A DNA stretch of 64,000 nt from Acidobacteriota bacterium (GCA_965205505.1 CBDBHB010000006.1:320001-384000), one strand, 5' to 3'; positions 1 to 64,000 are shown, numbered from the stretch's first letter. Notes: generated by a model from the letters alone, not told the origin. Numbers and translations: made by a program.

Positions 1-1067
1 TCCGAGCTGAGCATGATGCCGAACGTGTTCTTGTCGTTGGCGAGGAAGTCCAACCGGCCATGGAACCGCTGACGCTTCGTGTTCTCGAAGATGTCAGAGC
101 CGAAGGCCGCTTCGTTGTGGCGCTGCAGGCCGTAGTTACCGAAGCCCATCAGCTTGTTGCGGATGATGGGTCCGCCGAACGTGACCGAGAAGTCGTGGTC
201 GTACTTGAACTCGCCACGCTTCCAGTCGAGGAAGCCACCGGAGTTGTCGCCCCGGAGCCCGCCGCCGGTGTAGTACCAGTTGGCCGAGCCAGCGAACTCG
301 TTGGTGCCACCCTTGGTCACGATGTTGATCGTGGCGCCGGTGAAGTTGCCGTACTCAGCGGAGGCACCAATACCGACCACCTGAATCTCGGCGACGGTGT
401 CGATGCTCGGGTTGATCCACGTGGCGCCCCAGTCGGGCTCGGTCACGTCGACACCGTTGAGCTTGTAGGCGTTGGCCGACGAGCCACGACGATACCGGCC
501 GGTACCATCAGACTCGACGTTGGCGCCAGCGCCGTACGCGCCCCGGTCGGTGAACCCGGCCGTCAGATCGCCAACCGCGACGAACTCACGCGCGATCGGG
601 ATGTTCTGGATGAGCTCCTCGCCGTAGTTGGCATTGATCGACGCCGCGGTCACATCGATCAGCGGTGTCTCACCGCTGACGGTGACGGTCTCGGACACAC
701 CCTCGAGCTCGAGGCTGAAATCGACGTTTGCGGTGATGCCCGTCTGGACCGAGGCGGTGAATATTTGCCCACCGAAGCCAGGCATCGTCACCGTGACGGT
801 GTAGGAGCCTGGTCGCAGCGCGCGGAACACGTAGTCACCGTTGGGGCCAGTAACCTTGGTCAACGAGGCCTGGATCAAGTTCTGACCCTCGACCGTGACC
901 GTTGCTCCCGGCAAGCCGGCACCGTCCGGATCTTGGACGGTTCCCTCGATATCACCCGTGGCCATCGCGCCCTGCGCGAAAGCCTGAGTGGTAACGAGGG
1001 GAGCGATGAGCATAAACGTCGCCGCCACGGCGACGCTTAAGAGCGTGGCGAAATGCCGGACTGTCAT
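1..1067 (-). CDS. TonB-dependent receptor with N-terminal carboxypeptidase-regulatory-like domain (5' part; continues beyond the window start)
   Basis: Manual translation from the ATG at 1067 gives MTVRHFATLLSVAVAATFMLIAPLVTTQAFAQ (signal peptide) followed by GDIEGTVQDPDGAGLPGATVTV...GDYVFRALRPGSYTVTVTMPGF. RBS AGGGAG lies upstream. It is absent from the ORF track because it has no stop in the window. Confidence 0.85.
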   Translation of the reverse strand, partial: MTVRHFATLLSVAVAATFMLIAPLVTTQAFAQGAMATGDIEGTVQDPDGAGLPGATVTVEGQNLIQASLTKVTGPNGDYVFRALRPGSYTVTVTMPGFGGQIFTASVQTGITANVDFSLELEGVSETVTVSGETPLIDVTAASINANYGEELIQNIPIAREFVAVGDLTAGFTDRGAYGAGANVESDGTGRYRRGSSANAYKLNGVDVTEPDWGATWINPSIDTVAEIQVVGIGASAEYGNFTGATINIVTKGGTNEFAGSANWYYTGGGLRGDNSGGFLDWKRGEFKYDHDFSVTFGGPIIRNKLMGFGNYGLQRHNEAAFGSDIFENTKRQRFHGRLDFLANDKNTFGIMLSS

Positions 1068-1116
1068 CGCGTTTCTCCCTGTGTTGGGGGTTGGGGACAC
1101 AGATCAACCAGCTTTT

Positions 1117-1133
1117 ATGCAATTTCTATTCCG
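1117..1133 (-). promoter_or_regulatory. Putative sigma-54 (-24/-12) promoter of the TonB receptor
   Basis: The minus strand reads CGGAATAGAAATTGCAT, which is GG-N10-GC with a TTGCA -12 box, about 50 nt upstream of the ATG. Confidence 0.5.
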
Positions 1134-1392
1134 ATTTTTCCGGGATTTCTCCAAGCCCTCGATGCACAGGCGTACCGTGGGCGCCCAAGTCAGGTGCGTC
1201 TAGCCGGAATCCGGGGCGCCGCGGTCCTGTCCTAGGGTGAGTTCCGGCGTCAGAGGCCAGAATTCATGGCTCGTAGCAACTTTCTATCCAAGTGGTTGGA
1301 GGCTCGCTCCAACTATTTGAATTTCTGGTCCTGCTTTCGTCGGGCGGAGGAGCGTTGGGACGGGGCAGATTGGCACCAGCCCGCCTGCTCGA

Positions 1393-2550
1393 CTAGCCGA
1401 TGAGGCCGCTGCCACGCTTGAGCAACTGTGCCGCGATGATCAGCCGCTGGATCTCCGACGTGCCCTCCCATATACGATCCACCCGCAGCTCGCGGAAGAA
1501 GCGCTCGGCGACGTTCTCGCGCATGTAACCGCGCCCGCCGAAGATCTGCACGGCTCGATCGGCCACTCGATTGGCCATCTCAGAGGCATAGAGCTTGGCC
1601 ATCGAGCACTGGGAGTGTTGCAGCTTGACGTCGACGTCGGCATCGATCTCTCGCGCCGTCTCATAGGTCATCAGGCGTGCTGCCCACAGCTCGGTGATCG
1701 AGTCGGCGAGCATGAACTGAATAGCCTGGTACTCGGAGATCGGGTGGCCGTAGGCGATGCGCTTCTTCGCGAAGGCCGAGGCTTCATCGATCAATCGCTC
1801 GGCGGCGCCGCAGCAGCGGGCGGCGATCATCAGCCGCTCGTAGCGGAACCAGGCATGAGCGTACTGCATGCCGCCATCCTCATCGCCGACGAGATTGGCC
1901 GCCGGCACGCGAACGTCGGCGAAGCTGATGATCGGGTGATGGTGTGAGTACGTGTGGGTGTAGGCCGGCGTGCGGTCGACGCTGATGCCCGGGGTGTCGA
2001 TGTCGACGAAGAACAGCGCGTGGTTGCCTTCCGGCAGCTTCGCCTGGAAGAAGAGGTAGTCGGCGTGGTTGTACGACGTGACATGCCACTTGACGCCGTT
2101 GAGCACGTAGTCGTCGCCGTCCCGCACCGCCGTCGACTCGATGGCGTCGACATCGGATCCGGCTCCCTCTTCGGTGATCGCGTAGCATTCGCTCCGCCTG
2201 CCCTCGACCGTCGGAACGATCCAGATGTCCAGCTGATGCCGGGTCGCGATGTCGATGATCCAGTTGGGCGGCGTCCAGACGACCCACCCCAGACCGTTGG
2301 TTACAGCCCCGATCTGTTCGGAGATCAGCGTCTGCTGTAGGTGGGTGAAGCCGGGGCCCCCGAGGCTCTCGGGCATGCTCATCGCCCCGAGGCCGAGCTC
2401 CAGGACACGCGCCTGCAGCGTCTCCCGCATTCCCGGAGGCAGCTCGCCTTCGTGGGCCTCTGCATACTCCTCGTGCGGAATCAGCTCCTCCCGCACGAAG
2501 GCTCGCGCCCGGGTCTGGATCTCGCGGTCTTCTTCGCTCAGTCTGTACAT
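1393..2550 (-). CDS. Acyl-CoA dehydrogenase family protein
   Basis: Motifs AITEEGAGSD, YVLNGVKW, AVQIFGGRGY and RIWEGTSEIQR. Confidence 0.93.
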   Translation of the reverse strand: MYRLSEEDREIQTRARAFVREELIPHEEYAEAHEGELPPGMRETLQARVLELGLGAMSMPESLGGPGFTHLQQTLISEQIGAVTNGLGWVVWTPPNWIIDIATRHQLDIWIVPTVEGRRSECYAITEEGAGSDVDAIESTAVRDGDDYVLNGVKWHVTSYNHADYLFFQAKLPEGNHALFFVDIDTPGISVDRTPAYTHTYSHHHPIISFADVRVPAANLVGDEDGGMQYAHAWFRYERLMIAARCCGAAERLIDEASAFAKKRIAYGHPISEYQAIQFMLADSITELWAARLMTYETAREIDADVDVKLQHSQCSMAKLYASEMANRVADRAVQIFGGRGYMRENVAERFFRELRVDRIWEGTSEIQRLIIAAQLLKRGSGLIG

Positions 2551-2590
2551 TCAGCCACCGCTCCGAATGCCGCTCCGGCGTGCCGCTACC

Positions 2591-4177
2591 TCACGGGCGT
2601 CCTGACAGGATCTGTCGCGCGGCGTTACGTCCCGGCAATCCGGTCAACACGCCCCCCGGATGGGACCCCGAGCCACACAGGTAGACGTTTTCCACCGGCG
2701 CACGGTAACGCGCAGCGCCCGGGATCGGTCGCATGAACAGCAGCTGATCGAGGGTCATCTCGCCATGGTGCAGGTTGCCCTCCGGTAGATCGAAAAGCGC
2801 TTCCAGGTCGGTCGGCGTCAGTACCTGCGAGTCGACGATCGTGTCGCCGGCGCCGGGCGCATACTCGCCCAGCGTCGCCAGCACCGTCTCCAACAGCCTG
2901 GCTCGATGGTCTTCGTTCCAGCCTCCGTCGATGTGATACGGCGCGTATTGCACGGCGATCGACATGGTGTGGTAGCCGGGGGGTGCCAGGGTGTCGTCGG
3001 CCCCCGACGGTACGGAGATATCCAGATAGGGTCGTTCCGACATGTCGCCGTACTTGACGTGATCGTAGGCGCGCTGCAGATAGTCCATCGTCGGGGCGAT
3101 CTGGACGTGCCCGCTGGTGCGTAGCTCGCTCTCCGTGATGCCCGTGAACTCCGGCAGTGCGCTCAGTGCCAGGTGCACCCGGGCGCTGGATCCCCGGTAT
3201 TTGATGTTGCGCACATGTTGCACGGTCGCGGCCGACATGCGCGTCGGGTCGAGCAGGTTCAGGAACGTCGTGCGGGGCGAGGCACCAGAGACCACGATAT
3301 CGGCCGGAATCGACGCGCCGCTCTGCAGCGTGACTCCGGTGGCCGCTCCGGCAACGTGGTCGATGGCGGCGACGGGCTCGCCCGTTCGTATCTCGACGCC
3401 GGCGCTGCGTGCCGCCTCGGCGAGCGCCTCGGTCAGCTTGCCGGCGCCGCCACGTAATAGCGATCCGGACCGGAACAATCCGGTGTCGCTGCACGCCCAG
3501 CGGTGCAGAAGCAGATAGGCGGTGCCCGCCTCCCGCGGGCCCCAGGTCATCGCACGCACGCCGCTGGCGGCGATGGCGCCTTTCACGACCCCCGACTCGA
3601 ACCACTCGTTGAGGAGGTCGGCAGCTGGCATCGGCAGTACGCGGGCGAGCTCCGGGATGTTCTTGCGGCCCATCTTGCGCAGCGGCCCGAGTAGGCCCAG
3701 CATGCCGATCAGATCGCGCCCCGTCACGTCCGGGATGTCGGGAGGGGTTACTGCCAGCAGACCGCGAAGCATGCCCGTGAGCCGCTGCATGAGATCGACG
3801 AACTGCGGATAGTGCGCCGCATCGGCAGCACTGTAACGCTCGATCTCGGAGGCGGTGCGCGAGGCGTCGCGCCAGATCCGCAGGCAGCTACCGTCCGGTT
3901 GGGGCGACAGCAGCACCGGGTCGACCTCGATGGTCTCGAGGCCGCATCCCGACAGACCGAGATCCCCGGCGATCTCGGGCGCCAGGTACGACGAGGCGGC
4001 GTCGGCGCAGGTGGAGAATCGGTAGCCGGGAATCAATTCCTCGGTGACCGCGATCCCGCCGACCGCATCACGCCGCTCGAGCACGAGAACGCGCCGTCCC
4101 GCCCTCGCCAGGTAGGCTGCCGCGACCAGACCGTTGTGGCCGGCGCCGATCACGACAACGTCGAATCGATCGGCCAT
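2591..4177 (-). CDS. Phytoene dehydrogenase-like (PYROXD2-type) FAD oxidoreductase, copy 2
   Basis: Rossmann motif VIGAGHNGLVAAAYLA, GNLHHGEMTLDQL, and C-terminal YLCGSGSHPGG. The start MADRFD at 4177 overlaps the upstream stop (TGATG). Confidence 0.9.
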   Translation of the reverse strand: MADRFDVVVIGAGHNGLVAAAYLARAGRRVLVLERRDAVGGIAVTEELIPGYRFSTCADAASSYLAPEIAGDLGLSGCGLETIEVDPVLLSPQPDGSCLRIWRDASRTASEIERYSAADAAHYPQFVDLMQRLTGMLRGLLAVTPPDIPDVTGRDLIGMLGLLGPLRKMGRKNIPELARVLPMPAADLLNEWFESGVVKGAIAASGVRAMTWGPREAGTAYLLLHRWACSDTGLFRSGSLLRGGAGKLTEALAEAARSAGVEIRTGEPVAAIDHVAGAATGVTLQSGASIPADIVVSGASPRTTFLNLLDPTRMSAATVQHVRNIKYRGSSARVHLALSALPEFTGITESELRTSGHVQIAPTMDYLQRAYDHVKYGDMSERPYLDISVPSGADDTLAPPGYHTMSIAVQYAPYHIDGGWNEDHRARLLETVLATLGEYAPGAGDTIVDSQVLTPTDLEALFDLPEGNLHHGEMTLDQLLFMRPIPGAARYRAPVENVYLCGSGSHPGGVLTGLPGRNAARQILSGRP

Positions 4178-5787
4178 CAACTTGTCCCCCTGAGAATCTC
4201 GAGAGCGGCGAGGCGGCCGGGGCCGCCGGTGATCCCGCCGCCCGGATGCGTGCCCGATCCGCACTGGTAGTAGTTGCGGATCGGTGTTCGGTGCTGCGCC
4301 CAGCCGGCCGCAGGCCGCAGGAAGAACAGCTGATCGAGGGTGAGCTCACCTTGGAAGATGTTGCCGGTAGTGAGGGCGAACTCTTGCTCGATATCCCAGG
4401 GTGAGAGCACCTGACGGTGCAGGATCAGGTCCTTGAGATTGGGTGCGAACTCGGCGAGCGTGTCGACGACCGCGTCGCCGAAGTTCTCGCGCTCGTCCTC
4501 CCAGGTGCTGTCTGCGAGCTCGTAGTTAGCGTACTGCACGAAGATCGACATGACGTGCTTGCCCGGTGGTGCCATCGACGGGTCGACGACGGTGGGAACC
4601 ACGAGGTCCATGTACGGCCGGCTGGAAAAGCCACCGTACTTGGCCTCGTCGTACGCCCGCTCCATGTAGGCGAGGCTCGGCGCGATCTCGACCATGCCGA
4701 CGCCGTGCAGGTAGGTCGGGTCCGGTGCGGCGGTGAAGTCCGGAAGCCCGTCGAGCGCCAGATTGACCTTTCCGGAGGAGCCGCGGAACTTGAACTTCTC
4801 GATCGACTCGACCAGCTCGCCGGGCAGATCCTTGCGATCGAGCAGCTTCAGGAACGTCACCTTCGGATCGCATCCGGAGACCACGACGTCGGCGTGGATC
4901 TCCTCGCCGCTCTGCAGCGCCACGCCAACGGCTCGTCCGTTCTTGACGATCACCTGCTCCACCGCTGTATTGCAGCGTGTTTCCGCCCCGTGGCTGCGTG
5001 CGGCGCTCGCCAGTGCCTCGCTGACACCGCCGGTGCCGCCTTTCTGTGATCCCCAGGCGGTGAAGGCGCCGTCGAGCTCACCCATGTAGTGGTGCAGGAG
5101 CACGTAGGCGGTGCCCGGCGAGCACGGGCCAAGCATGGTGCCGATGATGCCGCTGATCGACATCGCCGCCTTCATCACATCGGTCTCGAAGAACTCGGCG
5201 AGAAAGTCCGCTGCGCTCATCGTCATGATCTTGTGCAGGTAATGGAACTTGCGCTTGCCGAGTCCTTGCATGTGGCGCGACAGCTCGCGCAGCGTGCCGA
5301 GGTCGCGCAGGCTCGGCGACACCAGGTCTGGCGGTACCATGCCGAGGATCGGCTTCACCGCGTACGCCATCTCGAACATGAGCTGGTGGAATTCCTCGTA
5401 GCGGTCGGCGTCACGCACCGAATGGCGCTTGATCTCCTCGCGCGTGCTGGCGGCGTCGGGCCAGAAGGCGATGTAGTCGCCGTCCTCCATCGGTGTGAAC
5501 GCGCCGGTCAACGGGACGATCTGGAGCCCGTGTTTGGCCAGCTCGAGCTCGCGAATGACCTCGGGACGAAGCAGGCTGACGACATAGGAGCACACGGTGT
5601 ACGTGAACCCCGGGTAGACCTCCTCGCTGACCGCCGCACCGCCCACGATGTGCCGGCGCTCGAGCACCAGCACCTTGCGCCCCGCCTTGGCGAGGTAGGC
5701 GGCGGTCGTCAATCCGTTGTGGCCACCCCCGACGACGATGGCGTCGTACTTGGTGGTGATCCCAGTGGGGCTACCGGTGGCGCTCAC
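4177..5787 (-). CDS. Phytoene dehydrogenase-like (PYROXD2-type) FAD oxidoreductase, copy 1
   Basis: Motifs VVGGGHNGLTTAAYLA, GNIFQGELTLDQL and CGSGTHPGGG. The GTG start at 5787 overlaps the gcvT-like stop (GTGA). Confidence 0.9.
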   Translation of the reverse strand: MSATGSPTGITTKYDAIVVGGGHNGLTTAAYLAKAGRKVLVLERRHIVGGAAVSEEVYPGFTYTVCSYVVSLLRPEVIRELELAKHGLQIVPLTGAFTPMEDGDYIAFWPDAASTREEIKRHSVRDADRYEEFHQLMFEMAYAVKPILGMVPPDLVSPSLRDLGTLRELSRHMQGLGKRKFHYLHKIMTMSAADFLAEFFETDVMKAAMSISGIIGTMLGPCSPGTAYVLLHHYMGELDGAFTAWGSQKGGTGGVSEALASAARSHGAETRCNTAVEQVIVKNGRAVGVALQSGEEIHADVVVSGCDPKVTFLKLLDRKDLPGELVESIEKFKFRGSSGKVNLALDGLPDFTAAPDPTYLHGVGMVEIAPSLAYMERAYDEAKYGGFSSRPYMDLVVPTVVDPSMAPPGKHVMSIFVQYANYELADSTWEDERENFGDAVVDTLAEFAPNLKDLILHRQVLSPWDIEQEFALTTGNIFQGELTLDQLFFLRPAAGWAQHRTPIRNYYQCGSGTHPGGGITGGPGRLAALEILRGTS

Positions 5788-6968
5788 GACTTCTTCCTCG
5801 CGGGATCGAAGAACGGTGTCTTGACAACCTTCGCGGGAACCGTGCGACGTATCGCCTCGACCGTCATCTCGATGTCGAGCGTGCCGCCCAGCGCCGCGTG
5901 CTGGGGCTTGACCCGGGCGAGCGCGATGTACTTCTTGAGCGTCGGCGACCAGGTGCCGCTGGTGGCCTTGCCCACCTGCCGGCCGCCCACGTACACCGGC
6001 ACGGCCGTGCTCCACGCTTCCCAGGGAAGCTGCAGCGGCATACCGAACTCGGCGTAGATTGCCTCCAGTGCGAGGACGTCGATTTCCACCCCGACCGTCT
6101 TCCACGCTGGCCCCCGAGCCCTCTCCTCGCTGAGCGCCTGCTGGCCGACGAAGAACGGCTTGTCGAGGTGCACCATCCAACCCAGGCCGAGCTCCAGCGG
6201 GGTCGACTTCTGGACGTCGAACATCGTCTTCCGGCAGGAGATGAAGTCGACCTCAGACAACAGCAAACCGGCCTCGACGCGCACCATCTCGAGCGCCAGC
6301 GTGCCGGCCGGCTTGATCGCGTAGCTGCGGCCCCGATCCATCAACACGTCCCACACGTGTTCGGCATCGTCGGGGTCGATCCAGACCTCGTAGCCGAGGT
6401 CGCCGGTGTAGCCGGTGCGCGTCACCGTCACCCGGGCGTTGCCGATGCCGGTCTGGGTGGCGCGGAAGTACCCGAGTCGCGATAGGTCCGTGCTTGCGGC
6501 AGCCTGCAGGAGGTCGCGTGACGTCGGGCCCTGCAGCGCCAGCGCCGCGAGCGACTCGGACACGTCTTCCACCTGGACATCCATGCCGTAGCCGTTGTCT
6601 TGTAGCCACGCCAAGCTCGGGTCGGCAGTGGTCAGCCGATAGAAGTTGTCTCCCAGTCGCGCCAGCGCACCGTCGTCGATGATGTGGCCGGCGTCATCGC
6701 ACCAGGCCGCGTACATCACCTGCCCGACCACGCACCGGGTCACATCGCGCGTCAGCACCCTGTCGAGCAGCCGGATGGCGTCGGGTCCGTGAATATGGAA
6801 CTTGTACAGCGGCGAGACGTCGAAGAGCCCCGTCGCCATGCGCACGGCGTGGTACTCGTGGGTGTGCTCGAGCTCGTACATGGCGGCCGACTGGTAGCCC
6901 GCCCACTCGACCCAGCTGTTGCTGACGCACAACGGCGCGGTCCTCGAATGAAAGGGTGTCGGTAGCAT
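5784..6968 (-). CDS. Aminomethyltransferase (GcvT/folate-binding) family protein
   Basis: Motifs GLFDVSPLYK, DDAGHIIDDG, ALQGPTSR, TRTGYTGDLGYE, RVEAG and C-terminal TPFFDP. Confidence 0.92.
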   Translation of the reverse strand: MLPTPFHSRTAPLCVSNSWVEWAGYQSAAMYELEHTHEYHAVRMATGLFDVSPLYKFHIHGPDAIRLLDRVLTRDVTRCVVGQVMYAAWCDDAGHIIDDGALARLGDNFYRLTTADPSLAWLQDNGYGMDVQVEDVSESLAALALQGPTSRDLLQAAASTDLSRLGYFRATQTGIGNARVTVTRTGYTGDLGYEVWIDPDDAEHVWDVLMDRGRSYAIKPAGTLALEMVRVEAGLLLSEVDFISCRKTMFDVQKSTPLELGLGWMVHLDKPFFVGQQALSEERARGPAWKTVGVEIDVLALEAIYAEFGMPLQLPWEAWSTAVPVYVGGRQVGKATSGTWSPTLKKYIALARVKPQHAALGGTLDIEMTVEAIRRTVPAKVVKTPFFDPARKKS

Positions 6969-6997
6969 TGTTTGCTCCTGTTTCTCTCGACGAGCGT

Positions 6998-7276
6998 CTA
7001 GCAGGCCGTGGTGAAAGTGTGGTGGGTCTGGTTACGGCGAGTTGGGGCCAGATGCAAGGCGGCCTGACACTGGCGATGCCCTAGCCATCGTCGAGGAAGG
7101 CCAACGCCGCAGATGGCCCCAAATCGCCGTAACCCTTCGGGCGACAGGGGGTTGCGCGCGTGTGCTGCGTCGTTCCTCGTCAACGATGGGGGTACCATCG
7201 CCTCCTCCTCTCTCCTTGCCTCCACCTCGCAAGACCTTGTCGCCAGACCCACCACACTTTCACCACGGCCTGCTAG
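6998..7276. mobile_element. MITE-like element A (279 bp) with 34-bp perfect terminal inverted repeats including CTAG
   Basis: CTAGCAGGCCGTGGTGAAAGTGTGGTGGGTCTGG at 6998 and its exact reverse complement ending at 7276. It holds two internal hairpin modules (7030-7134 and 7141-7243), has no credible coding capacity, and has related copies at 49337 and 50969. Confidence 0.88.
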
Positions 7277-7302
7277 TCCGATCGACGCCCTGCGGCGTCG
7301 CG

Positions 7303-9432
7303 TCAGGTGTCCCGTTCAGTCAGGCTCGCGCGCGCTCGGGGAACGACGAGAGCGTCCACTGCTACGCAGCCGCCAGGGCCGGCGATCAACGGGTTGATGT
7401 CGAGTCCGTCGATGAGATCACCCAGATCCACGGCGAGCACCGAGAGTCGCACGAGGGCGTCGACGACCGCGCGGGTATCGGCGGGCGACGCTCCGCGGAC
7501 GCCAGACAGCAGCCGTCGGGCAGCTAGGCCGTTCAGCAGCCGCTCGGCACGTGGCGCGTCTAGTGGCGGGAGTGCGAACGAGCGGTCACAGACGATCTCC
7601 ACCAGCACCCCGCCGGTGGCCGCCATCACCAGTGGGCCAAACTGAGCGTCGCGCACGATCCCCAGCGCCAACTCCACGCCGGCGGGAGCCATCTTCTGCA
7701 CCAACACCGGAGGGCCGAGCCGCTCGATGAGCCCGTTGCACGCGCTTTCGAAAGCCGCCGGGTTGTCGAGCCCTAAGATGACACCGCCTACGTCCGACTT
7801 GTGCGCCACTCCGGGCGCCGCGGTCTTGAGCGCTATTGGCCATCCGAAGCGCTCCGCCGCCGCGGCGGCGTCCGCGGTGCTGTCGGCCGTTTCTCCCTCG
7901 ATGGTCGGGAGACCGTAGTCGCTCAACAGCGCCAGCCCTTCCCGCTCACTCCAGCGAGCGCTATCGCTCAGTCGTCGGCGCCAGCGGTCGCGCACTTCCG
8001 CCGCGACCGGCGCCGGGGATGTGAAGCTCGGCAGCGCTGCGAAGTCGCGGCGATCGAACAACGCCCGGAAGGCTCGCAGCCCGGTAGCCGTACCCTCGAG
8101 CAACGGGACGCCGGCGTTGCGTATCAGCTCGGCCGACACCGCCGGTATCGCCGCTGGCAGGTTGCTCAAGACAGCCACCGGCTTGTCCGTCTCGGCGAAG
8201 ATCTCCGCCGCCATCCGATCGTAGAATTGCCCCGCGTCGTGGATGTAGTCTGCGAGGTCAATGACGAAGCCGAGGGCAGCGGTGTCAGGATCGGCAAGCA
8301 ACGCGCGCATGCACTCCATGAAGATCGTCTCGTAATTGGCTCCGGTGCCCCAGGCGTCGACCGGGTTCACGGCGGGCAGGCCGGGGTCCAGCACTGCCGC
8401 CAGCCGGCCCACGGTCTCGTCCGAGATCTGTGCCAGCGGCAGGCCCACGTCGGCGGCCACGTCGATGAGGTGGGCGCGTTCGCCTCCCGAGTCATGAACT
8501 GCCGCCAGCCCTCCCGGCGCCGCGCCACGGCCGCCGCTCAACAGCTCCAGCGTGTCGACCATTTCGTCGAGGTTGGCGACACGAATTACGCCGTACTCGC
8601 GGAACACGGCCTCGTAGGCTCCGTCCTCGCCGGCGAGCCCACCCGAATGCGCCACCACCAGCTCCTGCGCGAGCGGCTCGCGGCCGGTTTTCAGCACCAC
8701 TACCGGGATATCTTTCGCGTTCGCTAGCTGCAGCGCTTGGCGGAATCCCTGCGGATCACGGACCGTCTCCAGGAACATCGCGATCATGCCGGTCGATTCG
8801 AGCTCGAGCGCGTATTTCATGTAGTCGGCCACGGTCGTGGCCAGCTCCATACCAGTGGAAACCGCGAGGTTGAACTTCAACCCGCGCTGGTTGTGGGTCA
8901 TGGCGGTATAGGCCGAGCCCGAGTGGCTGAGCCAGGTGATCGGCCCGGCCTCCAGATCGGCGAGCTCCGGGTAGGCCAACGCCCGGAGCCCGTTCTCGAG
9001 GTTGAAGAAGCCCATCCCGTTGCCGCCGCAGACCGGCATTGCGTGCGCGCGTGCGATCTCGGACAGTCGCTGGGATAGCAGCGGCGCGCCCTCCTGCGGC
9101 TCTTCGTAACAACTGGCGAAGATCACCGCCGCGCCCGCGCCGCAGTCCGCGGCCAGTTGTAACTGGCCTTCGAGCAGCGAGTTCTTGACCCCGAGGATCA
9201 CCAGGTCGACCGCTTCCGGCAGGTGGTCGAGCGACGCGTAGCAGCGGAGTCCCTGCACCTCTTCGTAGCCCGGGTTGATCGGGTAGATGGGGCCCGTGAA
9301 GCCGCCGATCTTGAGCTCGGACACCATGGTGTAGCCGGCGGACCCGGGACGCTCGCTCGCTCCCACGATCGCCACGGATCGAGCGGTGAGCATGGGTGCA
9401 AGGTGCGGTTGAAGGGTGACGGTGTCCGACAT
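7303..9432 (-). CDS. Acetate--CoA ligase (ADP-forming) family acyl-CoA synthetase
   Basis: CoA-binding SVAIVGASERPGS, SHSGS, AHSGGLAG (phospho-His region), ATP-grasp HKSDVGGV and DINPL...AVDAL. Confidence 0.9.
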   Translation of the reverse strand: MSDTVTLQPHLAPMLTARSVAIVGASERPGSAGYTMVSELKIGGFTGPIYPINPGYEEVQGLRCYASLDHLPEAVDLVILGVKNSLLEGQLQLAADCGAGAAVIFASCYEEPQEGAPLLSQRLSEIARAHAMPVCGGNGMGFFNLENGLRALAYPELADLEAGPITWLSHSGSAYTAMTHNQRGLKFNLAVSTGMELATTVADYMKYALELESTGMIAMFLETVRDPQGFRQALQLANAKDIPVVVLKTGREPLAQELVVAHSGGLAGEDGAYEAVFREYGVIRVANLDEMVDTLELLSGGRGAAPGGLAAVHDSGGERAHLIDVAADVGLPLAQISDETVGRLAAVLDPGLPAVNPVDAWGTGANYETIFMECMRALLADPDTAALGFVIDLADYIHDAGQFYDRMAAEIFAETDKPVAVLSNLPAAIPAVSAELIRNAGVPLLEGTATGLRAFRALFDRRDFAALPSFTSPAPVAAEVRDRWRRRLSDSARWSEREGLALLSDYGLPTIEGETADSTADAAAAAERFGWPIALKTAAPGVAHKSDVGGVILGLDNPAAFESACNGLIERLGPPVLVQKMAPAGVELALGIVRDAQFGPLVMAATGGVLVEIVCDRSFALPPLDAPRAERLLNGLAARRLLSGVRGASPADTRAVVDALVRLSVLAVDLGDLIDGLDINPLIAGPGGCVAVDALVVPRARASLTERDT

Positions 9433-9509
9433 CACTCGAGCCGCCGTGAACCCGGCGCGCGATCGCAGCGATCGCGACGGTTCCTAGCGGCGGGTGTTGG
9501 AGTCTAAAA

Positions 9510-9525
9510 CTGACTGGTCATTCAG
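9510..9525. promoter_or_regulatory. Candidate TetR operator (imperfect TGAA-N6-TTCA palindrome)
   Basis: CTGACTGGTCATTCAG in the divergent intergenic region between the ligase and the TetR gene. Confidence 0.4.
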
Positions 9526-9608
9526 CCGCCGCAGACGATATCTCGCAGAACCCGGGAAGGAAAGACGTGCATGGTCTAGAATCACGGCATCGTTAGTTGA
9601 TCAACATC

Positions 9609-9624
9609 TTGAATAGGTGTTCAG
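9609..9624. promoter_or_regulatory. Candidate TetR operator (autoregulatory)
   Basis: TTGAATAGGTGTTCAG lies 17 nt before the TetR ATG and matches the sites at 16069 and 16178. Confidence 0.55.
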
Positions 9625-9641
9625 TAACCTCCTGTGTAGGT

Positions 9642-10277
9642 ATGGCTCCACGACTCAAGATCAGCCGCAAGCGGCGCCAGGAGATCCTCGAGGCCGCGGT
9701 GGAGACGATTGTCGAGCGCGGCGTTTGCAAGGCGCGAATTGCCGACATCGCCGACCGCACGGGAACGAGCCCCGCTCTGGTGCTCTACTACTTCGAGTCG
9801 AAGGACCGACTGCTCACCGAGGCGTTGGCCCATGCGGAGGACCGCTTCTATCTGGCGATCTTTGCCGAGCTGACCACGCTGGAGAGCGCCAGCGAGAAGC
9901 TCGTGCGGCTCATCGAGCTCAGCTGCGGTCACGAAACCATGGCACCAGTGCTGCGCGACGACTTCGCCCTTTGGATCGAGCTGTGGTCGCGGGCGCTGCG
10001 CGACGACGCCGCCGCCAAGAAGCGGGCCGCGGGCGATCGTCGCTGGCGCGCCACGATTGCCGATATCGTCCGTGAGGGCGAGTCGGCTGGCGAGTTCGAT
10101 GCTGTCGACGTGGAGGACTTTGCCATGCACCTCGCCTGCCTCCTCGATGGCATCGCAGTGCAGCACGTGCTGGGGGACCCGGAGGCCGACTACGAGCGCG
10201 CCCGCCGGATCTGCGTCCGCATGGCGTCGGAGTCCCTTGGTTTCGGGGTCCCGGCGTTGGTGACGGCGGACGCCTGA
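9642..10277 (+). CDS. TetR family transcriptional regulator (BetI-like C-terminal domain)
   Basis: HTH RRQEILEAAVETIVERG...IADIADRTGTSPALVLYYFESKDRLL, plus ALWIELWSRALRD. Confidence 0.92.
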   Translation: MAPRLKISRKRRQEILEAAVETIVERGVCKARIADIADRTGTSPALVLYYFESKDRLLTEALAHAEDRFYLAIFAELTTLESASEKLVRLIELSCGHETMAPVLRDDFALWIELWSRALRDDAAAKKRAAGDRRWRATIADIVREGESAGEFDAVDVEDFAMHLACLLDGIAVQHVLGDPEADYERARRICVRMASESLGFGVPALVTADA

Positions 10278-10344
10278 AGCCGTCGCGATCAAGGAGCTCC
10301 GGCGAGCGGGCGCGCACGATATTTGCCCTGCTCACTTGCGTCCG

Positions 10345-11633
10345 ATGGGCGCAGTCGGCGAGGCTCCCGCGATGGTCTTCCACCCTCGCGATCCTGCTTG
10401 GCGCCGCGGTGCTCTCAACCGCCGTGAACTGCTGCGCATCGTCGGTGGCGCTGGACTCAGTGCCAGCCTTGCCGGTTGCGGCTGCAGCGCCGGCGCTGCA
10501 GCCGACCGCCGGCGCGTCCTGATCGGGACACCGGAACACCCGGTTCGGCATCCGATATTCGATGACAACCCTCCGATCGACGGCGGCCTGGATATCGAGC
10601 CCGGCCCGTTGCGGATCTTCAACTGGGCCGACTACGTCCACATCCCGGTCTTGAACGCGTTTTCGGAGCGTTACGGCGTCGACTGGGAGTACACGACCTT
10701 CTACAACAACGAAGAAGCGATCCGTAAGCTGCGTACCAAAGCGGGCCGCTTCGACGTCTTTTTCCCGCCGGTCGAGCAGATACCCAAGTGCATAGCCGGT
10801 CAGCTGTTGCAGCCGCTCAACCACGCCTACCTGCCCAACCTCGCCAACGTGTGGCCGAGCCTAGTGAGCCCCTTCTACGATCAGGGAGCACGCTACACGG
10901 CTCCGTACTCGGTGTACCAAACAGGTATCGCCTGGCGGGCCGACATGGTCTCCCCTGACCTCGAGGCGTTGACCATCCGTGGCAGGTCTTCTGGGATCCT
11001 CAGTATTACGGGATCGCCGGCATGTACGACGACTACAAGGAGACCGTCGGGGTCGGCCTGTACGCCACCGGAACCAACGAAATCAACACCGCGGACCCGG
11101 CGCTGCTCGAGAAGGCCCGCCGCAAGCTGCTCGAGCTCATCGATCTGATCAACGTCCGCTTCACGATCGACGGTGTCTACGCCAAGATGCCGGAGCGTGG
11201 GTTCGCGCTGCATCATGCCTGGTCGGGCGATGTCGTTCAGTCGCGAGGCTACTTTCCCCGGGGTGAAGATCCGTCCGTGATGCGCTACTTCTGGCCGCCG
11301 CGGTCCGATCAGTCGAGCGCCGGCGGTATGGTTTCGGTGGAGTCCTTCGCCATCCCTCGCAACGCCGAGCATCCCGTGTTGGCGCATCACTTCATCAACT
11401 TCATGCTCGAGACCGCGAACGCCCTGAGCAACTTCGGATGGATCGGCAACCCACCGCCGCTGACGACGCTCAATCCGGAGACATTCGTGTCCGAGGGGCA
11501 CATACCACCGAACCTCGCTACTACGATCACCATCGAAGACGACTTTTCGATTGGCCAGCTGCCCCTTCAGCTGTCGCCTGAAGTCGAGATGGAATGGATG
11601 AAAGTTTGGGCGTCGGTTCAGTCAGGTGGCTAG
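10345..11633 (+). pseudogene. potD: Polyamine ABC transporter substrate-binding protein (PotD/PotF-like) with a 1-nt frameshift at ~10971
   Basis: Tat motif NRRELL, lipobox LAGC and LRIFNWADY. The reading GAG GCG TTG AC CAT CCG TGG lacks one G (expected EALDHPWQVFWDP). The 3' half continues as the ORF at 11022-11633 (AWSGD, FAIPRNAEHPVLAHHFINFML). Confidence 0.8.
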
Positions 11634-12537
11634 CGCCGCTGACTTCTCGCGCAATCGAACGTGGTTGTGGCGAGCGCTTGCAGCTCCCGGGATCGCATGG
11701 TTGCTGCTCTTCTTCGTCACACCGTTCTACGCGTTGCTATCGGTGGCGATGGGACGCCTCGACCCGATCTTCAGCAGCGCCGAGCCGGTCTGGAACCCGA
11801 TCCACTGGAACCCCGCGATCTTCCCCGAGATACTGGGCGAGCTGTTCGGCGGCCGCCTGGGGGCGATCTTCATTCGCACGCTCGTCTATGTCGGCACAGC
11901 GTCCACGCTCTGTCTGCTGATCGGTTATCCGGTCGCGTACTACCTCGCGCGCCACGCGGGTCGCTGGCGAGGACTGCTACTCGGTCTGATCGTCGCCCCC
12001 TTCTGGATCAACTACCTGATGCGGATGATGGCCTGGCAGAACCTGTTGGCGGTCGATGGTTACGTGAACCGATTTCTGATGTTCATCAACGCGCTCGATG
12101 CCCCGCGCGCCTGGCTGGTGGGTCACCACGAGACGGTGATTCTGGGGCTCGTGTACGGCTATGTACCGTTCCTGATCCTGCCACTGTACGCCGCTCTCGA
12201 CCAGATCGACAGCAGCGTGTTCGAAGCGGCACGCGATCTCGGCGCCGGCCCGGTGCGCACCTTCCTGCACGTAACGTTGCCGCTGTCCAAACAGGGAGTG
12301 CTGGCCGGCGTCGTGATCATCATGCTGCCGCTGTTCGGCGACTACTACACGCCGAATCTCCTCTCGGGGTCACCGCGCACGCGAATGATCGGCAATGAGA
12401 TCGATCTGTTCATCAACAGCGGCGTCGGCGGTGCCACCGGAGCCGCGCTGACGGTGGTCTTGATGGCGTTCATTGCGCTGTTGATGGCCTACTATCTATT
12501 TACCGTCATGGGCGCGGCGCGCGACAGCCAACAGTGA
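11626..12537 (+). CDS. potB: Polyamine ABC transporter permease (PotB-like)
   Basis: LIGYPVAYYLA, PFWINYLMR and EAA loop EAARDLGA. Confidence 0.88.
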   Translation: MASAADFSRNRTWLWRALAAPGIAWLLLFFVTPFYALLSVAMGRLDPIFSSAEPVWNPIHWNPAIFPEILGELFGGRLGAIFIRTLVYVGTASTLCLLIGYPVAYYLARHAGRWRGLLLGLIVAPFWINYLMRMMAWQNLLAVDGYVNRFLMFINALDAPRAWLVGHHETVILGLVYGYVPFLILPLYAALDQIDSSVFEAARDLGAGPVRTFLHVTLPLSKQGVLAGVVIIMLPLFGDYYTPNLLSGSPRTRMIGNEIDLFINSGVGGATGAALTVVLMAFIALLMAYYLFTVMGAARDSQQ

Positions 12538-13403
12538 TCGGCCGGGTCATTCGCTGGTGGCGTGACCCGTGGGGTCAACCACGACTGTTGCAGCTGTTTG
12601 TCTGGGTCTACATTGCATGGTCGTTGTTGCCGGTGCTTATTGCCGTGCAATTCGGGTTCAATGCCGGCCGGTCGCGCAGCATCTGGCAGGGGTTATCGCT
12701 GCGCTGGTACTTCACCGATCCGACCCTGTCCGTCTGGAACGATGGGTCGCTGATAGCAGCGTTGACGCAAAGCCTCAAGCTCGCCGGGCTGACGATGCTG
12801 GTTGCCACGCCGCTCGGTGTGGCGCTGGCGCTCGGCCTTGCAAGGTGGAGGGGTCGCGGCTCGAAGCCCGCCAACTTCCTGCTGCTGCTGCCGATGGCGA
12901 CCCCCGAGCTGGTCATGGGCGTGTCGCTGCTCATGGTCTTCATCTACCTGTTTCCGTTCATTCAGCTCGGCACGTGGGCGCAGCTCATCGGCCATGTCAC
13001 ATTCACGATCTCGTACGTCGTCATAGTGGTACGCGGCCGCCTCTTCGCGATCGGCCGCGACTATGAAGAGGCGGCGATGGACCTCGGCGCGACCCCGGCG
13101 CAGGCAGTGCGCATGGTGCTGCTGCCGCTCATGGCGCCGGCGATCTTCGCCAGCCTGATGATCGCCTTCGCGGTGTCGATCGACGACTTCGTGATCAGCG
13201 CGTTCCTCTCCGGAGGCGCGGATTCGGCGACGATTCCTGTGCGTCTCTACAGCGCTGCGCGCCTGGCGCCGACGCCGGCGCTCAACGCGCTGGCCAGCAT
13301 CCTGCTGTTCCTGACCCTTCTCGCGGTGGCCGGCGCGGTGCTGGTCATGCGACGGTCGGGAGGCAGCGGATCGGCCGTCGACGAGTTCGCGCGGCTCAGC
13401 TGA
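12534..13403 (+). CDS. potC: Polyamine ABC transporter permease (PotC-like)
   Basis: SLRWY, EEAAMDLGATP and FAVSIDDFVIS. Confidence 0.88.
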   Translation: MIGRVIRWWRDPWGQPRLLQLFVWVYIAWSLLPVLIAVQFGFNAGRSRSIWQGLSLRWYFTDPTLSVWNDGSLIAALTQSLKLAGLTMLVATPLGVALALGLARWRGRGSKPANFLLLLPMATPELVMGVSLLMVFIYLFPFIQLGTWAQLIGHVTFTISYVVIVVRGRLFAIGRDYEEAAMDLGATPAQAVRMVLLPLMAPAIFASLMIAFAVSIDDFVISAFLSGGADSATIPVRLYSAARLAPTPALNALASILLFLTLLAVAGAVLVMRRSGGSGSAVDEFARLS

Positions 13404-13500
13404 TATGTGCGGTGGTCCTCTGTGCGGCGGTGCCGGGCTCTCGATGCCCTGACTCCGGATGCTGCAGCAGCCGGGGCTACCGGGTCTGGTCGGGCGTCCT

Positions 13501-14600
13501 TCAGTCACTTCCCAGCACGCGCAGCGCTGACGATGCCAGGACTACCGACACGCGGCTGCCCCTCGAGTAGGCCATCGTGTCGCCATGATTGGTGATCATG
13601 GCTTGCACCGTCTGGCCGCCGTCGAGCTGAATGAACATCTGCGTGATCGAGCCCATGTAGACTAGGCGCTCGACCTCGCCGAGCAGCCGGTTCGGTCCCG
13701 GCCGGTCGGGGTTGCCGACCTCCAGCCGCTCCGGTCGAAGCATGATCTTCACTCGACCGCGGGCGTCGAGGTCGCCGCTCCCGGCAACCAGCTCGCTGTC
13801 GCCGATCGCCACCCGACAGCCGCCGTCTGGGTGGTCGCCCAGGGCCTCGCCGTCGATGACGTTCGATACCCCCAGGAAATCGGCCACGAAAGCGCTGGCC
13901 GGCTCTTCGTACACCTCGCGCGGCGGGCCCAGCTGGCGGATCGTGCCCTCGTGCATGACGCACATGCGGTCAGACAGTGCCAGCGCTTCCTCCTGATCGT
14001 GGGTGACGTAGACAAAGGTGATCCCGACGCGCTCCTGGATTCGCTTCAGCTCCACCCGCAGCGTTCTCTTGAGCTGGGCGTCGAGCGCGCCGAGCGGCTC
14101 GTCGAGCAACAGCACCGCGGGATCGAGCACCAACGCGCGGGCCAGGGCGACGCGTTGTTGCTGGCCGCCGGAAAGGCGCGTCGGCCGCCGATCGATCATG
14201 CCCTCCATCTGCACCAGCTCGAGCGCGTGCCGCACTCGCTCGCCGATCTCCGCTCTGGGGAGGCTTCGAAAGCGCAGCCCGAAGCCGACGTTTTCGCCCA
14301 CGTCGAGGTGGGGAAAGAGCGCATAGCTTTGAAAGACGGTGTTGACGTTGCGCTTGTGCGGCGGCGTCTCTGATAGATCTTCTCCGTCGAGGTAGATCTG
14401 GCCGGCGGTCGGTCGCTCGAAGCCGGCGACCAAGCGTAGCAAAGTGGTCTTCCCACACCCGGACGGTCCGAGGAGAGAAAGAACTCGCCCGGCGCCACCT
14501 CCAGGTCGACGTCGCGCACAGCGGTGAGGTCACCGTAGCGTTTGACTAGCCCGCTGAGACGCAGGTGGCCACCGTGTTCGCTGTCCTGCCCGACTGTCAA
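13501..14600 (-). pseudogene. potA: Polyamine ABC transporter ATPase (PotA-like) with a 1-nt frameshift at ~14478
   Basis: The N-terminus (LVKRYGDLTAVRDVDLEVAPGEFF) is out of frame with Walker A LLGPSGCGKTT because GAG TTC TT TCT CTC lacks one base. Downstream it has LSGGQQQRVALAR, LLLDEPLGALD, VTHDQEEA and a TOBE tail. Confidence 0.82.
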
Positions 14601-14664
14601 ACAGGCACCCTTGTGCCGGCTCGCCGTGCGGCCACCGGTGACCCCCGGCAGCTGCTTGTCGGAC

Positions 14665-16044
14665 TCAATGCCGCAGTGCCTGCGCTAATGTCCTGAAGTT
14701 GTCGACGAACCGCTGCGCGTCTTCCGGCTGGTGCTGTATCGACAGTGTCCACTGCTCGGCTTTGCCCCACGGTGGCAGGAAAACGCCGCCGTTGTGCTGC
14801 ACCAAGCAATGGAGGTGGCTAAGATCGCCGTCGATCTCGAGGAAGCCGCGGTAGTTGTCGAGGCGCGTCGACGAGAACGTCACACAGCCCTTGGCTCCGA
14901 AAGCCATCACGTGCGCGTCCATCCCGTACTCTTCGATGATCGCCTCCACGCCGCGTTGCATGTGCTCTCGGAGCGACTCGACGTGCGCGTGGGCGTCGTC
15001 GTCGAGGATCTCGGTAAGTACCGCTCGGCACGCCGCCATGGTCAGTGCATTCCCGTTGAACGTGCCGATCTGCTCGTACTCGTGCTCGACGATCAGACCC
15101 ATGATCGCTTCGCTGCCGCCGACCGCGCCACACGGCACGCCGCCACCGATCGCCTTGGCAAGGGTGACCAGATCCGGGGTCACGCCGAGTCGCCGGGTGG
15201 CTCCTCCGGTTCCTACGGTGAGGCCCGTTTTGACCTCGTCGAAGGTCAACAACGCGCCGTGACGATGGAGCAGATCCTTCAAACCCGCCAGGTAGCCATC
15301 CTGGGGGCCGATGACGCCGGCATTCATCATGATCGGCTCGAGGATCATCCCGGCGATTCGACCGGGGTTCTCCACCAGGAGGCTCTCCACCAGCTCCAGA
15401 TCGTTGTAGTGAACGATCCAGGTCAGATCGGTAATCGCGGCGGGCAAGCCGCTACCGGCTTGCGGGCTATGCGGTCGCTCGACCGGCCCGATCTCGTCGG
15501 CCTCGCTGGCCACCGAGACCATCGCCGAATCGTGGTGGCCGTGGTAACAGCCCTCCACCTTGAGAACGATGTCCCGACCCGTGGCGCAGCGCATGAGGTG
15601 GAATGCATCGAGCGTCGACTCGGTCCCGGAGTTCGTAAAGCGCCAAAGCGGTTGATCGAATCGTCGTGTCAGCTCCTCGGCGACGACGATCGCGTCCTCG
15701 TTCGGCTGAGCAAAGTGGGTGCCGAGCAGAGCCCGCTCGCTCAAGGCGCGCACCAGCACCGGGTGCCCGTGGCCGACAAGGCCGACGCCGTAGCCGCCGT
15801 GAAGGTCGATGTACTCGTTGCCGTCGACGTCGTAGACCTTCGAGCCGCTCCCGTGGCTGATCCACACGGTTTGTGGTCGCGCCATCTGCCAACTCGAAGT
15901 GGCTCCTCCGGCCAGCGATCGAAGCGCCCGCGCCGACAGCTCCGCCGACCTCGGCTGGCGCTCGACGAAGATGCGCTCCTGCGCCTCGATGAGCTCGGCG
16001 AGAGGTGCTTTGCTGCCGACACTTGCTTCCGTGGTCTCAGACAT
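14665..16044 (-). CDS. Class III PLP aminotransferase (glutamate-1-semialdehyde aminomutase-like)
   Basis: YDVDGNEYID, FTNSGTE, GCYHG, FDEVKTG, PDLVTLAKAIGGG (PLP lysine) and GTFNGN. Confidence 0.9.
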   Translation of the reverse strand: MSETTEASVGSKAPLAELIEAQERIFVERQPRSAELSARALRSLAGGATSSWQMARPQTVWISHGSGSKVYDVDGNEYIDLHGGYGVGLVGHGHPVLVRALSERALLGTHFAQPNEDAIVVAEELTRRFDQPLWRFTNSGTESTLDAFHLMRCATGRDIVLKVEGCYHGHHDSAMVSVASEADEIGPVERPHSPQAGSGLPAAITDLTWIVHYNDLELVESLLVENPGRIAGMILEPIMMNAGVIGPQDGYLAGLKDLLHRHGALLTFDEVKTGLTVGTGGATRRLGVTPDLVTLAKAIGGGVPCGAVGGSEAIMGLIVEHEYEQIGTFNGNALTMAACRAVLTEILDDDAHAHVESLREHMQRGVEAIIEEYGMDAHVMAFGAKGCVTFSSTRLDNYRGFLEIDGDLSHLHCLVQHNGGVFLPPWGKAEQWTLSIQHQPEDAQRFVDNFRTLAQALRH

Positions 16045-16068
16045 CGCAGCCTACTCCGTGGATATTCT

Positions 16069-16115
16069 TTGAACCGCCGTTCATCATGATACCGGTAGCC
16101 GATCGACCAAGTCTA
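16069..16115 (-). promoter_or_regulatory. Sigma-70-like promoter of the aminotransferase-potA unit with an adjacent operator
   Basis: Minus strand TAGACT-18nt-TATCAT followed by the operator, which reads TTGAACCGCCGTTCAT on the + strand at 16069-16084. Confidence 0.55.
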
Positions 16116-16147
16116 TATAACCGGCGCACATGTGCGGCGGGTCGATC

Positions 16148-16193
16148 TTGACGCCCCGAGAAAGGGATCGCTACACTTTGAATGGCGGTTCAA
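16148..16193 (+). promoter_or_regulatory. Sigma-70-like promoter of the Rieske/ALDH unit with an adjacent operator
   Basis: TTGACG-18nt-TACACT is immediately followed by TTGAATGGCGGTTCAA (16178-16193). RBS AGGAGG lies downstream. Confidence 0.62.
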
Positions 16194-16219
16194 GAAGAGA
16201 TGGTTCATAGGAGGTACCG

Positions 16220-17479
16220 GTGATGTCCGCACCGATTCCCGCGCCGGCGCTGCAGGCCGTGCTCGAGCCCTTCGGGCGCAGCCGCATGCTTCCCGGTGAG
16301 GCGTACACCTCGCTCGAGGTTTATGCGTGGGAGCTGGAGCGCATCTACGCCGACACCTGGGTGTGCGTCGGCCGCGTCCAGGACCTGCCCCAGGTCGGCT
16401 CGCAGCTAGGCCTTTCGGTCGCCGACAAGCAATTGCTTTTGACGCGCGCCGAAGACCAGTCGATTCGGGGGTTCTTCAACGTTTGCAGCCACCGTGGCCA
16501 CGAGCTCATCGCCTGCGGCGCCGCACGCACCGGCGGCCGGGTGAAGTGTCCGTATCATGGCTGGAGCTACGACCTCGACGGAACGATCGCCAGTACCCGG
16601 CACTGCGAGGACGCGAGCTTCGACCCGGCCGATTTCAGCCTGGTGCCGGTGTCGGTCGGTGAATGGGGTGGCTGGCTGTTCGTGAATATCTCCGGGTCGG
16701 CAGCGGACCTTGGCACCTACACGGGTGATCGCCTCAGCACGGCCATGGCAGCGTACGGCGCCGACGAGCTCGTGGAGGGCGCACGCGACGACTACGTGGT
16801 GAACGCCAACTGGAAGCTGATCATCGAGAACTACCATGAGTGCTACCACTGCCCGCTGATCCATCCGGAGCTGTGCCGGGTCAGCCCGGCCGACAGCGGC
16901 TACCTGTTGCAGCCAGACGGCGCGTGGGTTGGCGGCTCGATGGACATCGTGCCCGGTGCCGAGACACTCTCGTTGACCGGCGAGAGCGGCGCCGAGCCGC
17001 TGCCGGGGCTCAGCGGTGCGCGGCTGCGACAGGTCCTCTATCTGGAGCTGTTCCCGAACTTGCTAATCAGCGCTCACCCCGACTACATCCTGACGCATAC
17101 CTTCGAGCCGGTGGCCGCCGACCGCACCCGGGTCGAGTGCCGCTGGCTGTTCGCTCCCGAGGTCGTCTCGCGGGAGGATTTCGACCCGGCCTATGCGCGC
17201 GACTTCTGGCATATCACCAATCAGCAGGACTGGGCGGTGTGCGAGGGCGCGCAGCGCGGCATGAACACGGGCGCCTACCGCGCCGGCCCGCTGTCGGACA
17301 ACGAGGAAGCCCTCTATCATCACCTGGCGATGGTCGCCCATACGTATCGTCGCGGCGCCTTTGATCCGCGTTGGGCCGAGGAGCTGGCCCTCCCGGAATC
17401 GCGTACCCCACCCCCATCACATACTCAGTTTCTAGCAGCGAGCTGCATCGGCGTCCGCCGGCAGCAAAGGAGAGGTGTC
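16220..17479 (+). CDS. Rieske non-heme iron oxygenase alpha subunit (choline monooxygenase/GbcA-like); no stop codon, reads in frame into the ALDH
   Basis: Rieske motif CSHRG...CPYHGW, mononuclear-iron motif ANWKLIIENYHECYHC..IHP, and NQQDWAVCE. Confidence 0.88.
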
Positions 17480-18997
17480 GTGGCCCTCAGCACACTCGAG
17501 ACGTACGATCACGCCCAGTGGCGCACTGTTGCCGACGCCGTGACCCCCGAGGTGCGGCTGTTCATCGACGGCGAGCATGTTGACGCCATCCGCGGAGGTC
17601 GCTTCGAGAGCGTCAACCCGACCACCGGCGAAGTGTTTGCCGAGGTCGCCGCGGGCACCGAAGAAGACATCGACGCTGCCGTAGCCTCGGCGCTGCGCGC
17701 CTACCGCTCGGGCTCCTGGGCGCGCATGGCGCCACGCCAGCGCATGCAGGTGCTGTACGACTTCGCGGCGCTGATCGACGAGCACTCCGAGGAGCTCGCG
17801 GTACTCGAGACGCTGGATATGGGCAAGCCCATCGCCGACGTGATCTCCGTCGACCTGCCGGCCTGCGTCGAGACGTTCCAGTATTTCGGGGAGTGCATCG
17901 ACAAGATCGAGAGCACGGTGACCGCTACCGAGTTCGACGTGCTCCACTACACGTTGCGCCAGCCGCTTGGCGTGGTAGGCGCGATCTCGCCGTGGAACTA
18001 TCCGCTGTTGATGGCCACCTGGAAGGTGGCGCCGGCACTGGCGGCCGGCAACTCGGTCGTGCTCAAGCCGGCGGAGCAGTCACCGCTGAGCTGCATCCGG
18101 CTCGCCGAGCTGTTCGTCGAGGCTGGCGGCCCGCCGGGGGTGTTCAACGTCGTCAACGGCATGGGCGAGGTTGCCGGCAAGGCGCTGGCGCTGCATGGCG
18201 ACGTCGCCAAGATCACCTTCACGGGGTCGACCGAGGTCGGCAAGCTGATCCTGACGTACGCCGGGCAGTCGAACATGAAGCGCGTCTCGCTGGAATGCGG
18301 TGGCAAGACGCCACAGATCTTCATGGGTGACCTGCCTGACATGGAGCAAGCGGTGTCGGCAGCGTTCAACGGCGTTTTCGCCAACATGGGTGAAGTATGT
18401 AACGCCGGCTCGCGGCTGCTTGTGGACCGCTCCATCCACGACGAGTTCGTCGAGCAGTTCGTTGCCACCGGCCGCGACGCCTATAAGCCCGGCGACCCGC
18501 TCGACCCCGCTACCAACATGGGTCCGCTGGTGACGGCGGAAGCGCAGCAGCGCGTGCTCGGCTACATCGAGGCCGGCAAGAACGAGGGCGCCAAGGTGGA
18601 GTTCGGCGGCGATGTGCCGGATGGCGACTTAGCTGCCGGTGCGTTCGTCAACCCGACCCTGTTCACGGGCGTCAACAACGACATGAAGATCGCCCGCGAG
18701 GAGATCTTCGGCCCGGTCACCGGGGTGATTCCGGTCGACGGCGTCGAGGAGGCGTTGGCGGTGGCCAACGACACCGTCTACGGGCTGGCAGCCGGCATCT
18801 GGACGCGCGACCTGAACACCGCGCATCGGCTCATCCGCGACGTCGAGGCCGGGGTCATCTGGGTCAACTGCTTCGACGAGGGTGACATGACGCAGCCGTT
18901 CGGGGGCATGAAGCAGTCCGGCAACGCCAAGGACAAGTGCTTCGAGAGCCTGCTGAACTACACGGACACGAAATCGGCCTGGATCCGTCACGGATAG
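17480..18997 (+). CDS. Aldehyde dehydrogenase (PuuC/aminoaldehyde dehydrogenase-like)
   Basis: It has its own RBS (AGGAGAGG) before the GTG at 17480. Motifs PWNYP, FTGSTEVG, LECGGK, NMGEVCNAG, EEIFGPV and PFGGMKQSG. Confidence 0.9.
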   Translation: MALSTLETYDHAQWRTVADAVTPEVRLFIDGEHVDAIRGGRFESVNPTTGEVFAEVAAGTEEDIDAAVASALRAYRSGSWARMAPRQRMQVLYDFAALIDEHSEELAVLETLDMGKPIADVISVDLPACVETFQYFGECIDKIESTVTATEFDVLHYTLRQPLGVVGAISPWNYPLLMATWKVAPALAAGNSVVLKPAEQSPLSCIRLAELFVEAGGPPGVFNVVNGMGEVAGKALALHGDVAKITFTGSTEVGKLILTYAGQSNMKRVSLECGGKTPQIFMGDLPDMEQAVSAAFNGVFANMGEVCNAGSRLLVDRSIHDEFVEQFVATGRDAYKPGDPLDPATNMGPLVTAEAQQRVLGYIEAGKNEGAKVEFGGDVPDGDLAAGAFVNPTLFTGVNNDMKIAREEIFGPVTGVIPVDGVEEALAVANDTVYGLAAGIWTRDLNTAHRLIRDVEAGVIWVNCFDEGDMTQPFGGMKQSGNAKDKCFESLLNYTDTKSAWIRHG

Positions 18998-19075
18998 CGC
19001 CGCGCGCCCGATCATCCATCGCGGTTGACGCGCGTCGCGCGCCTGCAGACCGCACACATGAACAGGACGAGCCCA

Positions 19076-19894
19076 ATGGCCTTCGAGACCATCGATTACG
19101 ATCGCCGCGGACCGATTGGCGTCATCACCTTGAATCGGCCGCAGGTGCTCAACGCCATGAACAAGCAGCTACTCGACGACCTCGACGCGGCGCTCGACCA
19201 GATCGAAAAAGACGACGACGTGCGTGTGGTCGTTCTGCACGGCGCCGGGCGCTCCTTCTGCTCCGGCTTCGACTTGAAGGACGAGGCCGAGTCGGAGAGC
19301 GCCAACGTTGTCGATCTGGCGCCGGCGCTGCAGCGCGACTTCGACACGATCATGCGACTCTGGAACTTCCCCAAGCCGACCATCTCGGCGGTGCACGGCT
19401 ACGCCATCGCCGGTGGCTGTGAGCTCGCCCTCGCCTGCGACATGACGGTTGCCGACGAGACCTTCAAGCTCGGCGAGCCCGACCTGCGCTTCGGCGCCGG
19501 CGTGGTGGTGATGCTGCTGCCCTGGCTCACCGGCCCCAAGCAGGCCAAGGAGCTGTATTTCACCGGCGACGATCGCGTGCCAGCGCAGCGTTGCCTGGAG
19601 ATGGGGCTCATCAACAAGGTGGTTCCCGAGGGCGAGCACCTCGAGGCGGCGCTGCAGATGGCACGCAAGATCGCGGTCATCGATCCCTTCTCGATGACCA
19701 CCACCAAGAAGGCGATCAACCGTACCTACGACATCATGGGTATGCGCGAGGCGCTCGGCGACTCCCACGACATGGGTGTGCTCATCGAGGCCGCGGTGGT
19801 GCCGGAGCGCCAGGAGTTCATGGCCATCGCCCGCAAGGATGGTCTGAAGGCGGCGATCGCTTGGCGTGACGCACGATTCGCGGACTTCGACTGA
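19076..19894 (+). CDS. Enoyl-CoA hydratase/isomerase family protein
   Basis: ITLNRPQVLNAM, FCSGFDL, AVHGYAIAGGCELALACD. Confidence 0.9.
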   Translation: MAFETIDYDRRGPIGVITLNRPQVLNAMNKQLLDDLDAALDQIEKDDDVRVVVLHGAGRSFCSGFDLKDEAESESANVVDLAPALQRDFDTIMRLWNFPKPTISAVHGYAIAGGCELALACDMTVADETFKLGEPDLRFGAGVVVMLLPWLTGPKQAKELYFTGDDRVPAQRCLEMGLINKVVPEGEHLEAALQMARKIAVIDPFSMTTTKKAINRTYDIMGMREALGDSHDMGVLIEAAVVPERQEFMAIARKDGLKAAIAWRDARFADFD

Positions 19895-20058
19895 AGCGCG
19901 TTTGTAAGTAACCCCGTGATCGGTCTCTTCCGATCGTGAGGCCCGCCACGCCCCGGCGAGGGCGGATAGTACGCAAGCACCCCTCCAACCTCGACTCGGA
20001 ACGTGGTACAGATCCCCATCCAATCGTGCGCTCGACCCACTCGACTCCGGAGGCACCC

Positions 20059-22002
20059 GTGCCTGGAAAGAAGGCAAGCTGGTCCCTGATCGTAATCGCC
20101 GCGCTCGCCATCGCGTTGGCCACTCCCGGCGGCGCCGCGGGATGGTCGGCTGCCCCGGCTTCCGGACAGGAGGGTCACGAACGCGGCTACGACGTGCGCA
20201 AGGACCGCAGCAACATGGTGCCGATGCGCGACGGTGCGCTCCTGTCGACCGACATCTACTTTCCGGACGGCGCCGAGGGGCCGCTTTCCACGATCCTGAT
20301 CCGCACTCCCTACAACAAGGAGAACACCTACCCTTATCGCCGCACTCGGTCGGCCGATGATCCCGGCTGGATCCCGACGTTCGTTTCCGAGGGATACGTC
20401 GTCGTGGTGCAGGACATCCGCGGCCGCTTCGAGTCGGAGGGTCGATACCGGGTGCGCTACTCGGACCGCGACGACGGCTACGACACGGTCGAGTGGCTGA
20501 TCAACCAGCCGTGGTCGGACCAGAAGGTCGCCACCTTCGGTTGCTCATATCTGGGCGAGACGCAGCTGGCGCTCTCGGCTGCCAAGCATCCGAACCACAT
20601 CGCGGCAATGCCGCAGGCGCCGTCGGCCGCGTACTACGCTCCGGGGCGCCCGTGGTCGTCGTTCGACGGGGGCGTGTTCGAGCTCGCCCAGACCGCCGGC
20701 TGGTTCCTCAACAGCGGCACGACGGTGTTCATGCAGCCACCTGACCACGTCGATCGCGAGGAGTGGTTCAAGGGCGATATGGCGCGCAAGTTCATGGTCT
20801 ATCCGGACGCCGGTCGCGAGAATGCCTTCCAGGCGTACCAGCATCTGCCGATCGTCGACATCGTCAAGAACCGGCGCATGACCCACACGGACTACGAGGA
20901 ATACGCCTCCAACCCGCCGGAGTCGGACTACTTCTACGACAACGACTTCGTACGCTCCAACGACACCTTCGACGTGCCGGCGCTCTACATCGACTCCTGG
21001 TACGACTTCGGCGTCGACGACACGCTGACGATGTTCAACCAGATGCGCGACAAGGCGGTGAGCGAGCGGGCGCGCAGAAACCAGTTCGTTATCGTTGCCC
21101 CCTCGACCCACTGCGGCTGGGAGCGCGCCACGGAGAACACCATCGTCGGCGAGCGTGAGTTGGGCGATGCGCGCAAGGACTTCCAGGACATCTACATGCG
21201 TTGGATGGCCCACTGGCTCAAGGGCGACGACAACGGCATCACCGACATGCCGCGGGTGCAATACTACCTGATGGGCGCCAACGAGTGGCGCAGCGACGAC
21301 TACTGGCCGCCTTCGGGCACGACGAGCGAGAAGATCTACCTGCAGTCGGGGGGTCGCGCCAACAGCCGCTTCGGCGACGGCACGCTGTCGTGGTCAGTGC
21401 CCTCCGGCGATCAGCCGGCCGATCGCTTCACCTACGATCCGGCGACGCCCGTCCCCACCCGGGGCGGCAACACCTGCTGCACCGGGTTTCCCGAGGGCTC
21501 CGGCGGCTACGATCAGTCGACCAACGAGATGCGTGCCGACATCTTGGTCTACACCTCCGAGCCGCTCGAGGAGGGCATCGAGGTCACCGGTGATCTCGGC
21601 GCGGTGCTGTACGTAGGCTCCGATGCGAAGGACACCGACTTCACACTGAAGCTGGTAGACGTGTATCCGGATGGTCGTGCCTTCAACATCCAGGAGGGCG
21701 CGCGGCGGATGCGCTACCGCGACAATCTTTCCGTCCCGGTGTGGATGGAAGCGGGCGAGGTGTACGAGATTCAGCTGGACCTGCATGCCGCGTCCAACTA
21801 TTTCGCCAAGGGCCACCGCATCCGTGTCGAGGTATCGAGCTCCAATTTTCCGCGCTGGAGCCGCAACCTGAACACCGGTGGCAACAACTACGACGAGACC
21901 GAATGGGTGGTAGCAAACCAGATCGTGCACCACTCCGCCGAATACCCGTCGCATGTGATCTTGCCGATCGTGAAGTCGGGAACGGTGGCCGACGACGAGT
22001 AG
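20059..22002 (+). CDS. CocE/NonD family serine hydrolase (secreted), paralog 1
   Basis: RBS GGAGG before a GTG start, signal peptide, VPMRDG..LSTDIY, IRTPY, QDIRGR, nucleophile motif GCSYLG, and SSSNFPR. Confidence 0.9.
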   Translation: MPGKKASWSLIVIAALAIALATPGGAAGWSAAPASGQEGHERGYDVRKDRSNMVPMRDGALLSTDIYFPDGAEGPLSTILIRTPYNKENTYPYRRTRSADDPGWIPTFVSEGYVVVVQDIRGRFESEGRYRVRYSDRDDGYDTVEWLINQPWSDQKVATFGCSYLGETQLALSAAKHPNHIAAMPQAPSAAYYAPGRPWSSFDGGVFELAQTAGWFLNSGTTVFMQPPDHVDREEWFKGDMARKFMVYPDAGRENAFQAYQHLPIVDIVKNRRMTHTDYEEYASNPPESDYFYDNDFVRSNDTFDVPALYIDSWYDFGVDDTLTMFNQMRDKAVSERARRNQFVIVAPSTHCGWERATENTIVGERELGDARKDFQDIYMRWMAHWLKGDDNGITDMPRVQYYLMGANEWRSDDYWPPSGTTSEKIYLQSGGRANSRFGDGTLSWSVPSGDQPADRFTYDPATPVPTRGGNTCCTGFPEGSGGYDQSTNEMRADILVYTSEPLEEGIEVTGDLGAVLYVGSDAKDTDFTLKLVDVYPDGRAFNIQEGARRMRYRDNLSVPVWMEAGEVYEIQLDLHAASNYFAKGHRIRVEVSSSNFPRWSRNLNTGGNNYDETEWVVANQIVHHSAEYPSHVILPIVKSGTVADDE

Positions 22003-22184
22003 CCGGAGGGTGCGACAATTCGCCTGACAGCCGGCCGCGCAATCGCTTGGCGCCGACGGCGCGGTAGCCGTGACCCCTACGAGTCTCGCGGTCCGTCGCG
22101 GACCCTCCATCCGCGCGGCCGAACGTGATACAGATTCGCCAGCTGAACTTCACTTCTCGTTACGCGTCGACTCCGGAGGCACCC

Positions 22185-24098
22185 GTGCCTGGAAAGAGAG
22201 CAAGCTGGTCCCTGATCGCGATCGCAGCGCTGGTCACTGCAATTCTGGTATCCGGCGGTGCCGCGAGCCAGGCTTCCCAGGACGGCTACGAGGTACGCCG
22301 CGACCGCAGCAACATGGTGCCGATGCGGGACGGCGTGCGGCTGTCGACCGATCTGTACTTCCCCGAAGGCACCGAGGGGCCCCACTCCACCGTCCTCATC
22401 CGGACGCCCTACAACAAGGAGAACAGTGGCCGCGGCACCACCGTTTCGATGTTCGTCGACAAGGGCTACGTGGTGGCGGTGCAGGACATCCGTGGCCGCT
22501 ACGAGTCTGAAGGCAACTACCGGTTGCGCTATTCCGACCGCGAGGACGGCTACGACACAGTGGAGTGGATGATCAACCAGTCGTGGTCCAACCAGAAGGT
22601 GGCCAGCTTCGGCTGCTCGTACCTAGGCGAGACGCAGCTGGCGCTGGCGGCTTCCAAGCACCCCAATCACATCGCGGCGATGCCCGCGGCGCCCTCGTCG
22701 GCCTACTACCCACCGGGGCGGCCCTGGGCGTCCTACGACGGCGGCGTGTTCGAGCTGGCGCAGACGGCCGGCTGGTTCATGGGCGCCGGTAGCAAAGTGT
22801 TCCTGCAGCCACCGGATTGGGTCGACCGCGAGGAGTGGTTCAAGGGCGAGATGGCGCGCAAGTTCGAGAACTACGCCGACCCTCGTCGTGGCACCGAGGG
22901 TGGCGGCCGCCGAAGCCGCGTCGGCGCCTTCGACGCTCTACCGGTGATCGACCTCGTCAAGAACACCGGCATGACGCACACCGACTACGAGGAATACCTC
23001 ACCAATCCGCCGGAGTCTGATTACTTCTACGACAACGACTTCATCCGCTCCGACGACACCTTCGACGTGCCGGCGCTGTACATCGACTCCTGGTACGACT
23101 TCGGCGTCGACGAGACGCTGACGATGTTCAACCAGATGCGCGACAACGCGGTCAGCGAGCACGCCCGCAGCAACCAGTTCGTCATCGTCGCCCCGTCGAC
23201 CCATTGCGGTTGGACGCGCGCCACCGAGAACACCATCATCGGCGAGCGTGAGCTCGGCGACGCGCGCAAGGACTTCCTCGACATCTACATGCGCTGGATG
23301 TCGCACTGGCTCGACGGCGAGGACAACGGCATCACCGACATGCCGCGGGTGCAGTACTACCTGATGGGCGCCAACGAGTGGCGCGAGTCGGAGGTATGGC
23401 CGCCGGAGGGCACCACCGACACGAAGCTTTACCTGAACTCCGGCGGCCGCGCCAACAGCCGCTTCGGCGACGGCACGCTGTCGTGGAGCGCCCCGAGCGG
23501 CGATCAACCGGCCGATCGCTACACCTACGATCCAGGTACTCCGGTGCCGACGCGCGGCGGCAACACCTGCTGCACGGGTCTGCCTGACGGCTCAGGTAGC
23601 TATGACCAGTCGAACAACGAGATGCGCGCCGACGTCCTCGTCTATACGTCCGAGCCGCTGGAGGAAGGCATCGAGATGAGCGGCGACATCAGCGCGGTGC
23701 TCTACGTCGGCTCCGACGCGAAGGACACCGACTTCATGCTCAAGCTCGTCGACGTCTACCCAGATGGACGCGCCTTCAACATCCAGGAAGGCGCGCGCCG
23801 CGTGCGCTACCGCGACAACGACTCGGTACCCGTTTGGATGGAGGAAGGCGAGGTCTACGAGATCCGACTCGACCTGCACTCGTCGTCCAACTACTTCGGC
23901 AAGGGGCACCGGATCCGCGTCGACGTGACGAGCAGCGACTTCCCGCGCTTCGACCGCAACCTCAACACCGGCGGCAACAACTACGACGAGACCGAGTGGG
24001 TGGTGGCCCAGCAGATCGTGGAGCACTCGGCGCAGTACCCGTCGCACGTGATCCTGCCGATCGTGAAGTCGGGTGCGGTCGCCGACGACGAGGAGTAG
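22185..24098 (+). CDS. CocE/NonD family serine hydrolase (secreted), paralog 2
   Basis: Same motifs as paralog 1 (GCSYLG, TRGGNTCC, NLNTGG) with long identical stretches. Confidence 0.9.
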   Translation: MPGKRASWSLIAIAALVTAILVSGGAASQASQDGYEVRRDRSNMVPMRDGVRLSTDLYFPEGTEGPHSTVLIRTPYNKENSGRGTTVSMFVDKGYVVAVQDIRGRYESEGNYRLRYSDREDGYDTVEWMINQSWSNQKVASFGCSYLGETQLALAASKHPNHIAAMPAAPSSAYYPPGRPWASYDGGVFELAQTAGWFMGAGSKVFLQPPDWVDREEWFKGEMARKFENYADPRRGTEGGGRRSRVGAFDALPVIDLVKNTGMTHTDYEEYLTNPPESDYFYDNDFIRSDDTFDVPALYIDSWYDFGVDETLTMFNQMRDNAVSEHARSNQFVIVAPSTHCGWTRATENTIIGERELGDARKDFLDIYMRWMSHWLDGEDNGITDMPRVQYYLMGANEWRESEVWPPEGTTDTKLYLNSGGRANSRFGDGTLSWSAPSGDQPADRYTYDPGTPVPTRGGNTCCTGLPDGSGSYDQSNNEMRADVLVYTSEPLEEGIEMSGDISAVLYVGSDAKDTDFMLKLVDVYPDGRAFNIQEGARRVRYRDNDSVPVWMEEGEVYEIRLDLHSSSNYFGKGHRIRVDVTSSDFPRFDRNLNTGGNNYDETEWVVAQQIVEHSAQYPSHVILPIVKSGAVADDEE

Positions 24099-24108
24099 GC
24101 GAACGCCG

Positions 24109-26418
24109 TCAGCCCGTCGTGAGCATTCCGGCCGCGATGCCGGTGACGGTTTCGCGGAAGAGGCTTTGCTCAGCGCGGCTCCAGCGCGGCTTCGAGAGCA
24201 GCTCGATCTGCAGCAAGTTGAGCGGGTGGATCATCGGCGCCCGGTAGTGGATCGATTCCTCGAGCCAAGGTCGATCGGGCAGCAGGGTGCCTTCGGAGGT
24301 GGCTGAGCAGGCGAGCTCGACGGCGGCGGCATAGCTGCCATCGAGCTTGCGCGCCAGCTTGCGTACCGCCCGCGGCGCCAGCGCCCGGCGATAGGCGAGC
24401 CAGAGCTCGGGCTCGGTCTTGGCGAGGGTGAACGACAGCAGGCGCAGGTAGCTGCGCAGCAGCGGGTCGCGGCGCCGCGCCGAGGTCAGGCGCTTGACGG
24501 CGTCGCGCGATTCGGCCAGCCGGCTCCACGCTTCGCCGATTCCGAGCCAGGCGTGGAGCAGAAGCCGCGTCTGAGTCCAGCACAGCACCCACGGAATGGC
24601 GCGCAGCTTCTCGAGACCCGCCTTCTCGGCGGCGCCTGCGCGCCGCGTGGGACGTGAGCCGATCGTCAGCGCTTGGAGCCGCGCGTAGGGCGTCGCGTCG
24701 CGGAGCAGGTCGTGGAACGTCTCGGAGCCGACGAGCTCGGCGAAGACGCGCTCCGAGCTTTCCGCCAGCTCGGCGGCGAGCTTGCCGACGCCGCGATAGG
24801 CGGGCGGGTCGGTCTGGATCGAAGCCACCTTGTGCACGAGACTGCGGAGAATTTCCGGTGTCGCCAGGGTGCGCTCGATCATCTCCCCCTGGAGCGTGTG
24901 CTTGTACAGCGAAAGCGCGGCGGGCGGCCAGGTCGCCGCCAGGTCGTCGATCGTGCCCCCGCCCCGCCCGACGCTGCCGCCGGAGCCATGGAAGAAAACC
25001 ATCCGCACGTCCTGCCGCTCGGCCCAGGCCCCCAGCTCGCGCATTGCTCGATGGACCCCGACTCGGCTGGCCAGCATGCCCATGCGCTTGGCCGTGTCGG
25101 AGTAGCCAAGCATCACCTCGACCTGGCCCCGCCGACGTGCGCAGGAGCGGAACTCGCGATCCGTCCAGGCATCGCTGAGAATCCCGCGAGCCCGCGCGAT
25201 CACCTCGGGCAACTCGAAGAGCGGGATCACCGGGATGAGCGGCCGGCCAAGCATCCGCGTCACGAGGCGCTGCGCCTGAATCAGGTCAGATCCCTCGGAC
25301 GTCATGCTCACCACGCAGCCGCGCGCGTACCAGTCGACCTGCCCGCCGTCGGCGATTCGACCCAGAGTGCGCAGCATGGCGGCGATCGGGGTGCCGCGCT
25401 CGAACCGGCCGCGCTCCTCGCGCAGCTCCAGCGGCACGACGAGCGCGGGGAAGACGTCGAGCAGCGTGGCCAGGCTCGTCACCTGCGGCTGCTCGGCCGA
25501 CAGACGGCGCCGGTAGGCCGACTGGAAGCGCTGGACGCTTCGCTGGAGCTTCAGGATGCGGCCGCCGTCGCCGGCCCTCACCCTGCGGACCGCTGCGAGC
25601 GCCTCTTCGAGGCCCGCCTGCGCCCGATCGACCGGCAGGCTGCCGAGCAACGCGGCGTCCTCGCGAACCGCCGCCATCAGGCCGGTCTCCACGAACTCGA
25701 GAAATCGCTGCCGAGCGAGCTGCAGCGACGCCCGGCTCTGGGCTGCTCCCACGCCCGGATGCCCGTCCTTGTCGCCCCCGACCCAGGTGCGCAGCAGCAA
25801 CCGGTGGCCCGAGGCGTTGAGCGCGACGATCTCGTCGAGGATCGGGTCGGTGAGTAGCGAGTACAGGTGCGCCGCCTCGTCCTCGACCGTCGGCTTGTGC
25901 GGCGGGTGCGTGCCGACGCGCCAGGCGAGCTGGAGAAGGTTGCCGAGCTGCGATCGGTCGATGGGTCGACCCGCCTCCAGCGATTCCACCAGCAGATCCT
26001 GGACGCGGCGCAGCAGCCGGATGTTCTCCGGCGAGCGCGACTCGGTGGGATGCGCCGTCAGCACGAAGGTCATGCACGCCCGCGCCTCCGACGGCGCGCG
26101 GCGGCGTTCGCGCAGCCGATGGGTCCGGAAGGCGTTCTCGCACACGTTCACCAGCTCCAGGTAAAGGGTGTAGGCGCGAGCCACCAGCAGCTGGCGTTTT
26201 ACCGGGAGGGCGACAAGCCGTCGCCTGCCGCGCGCGAGCGCACCGGCACGCCCGCGTCGACTCGAAGCTTCGCGGAACGCGACCATGTCGCGCCGCACCC
26301 GCTCGATGATCTCGTAGAGCTCGGCGCCCTCGGCCACGGCCACGACCTCGCCGAGGATCGCCTGGACATCGCCCACCAGCGTTCGCAGCGCCGGCGGCAG
26401 ATATTGCGGTTCTTTCAT
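24109..26418 (-). CDS. ppc: Phosphoenolpyruvate carboxylase (short, divergent type)
   Basis: VLTAHPTE, WVGGDKDGHP, VMLGYSDTAK, FHGSGGSVGRGGG, QGEMI, IGSRP, LRAIPW and GIAAGMLTTG. An alternative TTG start lies at 26433. Confidence 0.9.
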   Translation of the reverse strand: MKEPQYLPPALRTLVGDVQAILGEVVAVAEGAELYEIIERVRRDMVAFREASSRRGRAGALARGRRRLVALPVKRQLLVARAYTLYLELVNVCENAFRTHRLRERRRAPSEARACMTFVLTAHPTESRSPENIRLLRRVQDLLVESLEAGRPIDRSQLGNLLQLAWRVGTHPPHKPTVEDEAAHLYSLLTDPILDEIVALNASGHRLLLRTWVGGDKDGHPGVGAAQSRASLQLARQRFLEFVETGLMAAVREDAALLGSLPVDRAQAGLEEALAAVRRVRAGDGGRILKLQRSVQRFQSAYRRRLSAEQPQVTSLATLLDVFPALVVPLELREERGRFERGTPIAAMLRTLGRIADGGQVDWYARGCVVSMTSEGSDLIQAQRLVTRMLGRPLIPVIPLFELPEVIARARGILSDAWTDREFRSCARRRGQVEVMLGYSDTAKRMGMLASRVGVHRAMRELGAWAERQDVRMVFFHGSGGSVGRGGGTIDDLAATWPPAALSLYKHTLQGEMIERTLATPEILRSLVHKVASIQTDPPAYRGVGKLAAELAESSERVFAELVGSETFHDLLRDATPYARLQALTIGSRPTRRAGAAEKAGLEKLRAIPWVLCWTQTRLLLHAWLGIGEAWSRLAESRDAVKRLTSARRRDPLLRSYLRLLSFTLAKTEPELWLAYRRALAPRAVRKLARKLDGSYAAAVELACSATSEGTLLPDRPWLEESIHYRAPMIHPLNLLQIELLSKPRWSRAEQSLFRETVTGIAAGMLTTG

Positions 26419-26561
26419 TCGGTTACTGGCCAATGCCTCCCCCCGTTCCGCGGCTCGACTTGATCATAAGAGGCTGGCCGACGGTGTGGAGAATCGAAGT
26501 CAGTTGACGTAGGTCGGCGCCGCGATAGTTGCCGGGCGTCGTTTCGGCAGGCGCTCTCCGC

Positions 26562-27488
26562 TCAGACAGGATCGCGCCGCAACGGCTGCGCCATGCAGTG
26601 CACGCCACCACCGCCCTTGGCGAACATCGACACGTCGGGGTCGTAGACCTCGAATCCCATGGCGCGCAGGCGCGCGTTCAGGTCGGTGCTTTCGGCGGTA
26701 GAGAGGATGCGATCGTTGCCCAGCGACATGACGTTGCAGCCGAGCGTCATGGTGTCCTGAAAGCTCACCGGCACGATCTCGATGCCCTTGGCCTCGAGCC
26801 AGTTGACGATCGACGGTTCGGTGGTCTCCAGGCACACGGCGCAGGCCTTCTCGGCGAGCATGCAGACCATCAGGTCGATGTGCACGTAGAACGGGTCGAT
26901 CGGGGCGTAGCGAACCTCCCAGCCCTCGGCCTCCATCCAGCCGCCGATCTGTTTTGCGGCGACCTCCTCGCAGCGAAATCCGGTATAGCCGATGAGCACG
27001 CAGTCGGGGCCGATGATGTTGAAGTCGCCGCCCTCGAAATTGCCCGCCGACACCAGGTCGTAGAGCGGGATCCCAGCGCTGGCATAGAACCGCAGGACCG
27101 AGGCGTACTCACCGCGCCTTCGCGGGTTGGCGAGCTGGCAGACGACGGCGCCGTAGGGCGTCATGAAGCTGGAGTCGCGCGCGTATACCTGGTACGGGGT
27201 GGACTCGTCGACCTCGAGCAGGTGCACGGTCACTCCCGCGGATCGATACGCATCCACCATCTCGACGTGCTGCCGCGTCGCCAGCTCGTGGTCGAATTTC
27301 TCGCCTGACTCCAGCGTGGCGCGCGAGATCGAGCTGAACTGAGCGTTGTCCGCCATCCAGTAGAAGCTGTCCGGCGGCCCCAGCAGCACGTCGCGCAGAG
27401 CGCCGTGCTCGGAGCTGATACCCCAGTCGTCGAGGGCCGGCGTGTTGCCGCCCGGGTGTCGTGTTCTGAAAGATGTGTCGCTCATCAT
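26562..27488 (-). CDS. Amidinotransferase/arginine deiminase (pentein, DDAH-like) family protein
   Basis: SEHGALRDVLL, YARD, FEGGD, HIDL and GGGGVHCM (catalytic Cys). Confidence 0.88.
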   Translation of the reverse strand: MMSDTSFRTRHPGGNTPALDDWGISSEHGALRDVLLGPPDSFYWMADNAQFSSISRATLESGEKFDHELATRQHVEMVDAYRSAGVTVHLLEVDESTPYQVYARDSSFMTPYGAVVCQLANPRRRGEYASVLRFYASAGIPLYDLVSAGNFEGGDFNIIGPDCVLIGYTGFRCEEVAAKQIGGWMEAEGWEVRYAPIDPFYVHIDLMVCMLAEKACAVCLETTEPSIVNWLEAKGIEIVPVSFQDTMTLGCNVMSLGNDRILSTAESTDLNARLRAMGFEVYDPDVSMFAKGGGGVHCMAQPLRRDPV

Positions 27489-27686
27489 TTGCTCGCGATC
27501 GGATCGGAGCTCGATCTGGAAGCGCCATGCGCCTCCCGGGAATTCTGGCTCTAGGCGCTCCGTATACTCGCACGGTTCGCGTCGGCGGTGGGGGGCCGGT
27601 ACCATCCGCGCACCGTGGAATCTCCCCCCGTGCGCGCGAGAGGATGACGGACAACGTCCATCAAAGGCTGAAGGAAGCGTGACGCC

Positions 27687-28859
27687 ATGGAATTCCAGCT
27701 ATCCGATGAGCAGGAGATGGTCGTCGAGACCGTCCGCGCCTTCGTCGAAAAAGAGCTCGTTCCGCACGAGGAGGAAGTCGAACGCACCTGCGAGCTATCG
27801 GACGAGCTGCGCCAGCAAATACGAAAGGCGGCGATGGACGCCGGGCTTTGGGCCGCCAACATGCCCGAGGAGTTGGGCGGCGGTGGACTCGATACCGTGA
27901 CCCACATGCTCCTGGAGCGGGAGCTCGGTCGCACCAACCTGGCGCTGCACTGGGAAGTCTACCGACCAAGCAACATCCTACAGGGCGGCACGCCCGAGCA
28001 GATCGAGGAATACCTCATGCCGTGCATTCGCGGCGAGCGCTTCGACTGCGTCTCGATGAGCGAGCCCGACGCCGGCTCCGATGTTCGCGGTATCACCACG
28101 CGTGCCGTCCAGGACGGCGATGACTGGGTGATCAACGGCTCCAAGCACTTCGCGTCCTATGCCGACGTGGCCGACTTCATCATCCTGTTCGTCTCCACCG
28201 GGGTCGACGAGACGCCGCGCGGCCCGAAGGCCCGCATTACGACGTTCTTGGTCGACAAGGGCACCCCGGGGTTCACCTGGCACCGCGGCTCCCAGGCCGT
28301 AGGGCTTCGCGGTTTCCACCACTGCGAGCTCTTCTTCGACGACTGCCGCGTTCCGGCCTCGAAGGTGCTCGGTGAGGAGGGCAAGGGATTCGATCTGGCC
28401 AATACCTGGCTGTCGGCGGCGCGCATCGGCACCTCGGCGAACTCCATTGGCAAAGCACGGCGTGCTCTGGAGATAGCCACCGAGTGGGCCGCCACGCGCA
28501 AGCAGTTCGGCCAATCCATTGGCCGCTTCCAGGGCGTGTCGTTCAAGCTCGCCGACATGGCCACCGAGCTCGAGGCGGCCGAGCTGCTGACGTTTCGAGC
28601 CGCTTGGAAGCACGACCAGGGAACGATGACCGAGCAGGACGCCGCCATGGCAAAGCTCTACACCAGCGAGATGCTCGGGCGTGTGACCGACGAGGCGTTG
28701 CAGATCTTCGGCGGCATGGGTTTGGTGTCGGAGCTGCCGCTGGAGCGCATGTGGCGCGACGCTCGCGTCGAGCGGATCTGGGAGGGGACCAGCGAGATCC
28801 AGCGCCATATCATCGGGCGCATGCTGTTGCGTCCGCACGAACAGCGGGCCGGATCGTAG
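27687..28859 (+). CDS. Acyl-CoA dehydrogenase family protein
   Basis: MSEPDAGSD, WVINGSKHF, RKQFG, LQIFGGMG and RIWEGTSEIQR. Confidence 0.93.
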   Translation: MEFQLSDEQEMVVETVRAFVEKELVPHEEEVERTCELSDELRQQIRKAAMDAGLWAANMPEELGGGGLDTVTHMLLERELGRTNLALHWEVYRPSNILQGGTPEQIEEYLMPCIRGERFDCVSMSEPDAGSDVRGITTRAVQDGDDWVINGSKHFASYADVADFIILFVSTGVDETPRGPKARITTFLVDKGTPGFTWHRGSQAVGLRGFHHCELFFDDCRVPASKVLGEEGKGFDLANTWLSAARIGTSANSIGKARRALEIATEWAATRKQFGQSIGRFQGVSFKLADMATELEAAELLTFRAAWKHDQGTMTEQDAAMAKLYTSEMLGRVTDEALQIFGGMGLVSELPLERMWRDARVERIWEGTSEIQRHIIGRMLLRPHEQRAGS

Positions 28860-28922
28860 TCGCGTGTTCTCGGTTCTGGCGATCTCGGCGCTGCTGCCGC
28901 TGCAATCGGGTCCGGGGTCGCC

Positions 28923-30170
28923 TTGAGCGTGGCGGACGACCTGCGCGTCGACGGTGGGCGCCTGCTGTCGAGCCTGATGGAGATGGCGTCGATCGGAGCC
29001 ACCCCGAAGGGCGGCGTCGACCGTCAGGCGCTGACGGACGGCGACCGAGAAGCGCGAGATTTGTTTGCCCGCTGGTGCGCAGATGCCGGCTGCAGCTTGA
29101 CCGTGGACGCGATGGGAAACATGTTCGCCCGTCGTCCAGGCGCCGACGACACCCTGCCGCCGGTGGCCATGGCCAGCCATCTCGACAGCCAGCCAACCGG
29201 TGGAAAGTACGACGGCGCCTACGGCGTGCTCGCTGGCCTGGAGGCAGTACGCACGCTCAACGACGACGGCGTGCAGACCGAGGCGGCGCTCGAGGTGATC
29301 AACTGGACCAACGAGGAAGGCGCCCGCTTTCCTCCAGCGATGATCTCATCGGGAGCGTTCGCCGGCGTGTTCGACCTCGAATATGCCTGGAGCCGCGCCG
29401 ATCACCAAGGGTTGACCATCGGCCAGGAGCTGGATCGGATCGGCTACCGCGGCGACGAGACGGTCGGCGACCACCCCCTGGGGGCGTGTTTCGAGCTGCA
29501 CATCGAGCAGGGTCCGATTCTTGAGCGCGCTGCTACCCCGGTCGGCATCGTCACCGGCGTGCAGGGCATGCGCTGGTACGACGTCGCGCTGACCGGTGAC
29601 CAGGCGCACGCTGGGCCCACCCCGATGGAGATGCGTCGCGATGCGCTCGCCGGAGCCGCGTCGCTGCTATCGAAGATCTACGCGCTGGCAACCGATCGGG
29701 CGCCGTCGGGACGGGCAACGGTCGGCGAGCTGCACACCGGCAGGGGGTCGCGAAACACGGTTCCGGCGAGTGTGAAGTTCACCGTCGATATTCGACATCC
29801 CGAGGAAGCCGAGCTCGAGGCGATGGATGCAGGTCTCCGCGCGGCTGCCGCTGAAGTGGCCGCCGCTGCTCGGCTGGAGTATTCGATCGACCACATCTGG
29901 TCCGCCGCTCCGGTGGCGTTCGACTCCGGTTGTATCGCCGCGGTGCGCCAAGCTGCCGAGACCGTCGGCTGCGCGGCGATGGAGATCGTCAGCGGTGCCG
30001 GACACGATGCGGTTTACGTCTCCCGGGTCGCACCCACGAGCATGATCTTCGTGCCCTGTGAGGGCGGGATCAGCCACAACGAAGCCGAGCACGCCGAGCC
30101 TGACGATCTCGAGGCCGGCGCCAATGTCCTGCTGCACGCGGCGCTAGCTCGTGCTGGAATAGCAGGCTAG
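28923..30170 (+). CDS. M20 Zn-dependent N-carbamoyl-amino-acid amidohydrolase (beta-ureidopropionase/allantoate amidohydrolase-like)
   Basis: SHLDSQPTGGKYDG, WTNEEGARF, ELHIEQGP, HAGPTPM, SGAGHDA and GISHN. Confidence 0.92.
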   Translation: MSVADDLRVDGGRLLSSLMEMASIGATPKGGVDRQALTDGDREARDLFARWCADAGCSLTVDAMGNMFARRPGADDTLPPVAMASHLDSQPTGGKYDGAYGVLAGLEAVRTLNDDGVQTEAALEVINWTNEEGARFPPAMISSGAFAGVFDLEYAWSRADHQGLTIGQELDRIGYRGDETVGDHPLGACFELHIEQGPILERAATPVGIVTGVQGMRWYDVALTGDQAHAGPTPMEMRRDALAGAASLLSKIYALATDRAPSGRATVGELHTGRGSRNTVPASVKFTVDIRHPEEAELEAMDAGLRAAAAEVAAAARLEYSIDHIWSAAPVAFDSGCIAAVRQAAETVGCAAMEIVSGAGHDAVYVSRVAPTSMIFVPCEGGISHNEAEHAEPDDLEAGANVLLHAALARAGIAG

Positions 30171-30193
30171 TCCTACTGATCATGAGTACGGCA
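30167..30193. repeat. Degenerate solo copy of the element B terminal repeat
   Basis: CTAGTCCTACTGATCATGAGTACGG matches the TIR CTAGTGCTCCTGATCATAAGTACGG at 22/25 positions. It begins on the TAG stop of the amidohydrolase. Confidence 0.75.
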
Positions 30194-30470
30194 CTAGTGC
30201 TCCTGATCATAAGTACGGTGACGTTTGTGGCGCGCGACCGGGGCGAATTGTAGGAGCGGCGACGAGGGCGATGCTGGGTGTATCGTCGAGGCGCCGCGAC
30301 GCCCAAGGTGGCCGGTCCCGCGGCCACCCGGAGGGCAGGAGCGATATGCGGGCGATCTCGGCGTCAAGGCTCGTCGAGGATGGCTAAGGCATCGCCTTCC
30401 TCACCCTTCCTTGATCTCGCCCGCATCTCGCTCCTGCAAACGTCACCGTACTTATGATCAGGAGCACTAG
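30194..30470. mobile_element. MITE-like element B (277 bp) with 34-bp perfect terminal inverted repeats including CTAG
   Basis: CTAGTGCTCCTGATCATAAGTACGGTGACGTTTG and its exact reverse complement ending at 30470. Two hairpin modules (30228-30326 and 30335-30437). The right CTAG supplies the stop codon of the methyltransferase. Confidence 0.88.
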
Positions 30471-31258
30471 TCTTCGGGTTTCACCGCGCGCAGGTGGGTC
30501 GGGCGTAGCTCGCCGCTATCCAGCACCACGGTCATCGCGCGCCATACCTCGATCTCTCGCCGCGCGTTCTCATCACCCAGTAGCTCGTGCACGCGCTCGT
30601 TCAGATCGCCGCCTGCCGCAATTCGGGCATGCTCGATGCGGGCGACTTCACGATACCAGCGGTTCCGGTCAGTCAGTGATCCGGTACCGAAGCCGCTCGC
30701 CGCGAACGCCTCCTCGTAGTCTTTGGGCGAGGCGGGAAAAAATCCGAGTCCCTCGCTTTCGATCCAGTGGCGCATGGCGGGCGTCGGGGGCTCGTCGTCG
30801 CGACGCAGCCAATCGCTGGCAACGAAGCGCCCACCGGGTCGCAGCACTCGGAACACATCGTCGATGAATGGTGCTTTGTCGGGAATATGAAGGACAGCGT
30901 CCTTGCTGAAGACGACGTCGATCGATTCGTCAGCAACCAACAGGGGCCCTGGCTCCACCGTCCGAAAGTCGAGCTGATGCGTCAAGCGCTCGCGCTCGGC
31001 CCGGGCGATGGCGCGTTCGATCAAGGCCGGGTCGACGTCGACGCCCAGAACCCTGGCAGCGCCGTGGTTGCGAACGAGCTCGACGTCGATGCCACCGGTG
31101 CCGCAGCCCACGTCGAGGACCTCGAGTCGCGTCAGATCGATGCCCACCAAGAGGAGCGCGACCTCCACCGGCCCGCCGGGCGACATGTACCCCTCACCCC
31201 AGACCAGCTCCAACAGGCCGAGGATGTCGTTGTAGTCCATTGTCCCGTCGTGGCTCAT
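30467..31258 (-). CDS. Class I SAM-dependent methyltransferase (phosphoethanolamine/sarcosine N-methyltransferase-like)
   Basis: WGEGYMSPGG, VLDVGCGTGG, DVVFSKDAVLHIPDK and RVLRPGG. Confidence 0.85.
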   Translation of the reverse strand: MSHDGTMDYNDILGLLELVWGEGYMSPGGPVEVALLLVGIDLTRLEVLDVGCGTGGIDVELVRNHGAARVLGVDVDPALIERAIARAERERLTHQLDFRTVEPGPLLVADESIDVVFSKDAVLHIPDKAPFIDDVFRVLRPGGRFVASDWLRRDDEPPTPAMRHWIESEGLGFFPASPKDYEEAFAASGFGTGSLTDRNRWYREVARIEHARIAAGGDLNERVHELLGDENARREIEVWRAMTVVLDSGELRPTHLRAVKPED

Positions 31259-31336
31259 GGCCACCCAGCATATCGGCCCGCCAGAGCCATCGGAGTAGAC
31301 TCCCTGGATTCATTTCAATTCGCATAAGGTGAGCCG

Positions 31337-32425
31337 ATGCGTTTCGATGATCTGGTCTGGATCCGTGACACGGTTGCCCTCACGACGGGTCGAGCCCGCA
31401 CAAGGCCGACGAGCGCAGTGGGCCTCCGCAGCGTATTCCGCTATGGGTCTCTGTTACTTGCCGCCGTCGTCCTCGCGGCCTGTGGTACGCCAGCCGAGCC
31501 GGCGAGCGACGACGTTACCGGGGGCTCCGGAGGCCCACCGAGCGCGCCGGGAGGCTCCGAGGGTTCCGGAGGCTCCGGGGGCCCGCTGAGCGGGCCCGGG
31601 GGCGACCTCAAAGGCCCCTACATGGAGCGCACCCTTCCTGCTTCGGATGGCACCGAGCGCCTCTGGTTGCTCCGGCTGCCCGCTGGCTACGAGGAAGGGA
31701 CGCTCGCCGACGTCGTCTTCAGCTTCCACGGCGCCGGCTCGAACGCCCTCTCCCAGTTCACCTACAGCGACTTCATGGAGCAAGCGGACCGAGATGGAGT
31801 CATCCTCGTGATGCCCAACGCCAACAACAGGACCTATCCCGACGAGACGCATCGGCTCGCTGGCTACTGGAGCAGGGCATGGGAGGCGAATCTGCGGGAG
31901 AGGGATTTCGACATCGACTTCATCCTCGAGCTGGTCGACCTCCTGCGCAGCGAGTACACCACCGGCGATTTCTTCGCCACCGGGATGTCAGCCGGCGGCG
32001 ACATGGTTTCGGCTCTGGCATGCTCGGCGCGCAGCCCGTTCAAGGCCTACGGGCCAGTCACGTACATGTACTACAACGAGGCGGAATGCGGCGCCGCGCC
32101 GCCGCGGCCGTTCATCTACTTCCACGGTACCGCCGACTCAGTGGTTCCCATCCAGGGCTCGGACGACCCCTGGAACGACCCATCGGTGCCCGAAGCGATG
32201 CAGAGGTGGGCAGATCACAATGGCTGCGAGGGCGGGCCAATCGAGCGGTCCGTCGGCGATGAGGTGGTCCACTTCTCGTGGGCTGGCTGCGAGGCCAGCA
32301 CCGAGTGGTACCGCGTCGAAGGCGGTGGCCATACCTGGCCGGGCGCCGTCCAGCGGGAAGGTGGCGCCTACACCACCAGCGACATCTCGGCCAGCGATTT
32401 GATCTGGGAGCTGTTCCTCAAATGA
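31337..32425 (+). CDS. LpqC/PHB-depolymerase-like alpha/beta esterase lipoprotein (true start uncertain)
   Basis: Lipobox LAAC, Gly/Ser/Pro linker, FHGAG, GMSAGG (nucleophile), FHGTADSVVP and GGGHTWPG. Confidence 0.82.
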   Translation: MRFDDLVWIRDTVALTTGRARTRPTSAVGLRSVFRYGSLLLAAVVLAACGTPAEPASDDVTGGSGGPPSAPGGSEGSGGSGGPLSGPGGDLKGPYMERTLPASDGTERLWLLRLPAGYEEGTLADVVFSFHGAGSNALSQFTYSDFMEQADRDGVILVMPNANNRTYPDETHRLAGYWSRAWEANLRERDFDIDFILELVDLLRSEYTTGDFFATGMSAGGDMVSALACSARSPFKAYGPVTYMYYNEAECGAAPPRPFIYFHGTADSVVPIQGSDDPWNDPSVPEAMQRWADHNGCEGGPIERSVGDEVVHFSWAGCEASTEWYRVEGGGHTWPGAVQREGGAYTTSDISASDLIWELFLK

Positions 32426-32733
32426 AGCGTCGCGATCGTGAGTTAGGAATGGGGCGGAAGATAAGCCGCCGGGACTTTATCGACGGCGCCGGGGTGGCGA
32501 TTAGCGGGTCACTGCTGTTCCCGTGGACTCAGGCGCGCGCCTACGCCTCCGAGGGGGCGACGCTGCCAGTTGCCGGCGCTGAGTACTATCCGCCGGCGCT
32601 TACCGGCATGCGTGGCAGCCATCCGGGCTCGTTCGATGTTGCCCACGCGCTGCGTGATGGCAAGCGCTTAGTCGCCGCGCAGCGATCTTCTGGGGTTGTC
32701 CGGAAGCGGCGGGGCAGCGGCCGCGATTCTTAG
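32422..32733 (+). pseudogene. 5' fragment of a spermidine dehydrogenase (SpdH-like), truncated after ~82 codons
   Basis: MKRRDRELGMGRKISRRDFIDG (Tat) ... YYPPALTGMRGSHPGSFDVAH matches the SpdH-type N-terminus. Similarity is lost near 32666, before any FAD-binding motif. Confidence 0.75.
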
Positions 32734-34208
32734 ACCGCATCGGGCACCGTCTCGATGCGCCGCCGGCGCCGCATGCCGTTGGCATAGAGACCCACGCCGA
32801 GTAGGGTCAGCAGCGCCAGCATGCCGAAGACGGTGATGTAGAAGAACGTCGGGTCGGCAACGCTCTCACCCGGAATGAGCGCGAATACCAGCGACGCAGC
32901 GGTTACTACGAAGCCCGTACCGCCGGCGAAGTAGGCGCCGTAGGGAGCGAACGGTGCACGCTGCACGCCTTCCGCTACCGGGTGCCGCTGCATGACAAGC
33001 AGCGCCGCGAACATGTACATGAACGGGATGAAGTAGACGACGATCTCGAGGCTGATGAAGATGCGATAGATCTGCTGCGCGGTGCCTCCCATGCTACCGA
33101 GGATGATCAATACCGCTGTGGCGATGCCGAGCGTGATCACCGACACGTGCGGGGTGGCGTACTTCGGGTGCAGGGTTCCGAAGGCGGCCGGCAGGTAGCG
33201 GTCGAGCCCGGCGACGAACGGCAACCGCGCGCAGGTCGCCATCCATGCGCTCACCGTGCCGATCGCCGCGATGCACAGGCAGAGCGCAACCAGCGAGCCC
33301 AGCACGCCGCCCATCGTGGAGCCGACCAGCCTCGTGCCCGCCACTCGAGCCGTGTCGGTCAGCCCGGTCAGGCCCGTGACCTGATCCACCGGGAGCACTG
33401 TCAGAATCGCCCAGGAGATCAGGATGAACATACCGAGCATCATCACACCGGCGGTAGCGAGCGCCCGAGGCACGTTGCGCTTGGGATCCTGCACCTCTTC
33501 GCTCATCACCGATGCCGCCTCGAGGCCGGTGAACCCGTACGCGACCGCCGCGAGCAGGATGAGGTCGGAGAGTCCTCCGAAGGTGGGGGTCACGGTGCGC
33601 ACCGAGATCTCGTTTGCCGAGCCGTAGTTGACCCATGTGAGGAAGCCCAATCCCACGACGATCAGCCCGGGCACCCACATGTTCAGGTAGCCGCTCGCAT
33701 TGTGGAGGCGCTTGGCGACGTCGAGGCCGAGGACGTTGACCACGACGACGATGGTGATCCCGACGACCGCGTACGTGGCGAGAAAATCTGGACGATCGGC
33801 CAGATACGACCAGCGCGGGATGACGAACGCGGCGTTGCTGGCCGAGAACAGCAGCACGGCGGGAAAGTAGACGAGGTTGGTAGCCCAGTAGAACCACGCC
33901 GTGATGAAGCCATGGAAATCGCCGAAGGCGCGTTGTACCCAGATGTAGATGCCGCCTTCGTCGGGGTGCCGGGCGGTGAGCTCGACCGTGGTGAATGCCT
34001 GCGGAACATAGAAGAGGACGAATCCCAGCACCCAGAGCACCAGCACGCTCGGACCGTTTTCGGTCGATAGCGCCACGACGCGCATGGTGACGATGCAGGC
34101 GATGTAGAAGAGCACCAGGTCGCGGGGTCCCATGACCTTCTTGAGCTTGCTCTTCTCGGCGCGCGCCTGCGCGGCGATCGTCTGATCGGCGATTGTCTGG
34201 CCGGTCAC
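32730..34208 (-). CDS. APC family amino acid/polyamine permease
   Basis: About 12 hydrophobic segments, ELTARHPDEGGIYIW, GFTGLEAAS and EEVQDPKRNVPRA. Confidence 0.9.
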   Translation of the reverse strand: MTGQTIADQTIAAQARAEKSKLKKVMGPRDLVLFYIACIVTMRVVALSTENGPSVLVLWVLGFVLFYVPQAFTTVELTARHPDEGGIYIWVQRAFGDFHGFITAWFYWATNLVYFPAVLLFSASNAAFVIPRWSYLADRPDFLATYAVVGITIVVVVNVLGLDVAKRLHNASGYLNMWVPGLIVVGLGFLTWVNYGSANEISVRTVTPTFGGLSDLILLAAVAYGFTGLEAASVMSEEVQDPKRNVPRALATAGVMMLGMFILISWAILTVLPVDQVTGLTGLTDTARVAGTRLVGSTMGGVLGSLVALCLCIAAIGTVSAWMATCARLPFVAGLDRYLPAAFGTLHPKYATPHVSVITLGIATAVLIILGSMGGTAQQIYRIFISLEIVVYFIPFMYMFAALLVMQRHPVAEGVQRAPFAPYGAYFAGGTGFVVTAASLVFALIPGESVADPTFFYITVFGMLALLTLLGVGLYANGMRRRRRIETVPDAV

Positions 34209-35821
34209 CCCGCGCGCTCGCGCTCCACGAGCTCACGTCGAAGGATCTTTCCCGACGCCGACTTCGGAATTGCGGCGATGAACTCGATGGTGCGGATCTT
34301 CTTGTAGGGCGCCACCTGTTCCGCGACGAAGCCCTGGATATCGGCCGCTAGCTGGTCGTTGGCGTCCTCGGGCGAGACGTCCTTGGTAACCACGAAGGCT
34401 TTCGGAAGCTCGCCTGCCTCCTCGTCTTGGACGCCGATCACCGCCACGTCGGCCACCGAGGCGTGGGTCAGAATCAGCGCCTCGAGCTCAGCCGGCGCCA
34501 CCTGGAAGCCCTTGTACTTGATGAGCTCCTTGGCGCGATCCACTACCCAGACGTAGCCGGCCTCATTCGCATAGGCGATATCGCCGGTGTGCAGCCAGCC
34601 CTCCTCGTCGATGCAGTCCGCGGTGGCCTCGGGGGCGTTGAGATATCCGACCATGACATGCGGACCACGCTGGCAGAGCTCGCCACGTTCGTTCGGTCCC
34701 AGGATCGCACCGCTGTCGACATCGATGATCTTGGACTCGGCGTTGGGAACGCACGGACCGACCGACGACGTGTCGATGATCTCGGGTGGGTCGGGGTTCA
34801 TGTGCCCGACGGGGCTGAGCTCGGTCATTCCCCATGCCTGATTGACGCGTACCCCGAGGCGTTCGGCGACACCCGTGGCCACGTCCTCGCCGAGCGGCGC
34901 AGCGCCGCAAATCACTTGACGCAAGTGCGCAAGCGAATACTCGTCGACCGTCGGGTGTTTCGACATCAACAGCACGATCGGCGGCACCACGTGGGCATAG
35001 GTGACCTTGTAGTGCTCCAACGTGCGCAGGAACCGCTCCAGGTCGAAGCGCGACATGGTCACCATCGTGCAGCCGCGCATCAGCGAGTAGAGCATCATGA
35101 TCATGCCGTAAATGTGGAAGAACGGCAGCACGCCGATAAGCGTGTCGTCTTCGGTCAAGGCGTAGCCGCTTCCCGGCGCGACCCCGGCGATCTGCTGCAG
35201 GTTCGCTATCAGGTTGTAATGGGTCAGCATCACCCCTTTGGGAAGGCCGGTGGTGCCGCTGGAGTAAGGGAGCACCACCAGATCAGTGCGCGGGTCGATC
35301 TCGGCTGCCGGTACTGCACGCGCCGTTGCCGAAGACGTCTGCTCGGAGACCATCAGGTCGGCGAACGGCGTGGCGCCCTCGGCCTCGCCGAAGACGTAGA
35401 CCTGGGTAACGCCACCCGCTCGTGCTGCGGCGCGTGCCCGGTCGAAGAAATCGGGATTGGTGATCAGGAAGCTGGCGCCGGAGTCCTCGATCTGATGCTC
35501 GAGCTCGCCCTCGGTGTACAACGGGTTCACAGTGGTCACGGTGCCACCGAGCTTCGCCACCGCCAAGAACGCGATGGCGTACTCAGGGGAGTTGGCGGCA
35601 TAGAAAGCGAACACGTCGCCCTTGCCGAACCCGCGCTCGGCAAGACTGGCGGCGACGGTCGATACGGCAGCGACAAACTCAGCGAACGAGGTGACCTCGT
35701 CGGTCGCGCCGTTGATCAGCGCCGGCTTGTCGCCGTACCTGGCTGCACCTCGGAGGACGAAGTCGGTGAGCGACACATCGTGCGGAATTTCGACGTCTGG
35801 AAACGGGCTTCGGTAGATCAT
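34205..35821 (-). CDS. 4-coumarate--CoA ligase-like AMP-binding acyl-CoA synthetase
   Basis: LPYSSGTTGLPKGV, WGMTELSP, GWLHTGD, KELIKYKGFQVAPAELE and PKSASGKILR. Confidence 0.92.
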   Translation of the reverse strand: MIYRSPFPDVEIPHDVSLTDFVLRGAARYGDKPALINGATDEVTSFAEFVAAVSTVAASLAERGFGKGDVFAFYAANSPEYAIAFLAVAKLGGTVTTVNPLYTEGELEHQIEDSGASFLITNPDFFDRARAAARAGGVTQVYVFGEAEGATPFADLMVSEQTSSATARAVPAAEIDPRTDLVVLPYSSGTTGLPKGVMLTHYNLIANLQQIAGVAPGSGYALTEDDTLIGVLPFFHIYGMIMMLYSLMRGCTMVTMSRFDLERFLRTLEHYKVTYAHVVPPIVLLMSKHPTVDEYSLAHLRQVICGAAPLGEDVATGVAERLGVRVNQAWGMTELSPVGHMNPDPPEIIDTSSVGPCVPNAESKIIDVDSGAILGPNERGELCQRGPHVMVGYLNAPEATADCIDEEGWLHTGDIAYANEAGYVWVVDRAKELIKYKGFQVAPAELEALILTHASVADVAVIGVQDEEAGELPKAFVVTKDVSPEDANDQLAADIQGFVAEQVAPYKKIRTIEFIAAIPKSASGKILRRELVERERAG

Positions 35822-35909
35822 GGCGCCGGTAAGATACCGTAGCCCCGACTCAGGATCGCCCCCCTGACGAACCCCGGTGCGGTCGTCGGCGGCTTGTTAT
35901 CACTACGGG

Positions 35910-38054
35910 ATGACGAGGATGGTCTTCTTACGGTTACGTTCCACGCTCTGCGCGACCGGTGCAGTCGCGCTGCTGCTGGCCTGGGCGGCGAGCCAGGTGC
36001 TGGCGCATACCAACCCGCTAGGTTTGGTCGAGATTCACTGGCCGATGCCGGACATCGGTCGCACATTGTCGGGTGGCTATCCGGACTCGCTCGGCCTGTT
36101 CGCTTTTCCGCGCCGCGAGCTTCCTACGGTCCACGAGATCGACGGACGCCGTTGTGTCGAGGCCAGCTTCATCGCGCTCGATGTCGATGACGCGTTCGCG
36201 TTCGACATCGATGAGACGGTGGAGCTCGAGCTGGAGCTCGACGGCGAGGCCACCGGTACCATCAGGCTTTCTTACGATCGTAGTGGACGGAGTGAGGCGG
36301 TCAGCGAGATCGCGCGGCCGGGGCGCGCCGCAGGTCGCTGGCGTCGCGAGGTCATCACGCTCGAGCGCGCCCGCTTCGCCAACCGCGGCATGGGAGGGAC
36401 GGATATCGCTCTGTCGGCGATCGGTGCCAACCGCCGGCGCCAGACCGACGAGCCGAACACCCTCAGCGTGTGCTCCGTGGCTTTGCAGCGCTCACACCGA
36501 ACAACGGCGCCTGCCGGATTCGGGCACGTCGAGCTAAGCCTTATCGACGGAGCGAGCGGCGAGCCCACGCCGGTGCGGCTCGGGTTGTACGACGCCACTG
36601 GTCGTATGCCGCTGCCCAGCGACGATGCTCTGATCGTCAACTTCTATGACGACGAGGTCAGGCAGATCTTCCTGCGCGGCCGCACGTTCGGGTTCCCGCA
36701 GCCTTGGCCGGCCGACAACCGTCACGTCTTCTACGCCGACGGCAGGTACCGCGCCGAGGTTCCTGCGGGCACCTATCACCTCGTCGCATCCAAGGGGCCC
36801 GAGTATCGGATTGTCGAGCGACAGCTCAAGGTCGAGGTCGGGCGCGAGCGCGAGCTCGAAGTCGTGATTCCACGCTGGGACGATATGCCAGCCAGGAAGT
36901 GGTATTCGGGCGATGTTCACATCCACGTCGCACGTCCCGACAAGTCGGGCGACGACCGCCTCAGCGCCTACCTCCGCGCCGAAGACGTGCACGTCTCCAA
37001 CACATTGGAGATGAACAATCCGGCCGCAGTTCACTTCGCGCAATATGCCTGGGGAATCGACGGGCAACACCTTGTCGGTGACCACGTCGTGGTCCCCGGC
37101 ATCGAGGGACCGCGCACGGCGCAACGAGGTCACACCATATCGCTCAATATCCTCGAGCCTTTGCACCGGCCCGAGCAGTACTTCCTCTACCACGAGGTCT
37201 TCGAGGATTACGCCCAGCAAGGTGGAGTGAGCGGCTACGCGCACGTAGGACAGGAAGAGTTCAACGGCTCCTGGGGGTTGGCGCTCGACGTGCCCTTCGG
37301 CCTTGTTGACTTCGTAGAGATTCTCCAAGGCGGATCGCTGTATACCGAGCTGTGGTACGAGTTTCTCAACCTCGGCTACCAGCTCACCCCGGTGGCAGGA
37401 TCCGACTTCCCCTACTACGACCAGGCCGGCGCGGTGCGCAGCTACGCCCACGTTAAAGGTGAGTTCACTCCTCAGGCCTGGTACGGCGCGTTGGAAAATG
37501 GCAACACCTTCGTGACCAACGGCCCGATGCTGACGTTCCAGATCAACGGGCAGGGCATGGGCTCAGCGTTGAGCGCGGCGCGCGGTGATGTGCTGAACGT
37601 CGAGGCGACCGCCCGCATCAACCCCGATATCGATGAGCTCGATCGGCTGGAGCTCGTAGCACACGGCGATGTTGTAGCGAGCGTGTCGATGTCCGACTCC
37701 GAAGGCACACTGACGCTGCGCCACCAGCTGACGGCGAGTACCGGGGCCTGGCTGGCGGTACGCGCCTATGGCAAGGCACAGGCTATCGCCCACTCGTCGC
37801 CCGTCTATGTTGAGGTTGATGGTCCTGGTTCCTGGAGCGCCGAGCGTGCGCCGGCGCTCATTGAGGCGATGCGAGCCCGATTGAGCCGGCTCGTGGAGAC
37901 ACCGATCGTTTTAGTTCACGAGCTGGAGTTCTGGGAGATGGGCGATGACCTCGAGAGTCTATGGGAGCGTCAGCGTCCGCTGATACGGCAGCGCGTCGTC
38001 GAGGCGAACCGGCACTACGATGACCTATTGCGCGCCATCGAGGCGCGGCGTTGA
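35910..38054 (+). CDS. CehA/McbA family (PHP-like) metallohydrolase, secreted
   Basis: Signal peptide, KGPEY, WYSGDVHIH, GYAH, AGSDFP and TFVTNGP. Confidence 0.82.
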   Translation: MTRMVFLRLRSTLCATGAVALLLAWAASQVLAHTNPLGLVEIHWPMPDIGRTLSGGYPDSLGLFAFPRRELPTVHEIDGRRCVEASFIALDVDDAFAFDIDETVELELELDGEATGTIRLSYDRSGRSEAVSEIARPGRAAGRWRREVITLERARFANRGMGGTDIALSAIGANRRRQTDEPNTLSVCSVALQRSHRTTAPAGFGHVELSLIDGASGEPTPVRLGLYDATGRMPLPSDDALIVNFYDDEVRQIFLRGRTFGFPQPWPADNRHVFYADGRYRAEVPAGTYHLVASKGPEYRIVERQLKVEVGRERELEVVIPRWDDMPARKWYSGDVHIHVARPDKSGDDRLSAYLRAEDVHVSNTLEMNNPAAVHFAQYAWGIDGQHLVGDHVVVPGIEGPRTAQRGHTISLNILEPLHRPEQYFLYHEVFEDYAQQGGVSGYAHVGQEEFNGSWGLALDVPFGLVDFVEILQGGSLYTELWYEFLNLGYQLTPVAGSDFPYYDQAGAVRSYAHVKGEFTPQAWYGALENGNTFVTNGPMLTFQINGQGMGSALSAARGDVLNVEATARINPDIDELDRLELVAHGDVVASVSMSDSEGTLTLRHQLTASTGAWLAVRAYGKAQAIAHSSPVYVEVDGPGSWSAERAPALIEAMRARLSRLVETPIVLVHELEFWEMGDDLESLWERQRPLIRQRVVEANRHYDDLLRAIEARR

Positions 38055-38145
38055 CTACCGTCCTGGCGTCTGGACGGATAGTCGGCAAACGCGACGAAGT
38101 CGGAACGCAAGAGGAGCTGCAACCCTTGAGGGAGAGGTGGTCGCG

Positions 38146-39633
38146 ATGACGAATCTGCAACGTCCCATGGTGCATACCGCAGGTGCGGGCAAGCAGAGCG
38201 CGCCAGACAAGGCCAAGCGGCTTCTCGCGATGGTTCTGGTCGCCCTGGTGGCCTCGGCCAACCCGGCCTGGGCGAGTTACTGCGTGTACGTGGGCAAGAA
38301 CCTCACGATCGACGGCAGCGTGTTCCTCGGCGGCTACGGCGACGAGCCCTCGAGTCATTGGCTCGAGATCGTGCCAGCGCGCACCCATGCGCCGGGCACC
38401 ATGATCTGGGTGGGTGGAACGGAAGACGCGAGGTTGCCGGCCAGCATGTCGCAGATCCCGCAGGCGGCGCGCACCGCGAAGTACATCACGATGAACTACT
38501 CCGAGTACGCCGGCTATCCGGAGCCGCTGACGAACGGTGGGCTCAACGAGTACGGGGTGGCGGCGCGCGACGTTTGGTCACCGTCGCGGCGTGAGCTGGT
38601 GGACATGACCCCCAATCCGCAGCTGGGCGGTCCGAACTACAGCGATCTGGCGCGTATTGCCATGCAGCGCACGCGAACGGCGCGCGACGCGGTCGAGATC
38701 ATCGGTGGCCTGATCGACGAGTACGGCTACACGAGCTACGGCGGCAACTCGCACCTGTTCGCCGACGCCGACGAGGGCTGGGTGTTCATCAACTTCGCCG
38801 GCGGCAAGGGACTGTGGGCAGCGGAGCGGCTCGGTCCGGACGACGTACGCGTCTCGCGCCCCGGCTATATCGGCGACATCCCGGTGGACTTCGAGGCGAG
38901 TGCCGACCACATGGGCTCGCCCAACCTGGTGTCGTTCGCCGTCGAGCAGGGCTGGTACCACCCGGACTCCGGCGAACCGTTCAACGTCAACAAGATCTAC
39001 GGCGACGGTCAAATGCGGCATCCGGCCGTGGCGATGATCGAGGAGCGACTGCGGAAGCTAGCCGGCAAAGTCGGCCTGACGGACATGATCGCCGCGGTCC
39101 GTACCACCGAGCTGACCGGCGACTCGGCCGGTTACGGACAGGTGGCTCACCTACGTCAGGGCAGGCACCCGGAGCTCGGCGTGCTCTGGGTCGCCGCAAC
39201 GACGTCGTCGATGGCGCCGTTCATCCCGTTCTATGTCGGCACCACCGAGGTGCCCCCGGAGCTTCGACGGCACCGTTACCTGAGCAGCGGCGAGGCCACG
39301 GGTTTCATGTCGGAGGACAAGCGTGGCATCGAGTCGACGCGCTTCGCATTGCGTACCTACAAACGTCTGCTCTACTTGACCGAGGAGCATCAGGAGAAGT
39401 TCCTGCCGGAGGTCACGGAGGCGCTCGAGGCGTTCGAGGCGCGATTGATCGAGCGCCAGGAGAGCGTCGAGCAGACCGCGCTGAAGCTCTTCGAGGCCGG
39501 TGAGCCTCAGCTCGCGCGGAAATACCTGACCTACTACAGCGGCACAGAGGCGCTCAACGCCTGGCGCCTCGGAGAAGCCCTCGCCAACAGCATCGAAGCG
39601 CGGACGAGAGCTCTGTACGGCATCCGGCAATGA
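38146..39633 (+). CDS. C69 family dipeptidase (secernin-like Ntn hydrolase)
   Basis: Mature N-terminus SYCVYVGKNLT.DGS, NGGLNEYGV, RTRTARDAV and FADADEGW. Confidence 0.82.
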   Translation: MTNLQRPMVHTAGAGKQSAPDKAKRLLAMVLVALVASANPAWASYCVYVGKNLTIDGSVFLGGYGDEPSSHWLEIVPARTHAPGTMIWVGGTEDARLPASMSQIPQAARTAKYITMNYSEYAGYPEPLTNGGLNEYGVAARDVWSPSRRELVDMTPNPQLGGPNYSDLARIAMQRTRTARDAVEIIGGLIDEYGYTSYGGNSHLFADADEGWVFINFAGGKGLWAAERLGPDDVRVSRPGYIGDIPVDFEASADHMGSPNLVSFAVEQGWYHPDSGEPFNVNKIYGDGQMRHPAVAMIEERLRKLAGKVGLTDMIAAVRTTELTGDSAGYGQVAHLRQGRHPELGVLWVAATTSSMAPFIPFYVGTTEVPPELRRHRYLSSGEATGFMSEDKRGIESTRFALRTYKRLLYLTEEHQEKFLPEVTEALEAFEARLIERQESVEQTALKLFEAGEPQLARKYLTYYSGTEALNAWRLGEALANSIEARTRALYGIRQ

Positions 39634-41384
39634 GGCTCCATGGCGGGGCGTTGGTCGCCGCCGTCACGCTGTGCGCGGGGTGCTCCCCGGCGTTGCAGCT
39701 GCCGGCGGACACCATTGTCGTCAACGGCAAGGTGATCACCGTCGATACAGACGACTCGATCACCGAGGCGCTGGCGATTCGTGACGGCAAGATCGTCGCG
39801 CTGGGATCGACGCACCAGATCGAAGCGCTCGCGGGAGACGCCACGCGTCGAATTGATCTTGGCGGCCTGACCGCAACCCCCGGGCTCATCGATACTCACA
39901 ACCATTTCGCGGTCGGCGCCGCCGGAGCGCTCTTCACGCTCGACGTGTCGTACCCGGCGGTCGAGTCGATCACCGACGTCGTGGAGGCGGTTCGCGCCGC
40001 GGTCGCCGAGCGCGATCCCGGCGAGTGGATCACCGGCGGTGGATGGGACGAGGGAAAGCTCGAGGAACGGCGCTATATCTATGCCAATGATCTGGATGCG
40101 GTGTCGCCCGACAACCCGGTCTGGCTGACGCACACGACGGCGCACTACAGCGTCGGCAACTCCCTGGCGCTCGATCTGGCCGGTGTCACGCGCGACACGC
40201 CGGACCCGCCTGGAGGTGTGATCGACCGCCAGCCCGATGGCACGCCGACGGGCGTGTTCAAGGACACCGCGACGTCGCTGGTGCGACGCCACATTCCGAC
40301 CCGCGACGATGATCGCCTGCGCGAGGCCATCGAGCGTTACGTTCCCGAGCTGCACAAGGAGGGAATGACGGCGATCAAGGACCCGGAGATCGGCTTGCGC
40401 ACCTGGCACGCCTACCAGGCGGCGCTGGCTTCGGGGAGTCTCACCGCCCGGGTATTCGTGCTGTGGCGCGTTGGGCGAAGCGTCGAGGATACGCACCGGC
40501 TCATCGAGCAGGTCGGCCCGTTTACCAAGCCATGGATCTCCACCGGCGACGACATGCTGGTCTCGGGAGGCATCAAGCTGTACGCCGACGGTAGCGGCGG
40601 CGCACGCACCGCGTGGCTGCACGAGGAGTGGAACAGGAACCTCACCGAGGTCGATCACGGCAACTACGGCGTGCCGCGAGCCACTCCCGAGGTGCTTCGC
40701 GAGCAGATCATCGCCGTGCACGAGGCTGGCCTGCACCTGGGCGTGCACGCCATCGGTGACCGCACCATCGATGTTGTGGTGGATGCTTTTGCCGATGCGC
40801 TCGAGCGGAGTCCGGCATACGGGCTGCGGCACAGCATCATCCACTCCAACATCCCGACCGACGCGGCGTTGGACAAGATCGCCCGCCTGCAGGCCGACTA
40901 CGATGCCGTGTACCCGGAGGTTCAGCCCGGCTTTACCTGGTGGATCGGCGACACCTATGCCGGCAACTTCGGCCCGCAGCGGAATCAACGGTTGCTGGGC
41001 CTCAAAACCTATCTCGTTCGCGGTATCCGCTGGGGCAGCGGGTCCGACTACGATGTCACCCCGTTCGCGGCGCGGTATGGCCTCTGGGCTTCCGTGGCTC
41101 GCGAGACATTGATGGGTACCCACGGCGCGAATCCCTTCGGTACCGAAGAGTCCGTCGACATCCGCACGGCGCTGCGCTCCTACACCGCCTGGAACGCACG
41201 GCAGCTGTTCATGGAGGACCGCATCGGCACCCTCGAGGTCGGCAAGTACGCCGACATCGCCGTATGGGATCGTGACCTCTACTCGGTGCCGACCGACGAG
41301 ATCAAGGAGATGCGCTGCGAGTTGACGCTAGTCAACGGAGAGATCGTCTATCGGGCGCCGGAGACGCGCGTCTTGGTCGAGTAG
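39630..41384 (+). CDS. Amidohydrolase 3 family (YtcJ-like) lipoprotein
   Basis: PGLIDTHNH, IKLYADGS, HAIGDR, GSD, GTLEVGKYAD and lipobox CAGC. Confidence 0.9.
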   Translation: MRLHGGALVAAVTLCAGCSPALQLPADTIVVNGKVITVDTDDSITEALAIRDGKIVALGSTHQIEALAGDATRRIDLGGLTATPGLIDTHNHFAVGAAGALFTLDVSYPAVESITDVVEAVRAAVAERDPGEWITGGGWDEGKLEERRYIYANDLDAVSPDNPVWLTHTTAHYSVGNSLALDLAGVTRDTPDPPGGVIDRQPDGTPTGVFKDTATSLVRRHIPTRDDDRLREAIERYVPELHKEGMTAIKDPEIGLRTWHAYQAALASGSLTARVFVLWRVGRSVEDTHRLIEQVGPFTKPWISTGDDMLVSGGIKLYADGSGGARTAWLHEEWNRNLTEVDHGNYGVPRATPEVLREQIIAVHEAGLHLGVHAIGDRTIDVVVDAFADALERSPAYGLRHSIIHSNIPTDAALDKIARLQADYDAVYPEVQPGFTWWIGDTYAGNFGPQRNQRLLGLKTYLVRGIRWGSGSDYDVTPFAARYGLWASVARETLMGTHGANPFGTEESVDIRTALRSYTAWNARQLFMEDRIGTLEVGKYADIAVWDRDLYSVPTDEIKEMRCELTLVNGEIVYRAPETRVLVE

Positions 41385-41393
41385 AGTGACCCG

Positions 41394-43127
41394 GTGGAAT
41401 CGAAGCGAGCCGACCGCACGCCTCTGACGGAGCCGCTAGGTCTCGCGTCGGCGCTCCTGGTCCTGGGCGCCGCGGCCGGGCCGGCGACAGCGCCGGTGCG
41501 TGGTGCGCCCGAGACGATCCTTCATGGCGGCCGAATCTACACGGTCGATCCGGCACGCCCGTGGGCTGAGGCGGTCGCCATCGAGGCCGGCAAGATCGTT
41601 GCTATCGGCGACGATGCCGAGGTGCTCGGCCTGGGCAGCAGCATGACCGAGCGGATCGACCTGGACGGTCGGATGGTACTTCCCGGCTTCCATGATCCGC
41701 ACGTCCACGTGGTCGAGGCGGGCGTCAACGAGCGCCTCTGTCTTTTCCCTTGGCGTCGTCCGCTAGCGGCCTACGAGCAATCGGCTCGCACCTGCGCCAA
41801 CCGCCAACAGCGCCGCGACTGGGTAGTCGGGGCGGGGGTCTTTGTGGCGGCGCTGCTGGAAGGAGACGAGCTACCGGTCGACGTGCTGGATCGCGCCGTG
41901 CCGGATCGGCCGGCGCTGATTCTCGACGACCTGGGGCATGGCGCGTGGGCCAACACAATGGCCATGGAAGCCGCTGGATATCGTCGCGCTAGTCCCGACC
42001 CGCCAGGCGGAATCCTGGATCGCGACGCAGTAAGCGGGCGTCTGACCGGAATCGTGTTCGAGAACGCCCAGCAGAGGCTGCGCGACGCAGCCTGGCCACC
42101 GACCGAACAAAACCTCGAAGAGACGTATCAAGGGCTGATCGGCAGCCTCGCCGAGCTCAACATGCACGGGATTACCTCGGTCAGCGATGCCGGCGGCTAC
42201 TGGACGCGCGGCCACCACGAGGTGTGGGAGCGCGCCCAGCGTCGCGGCGAGCTCACGGTCCGCGCCAGCAACGCGCTGTATGTGTTTCCGGACCGCCCGT
42301 TCGATGCTCAGATCGCCGACCTCGAGCGCCTGTATGCCAACGAGTCCGGGAGCCTGCTGCGATTCAATCAGGCGAAGATCTACATCGACGGCATCCTCGA
42401 CCTCGGAACCTCGGCGCTGCTGGATCCCTACCTCGAGAAAGCGTCTCCCCCGAGCCCGTCGCCTTCCGGGTTCGTCTACTTCGAGCAGGCTGTGCTGCAG
42501 GAGTATGTCCGGGTGCTCGACGAGATCGGGTTTCAAATGCACTTCCACGCCACCGGCGATCGCGGCGTGCGGCTGGCGCTTGACGCAGTGGAGGCTGCGC
42601 GGGCGGACAATGGTGCTGCGGATCGGCGGCATCGCGTCACCCACCTCTATTTGGTGGACGAAGAGGACCGGGGGCGGTTCCTCGAGCTCGGTGTGATCGC
42701 CGACCTGCAGATGCCCCCCGACGCCGTCAACCGTGCCTACGCGCGCTACCTGAGCCGCTTGGTCGGCGATGACGCGTCCGAAGCGCTGCTGCCGGTGCAA
42801 TCGCTGCTGGACGCCGGAGCCAAGACCGTTCTGAGCAGCGATTGGGACGCCGGCCCGCTGTCGCCGCTGGGCACCATCCAGCTCGCGCTGACGCGTTTCA
42901 CCGAACCGGTCGGCAGGCTCGGAGACGCGATCCGCATGCTGACGCTGGACGCCGCGTTCCTGCTGCACCAGGCCGACATCACCGGTTCGATCATGGTCGG
43001 CAAGCAGGCAGACCTGGTGGTGCTCGATCGCGATCTGTTCGCCATCCCGAAGACGCAGATCGAGGATGTGCGGGTGTTGCTCACGCTGCTTGACGGCGAG
43101 AAAGTCTTCCGCGCCGGAGGCTTCTGA
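41394..43127 (+). CDS. Amidohydrolase 3 family (YtcJ-like) protein
   Basis: PGFHDPHVH, KIYIDG, HATGDR, SSDW and GKQADLVVLD. Confidence 0.9.
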   Translation: MESKRADRTPLTEPLGLASALLVLGAAAGPATAPVRGAPETILHGGRIYTVDPARPWAEAVAIEAGKIVAIGDDAEVLGLGSSMTERIDLDGRMVLPGFHDPHVHVVEAGVNERLCLFPWRRPLAAYEQSARTCANRQQRRDWVVGAGVFVAALLEGDELPVDVLDRAVPDRPALILDDLGHGAWANTMAMEAAGYRRASPDPPGGILDRDAVSGRLTGIVFENAQQRLRDAAWPPTEQNLEETYQGLIGSLAELNMHGITSVSDAGGYWTRGHHEVWERAQRRGELTVRASNALYVFPDRPFDAQIADLERLYANESGSLLRFNQAKIYIDGILDLGTSALLDPYLEKASPPSPSPSGFVYFEQAVLQEYVRVLDEIGFQMHFHATGDRGVRLALDAVEAARADNGAADRRHRVTHLYLVDEEDRGRFLELGVIADLQMPPDAVNRAYARYLSRLVGDDASEALLPVQSLLDAGAKTVLSSDWDAGPLSPLGTIQLALTRFTEPVGRLGDAIRMLTLDAAFLLHQADITGSIMVGKQADLVVLDRDLFAIPKTQIEDVRVLLTLLDGEKVFRAGGF

Positions 43128-43185
43128 GCCCTCGCTGTGCTCGAGCGTTTGCTCCAATACGCGACGCTGGGTCGCCGGCCGAGAC

Positions 43186-45789
43186 CTACCAGTTGAACGA
43201 GCGCGTGATCTTCAACGTCAGCGAGCGGTCGTGGCGACCGAAGCGAAGGCCGTCGTACTCGCCCGCCTGACGGTAGACGAGATAGATGTCGTCGCCGATG
43301 CGGTAGATGTAGCGCAGGCGCGCGAAGATCGAGACGTCGTTCGAAACGTTGCTGTGCTGAACCAGCGCATCGGTGAGCCAGCGGTCCGAAAAGCTGTAGT
43401 TGGCGCGCACGTTGAGCACGTTGCTCGTGAAGCTCCCCCCCGGAAGATCGATCTTGTTGTAGCGGAAGGTTGGAGCGACGCGGAGCTTCTCACTGAGCCG
43501 AAACGTCAGCCGTGGCGACAGCGTCAGTATGTTTCCATCGAAGAACTCTCCGATGTTGGTGCTGAGGCTGGCGCTGACCCTGCGGCCACCGAAGGTGAAC
43601 AGGAACACATCCAAGCTGTCGAAGCTGTACTCGCCGGGCGGGATCGTCACGTCGGGGTGGATCTCGAAGGGGACGTCGAGCCGCTCGAAGTCCCGAGCGT
43701 AGCCGCCGCCAATCGAGTCTCCCGACTCGAGCTCGAGGAACGCAAAGACTTCCTCCCGGCGGCTGACCAGCGTCCCACCGGTGTCGTGAAAGGTCGAGAG
43801 GCTGGCATCGATGCTCACCCGTCGCATCCATGCAATGCCCGGCCGCGGGTTCCATGAGGTCTGGTAGGCGCGGCGGACGATGTCCTCCCGCAGGACGAAG
43901 CCCAGATCGCTCTGGAAGTCGGGATCGATCCGCAGGACGTCGACGCTGGCGCCCCACAGGTCGCTGTTCCAGCCAACACGGAACTGGCCGGCGAACTTGC
44001 CTTCCTCGAGGTCATCGTCGGTGGCACGCGCCCCGAAGGCCGAGACGTTGAGGTTGTCGAAGAAAGTGAAGCTGGCGTCGGCTCCGATAACCGTGTTGGT
44101 CGCTCCGTCCGGCCCTTCGACGTTGGTTATGAGCGCGCCGACGCTCGATCGGGCCAGCACGTCCTGACGCCAGCGCAGCACCGCATAGTTGCGCCCTTCA
44201 CCGAACTCGGAGTCGCCCGTTCGGACGTTGAGGAAGCCGATGTTGCCGCTGCCCACCTTGCCCGTCATCTTGGCGCCGAAGTCGATAGGCGTTGGCTCGC
44301 CTGAGTCCGACAGGCCGATGTTGCGCGAGTGGAAGAGACGCAACGTTGGAGCTCCGAAGCCGCCGAAGCCACCGCCGCGTTGCTGGCCGAAGCTGAAGTT
44401 GTTGGCCCCTTCGAGGAAGAAGTCGCGCTTCTCGGGGAAAAAGAGCGAGAAGCGCGTCAGGTTGACGCGTTGCTGATCGACTTCGACCTGCGCGAAATCG
44501 GTGTTGTAGGTGAGGTCGGCGGTCAGGTTCGACGTGATCTGGATCTTGAAGTCGTCGATGCCGAGCTGGTCGGTAACGTCGTTGGTGCGACCGGGGTCGT
44601 CGAATAGTGAGGTAGTGCCGCCCAGAAAGTAGGGCCGGACCCGGAAGCGCTGGGTCACCGACAGGTTCTCGAAGCCGCGCAGGTCGCCGGCTTGCGATAC
44701 GGCGATGAATCGAAAATCACGTCGATAGTTGCTCCAGGCCACCTGCTCGTTCTTGTGGCGGATCTGACGCTCGAAGTCGACGCCCCAGTCGGCCATGCCG
44801 GACGAGAAGCGCAGGATCCCCAGCGGGATGACCAGCTCGGCCTCCCAGCCACGGGAGGTGACCTGTGCGGCCGCCTCCCAGGCCTCGTCCCAGTCGGAGT
44901 TGATCTCGCGCTCGTTGCGAATGGTGGCGTCGTAGCGGGTGCCGAGTGCGTTCACGGTGAACAGGAAGGCGCTGCGACCATCGTGGAAGGTGTCCAGCAA
45001 GATGCTGAAGGTGTCGTCGGATCCGCCGAATCGTGAGCCCAGCGCGTCGCGTCGCATCTCGGTGGCGAGCACGGCGCTCGGGTTGCTGTCGTACGCAATC
45101 ACGCCGACATAGAGGTTCTCGTCGTCGTATAGAACATGGACCTCCGTGCGTTCCGAGGCTGGCTGCCCTTCTTGCGGCTCGCGCTGAAGGAAGTCGCTGG
45201 CGACATCGGCAAGGGCCCAGCTAGCGTCGTCGACGATCCCGTCCATCACCGGAGCTTCGCTGGTACGCGTGACCGCCACGTCTGGTGCCCGACCCGGCGC
45301 CCGCGCAGATCGCGGTCGGGCAGCTCCGAACGCCGTCTCGAGAGCGGTGGGTGTTGGAGCGGCGGCACCGTCGGTCGCTTCGAACGGCGGTGTCGGTACA
45401 ACGGCACCGGTGGGTGTCGGCGCCCGCACGCCAGCCGGGTCCATGACCGGAGCGCTGGTGACACGAACGGGCGCGTTCAGCTCCCCCGGCGTGACCATCC
45501 GCACCGGAATCTGCCTTCTCGGTAACTGGGTCGGCACCATGAGCGGCGCGCGTGGTCCGCCTCCGTTCCCCGCCAGCGGCACGCTCCGCAGGGCGATGCG
45601 CGTGCCCGGAGTGACCATGCGTACGGGAATCGCCCGCCGCCCAACCGGCTGCTGTCGTTGGCGCTCGGTTTGGCTCTGGCGTTGGCGTTCTGCCGAAGCA
45701 GCGCTGGACTGGCTCAGGGACTCCGGCGCCGGGCCGGCAGCCACCACGACGGCGAGGCACAGGAAGAGAACTGACTTGGGCTTAGGCAA
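43186..45789 (-). CDS. DUF5916 / CBM9-like domain outer-membrane protein (start uncertain)
   Basis: APVMDG, FLQREP..GQPASERTEV, LDTFHD, NTDFAQVEVD and FSLFFPEKRDFFLEG. It has a C-terminal aromatic (FNW) and a Pro/Ala-rich N-region with IPVRMVTPG repeated twice. Confidence 0.82.
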   Translation of the reverse strand: MPKPKSVLFLCLAVVVAAGPAPESLSQSSAASAERQRQSQTERQRQQPVGRRAIPVRMVTPGTRIALRSVPLAGNGGGPRAPLMVPTQLPRRQIPVRMVTPGELNAPVRVTSAPVMDPAGVRAPTPTGAVVPTPPFEATDGAAAPTPTALETAFGAARPRSARAPGRAPDVAVTRTSEAPVMDGIVDDASWALADVASDFLQREPQEGQPASERTEVHVLYDDENLYVGVIAYDSNPSAVLATEMRRDALGSRFGGSDDTFSILLDTFHDGRSAFLFTVNALGTRYDATIRNEREINSDWDEAWEAAAQVTSRGWEAELVIPLGILRFSSGMADWGVDFERQIRHKNEQVAWSNYRRDFRFIAVSQAGDLRGFENLSVTQRFRVRPYFLGGTTSLFDDPGRTNDVTDQLGIDDFKIQITSNLTADLTYNTDFAQVEVDQQRVNLTRFSLFFPEKRDFFLEGANNFSFGQQRGGGFGGFGAPTLRLFHSRNIGLSDSGEPTPIDFGAKMTGKVGSGNIGFLNVRTGDSEFGEGRNYAVLRWRQDVLARSSVGALITNVEGPDGATNTVIGADASFTFFDNLNVSAFGARATDDDLEEGKFAGQFRVGWNSDLWGASVDVLRIDPDFQSDLGFVLREDIVRRAYQTSWNPRPGIAWMRRVSIDASLSTFHDTGGTLVSRREEVFAFLELESGDSIGGGYARDFERLDVPFEIHPDVTIPPGEYSFDSLDVFLFTFGGRRVSASLSTNIGEFFDGNILTLSPRLTFRLSEKLRVAPTFRYNKIDLPGGSFTSNVLNVRANYSFSDRWLTDALVQHSNVSNDVSIFARLRYIYRIGDDIYLVYRQAGEYDGLRFGRHDRSLTLKITRSFNW

Positions 45790-46004
45790 GACCAGAGTGT
45801 CCGAGGGCGCTGAGGCTCGACGATGCTGCTCCCCGGTTAAGTTACAGTGTGCGTCTGACGGACGAAATAAATCCGTCGGTTCCACGGCGCGTGGCCGGCC
45901 AGACAAGGCCAGCGGCCGACGGTTGTGATACTGCAGCGGAACTCGCCGCGGCCCTGAGTAGCACGCGCATGCGGCGGACCGACACCAAGGAGATCGAGGG
46001 CCGG

Positions 46005-47585
46005 ATGGACAGACAGATCGAGCCCCGAGTCTTCTGGCCGGCGTTGATCGTCATCCTGACGATGTGCACTACCGCCATGATGTGGCCCGAGGCCGGCGGG
46101 GTGGTGGTCAACCAGGCGCGAAACTGGGTGAGCTACAACTTCGGCTGGCTCTACCTGTTCTCCGGCATCGCGTGCTTCGGATTGCTCGCCTGGCTAACGT
46201 TCGGCCGTTTCGCCGGCGTGAAGCTCGGTCGACCTGATGACGAGCCCGAGTTCTCCACCTTCACCTGGATCGCGATGCTCTTCTGTGGCGGTATCGGTTC
46301 CAGCCTCACCTACTGGGCCCTGCTCGAGCCCATTTACTATCTGCAGACGCCTCCCTTCGCGCTCGAGAGCGGCTCCGCCCTTTCCTACGAGTGGGCCGCC
46401 ATGTACGGCAACTTTCACTGGGGGCTCAGCGCCTGGGCCTTCTGGGCCGTCCCGGCTATCATCATCGGTTACTCGTACTACGTGCGGCGCCAGCCCCGGC
46501 TGACCTTCAGCATGGCCTCGAAGAGCGTGCTCGGGCGGCACACCACCGGCCCGTTAGGGATCGCTATGGACGTCGCCGTGATGTTCGGAATTATCGGCGG
46601 CGTGGGGACGTCACTGGGTCTGGGTACGCCTCTGATCGCGGCGATCTCGGCCGAGATCCTCGGTATATCGCAAGGCATCGGACTGAACCTGGTGATCTTG
46701 TTCATCTGGACGCTCATATTCGGCACCAGCGTTTACCTCGGTCTCGAGCGTGGAATCGCGCGGCTCAGCAACATCAACACCTACCTGGCGCTCCTCCTGG
46801 TCGCCTTCGTGCTGGTGGTTGGCCCCACGGTGTTCATCCTCAACATGTTCAGCAACAGCATGAGCCTGATGCTGGACAACTTTTTTCGTATGAGCCTATG
46901 GACCGACCCCATCGCCGAGGAAAGGTTCCCACAAACCTGGACGGTCTTCTATTGGGCATGGTGGGTGGCGTACGCGCCGATGATGGGGCTGTTCGTCGCC
47001 CGCATCTCCCGAGGCCGCACGTTCCGCGAGGTCGTTTTTGCAATGTGCTTCTGGGGCTCGGTCGGCTGCTGGGCCTACTTCGCCGTCTTCGGCGGCTACT
47101 CGCTCCATCTGCAGGTCACTGGCGCTCTCGACGTCAGCCGGCTCCTCACCGAGGTGGGCCCGGCGAGAACGGGCGCCGCGATCCTGGCGTCGCTGCCGAT
47201 GAGCGGCGTGGTGCTGCCGACCATCGTGGTAGTGCTGTTCATCTTCATGGCGACCACCATCGACTCCTCGGCGTACATCCTCGCCTCGGTTTCGACGCGT
47301 GAGCTTCACGCCGACGAGGAGCCGGCGCGCTGGAATCGTGTCCTGTGGGCGATCATCCTCGGTTTAACCGCCATGATGATGCTCAGCATCGGCGGCCTCG
47401 AGGTACTCCAGGCGTCCTCCATCGTGATGGCGCTGCCGGTGCTGCTCGCCTTATACGTGCTCGCGTGGGCCTTCGTGAAGGACCTGCTCGAGGACTACGG
47501 CGAGGCGCTTGCCACGCCGCCTCTGCCAGTGGTGGAATACGACGAGGACGGCCGGCGTCTCCGCGATGATTCGACGCCAGACTGA
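46005..47585 (+). CDS. BCCT family (betaine/carnitine/choline) transporter
   Basis: KLGRPDDEPEFSTFTW, FHWGLSAW and WTVFYWAWWVAYAPMMGLFVARISRGRT. Confidence 0.92.
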   Translation: MDRQIEPRVFWPALIVILTMCTTAMMWPEAGGVVVNQARNWVSYNFGWLYLFSGIACFGLLAWLTFGRFAGVKLGRPDDEPEFSTFTWIAMLFCGGIGSSLTYWALLEPIYYLQTPPFALESGSALSYEWAAMYGNFHWGLSAWAFWAVPAIIIGYSYYVRRQPRLTFSMASKSVLGRHTTGPLGIAMDVAVMFGIIGGVGTSLGLGTPLIAAISAEILGISQGIGLNLVILFIWTLIFGTSVYLGLERGIARLSNINTYLALLLVAFVLVVGPTVFILNMFSNSMSLMLDNFFRMSLWTDPIAEERFPQTWTVFYWAWWVAYAPMMGLFVARISRGRTFREVVFAMCFWGSVGCWAYFAVFGGYSLHLQVTGALDVSRLLTEVGPARTGAAILASLPMSGVVLPTIVVVLFIFMATTIDSSAYILASVSTRELHADEEPARWNRVLWAIILGLTAMMMLSIGGLEVLQASSIVMALPVLLALYVLAWAFVKDLLEDYGEALATPPLPVVEYDEDGRRLRDDSTPD

Positions 47586-47610
47586 CGGCGCTCGCCGAAG
47601 GTCGATCCGG

Positions 47611-49335
47611 ATGTATCTCGGCAGGGTTTCTCGGGCCCGGTGCGCAATGCTCGGAGCACTGTTGCTGCTCGCGTCGCTGCCCAGCTCGACCGCCGCCCAG
47701 GGACAAGAAGTGCGCTTCGTGCGTGTGCCGGACAACGCCGGGATCACGTTCTCGCACGACTACGGTGGAGCCGAGAAAGCCTACATATCGGAGTTCGGCG
47801 GATCGGGTGGAGCGTGGCTCGACTACGATCGCGATGGCGGCCTCGACCTGTTCCTGGTAAACGGACTCGAGGGCGCTGGCGCCGACCCTGTCGCTGCATC
47901 GATTGCAGGTCTCGCGGGTAGGTATTCCAGTGGTGGGCACGCCCTCTACCGACGCAGGCAAGGCGGCTATGGTCGTGTGCCCGATGGAGGCGGCGCCGGT
48001 GATCACGTTTGGGGCAACGGGGCGGCCGTTGCCGACGTCGACAACGATGGCTTCCCCGACCTGTTGGTTACGGCCATCGGTCCCGATCGCTTGTACCGCA
48101 ACAACGGCGACGGCACGTTCAGCGCGTGGCCGGCCAGAGTGCAGGACGAGGGCTGGGGCGCAAGCGCCACCTTTCTCGATTGGGACGGCGATGGCTGGCT
48201 CGATGTCTATGTTACCAAGTACGTGGATTTCGACGGTGCCAACACTCACACGGTGGGCGACCGCTACTGCATGTATCAGGGCGTCGACGTCTTCTGCGGG
48301 CCGGAGGGGCTCGATGGCGCGCGCGATGTGTTCTTCAGAAACCGGGCGGACGGCACGTTCGAGCCGTGGCCGAGTCAGCGAGTCGATCGCGAATCAACAT
48401 ACGGGCTGGCGCTGGTAGCCACCGATTGCAACGGTGATGCGAGGCCCGAGATCTACGTCGCCAACGACTCGACCATCAACCTGCTGTATCGCCGAGATGA
48501 TACCGGGGTACTCGATGAATGGGGCCTGTTCTCGGGCGCCGGCTATAGCAGCGAGGGCCTGGAGCAGGCGGGGATGGGCGCCACTGCGGCAGACTTCGAT
48601 GCCGACGGGCATTTCGACCTGCTCGTTAGCAACTTTCAGAACGACAACAACGCCCTCTACCGCAATCTCGGCGACTGCTCCTTCGAAGAAGTCAGCCAAC
48701 TGCTCGGGCTGGCCGCCAGCAGCCTTCCATACATGGGTTGGGCGGCGCAGTTCTTCGACCCGGACGGCGACGCCGACGTCGACGTGTTCGTGGCCAACGG
48801 CCACATCTATCCGCAACTCGACGAGTATGAGCCCTACGCGCAACGCAACCTGCTGTCGTTGAATCGATTGCGGGAAACCGGTGAGGCGCGGTTCGAGGAG
48901 ATAGGGCAGCAGGCGGGACCCGGGATGGCGATCGAGGCGACGTCGCGCGCGGCCCTCATCGGCGACTACGACAACGACGCCGATGCCGATGTGCTGGTGA
49001 CCAACATCAACGGTGCTCCGGACCTGCTGCGCAACGACACCGAGCCACAGCTTGCCGCGCTACAGGTGCGTCTGGTGGGTCGCGAGGCCAACCGAATGGG
49101 CTACGGAGCGCGCCTCCTGGTGCGCTCGGGCGACGACGTGCAAGTGTTGCAGATGAGCAGCGGCGATGGCTATCTCGGCAGCAACGATGCGCGACTACTC
49201 ATCTACCTGCCGTCAGGCCGCGCCGACGAGCTCCGGGTACTCTGGGGCGTCGGGAAGGAGACGGTCCTCACCGATGTGGCGCCAGGTCAGATCGTGGTCG
49301 ATCAGGAGCGAGGCGTCGTCGCCCGACAGAACTAG
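47611..49335 (+). CDS. CRTAC1 family protein (FG-GAP/VCBS repeats plus ASPIC/UnbV)
   Basis: Repeated DYDRDG/DVDNDG/DWDGDG/DFDADG motifs, LYRNNGDGTF, AGMG and GDGYLGSND. Confidence 0.88.
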   Translation: MYLGRVSRARCAMLGALLLLASLPSSTAAQGQEVRFVRVPDNAGITFSHDYGGAEKAYISEFGGSGGAWLDYDRDGGLDLFLVNGLEGAGADPVAASIAGLAGRYSSGGHALYRRRQGGYGRVPDGGGAGDHVWGNGAAVADVDNDGFPDLLVTAIGPDRLYRNNGDGTFSAWPARVQDEGWGASATFLDWDGDGWLDVYVTKYVDFDGANTHTVGDRYCMYQGVDVFCGPEGLDGARDVFFRNRADGTFEPWPSQRVDRESTYGLALVATDCNGDARPEIYVANDSTINLLYRRDDTGVLDEWGLFSGAGYSSEGLEQAGMGATAADFDADGHFDLLVSNFQNDNNALYRNLGDCSFEEVSQLLGLAASSLPYMGWAAQFFDPDGDADVDVFVANGHIYPQLDEYEPYAQRNLLSLNRLRETGEARFEEIGQQAGPGMAIEATSRAALIGDYDNDADADVLVTNINGAPDLLRNDTEPQLAALQVRLVGREANRMGYGARLLVRSGDDVQVLQMSSGDGYLGSNDARLLIYLPSGRADELRVLWGVGKETVLTDVAPGQIVVDQERGVVARQN

Positions 49336-49336
49336 A

Positions 49337-49512
49337 CTAGCAGGCCGTGGTGAAAGTGTGGTGGGTCTGGCGACAGGGTCTTGCGAGGCGCAGGCAAGGA
49401 GAGAGGAGGAGGCGATGGTTACCCCATCGTTGACGAGGAACGACGCAGCATACGCGCGCAACCCCCTGTCGCCCGAAGGGTTACCCACCACACTTTCACC
49501 ACGGCCTGCTAG
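49337..49512. mobile_element. MITE-like element C (176 bp): family-A copy in the opposite orientation carrying a single hairpin module
   Basis: Same TIR as element A, with 30 bp matching at the right end. The interior equals the reverse complement of A module 2 with about 6 differences, and A module 1 (103 bp) is missing. The right CTAG is the stop of the DUF1326 gene. Confidence 0.88.
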
Positions 49513-50120
49513 GGCCCCTGCCAGTCGATCTTGGCGTACTCGCCGCTCTGACCCTCGAGGTTCCAGTTCCGTCCCCAGTCACGGTACCGGCTCACCTTTG
49601 CGCGGCACACGACGATATCGGGCGCCATCCAATAGCCGCTGTTGGTCACCTTGGTGACCCCCGTGCCGCCGCGCCCCTTTATTGGCTCCACGTGACCGTC
49701 GATGATCTTCGGGATACCGACGCGCCAGCCGCGCCCCTCTTTCTCGAAGCTGATCGGTACATGCTTGGTGCCGCGAAAATCGGCGATCATGATCGAGAAC
49801 CAGCTGATGGGCCCACCTGCCTTGCCCGACAGGATCTTCTCGAGCGCCTTCGCTTTTGCCGGGCTGGCTTTCTCGTCGACGTAGAGCCCTACCGTCCAAC
49901 CTCCGTCGGCGAGCGCACCAGGGACATCCATCAGGACGGCGACCTTGAGGCCGTCAAGCTTCAACCTACCGGCATTGCCCTCGTGGATGTTGATGGCGTA
50001 CCACGTGTGGCAGACACCATGGCTGGGCTTCGCGGTTCCGAGCGACACCACACACGGACAAAACACATCGCAGTTGCAGCTCAGCACAATCTCGCCGCGG
50101 ATCCTCCAACGTGCCGCCAT
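49509..50120 (-). CDS. DUF1326 domain protein
   Basis: W.I.G....CNC...CPC, C..W....I.EG, LYVDEKA and C-terminal WQGP. Confidence 0.82.
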   Translation of the reverse strand: MAARWRIRGEIVLSCNCDVFCPCVVSLGTAKPSHGVCHTWYAINIHEGNAGRLKLDGLKVAVLMDVPGALADGGWTVGLYVDEKASPAKAKALEKILSGKAGGPISWFSIMIADFRGTKHVPISFEKEGRGWRVGIPKIIDGHVEPIKGRGGTGVTKVTNSGYWMAPDIVVCRAKVSRYRDWGRNWNLEGQSGEYAKIDWQGP

Positions 50121-50164
50121 AGCTCCTCCGGTTGCCACTTTCGCGAGTCAGACCTTAGCACCTG

Positions 50165-50956
50165 TCAGACGCCCAGACGGATCAGGTACAACCCCCAGAC
50201 CGTCAGCAGGACGCCAGCCGCATTGCTGACCAGGCGCACGGACGGGATCACTTTTTCCAAGAGCACGAAGGCGGCAATCAGTGCCAGCCACAGCAGGTTC
50301 ATGACCCCGGCGACGAACATCAGGGCCATGAGCGCCCAGCAGCAACCGACACAGTAGATGCCGTGCTCGAGCCCCATGGCCAGGGCACCGCGCCAGCCGT
50401 CGCGCCAGCTGGTCATGAAGAAAGCAAGCGGCGAACGGCAGTGTCTGAGGCACGCTTGCTTCAACGGCGTCCATTGGAACACGCCGGCAGTAAACAGGAG
50501 CACGCCGCCGAAGAGTGGGCTGGCGGCGGCGCCGTCGGCGTCTACCAGGGTGGCAACATGCAGCCGCCACTCCACAATGGTCGCCAAGCCGCTGAACACT
50601 GTCCACACGAGCACATAACCGAGTACGAAAGCGACCACCGGCCACACGGGTGCGAGCTCTGGGCCCTGCTTGCGCTTGATCTTGGCGAACGCCAGCACCA
50701 TCGGCGCGGCGGTCGGGACCATCATGGCGGTCATCATGACCGTCCATATCAGGAACAGCAGCCCCAAGTCGCCCAGATCCCAGGGGTGGGTTCGCGCCGC
50801 GCCGATGTGCGCTGCCGGCAGGTGCGGGAGCTCCCGAGCCAGCTTGACCGTGTATGCCCAGGCGAGCAGTGAAGCGACGATCAACCCACCCAGCACGAGC
50901 AAGCGGTCGTTGCGGAGCGCGGCTTCGAGGGCTCCCCCGGGCTTTGTCGCACGCAT
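50165..50956 (-). CDS. DUF2182 putative metal-binding integral membrane protein
   Basis: WTVMMTAMMVP, QWTPLKQACLRHCRSP and GIYCVGCCWALM...GVMN. Confidence 0.88.
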   Translation of the reverse strand: MRATKPGGALEAALRNDRLLVLGGLIVASLLAWAYTVKLARELPHLPAAHIGAARTHPWDLGDLGLLFLIWTVMMTAMMVPTAAPMVLAFAKIKRKQGPELAPVWPVVAFVLGYVLVWTVFSGLATIVEWRLHVATLVDADGAAASPLFGGVLLFTAGVFQWTPLKQACLRHCRSPLAFFMTSWRDGWRGALAMGLEHGIYCVGCCWALMALMFVAGVMNLLWLALIAAFVLLEKVIPSVRLVSNAAGVLLTVWGLYLIRLGV

Positions 50957-50968
50957 GTTGGGGGCACA

Positions 50969-51057
50969 CTAGCAGGCCGTGGTGAAAGTGTGGTGGGTCT
51001 GGCGACAGGGTCTTGCGAAGTGCAGGCAAAGAGAAGAGGAGGAGGCGACGGTTACCC
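50969..51057. mobile_element. Truncated family-A MITE (left TIR plus half a module)
   Basis: CTAGCAGGCCGTGGTGAAAGTGTGGTGGGTCTGGCGACAGGGTCTTGCG...GGAGGAGGCGACGGTTACCC, after which similarity stops. Confidence 0.85.
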
Positions 51058-51174
51058 GTGCCGACTTGACATCGACGGTCGGAACGGCGATATGAAGGAA
51101 TCTAACGGCGTCCCGGCGTCTATGCCACGCCGGCCGAATAGAAGACTTGCGCACTGCCCCGATCAGGAGACCCT

Positions 51175-52407
51175 ATGAAGATCTGTGAGCTTGGAGAACG
51201 CCCGCCACTCGGCGAGGTTCCGGACGAGATGCACGCTTGCATCATCCGGCAAGATCGCTTTGGTGAGCCTCGCGACGCGTTCAAGCACGAGATCATCCCG
51301 ACGCCTGCGATCGGTCCCGACGAGGTGCTGATCTACAACATGGCGACGGGAATCAACTACAACAACGTCTGGGCGGCGCTCGGCAAGCCGCTCGATGTCA
51401 TCGCGATACGTCAGAAGGGAGGTGAGCCCGAGGATTTCCACGCCGGAGGCAGCGACTGCTCGGGGATCGTCTGGAAGGTCGGCGACGACGTCACCAACGT
51501 GAAGCCAGGCGACGAGGTCGTGGTTCATAGCGGCTGGTGGCACCCGGAGGATCCATGGGTACTTTTGGGGCGCGACCCGATGCTCGCCGAGAGCACCAAG
51601 ATCTGGGGCTACCAGACCAACTACGGCAGTTTTTGCCAGTTCGCCAAAGCACAAGCGCACCAGTGCCAACCCAAGCCGAAGCACCTCACGTGGGAACAGG
51701 CCGGCTGCTACATGCTGTGCGCCTCGACCGCCTATCGCATGTTGATGGGATGGGCACCGAACGTCGTCGAGCCCGACGACGTGGTGCTGATCTGGGGAGG
51801 TGCAGGGGGCCTCGGCTCGATGGGGATCCAGATCGCCGCAGCCGTCGGCGGCCGACCGATCGCGGTTGTCTCGAGCGAAGACAAGGTCGACTTCTGCAAG
51901 CAGCTCGGCGCCATCGGTGTCATCAACCGCAGGGACTTTGACCACTGGGGGATGATGCCCGACACCAGCAGCCCGGAGTACGGCGCCTGGGCGAAGGGGG
52001 CGCGAACTTTTGGCAAGGCGATCTGGGAGGCTGCCGGCGAGCGCGTAAGCCCGACGATCGTCTTCGACCACCCGGGAGAAGCGACCATCCCGACGTCGAT
52101 CTTCGTGGCTTCAACTGGCGGCATGGTGGTGATCTGCGCCGGCACCAGCGGATACAACGCGACGCTCGACTTGCGGTATCACTGGATGCGTCAGAAGCGC
52201 TTCCAGGGCAGCCACCTGTCCAACGACGAGCAGGCAGCGGCGGTAAACCAGCTGATCATCGACAAGAAAATGGATCCTTGCCTGTCACAAACCTTCGCGT
52301 TCGACGAGATCGGCGAGGCGCATCAGTTGATGCACGAGAACCGCCACCCCTACGGCAACATGGGAGCGTTGGTCAACGCCACCGAGCCGGGTCAAGGAGC
52401 CTCGTAG
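51175..52407 (+). CDS. ccr: Crotonyl-CoA carboxylase/reductase
   Basis: [51 protein letters not shown] and [19 protein letters not shown]. Confidence 0.88.
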
Positions 52408-52468
52408 GATCTGACGGGCCCGTCACACATCCACCACGATATGCAACGATCATCTGTGGGGCGTAGCA

Positions 52469-54790
52469 TTAGTTGCTGGCGACGACTTGCAGGGGCAGTA
52501 GTCGAATCGCCTGCCCCTCGGCCTCGGCATCGATGACCCGGACCTCGACCAGGTAGTTCCCTGGCTCGAGGTTGCTGGGCAGCTGCAGCGTTCCGCGGTG
52601 CACCGTGAGGCCGGTGGGCAGCAATGACTGGCCCGGTATATTCGCAACCGATCGGCGCGCATCACGACGGAACATCGCTGCCGACACGAACGGATCGATA
52701 CCATTTATGACCTCGACGCTGGCTGCGATCGGCATGCCTGCCGGCACGCCTTGCCCGAGCAACGGCATCAGCCCGGTGCGCTGATCCACCGCCACGAGCA
52801 TCGGGTCTCCCATGTTCCAATCGTCCCCCGGAGACGGCACCTCAACTTCGAGGCGCGCCGTGCCCACACGGTCGCCGCCGTCCTCGGCGATCACCACGCG
52901 CAGATCGTACTCGCCCGGGTCGACGCTCCACTCGGCCGTGTACCGGAAATGCCGGAAGGCGTTGTCGGGCGCGTACCGAAACAGGTCCGGCCTCGGTTCC
53001 ACTACCACATGGCTCTCGGCGCCGACTTCGCCGGCGCGGTTCAGCGCGACGGCGTGCACCCGGAAGTATCGGATACCGAGGGTCTCAACCCAGCCGTCGA
53101 CAGCGGTGACGTCGGGGCTCGAGATATCGATGCTCTCGAACGCCGGAGCCCAGCTGCCGTCGACTGATTCCGCCGGCAGCGGCAGGCCAGCCACTAGCAG
53201 GATGGTTGGCGTGCCGTCGTCGCCGAATCGCTGGTACGCCGCAGTCGGAACCGGACGACCCATGATCGAGCCGGGCAGCGCCAGCGCGGCGGCGATCTGG
53301 CGCGTCTTCAGCTCGGGCTCCGCCAGATCGCGGTAGCCGGAGCGGGCGCGGACCTGCAAGCCCGGCCGCCGCAGGGCCACCTCGATCTGGTGGTACTCGC
53401 CATCAGCGTGCGGCGGTGGAGGCTCGTAGAACACCAGGTAGAAGCGACTCGCGTCGTGGGTTTGCTGCTCGAAGGCGTCCGACAGGTTGCTCCAGCCGAT
53501 GAACGCCCGGCCGCCGGTCCTGCTGGCAATCTCGTGCAGAGGCGCAGTGAGGTCGCGATATGCAGGGCGAACGTGCCGACGCAGCGCTTGTGAAACGAGA
53601 TTGTCGCTGATGCTAGCCGAGGTGCCGAGATTGTTGAGCTCGGAGATCGGTCGCGGGTCCACCGTATAGATGCTCACGTTGCCGGTGTTCGCGGTTTCGT
53701 ACAGCTCTTCCAGCAGGTCCAGGATGCGACGGTTCGGAGCCGACCGACCGAGCTGCGATCGGCCTGCCTCAAGGGCAACCGCGTCGCGGACGGCGGCGGC
53801 GAAGGCTTGGTATGGACCGCCTTCACTGAGCATGGCCCCGGAGGAGATCCACACCAGTGCCGTGCGCCCCTCCATGGCCGACAGGGCGTTCGTGAAGCGG
53901 AGAAGGGTAGTGAGTGTCGCCTCACCCCGCTCGCGCTCCAGATCACCGTCTCGCCGCCCCTGTTCTTCCAGGTTCCCGACGATCTCGCGCAGTCTTACAT
54001 TTTGTTGGAGCGGTGTCCCCACTGTGAAACCGGCGCCTGAGGTGGCGGAGTTCACTGCCTCGATCGCCAGCTGCATTACGGGCTCGTAGTCCGTCGTCAG
54101 GCGCGTGAAGATAGTCTTGCGTGTCAGGGCAGCCGCAGACAACTTCTCGGCCGCCGCGCGTAGCACGTCGAGATCGGTGGTCAGGGGGGCGAGCTCCTGT
54201 ACTTCGCCATGCTGGTCGATCATGAACACGCTACGCGGCACGTGCAGTGTCTCGGAACCCTCGATGAAGTCGGTGAAAGTCGCGGTGAGCCTGGGCTTGT
54301 TTTTCGGATCCAGGCTCGGCAGGTCGACGAGGTAGACGATCGCACCGAGCGTGCCGGGCGTTCTGGCGATCGGGGTGAGCTCCGGCCCTGCGTCGTACGC
54401 ACCGTTGCCGCCGCCGTTCGAGCTGGCGCTCTCGTGCGCGGCAGATTCTGATTCCACGTCGACCGTTTCGCCGGTCTCGAGGTCTACCAGCTGAATATTG
54501 AGAATTCGCTGCTCGACGCCGTCCTCGAAGATCTGGAAGTCTTGCCGCGTGAGGTTGTCGACAAAATTGCTGTCGTCGTCGGTGACGATGGCGTCGACGC
54601 GCACCCGTGTCACCGCGCTACGGAACAGCGGCGCCTGCGCCGGCAGAGCTTCCTGGACGATACCGAGCCCTGGATGCGCCCTGGCGTTCGAATGGACCGC
54701 AGCGGCCGCGCGGTTCGACGAGGGCAGCAAGGCTGTCGATACGAGCATCAACAGCGCGATGGTGAGAACGGGTGGGCGGGACCTCTTCAT
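52469..54790 (-). CDS. VWA domain-containing protein (acidobacterial VWFA-related)
   Basis: Signal peptide, FRSAVTRVRVDAIVTD...DFQIFEDGVEQRI, EGRTALVWISSG, IYTVDPR, TGG and VRARSGY. Confidence 0.85.
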   Translation of the reverse strand: MKRSRPPVLTIALLMLVSTALLPSSNRAAAAVHSNARAHPGLGIVQEALPAQAPLFRSAVTRVRVDAIVTDDDSNFVDNLTRQDFQIFEDGVEQRILNIQLVDLETGETVDVESESAAHESASSNGGGNGAYDAGPELTPIARTPGTLGAIVYLVDLPSLDPKNKPRLTATFTDFIEGSETLHVPRSVFMIDQHGEVQELAPLTTDLDVLRAAAEKLSAAALTRKTIFTRLTTDYEPVMQLAIEAVNSATSGAGFTVGTPLQQNVRLREIVGNLEEQGRRDGDLERERGEATLTTLLRFTNALSAMEGRTALVWISSGAMLSEGGPYQAFAAAVRDAVALEAGRSQLGRSAPNRRILDLLEELYETANTGNVSIYTVDPRPISELNNLGTSASISDNLVSQALRRHVRPAYRDLTAPLHEIASRTGGRAFIGWSNLSDAFEQQTHDASRFYLVFYEPPPPHADGEYHQIEVALRRPGLQVRARSGYRDLAEPELKTRQIAAALALPGSIMGRPVPTAAYQRFGDDGTPTILLVAGLPLPAESVDGSWAPAFESIDISSPDVTAVDGWVETLGIRYFRVHAVALNRAGEVGAESHVVVEPRPDLFRYAPDNAFRHFRYTAEWSVDPGEYDLRVVIAEDGGDRVGTARLEVEVPSPGDDWNMGDPMLVAVDQRTGLMPLLGQGVPAGMPIAASVEVINGIDPFVSAAMFRRDARRSVANIPGQSLLPTGLTVHRGTLQLPSNLEPGNYLVEVRVIDAEAEGQAIRLLPLQVVASN

Positions 54791-54992
54791 CGAGCAAACT
54801 CCTACACAGGATGGCTTGCAAGCACCCCTGCAATTTATCCGCTGCACCGCCGGAAACCAACAGCAGGGGCCGCAACAGTGGCCACGGTCGAAGGCGTCGT
54901 CCCCATTGCTGGCCATCCAGGCGCACAGGGTGCTCGATGCTGGCCGGCACGGATCGGACCCGGGCCGCGCAGCGTGTGTAGAGTCTACGCCC

Positions 54993-56489
54993 ATGGGAAT
55001 CGAGCTTGCTCGCAAAGCCGGGAGCTTCGCTACTCGGCTGGCAATCGACGGATCAGGCGGGACAGCCCTGTACTCGGAGCTGCTGGCGCGCTCCGCGGCG
55101 GTCGCAGCAGCCGTGCTGGGCGACCGGGACGACCTGTGCGATCGACGCGTAGCGTTTCTCGTGCCGCCGGGTGTCGAGCATGTCGCGGTGCAGTGGGGTA
55201 TTTGGCGCGCCGGCGGAATGGCCGTACCCCTGGCGCTGTCACACCCCGAGCCCGAGCTCGAGCGCGCCGTTGCCGACTGTGAGCCCGCTGCTCTGATCGG
55301 ATCTGACGCGGAGGCGGAGCGCCTGCGTGGCATTGCGGGCGGCGCCGGAATCGAGCTCCTCGCCGTGCCGACGCCGAGCGCTGAAGCCGCGCTGCCGGCG
55401 CTCCCGGAGGTGGCGCCCGATCGCCCGGCGCTCATGGTTTACACGAGCGGCACGACGGGTGCGCCGAAGGGAGTCGTTACGACGCATTCGATGGTCCAAG
55501 CACAGATCACGGCTCTTGCGCAGGCCTGGGGCTGGCGCGACGACGATCGAATTCTGCACGTGCTGCCACTGCACCACGTGCACGGGATGATCGTCGCCAT
55601 GGACACGGCGCTCTGGTCCGGCGCTTGCTGTGAGTTTTCCGCGCCGTTCGACACCGACGCGGTGTGGGAGCGGCTGGCCTCGGGCGATGTCACCGTGTTC
55701 ATGGCCGTGCCGACGATCTATGGTCGGTTGATCCGTGCCTGGGAAAACGCCGCGGATGAGGCGCGAGCCCGATGGTCGCGGGGGGCGGCGGGATTACGCT
55801 TGATGACCTCGGGCTCGGCGGCGCTACCGGTGTCGACAATGGAACGCTGGCAGGAGATCACCGGACACCGTCTTCTCGAGCGCTACGGCATGACCGAGAT
55901 CGGCATGGCGCTGTCTAATTCGCTGGACGGAGAGCGTCGCGCAGGCACCGTAGGGCAGCCGCTGCCTGGCGTCGAGGCCCGTATCGTGGATGGCGCCGGC
56001 AGCGAGGTAGCGGAGGGTACGTCCGGCCAGATCGAGGTGTGTGGTCCGCAAGTGTTCCGCGAGTACTGGCGCCGACCCGAGGAGACCGCGGCGGCGTTCC
56101 GCGAGGGTTGGTTCATGACCGGTGACGAGGGCGTGCTCGAAGACGGCTACTTCCGTATCCTCGGGCGCCGCAGTGTCGACATCATCAAGACCGGTGGGTA
56201 CAAGGTCTCGGCGCTGGAGATCGAGGAGGCCCTACGTCGGCACCCGGCGATCGCCGATGTAGCAGTGGTGGGCGTGGCCGACGAGGAGTGGGGCGAGTGT
56301 GTGTGCGCAGCAATCGTCGCCGTGAGTGGCGATGAGCCGCGCCCGGAGGCCATCCGTAGTTGGTGCAAGGAACGGCTGGCACCATACAAGGTGCCTCGCC
56401 GCATACGGTATCTTGACCGGCTCCCCCGTAACTCGATGGGTAAGGTGACCAAGCTGGCGGTGCACCCATACTTTGCCCAGGGTGGTTGA
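54993..56489 (+). CDS. Malonyl/methylmalonyl-CoA synthetase-like acyl-CoA ligase (MatB/ACSF3 family)
   Basis: YTSGTTGAPKG, LPLHHVHG, SGSAALP, LLERYGMTE and IIKTGGYKVSALEIE. Confidence 0.82.
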   Translation: MGIELARKAGSFATRLAIDGSGGTALYSELLARSAAVAAAVLGDRDDLCDRRVAFLVPPGVEHVAVQWGIWRAGGMAVPLALSHPEPELERAVADCEPAALIGSDAEAERLRGIAGGAGIELLAVPTPSAEAALPALPEVAPDRPALMVYTSGTTGAPKGVVTTHSMVQAQITALAQAWGWRDDDRILHVLPLHHVHGMIVAMDTALWSGACCEFSAPFDTDAVWERLASGDVTVFMAVPTIYGRLIRAWENAADEARARWSRGAAGLRLMTSGSAALPVSTMERWQEITGHRLLERYGMTEIGMALSNSLDGERRAGTVGQPLPGVEARIVDGAGSEVAEGTSGQIEVCGPQVFREYWRRPEETAAAFREGWFMTGDEGVLEDGYFRILGRRSVDIIKTGGYKVSALEIEEALRRHPAIADVAVVGVADEEWGECVCAAIVAVSGDEPRPEAIRSWCKERLAPYKVPRRIRYLDRLPRNSMGKVTKLAVHPYFAQGG

Positions 56490-56514
56490 GGTGAGCACGA
56501 TACTCGGCTCTTTG

Positions 56515-57966
56515 ATGACCTACTGGCCGGTGCACCTGTTGCTGGCGGCCTATACGGGTGTGCTCGCCTACCACGCATGGCGAGGGAGTCGTGAGACGCA
56601 CGGGCTGGCCGACTACTACGTTGGTGGGCGCTCGATGGGTGGGGTCACTTTGGGGCTGTCGTTCTTCGCTACCTACTCGAGCACCAATAGCTTCGTCGGC
56701 TTTGCCGGTCAGAGCTACGAGTGGGGGATCGCCTGGCTGTTGCTGGCGCCGCTGACCGTGATCATGTCGGCGCTGGCCTGGCGCTGCGTGGCACCACGGC
56801 TGCGCATCTTCACCGAGGAACTTGATTCGTTGACGATCCCCGACTTTATCGGGTTTCGATTCGGCAGCACGCCGGCGCGGGTCGTGGCCGCGGTGATCGT
56901 TTTGTTCGCTAGCTTCTTCTACATGATCGCGGTGTTCAAAGGCATCGGAACACTGGTACAGGCGTTCCTCGAGATTCCCTACGAGGCTGCAATCGCCATC
57001 GTGTTCGTGATCGTGGTGGCGTACACGATGATTGGCGGTTTTATCTCGGTGGTGAAGACCGATGCCGTGCAGGGGCTGGTGATGATCGTTGCCGCCGTCT
57101 TGCTGTTCGGTGGCGTGGTGCGCGCTGCCGGAGGGGTGGGCGCGCTCGCCGAGGTCCGAGCCGCGGCGGAGACGGCGCATCTGTTCTCCTGGAACGGTGG
57201 GGCACCGTTCGTTTTCGTGCTAGGCGTGCTCATCGCCGGTACGGCGAAGTTCGTTACCGACCCTCGCCAGCTATCGCGCTTCTATGCGCTGGAGAGCGTC
57301 GAGGCGGTGCGCGCCGGATTCTGGACATCGACATTGGCGTTCGCACTGGTCTACTCGCTGCTGGTACCGCTTGGTCTCTACGCCCGGCGCATCTACCCGA
57401 GCGCAATCGACGACACCGATCAGATCGTGCCGCTGCTGCTGACCGGTGGCGCAGTGTTCAGTCCCGGGATCACCGCGTTCTTGCTGCTGGCGATGGTCGC
57501 CGCTGCAATGTCGTCGCTTGATAGCGTGCTGCTGGTGATGGCGTCGACCGCCGAGCGTGATATTGCCGGTGTGCTCGGCCGCACCGGCGCAGAGGGGGCA
57601 GAGCTTCGCAAGACGCGGCTGTGGGTGGCGGTGTTCGCCCTGGTTGCGGCGCTCATTGCGCTGCGCCCCCCCGGCGGGATCGTGGCTTTGACGGCGCTCT
57701 CAGGCGCTGTGTTCGCCGCCTGTTTCGCGCCTGCGGTGCTGCTGGGGTTGTACTGGCGTCGCGGAACGGGGGCGGCCGTGCTGGTGTCGTTTGCCGGCGG
57801 GTTGGCGACCCTGCTGCTGTGGCCGCGGCTGCCGATCGCGTCCGGGCATCAGGTCTTTCCTGCAGTCTTCCTTTCGACTCTCTTGTATGTCCTCACCGCC
57901 AAGCGCTCTGCGGTGGTGGAATCCCCGTCCCTGGACCGGTTGTTCGAGCGCGCTCGAGCCGGCTGA
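56515..57966 (+). CDS. Sodium:solute symporter family protein (PanF/PutP-like)
   Basis: DYYVGGRS, ATYSSTNSFVG, TIPDFIGFRF, GGFISVVKTDAVQG and AAAMSSLDS. Confidence 0.9.
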   Translation: MTYWPVHLLLAAYTGVLAYHAWRGSRETHGLADYYVGGRSMGGVTLGLSFFATYSSTNSFVGFAGQSYEWGIAWLLLAPLTVIMSALAWRCVAPRLRIFTEELDSLTIPDFIGFRFGSTPARVVAAVIVLFASFFYMIAVFKGIGTLVQAFLEIPYEAAIAIVFVIVVAYTMIGGFISVVKTDAVQGLVMIVAAVLLFGGVVRAAGGVGALAEVRAAAETAHLFSWNGGAPFVFVLGVLIAGTAKFVTDPRQLSRFYALESVEAVRAGFWTSTLAFALVYSLLVPLGLYARRIYPSAIDDTDQIVPLLLTGGAVFSPGITAFLLLAMVAAAMSSLDSVLLVMASTAERDIAGVLGRTGAEGAELRKTRLWVAVFALVAALIALRPPGGIVALTALSGAVFAACFAPAVLLGLYWRRGTGAAVLVSFAGGLATLLLWPRLPIASGHQVFPAVFLSTLLYVLTAKRSAVVESPSLDRLFERARAG

Positions 57967-58110
57967 GGCTGTCGAGCCCGCTCCTCTCCCGGGCGATTTC
58001 GCGAGCGGCGGCGTGAGTCTCGGTACAGGCCGTCGGTTGACACACTTCCACTATGGTCTGCAGTGTCCTGCAACAGCGGTTCGTGGTCTTCTACGACCCC
58101 AGGAGGAGAA

Positions 58111-58491
58111 ATGGATTTTCTCAAGGGCTTTGCGGGTTTTGCGCACTGGCTTCCACGCCTGTCGCTTGCCGCTACCTTCGCGTATCACGCGCTGCCAAAG
58201 TTGACCGAATCCGGCGCCATGGCCGAGATGATGGGCATGCCGGCGATTGTCGTCATGATGCTCGGTGCGGCGGAGATGGCCGGCGCGGCGCTGATGCTAT
58301 TCGGGGGCATGGGCTCCGACTCGGCGACGCGCATCGCCGGGCTGATCTTCTGTATCGTCATGGTGGGCGCGATCGGCATGGTGCACGCTGCCAACGGCTT
58401 CAACTCGATCGGCAACATGGGGTTCGAGTTCCAACTGCTCATCTTCGCGACGTCGTTCTACTTCGCGGCAAAGGGGAACGACGCTAACTAG
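58111..58491 (+). CDS. DoxX family membrane protein
   Basis: RBS AGGAGG, PRLSLAATFAYHALPK, E..G..L..GG, TRIAG, M.GAI.MVH and GFEF. Confidence 0.85.
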   Translation: MDFLKGFAGFAHWLPRLSLAATFAYHALPKLTESGAMAEMMGMPAIVVMMLGAAEMAGAALMLFGGMGSDSATRIAGLIFCIVMVGAIGMVHAANGFNSIGNMGFEFQLLIFATSFYFAAKGNDAN

Positions 58492-58511
58492 TGGCCTGAC
58501 TCAGGCCACTA
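58489..58511. repeat. Perfect 11-bp inverted repeat on the DoxX stop codon (terminator-like or collapsed MITE ends)
   Basis: TAGTGGCCTGA-C-TCAGGCCACTA, with no U-tract. Confidence 0.6.
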
Positions 58512-58977
58512 ACAGGGCGGGTTAGATGATCGAGCGCTCTCTCCGCTGATTCGGCGCGAAGACCCCCAGCAGTGGGCTGGGGGGTCGCTTCCTTGATGGC
58601 TCGGTAGCATCCGGGCGTCGCGTTCCTGCCGTTGAACGCGGCGTCCGACCGTGCTACACGTATGTGTACCGATGCGGTGATTTACAGCAACTTGATGGGC
58701 CGCGCGGGGCAGCAAGCGGACCATCTAAGTTGCCGCGCTCGCGGCATCTGCCGCGAGTTTTTTGGTTGAGACTCTGTCAACCTAGGAGAAGCGCATCGGA
58801 AACACGCACGACGCGGCCAGGGGCCGCGACATGAAGAGAGCGGCGAGAGGACCGGCTCGCAGACCCGCTCGCCAACCGTCGTCCTGACGGTGGTACCGCC
58901 GGCTGGGCAAAAGCTCGGAACCATGTGCGAAATCAGCCGCGCCCGTCGCGCGGTATCTCTTCGAAAGGACGTGTGTG

Positions 58978-59331
58978 ATGTACGTTTCCAACTGGCTCTC
59001 GACTTGGCGGGCACATCTCTTCGGTGCCGATGCCGAGATCGACTACGACACCTTTGTGACCGGCCCACGCCAACGCCACGAGGTGCCCTGCCGTGTGTGT
59101 GGCAGCCGTTGTGACGAGGCGCGGGCGATCATCGCGACGTCGCCTGGAGATGAACCGCCGATGCTGATCGACCGCTTTGCGTGTCCAAATCGCGCGTCAG
59201 ATTGGCACCAACGAGCACGCGGGCTGGTGGTTCAGATCGAGTCGACCCCAAGCTTGCAGAGACGCCGGCTGCTGTGGGCCGACCTCGACATGATTCTCCG
59301 CCAGCAGCACATGCCGTGGCGAAGGGACTGA
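58978..59331 (+). CDS. Small hypothetical protein, possibly Zn-binding
   Basis: An AAGGA RBS-like sequence lies upstream. The protein contains CRVCG..C and F.CP.....WH and has natural composition. Confidence 0.6.
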   Translation: MYVSNWLSTWRAHLFGADAEIDYDTFVTGPRQRHEVPCRVCGSRCDEARAIIATSPGDEPPMLIDRFACPNRASDWHQRARGLVVQIESTPSLQRRRLLWADLDMILRQQHMPWRRD

Positions 59332-59371
59332 GAGCTACACCTCCACCAGGGCCTGCTGCTACCAGGTCGTT

Positions 59372-60625
59372 TCAGGCGACGATGGAATCCGCTGATCGCG
59401 GCCACCGGTAGAAGGTGAGCGCGCCGTCCTCGAGCTCTGCTTCCACCACGTCGACGGCGGTGATCTGAGCCGACGTTAGAAGCCGCGATACCGGGTCGAC
59501 GATCAAGCGCTCGGTGGCGCGCCTAAGTGGTCTCGCACCGAGAGTCGGGTCGGTGCCCGCGTCGATCACGAACGCCCGCGCTTCCGGACTCGTCTTGATC
59601 AGCAGCGGCACGCCGGCCTGCTCGAGGGCTCGCCTATTGATATCGGCAAGGAACTTGTCGAAGATCCGCCCCAGATGGTCGCTCTGCAGTGGCCGGTACA
59701 CGAGAACCTCGTCGAAGCGGTTGAGGAACTCGATCGGGAACACATTGCGCGCCGCCTCGCTGGCAATGTCGCGCAGGGTGTGCTCGGTGTCGTCCGGTGT
59801 CTCGGCGGCGCGGAAACCGATCGGGACGCGCTCCATTGCCTGGCTCATCTCGCGGCTGCCCACGTTCGACGTCATCAAGATGATCGCCCGCGTCAGGTCG
59901 GTGGTCCGGTTGTTGCCGAGGGTCACCTGCCCTTCCTCGAGGATGCCAAGCAATGCGTTCCATAGCGTGGGATGCGCCTTCTCGATCTCATCGAACAAGA
60001 TGATCGAGTACAGTTCGTTGCTGGCATCGTGCGCTCGTTCGATGAGCGCCGGTTGTTCCTCGTCTCGTTGTCCGCCGGCCTGTCGCATCTGCCAGTGCGG
60101 CAGATCAACGCGTTGCTGGCTCAACAATGGGTCGATGTCGCCACCGACATAGCCGGGCGGCGAGCCCAGCAGCTTGGCGACCTCGTGTCCATGGGCGTAC
60201 TCCTCACAGTTGATGCGGTGCAGCGCCGAGACGGATCCGAACAGTGCCTCGGCCAGCGCCAACGCGGTCTCGGTCTTGCCCACGCCGGTCGGCCCGAGCA
60301 GCATGCCGGTAAGCAACGGGCGGCGGGGATCTCGCAGCCCCGACAGCACCCTCGACCATGAGCACACCAGCGCGTCGATGGCGTCGTCCTGTCCGATGAC
60401 CCGGCGGCTCAGATGTTGTGCTAGCGGCTCGCTTTTCTCGAGGCGGCAATCAGGACGCATCGGGGTGCGCTCACCGGCGAGACGGCGGAACGACGAGGGA
60501 CTGGTTCGCCTGTCACGCGACCGCCGGCTCGGCGAACTCGGTGGGGCCGGGGGGCCCTTGCGGGTGGCCGGCTGCAGGCTTGGGGTAGCGTCGGTCTTGA
60601 CCGTGGCTGCTTTCTTCGTTGCCAT
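59372..60625 (-). CDS. Stand-alone Clp-type AAA+ ATPase with only the second (D2) module
   Basis: RBS AGGAGGT before the ATG at 60625. Motifs VIGQDDA, GPTGVGKT, GSPPGYVG, LFDEIEKAH, MTSNVG, PIGF, EFLNRFD and GARPLRR. Confidence 0.85.
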   Translation of the reverse strand: MATKKAATVKTDATPSLQPATRKGPPAPPSSPSRRSRDRRTSPSSFRRLAGERTPMRPDCRLEKSEPLAQHLSRRVIGQDDAIDALVCSWSRVLSGLRDPRRPLLTGMLLGPTGVGKTETALALAEALFGSVSALHRINCEEYAHGHEVAKLLGSPPGYVGGDIDPLLSQQRVDLPHWQMRQAGGQRDEEQPALIERAHDASNELYSIILFDEIEKAHPTLWNALLGILEEGQVTLGNNRTTDLTRAIILMTSNVGSREMSQAMERVPIGFRAAETPDDTEHTLRDIASEAARNVFPIEFLNRFDEVLVYRPLQSDHLGRIFDKFLADINRRALEQAGVPLLIKTSPEARAFVIDAGTDPTLGARPLRRATERLIVDPVSRLLTSAQITAVDVVEAELEDGALTFYRWPRSADSIVA

Positions 60626-60804
60626 CGCAGCACCTCCTGCCGCCACTCGGGCGGCCGCGAGGGGACCCTTGCCATACCTATGACTGTGCCGGACGGCACC
60701 AACCCGTTTCACGTCTGCACGATGGTTGCGAGCCAACTGTGCGAGCGACGGTGGCGCGGTATAACCACCAGCACCCTGCAATCGGAGCTTCGAGGAGCGA
60801 GCGC

Positions 60805-61131
60805 ATGAACCCCACGGATCGCTCTTCCCCGCCGGCATTGACGAGCAACCAGCGACGTCATCTGCGGGGCCTGGCACACGGCTTGGCAGCTGTGGTCCAC
60901 GTCGGCAAACAGGGCTTCACGCCGGCGGTGCGATTACAGCTCGACGCGGCGCTAGAAGATCACGAGCTCATCAAGGTGCGGCTTGCCGCGGCGCGACCGG
61001 CGCGGCCAGCCATCGCCGCCATGCTGGTGGATGCCACCGGCGCCGAACACGTGGGCTCCATCGGCGGCGTCTTGATCCTCTACCGGCGTCGAGCCGACGC
61101 CGAGCGCCGGTCAATCGTTCTCCCGACCTGA
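60805..61131 (+). CDS. yhbY: YhbY/CRM-domain RNA-binding protein
   Basis: LTSNQRRHLRGLAHGL..VVHVGKQG...HELIKV...IG..LILYR. Confidence 0.9.
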   Translation: MNPTDRSSPPALTSNQRRHLRGLAHGLAAVVHVGKQGFTPAVRLQLDAALEDHELIKVRLAAARPARPAIAAMLVDATGAEHVGSIGGVLILYRRRADAERRSIVLPT

Positions 61132-61166
61132 CCGACGATCGGCAAGACGGGCGCGCCAGCGGCCGG

Positions 61167-61829
61167 CTACGGGGCCGGATAGAGAGTTTCCAATGCCGCC
61201 TTATCGGCATCCGACAATCCGCCGATGGCTTCGATGTCGGCCCGCTCATCGAGACGAGCCCGATAGCGTTGGAAATACATCGGGATATCACCGCCGAGTC
61301 GAAACGAGTACATGACATCCTCGAACTCGGCACTGTGCGGCAACCCGAGCGCATGCCCGAACTCGTGCAAGCACGTCAAGTACACCACGGCGTCGCGGTA
61401 CAACGGATCGCGGCGAGCACGGCGGTCGATTTCCGGCCCCAAACCGCCGGTGGCCGGACGCACGAAGACCGCAGCTCCGGGCCTACCCTGATAGCTGAAC
61501 GGTCGCATCTCGCCGAACAGGCCGCCGGAGGCCGACACCCAATAGAGATGGAGCAGCGCGTCTTCCCATGGCGCTGGCTCGAGTACGAGCTGGCCGTTGG
61601 CGGCACGCTCCCAAGCGCGCAGCGCCCACACTGCGAGCTCGTCATCGCGGGCACGAAACCCGGTGTCTGGCTCACCCGATGGAACGTAGAAGCCGATGGG
61701 GTTGCGATTGTCGAGGGGACCATACCCTTGCACCCACGCAACGGCGCGGGCCGTCGAAGAGGCGACTGCAAGCAACGCGCTGCCCGCGACCACCAGACGA
61801 CGGATCAATGCCCGAGCGTCGGGTGTCAA
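61167..61829 (-). CDS. Matrixin-like (M10) zinc metalloprotease, secreted
   Basis: HEFGHALGLPHS...VMY (Met-turn) and a signal-like N-terminus. The TTG start follows the ACE stop. Confidence 0.82.
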   Translation of the reverse strand: MTPDARALIRRLVVAGSALLAVASSTARAVAWVQGYGPLDNRNPIGFYVPSGEPDTGFRARDDELAVWALRAWERAANGQLVLEPAPWEDALLHLYWVSASGGLFGEMRPFSYQGRPGAAVFVRPATGGLGPEIDRRARRDPLYRDAVVYLTCLHEFGHALGLPHSAEFEDVMYSFRLGGDIPMYFQRYRARLDERADIEAIGGLSDADKAALETLYPAP

Positions 61830-61833
61830 GCAT

Positions 61834-62631
61834 CTACCATCCGCACTGACGGTTGGCGTTCTGCTCGTCGAGCCAGGCTTGCAGGGGGGCGAAGGAGTCG
61901 AGAATGGCGGTGGCGTCCATCTCGGTCTCGCCGGTGAGCGCCTCGAGCGCCTCGGGCCACGGGCGGCTGGCTCCCATCTCGAGCATGGCGTTGAGTCGAG
62001 CTCCTGCCTCCTCGCTTCCGTAGATCGTACAGCGATGCAGCGGGCCCTCGAAGCCGGCCGCATCGCACATCGCCCGGTGGAACTGGAACTGCAGGATCCG
62101 GGCGATGAAGTACCGCGTATACGAGACCATTGCCGGGATGTGGTACTTGGCGCCCGGATCGAAGCTCTCTTCGGTTCGCTCGATCGGCGGCGCCACGCCT
62201 TGGTAGCGCTCGCGCAGCTCCCACCAGGTGCTGTTGAGCTCGTCGGCGCCGATGTCGCCACTGGAGATTTGCCAGCGCCACTGGTCGAGCATGTAGGTCC
62301 ACGGTAGTGCCGCGACGCGATCAAGCGCCATGTTCAGGAGTAGTCCAATGTCACCGGACGCAACAGGGACCTCGTCGATGAGGTCGATCTGGTGCAGTTA
62401 CTCGGGGGTGATCGACAGCGCGATGGCGTCGCCGATGGCCTCGTGAAAGCCAGGGTTGGCACCACCCTGATACATCGTTGGCTGGTCGCGGTAGGCGCGT
62501 TGGTAGAAGTTGTGGCCGAGCTCGTGATGGATGGTATCGAACGAGTCCGCCGTCTTGTCGATGCACATCTTGATGCGGTAGTCCTCGCCGTCCCCCATGT
62601 CCCAAGCACTGGCGTGGCACACAACCTGGCG
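61834..62631 (-). pseudogene. M2 peptidyl-dipeptidase A (ACE-like), 3' half, with an in-frame TAA at 62398-62400
   Basis: RQVVCHASAW, RIKMC, HHELGH, GANPGFHEAIGD, ITPE*LHQI (expected EYL), FDPGAKYH, YTRYF and LQFQFH. Confidence 0.88.
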
Positions 62632-62790
62632 GGGTGGCTCCGTGCCCTGAACTATCTGGGTATGTATCACGCAGAACGCCAAGAGCGGGCGCAGGCGGAG
62701 GGCTACTTCCGACGTTATCTGCGCTATTGGGGCGACGGTGAGATCGACCGCGACGAAGTTGCGGCGGCCCGCGCCTACCTATCCCGGTAA
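62632..62790 (+). pseudogene. Displaced 3' end of a TPR-containing protein
   Basis: GWLRALNYLGMYHAERQERAQAEGYFRRYLRYWGDGEIDRDEVAAARAYLSR* resembles a terminal TPR and has no start of its own. Confidence 0.7.
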
Positions 62791-62803
62791 TGCCGCGTTG
62801 CCC

Positions 62804-62818
62804 CACCACGGCCTGCTA
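62804..62818. repeat. 15-bp remnant of the family-A TIR
   Basis: CACCACGGCCTGCTA is identical to the TIR tip and lies in the gap before the ACE start. Confidence 0.55.
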
Positions 62819-62830
62819 AGGATCACTTCT

Positions 62831-63829
62831 ATGCTTCGAGCTGCCGCTTGTCTCCTGATTCTCCTCACCGCGTTGGCGTGCGCCGCAGCCGGCGATGGTC
62901 CGGTCACACCGGCCGACGCCGACGCATTCATCGCCGAGTCTGAGCAGCAGTTGGCAGCACTGGGCCGATCGCAAGCCAACGCCGACTGGGTGCAGGCCAC
63001 GTACATCACCTACGACAGCACCAAGGTCGCCGCCGCCGCCCAAGAGCGCATCACCACCGCGGCAGTCGATCTGGCCAACGCATCGACCCGCTTCGACGGG
63101 CTCGACCTGGCTTTCGACACCAGGCGCAAGTTGGGAATGCTCAAACGAGCTCTTTCGGTGCCGGCGCCGGCCGACGAACAGTTGATTGCGGAGATCGCGC
63201 GGCTCTCCAACGAGCTGACCGGAACCTACGGCTCGCACGAGTACTGTCGCGACGACGGCGAGTGCCTCCAAGAGCCGCACATGGTCGACATCATGGCCAA
63301 CAGCCGCGACCCCGATGAGCTTCTCGAGATTTGGCAAGGCTGGCGCACCATGGGCCCGCCCATGCGCGACGACTACATGCGGGTGATGGAGATCGCCAAT
63401 CAAGGCGCGCGCGTGCTCGGGTTTGCCGATCTCGGGGCATTGTGGCGCTCCAACTACGACATGGATCCCGATGCGTTCGCGGCAGAAGCCGAACGCCTGG
63501 TGCGCCAGGTGCAGCCGCTTTACGAGGCGCTCCAATGCCACGTCCGCGCCGGCCTCCATGACTACTATGGGTCGCGCATCGTTCCTCTGGACGGCCCTAT
63601 CCCGGCCCACCTCCTGGGCAACATGTGGGCTCAGAGCTGGACAAACGTATACGACCTCGTGGCGCCGGAGTCGTCGGCAGCGGTGTATGACCTCACGGAA
63701 CGCATTCAGCGCTCGCGAATGAGCGAGCTCGACATGGTCAGCACCGGTGAGGCGTTCTTTACATCGCTGGGCTTCCAGCAGTTGCCGGAGACCTTCTGGC
63801 AGCGTTCACTGTTCACCAAGCCGCGAGAC
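62831..63829 (+). pseudogene. M2 peptidyl-dipeptidase A (ACE-like), 5' half (333 codons), inverted relative to its 3' half
   Basis: Manual translation MLRAAACLLILLTALAC...WVQATYIT...SRDPDELLEIWQGWR...PLYEALQCHVRA...IPAHLLGNMWAQSW...FFTSLG...FWQRSLFTKPRD, after which similarity is lost abruptly. Confidence 0.88.
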
Positions 63830-64000
63830 ATGATCGGGTTGTCGACCCGCGGCATCGACGCTTCCTCCACGGCCCTGAGCTCCCGGGCGGCGGCCTCTTC
63901 GTGGCCGCCGAGCCACAACGACTCGGCGAGGATGAATCTCATCGCGAGCCCTTCATCGCTCAGGTCGCGGGTCGGCAGCAGCTCCAACGTGGTCCGTAGG
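63830..64000 (-). pseudogene. Upstream part of the TPR-containing gene, cut at the inversion breakpoint (continues beyond the window end)
   Basis: The minus frame LRTTLELLP...RFILAESLWLGGHEEAAARELRAVEEASMPRVDNPIM is helical/TPR-like and joins naturally to GWLRALNYLG. Confidence 0.65.

Follow-up and report, generated by a model that had tools for sequence, protein, structure and literature searches.

Elements A and B and their surroundings

The window, by which we mean the whole 64,000-nucleotide stretch of DNA that was analysed, very probably from an Acidobacteriota bacterium, contains two MITEs, elements A and B, neither of which has a transposase gene within its 277-279 bp (Table 1). Element A sits between two minus-strand genes, 26 nt from the stop of an ADP-forming acyl-CoA synthetase-like gene and 29 nt from the start of a GCV_T aminomethyltransferase gene. 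Element B lies between convergent genes encoding a peptidase M20 (plus strand) and a methyltransferase (minus strand); the methyltransferase stop codon is the TAG of the right-hand CTAG of element B, and the peptidase M20 gene stops at the TAG of a relic of a B-like terminal repeat. Three further fragments of classes A and C lie elsewhere in the window.

Table 1. Coordinates of the elements, their parts and related fragments within the window
Feature	Position	Strand	Remarks
Element A, class-A MITE	6998..7276	none	279 bp
Element A, left terminal inverted repeat	6998..7031	+	34 nt
Element A, alpha hairpin module	7029..7137	+	cluster K01
Element A, beta hairpin module	7137..7245	-	cluster K00; sense on minus strand
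Element A, right terminal inverted repeat	7243..7276	-	34 nt
B-like terminal repeat relic	30167..30191	+	88% identical to B end
Element B, class-B MITE	30194..30470	none	277 bp
Element B, left terminal inverted repeat	30194..30227	+	34 nt (35 nt if arm taken as 30193-30227)
Element B, alpha hairpin module	30224..30331	+	cluster K03
Element B, beta hairpin module	30331..30439	-	cluster K04
Element B, right terminal inverted repeat	30437..30470	-	34 nt (35 nt if 30437-30471)
Class-A element with single beta module	49337..49512	none	176 bp; K00; shortened right end
Truncated class-A element	50969..51057	+	left terminal repeat and first half of beta module
Class-C terminal repeat remnant	52450..52470	-	21 nt

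The first-pass annotation had described perfect 34-bp terminal inverted repeats starting with CTAG, and the arms are indeed 100% complementary in both elements; CTAG is present at both ends of B, while the CTAG at an end of A is composed of a flanking C, the duplicated TA and the first element base, G. Its account of two hairpin modules facing each other round a tiny hairpin is likewise accurate for A and for B, the central small palindrome being CCCTTCGGG in A and CCCGGAGGG in B, and both elements fold far more stably than shuffled sequences (z = -12.9 for A and likewise for B). The alpha module of A carries its core as CAAGG..GGCGATG-N7-CATCGTCGA..AACGC, with a loop that includes CTAG. A core shared by all four modules had also been claimed, and the pattern GGCGATG-N7-YATCS-TYGA is matched five times in the window and in none of 100 dinucleotide-preserving shuffles; the fifth match, beside those in the four modules, is at 49411-49433, and the 176-bp single-module element at 49337-49512 is probably the 'element C' of the earlier annotation. 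The first module of A (A1) aligns with the reverse complement of the second module of B (B2) over 95 nt at 74.7% identity (E = 2.7e-9), and the likeness is thus one of homology, more than of a motif.

Structure and conservation of the hairpin module

The module is about 105 nt long and its conserved core consists of CAAGG, GGCGATG-N7-CATCGTCGA with a G.U pair, and RACGC. In a structure-blind MAFFT alignment compensatory changes are found in 22 of 28 pairs, and 88.7% of cells are paired, the corresponding figures being 68.9% for shuffles and 27-48% with the partners slid, which bears out the proposal that the module is kept up at the level of structure. Divergence is almost complete in the outer stems and in the terminal repeats, against which the core, its unpaired bases included, is unchanged; the internal loops also contain conserved unpaired bases. 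The G.U pair is conserved on the sense strand in 20/26 and 48/68 sequences. On a model-fitted alignment of related sequences, G.U cells exceed A.C cells between lineages (59 versus 25), an excess that is absent in singletons (18 versus 24), pointing to a strand-specific fold in the lineages that persist. An Rfam check had been recommended, and no family matches: the window has no match at gathering thresholds, and at an E-value threshold the matches are solely to plant microRNA hairpin models, far under their cut-offs (44.5 versus 168 bits for the best sub-threshold match, and 13.5 versus 60 bits for the weakest listed).

Copies, ends and transposases

Both elements are multi-copy. The 5.98-Mb genome (a 9-contig assembly, 96% complete) contains full copies of A (45), B (23), C (20) and C' (9) on several contigs, and blastn with a minimum of 250 nt and 85% identity gives 46 matches for A and 23 for B. 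Copies of B are 97-99% identical, and B is missing from its orthologous position in G001 and in G004, both of which hint only indirectly at mobilization in trans. There are 370 non-overlapping module matches in 215 groups, 121 of these groups being head-to-head pairs, most of them with repeats of 32-35 nt. An alpha module accompanies a beta module in 24 of 25 adjacent pairs, over every end class, and the alpha and beta clades each have an SH-aLRT support of 93. The module is present in 22 of the 26 genomes of the order and, in a sample of the phylum that takes in the unpublished genome G070, in 40/151 genomes and 29/107 genera; matches also occur in bins labelled as other phyla. Of 20 loci inspected in the phylum, 18 have an element of 274-288 bp. 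We note that the repeat breaks short-read assemblies, contigs ending inside it in the four runs examined.

The CTAG at the ends had been attributed to targeting of the IS5/IS1182 type, an origin that three observations do not support: copies at non-CTAG sites retain TA alone on both sides; the empty B site in G001 has one CTAG; and the ends of classes B, C, C', C'' and D resemble those of DDE_3 insertion sequences. The duplicated target is TA and the ends are IS630-like. Duplication of TA by IS630-family elements is described in PMC2170065, which cites Tenzen & Ohtsubo (1991) for TA within CTAG. The end classes are nearly wholly different past the first few bases, but all begin TA-G-YRG and form a graded series. 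A search with Pfam DDE_3 gave matches at six places in the genome, and in comparisons made by eye the ends of the resident IS630-family (DDE_3) insertion sequences resemble classes B, C'' and D, the left repeat of B resembling the left end of the resident IS630-family element at G000:C9:263590-264779; insertion sequence ends in G007, G013, G142 and G004 resemble, also by eye, C, C' and related classes. The search for autonomous insertion sequences with the same ends that had been suggested thus yielded resembling ends for B, C, C', C'' and D, and no autonomous partner with class-A ends in G000, G004 or G007. DDE_3 has no match in G003, G011 or G012, all three of which are rich in modules. Across the phylum sample, the presence of the module shows only a weak link with that of DDE_3: 18 genomes have both, 22 the module alone, 37 DDE_3 alone and 74 neither, by a hand count in which related genomes are not independent.

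Mobility, host function and known systems

We regard A and B, with a probability of about 0.6, as members of one old superfamily of non-autonomous IS630/Tc1-mariner-type MITEs in which the core aids mobilization in cis and the copies, once inserted, decay neutrally; the family is most likely selfish rather than of use to the cell. Each element, of about 279 bp, consists of TA, a 32-nt terminal repeat, alpha, an opposed beta, a terminal repeat and TA, and inserts into TA, by preference in CTAG. As it starts with G and ends with C, CTAG is rebuilt on both sides, so that a gene stays intact on insertion into its C-TAG stop. Resident IS630-family DDE_3 transposases would read the terminal repeats in trans, and as the transposases change the repeats would diverge or be swapped, giving one alpha-beta chassis with many classes of ends; we read the whole element as the inherited unit, with ends that turn over. 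The core would be kept because only elements with an intact core yield new copies; as a cis-acting aid to mobilization, it might work as a folded single strand or extruded hairpin joining both ends, or might be bound by a conserved protein of the host. Keeping alpha unlike beta would avoid a single long perfect palindrome, and a review of REP dimers ties long palindromes to instability (PMC3733652). Only tentatively, and with the odds against it, do we suggest that the alpha/beta hairpin is a new strand-specific cis element that IS630/Tc1-mariner MITEs need, or that a conserved Acidobacteriota protein recognizes, forming a universal chassis that any resident transposase could serve via changed 32-nt ends. 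A role for a single-stranded fold would be without known precedent in Tc1/mariner, since transposition there is described as double-stranded cut-and-paste without hairpin intermediates (PMC2170065).

Full elements are intergenic in 95 of 97 cases (on crude gene calls), and at 32 of 107 facing gene ends the TAG stop falls within the CTAG of the element, which makes co-transcription probable for many copies. This would suit a structured RNA exapted by the host, whose modules act in transcripts (3' UTR or intercistronic) as a stabilizer, an RNase III-type processing site, a Rho-polarity block or a protein site. The sense-strand G.U pair with its excess over A.C and the unpaired bases kept in internal loops are in keeping with such a role, and Correia and ERIC MITEs are described as altering mRNA processing and stability (PMC2229807). 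Singletons, some of which may be assembly errors, are about half as frequent at paired as at unpaired module sites (81/576 versus 67/256; Fisher p = 2.6e-4), which could reflect some selection on structure in resident copies and so favour a role in RNA or for the host. We nevertheless find this doubtful. The core is unprotected in individual copies, with singletons per site no fewer in the conserved core (85/434) than in the outer stems (63/398), and with unpaired core sites (48/182) matching the terminal repeats (66/272); among singletons the G.U excess is lost; elements beside gene ends are alpha-proximal in 34 cases and beta-proximal in 31, with no orientation bias seen towards upstream genes; and the orthologous copy of A in a close relative, G004, has been cut to 56 nt. 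Searches for features of canonical promoters and of intrinsic terminators turned up neither, and the CTAG target alone suffices to explain their nearness to stop codons. The host function raised as a possibility at first pass thus shows no sign in single-copy mutations, orientation or orthologous decay, and free mutation of the core, the lack of orientation bias and the mostly deleted orthologue argue that the core is kept by selection for mobility.

That shortfall of singletons at paired sites is also what palindrome self-correction, by template switching or arm conversion, would give, and stem covariation might then arise with no function at all, the core owing its apparent conservation to recent horizontal spread. 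The patchy distribution in the phylum and the matches in bins of other phyla would fit, but self-correction leaves the conserved unpaired bases and the strand-specific G.U excess unexplained, stems within families of modules have 17 two-sided against 229 one-sided changes, and the core has stayed constant while outer stems and ends diverged; we consider it improbable. The first-pass annotation proposed instead that unrelated ends had captured the hairpin pair independently and repeatedly as modular cargo. The module does stand behind many end types that are almost entirely unlike past their first bases; moreover, nine end pairs 250-349 bp apart (not inspected singly) join different classes, class-A ends are found with two beta types (K00 and K08), nested insertions occur in module loops (K10, K13, K18) and some modules are chimeric (M020, M063, M151, M334). 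What does not agree with capture is that alpha and beta keep their order in every class, that element length is nearly constant, that the ends are graded, that the alpha and beta subtypes of one class have diverged from those of the others, as descent of the whole element would lead one to expect, and that old ends nested in new ones, as capture predicts, are seen in no element. We therefore think repeated capture unlikely, ranking it behind a host RNA and ahead of the absence of function. A further reading has a tyrosine transposase (HUH, RAYT-type) moving REP/REPIN-like units as single-stranded DNA, with the IS630-like ends secondary; the modules recall REPINs in forming head-to-head dimers of hairpins, in their conserved motif and in their strand polarity, and tyrosine transposases flanked by long terminal repeats are reported in Acidobacteria (PMC3733652). 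This we think very improbable indeed: Y1_Tnp (PF01797) has no match in the 96%-complete genome, the modules are about 105 nt rather than 20-40 nt long and lie within TA-flanked inverted ends, and clear families of free-standing modules were not found.

MITEs are usually defined by their ends, with the interior taken as filler. In the present family it is the interior that is conserved: the double hairpin, with a constant core and with alpha and beta in set order, persists across the order, and patchily across the phylum, on a background of changing ends and stems. A need for the core in mobility would imply a cis requirement or a cofactor so far unrecognized in IS630/Tc1-mariner transposition; should the hairpin prove to be the strand-specific cis element suggested above, a family believed to require no more than a transposase and double-stranded ends would have to accommodate an intermediate that is single-stranded or structured, or else a cofactor from the host. 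The covariance model can serve as a ready marker in annotation, covering about 0.8% of these genomes, and insertion into a C-TAG stop codon, with the stop rebuilt, is an example of a harmless landing site.

Stowaway MITEs of plants, which are of Tc1/mariner type and target TA, have internal sequence that is reported to raise transposition frequency, which would set a precedent for tuning of the interior to mobility; they are eukaryotic, and are not known to have a defined conserved hairpin core common to their end classes. Among bacterial elements, the resemblance to ERIC/IRU repeats noted at first pass does not extend to sequence, as element A has no blastn match (word 11, E <= 0.01) in 20,395 E. 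coli records from 5,426 genomes, a species whose genomes carry ERIC. ERIC/IRU elements are similar as intergenic imperfect palindromes with TA termini and an RNA structure affecting mRNA stability, but are described as 127 bp long with 7-bp terminal repeats, compared with 279 bp and 34 nt in element A, and their effects depend on orientation (PMC2229807), in which the present elements have no bias. REPIN and REP dimers also pair two inverted hairpins, often as heterodimers, round a short conserved motif, although they are presented as units of 20-40 nt with a GTAG or CGTC tag and without long terminal repeats or TA duplication (PMC3733652). The Correia/NEMIS elements of Neisseria are TA-flanked MITEs with long terminal repeats that are co-transcribed and whose RNA hairpins are reported RNase III substrates; compared by description, they differ in being 107-155 bp long with one core region and no alpha-beta pair (PMC2229807). 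In one census the share of MITEs with a resemblance to ISfinder entries was just 1.6% (PMC11602168). The pneumococcal RUP (IS630-Spn1-type) shares with the present elements a non-autonomous nature, ends like those of an IS630-family insertion sequence (here by eye, in classes B, C, C', C'' and D), a TA target, many intergenic copies and a long stem-loop, and is described as 107 bp long with 9-bp repeats and a single type of end, known from one species (PMC2229807), whereas the elements reported here are about 279 bp long, with 32-34-nt repeats, two core-bearing modules, many end classes and a phylum-wide distribution.

Elements A and B and the hairpin module

The two MITEs of the window, elements A and B, lie where the first-pass annotation had placed them, with perfect inverted ends of 34-35 nt that start with CTAG and, inside each, two long hairpins facing one another across a small central palindrome (see the table below). 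Its proposal of a common module core is likewise borne out: the core pattern matches five times in the window (the fifth within a single-module element) and 0 times in 100 shuffles, and module A1 aligns with the reverse complement of B2 at 74.7% identity over 95 nt (E = 2.7e-9), so the interior common to A and B is homologous. Element A has genes of the same strand as neighbours: an acyl-CoA synthetase-like gene whose stop is 26 nt before it and a GCV_T gene whose start is 29 nt after it; element B is flanked by a peptidase M20 gene and a methyltransferase gene that converge on it, and both stops fall within CTAG. Scanning A and B for promoters and terminators gave 0 sites. Small ORFs within the elements (85 and 81 aa) were judged to be high-G+C artefacts because the stems change by compensation, and a reading of GGAGG..GGCGATG as a ribosome-binding site with ATG was set aside, since the frames downstream lack conservation from subtype to subtype.

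Positions of the elements, remnants and end pairs discussed in the text
Feature	Sequence	Position	Length or spacing
Element A	window	6998-7276	279 bp
Element B	window	30194-30470	277 bp
Single-module element	window	49337-49512	176 bp
Element remnants with the gene between them	window	50969-52470	
Class-A end pair, L037:283-1653	G000:C8	961282-962652	1,371 bp
Class-B and class-A elements end to end, L124	G000:C9	1253466-1254019	

The hairpin formed by the module is genuine and conserved, and the suggestion that it is kept at the level of structure has held. RNAalifold, run on a MAFFT alignment of 26 representatives (the four A/B modules, 18 cluster representatives from the source genome G000 and four from other records), gave one long hairpin of 28 pairs, 22 of which show two-sided changes that keep the pair. 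In this alignment 88.7% of cells are paired (a count that includes four chimeric rows) versus 68.9% on shuffling, with 0/500 shuffles as high as observed, and 27-48% are paired when partners are slid by 1-3 columns. For 70 matches from 41 loci of other genomes the figures are 93.8% and 68.7%, in a model-fitted alignment that leans towards structure. Conservation extends over a 5'-side CAAGG, an internal loop rich in purines, a tip stem GGCGATG / CATCGTC around a 7-nt variable loop, with a G.U pair present in 20/26 and 48/68 sequences, then GA.GA, RACGC on the 3' side and a terminal CCC; mean pairwise identity is 0.66 in core columns versus 0.52 outside the core. Rfam searches at gathering and at E-value thresholds returned no meaningful match to a known family.

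Further copies are abundant in G000 (5.98 Mb, 64% G+C, 9 contigs). A profile built from the four A/B modules over three iterations gave 372 matches. Without overlaps there are 370, which form 215 groups (123 of two modules, 81 single and 11 larger), and 121 of these groups are head-to-head pairs. The modules form 54 clusters, 16 of which have at least five members, and each end class has two subtypes of its own. The ends of module pairs fall into classes A (CTAGCAGGCCGTGG...), A' (TAGCAGGGTGCTGAA...), B (CTAGTGCTCCTGATC...) and C (CTAGTGGCCTGTAACAGATG...), together with C', C'' and the rare D and E. Full copies, taken as those with at least 88% identity over the full length, number 45 of class A, 23 of B, 20 of C and 9 of C', and there are 34 more end pairs 120-230 bp apart, mostly with one module. 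Elsewhere in the window, a truncated class-A element (an end plus half a module of the beta type) and a 21-nt class-C end remnant flank a gene of 410 aa, zinc-type alcohol dehydrogenase / enoyl reductase-like (ADH_N, ADH_zinc_N); these remnants were probably left by decay and are not parts of a composite element.

Transposon type and target site

Where copies lack C...G flanks (for example E010, E101, E205, E081 and E013), TA alone is repeated on either side. At the site of element B, where G000 has a relic B-like end and B, genome G001 of the same genus has a single CTAG, and G004 has neither the relic end nor B. The target duplication is TA, which the account in PMC2170065 gives as a hallmark of IS630/Tc1-mariner elements; a preference of IS630 for TA inside CTAG is cited in the reference list of the same paper. 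Matches to DDE_3 (PF13358), the IS630-family transposase domain, occur at six places in G000 in two IS types, the ends of one resembling classes B and C'' and those of the other class D, and IS copies in G007, G004, G013 and G142 have ends like C, C' and a class found in loci L140/L076. The duplication and these IS ends therefore leave the IS5/IS1182-type targeting proposed in the first-pass annotation unsupported, and the elements are an IS630-type MITE superfamily on a double-hairpin chassis.

No module lies inside an autonomous IS copy among 36 transposase loci; the 12 model matches found there are complete MITEs, placed directly against IS ends with a CTAG in common, and are not parts of the IS. 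An autonomous partner with class-A ends was searched for in G000, G004 and G007 and not found. The only clean A-A end pair 1.37 kb apart, which is without a hairpin module, was rejected as such an element; the 428-aa ORF inside it encodes three Endoribonuclease L-PSP (RidA/YjgF) domains, not a transposase, and the pair looks like a passenger-carrying mobile cassette on MITE ends. The CTAG regenerated at an element end is in turn open to a further insertion. One CTAG is common to the class-B and class-A elements of locus L124, and the relative G007 has 43 DDE_3 matches and two IS630-family IS types (~1,207 and 1,161 bp, copies >99.5% identical), whole MITEs abutting 5/9 fetched copies of the 1,207-bp type (L177-L205). 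CATAGA is one of the recurrent flanks beside class-C ends. In the reads of four runs, contigs enter the element B site from both flanks in 4/4 and break within the repeat, and no contig joins across an empty site.

By crude gene calls (ORFs of at least 100 aa with third-position G+C excess; 4,120 genes, 77% coding, incomplete), 95 of the 97 full elements fall between genes (47 in tandem, 30 in convergent and 18 in divergent arrangement); one of the other two lies within a gene call and one beside a contig end. A TAG stop lies in the terminal CTAG at 32/107 gene 3' ends that face an element. Since elements begin with G and finish with C, a C-TAG stop that receives one at its TA regains both the stop and CTAG. 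CTAG is rare in G000, with 5,853 sites versus ~19,800 expected from base composition (~3.4-fold under-represented). Of the 4,120 crudely called genes, 1,577 (38%) end in TAG, and many TAG stops fall in CTAG at MITE ends; the MITEs may shape stop-codon usage, or the reverse.

Descent of the chassis and the level of selection

It had been proposed that unrelated ends carry the same cargo. The ends do differ; their capture of a common cargo is not favoured by the pattern of descent. The module tree has 85 rows (96 minus four chimeric, five weaker opposite-strand duplicates and two of <100 nt), which form an alpha clade of 50 and a beta clade of 35 (SH-aLRT 93 each), the two types running in opposite directions within one element. 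Of 25 adjacent module pairs, two of them sequence-identical, 24 combine one alpha with one beta, the exception being L088, which has long branches, and this pairing spans end classes A, B, C'' and D-like and the distant genomes G125, G035 and G142. Element length is 274-288 bp in 18 of 20 loci across the phylum, the outliers being one of 256 bp, which runs into a contig end, and one of 378 bp, and the ends of these loci differ in sequence and all begin TA-G-YRG. We read the whole alpha-beta element as descending as a unit with turnover of its ends. Some exchange between chassis and ends does occur: class-A ends are found with two beta types, there are nine mixed-class end pairs (not inspected singly), and class-A elements are inserted in the CTAG of module loops.

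Singletons, substitutions confined to a single one of the 97 full copies, number 66 over 272 sites in terminal repeats (0.243 per site), 48 over 182 in unpaired core (0.264), 37 over 252 in paired core (0.147), 19 over 74 in unpaired outer (0.257) and 44 over 324 in paired outer parts (0.136). The core as a whole is not protected (85/434 versus 63/398 for the outer part), and the rate at paired sites is about half that at unpaired sites (Fisher p = 2.6e-4). Weak selection for structure, a protective effect of pairing on the bases or hairpin self-correction could each account for this deficit; two-sided changes were few in a within-family test of palindrome self-correction. Stem singletons comprise 18 G.U versus 24 A.C, and between lineages there are 59 G.U versus 25 A.C with the fixed G.U pair excluded, in a model-fitted alignment of related rows. 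Within 60 nt of gene 3' ends, alpha is proximal in 34 cases versus 31 for beta, and of the G004 orthologue of the A copy the last 56 nt only remain. Taken together, the singleton, wobble, orientation and decay results indicate that copies, once resident, degrade in a nearly neutral fashion. Selection acting between elements on their ability to generate new copies best accounts for the conserved core, for which we infer a cis-acting mechanism. To the overall reading, an IS630-type MITE whose core has a cis-acting role, we give a probability of roughly 0.6; the IS630 assignment is much firmer than the role of the core.

Distribution and relation to known repeats

Within the order, 22 of 26 genomes have a module match, including 12/12 of good quality, often with >100 matches each. 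In an even sample of the phylum (E <= 1e-5) the module occurs in 40/151 genomes and 29/107 genera, a tally that includes the unpublished genome G070 and is one genome fewer without it. DDE_3 is present in 55 of the 151; by hand count, 18 genomes have module and DDE_3, 22 the module only, 37 DDE_3 only and 74 neither, and three MITE-rich relatives with many modules (G003, G011 and G012) have no DDE_3 match. Either the MITEs persist after their transposases are gone, or they are tied to DDE_3 less closely than assumed.

The exact core pattern occurs in at least 69 stretches of public genomes; among the matches listed, most are titled Acidobacteriota, Acidobacteria or Thermoanaerobaculia, which points to Acidobacteriota as the probable phylum of the host, and eight are titled as other taxa. 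L040 and L048, with other-taxon titles, are chance matches with no module by profile. Module pairs are present at L041, L047, L070, L088, L099 and L103, on contigs of bins titled Chlamydiota, Gemmatimonadota, Myxococcota, Brocadiia and Pseudomonadota, and these six may reflect mis-binning or MITE transfer beyond Acidobacteriota. Viral contigs gave 0 stretches with the core pattern, and phage and plasmid collections no match to element A.

The feature is genuine, occurs in many copies and has a conserved structure. Full-text searches on MITEs, IS630 and repeats of Acidobacteria and on stem-loop MITEs with compensatory changes turned up no description of this family in Acidobacteria; the large MITE census PMC11602168 may list such elements in its supplements. 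The resemblance to ERIC seen in the first-pass annotation is unsupported, since blastn of element A found no match in E. coli genomes; Correia and ERIC, as treated in PMC2229807, are functional analogues at the RNA level. With REP/REPIN, as outlined in PMC3733652, the elements have in common the idea of a head-to-head hairpin dimer, but size, tag and enzyme are different, and a search of G000 for a Y1 transposase (Y1_Tnp) found none. As a superfamily on a double-hairpin chassis the elements are new within a known kind, the IS630-type MITEs, and closest to them in kind is RUP of pneumococcus, on the description in PMC2229807 an IS630-type MITE of 107 bp with a TA target.
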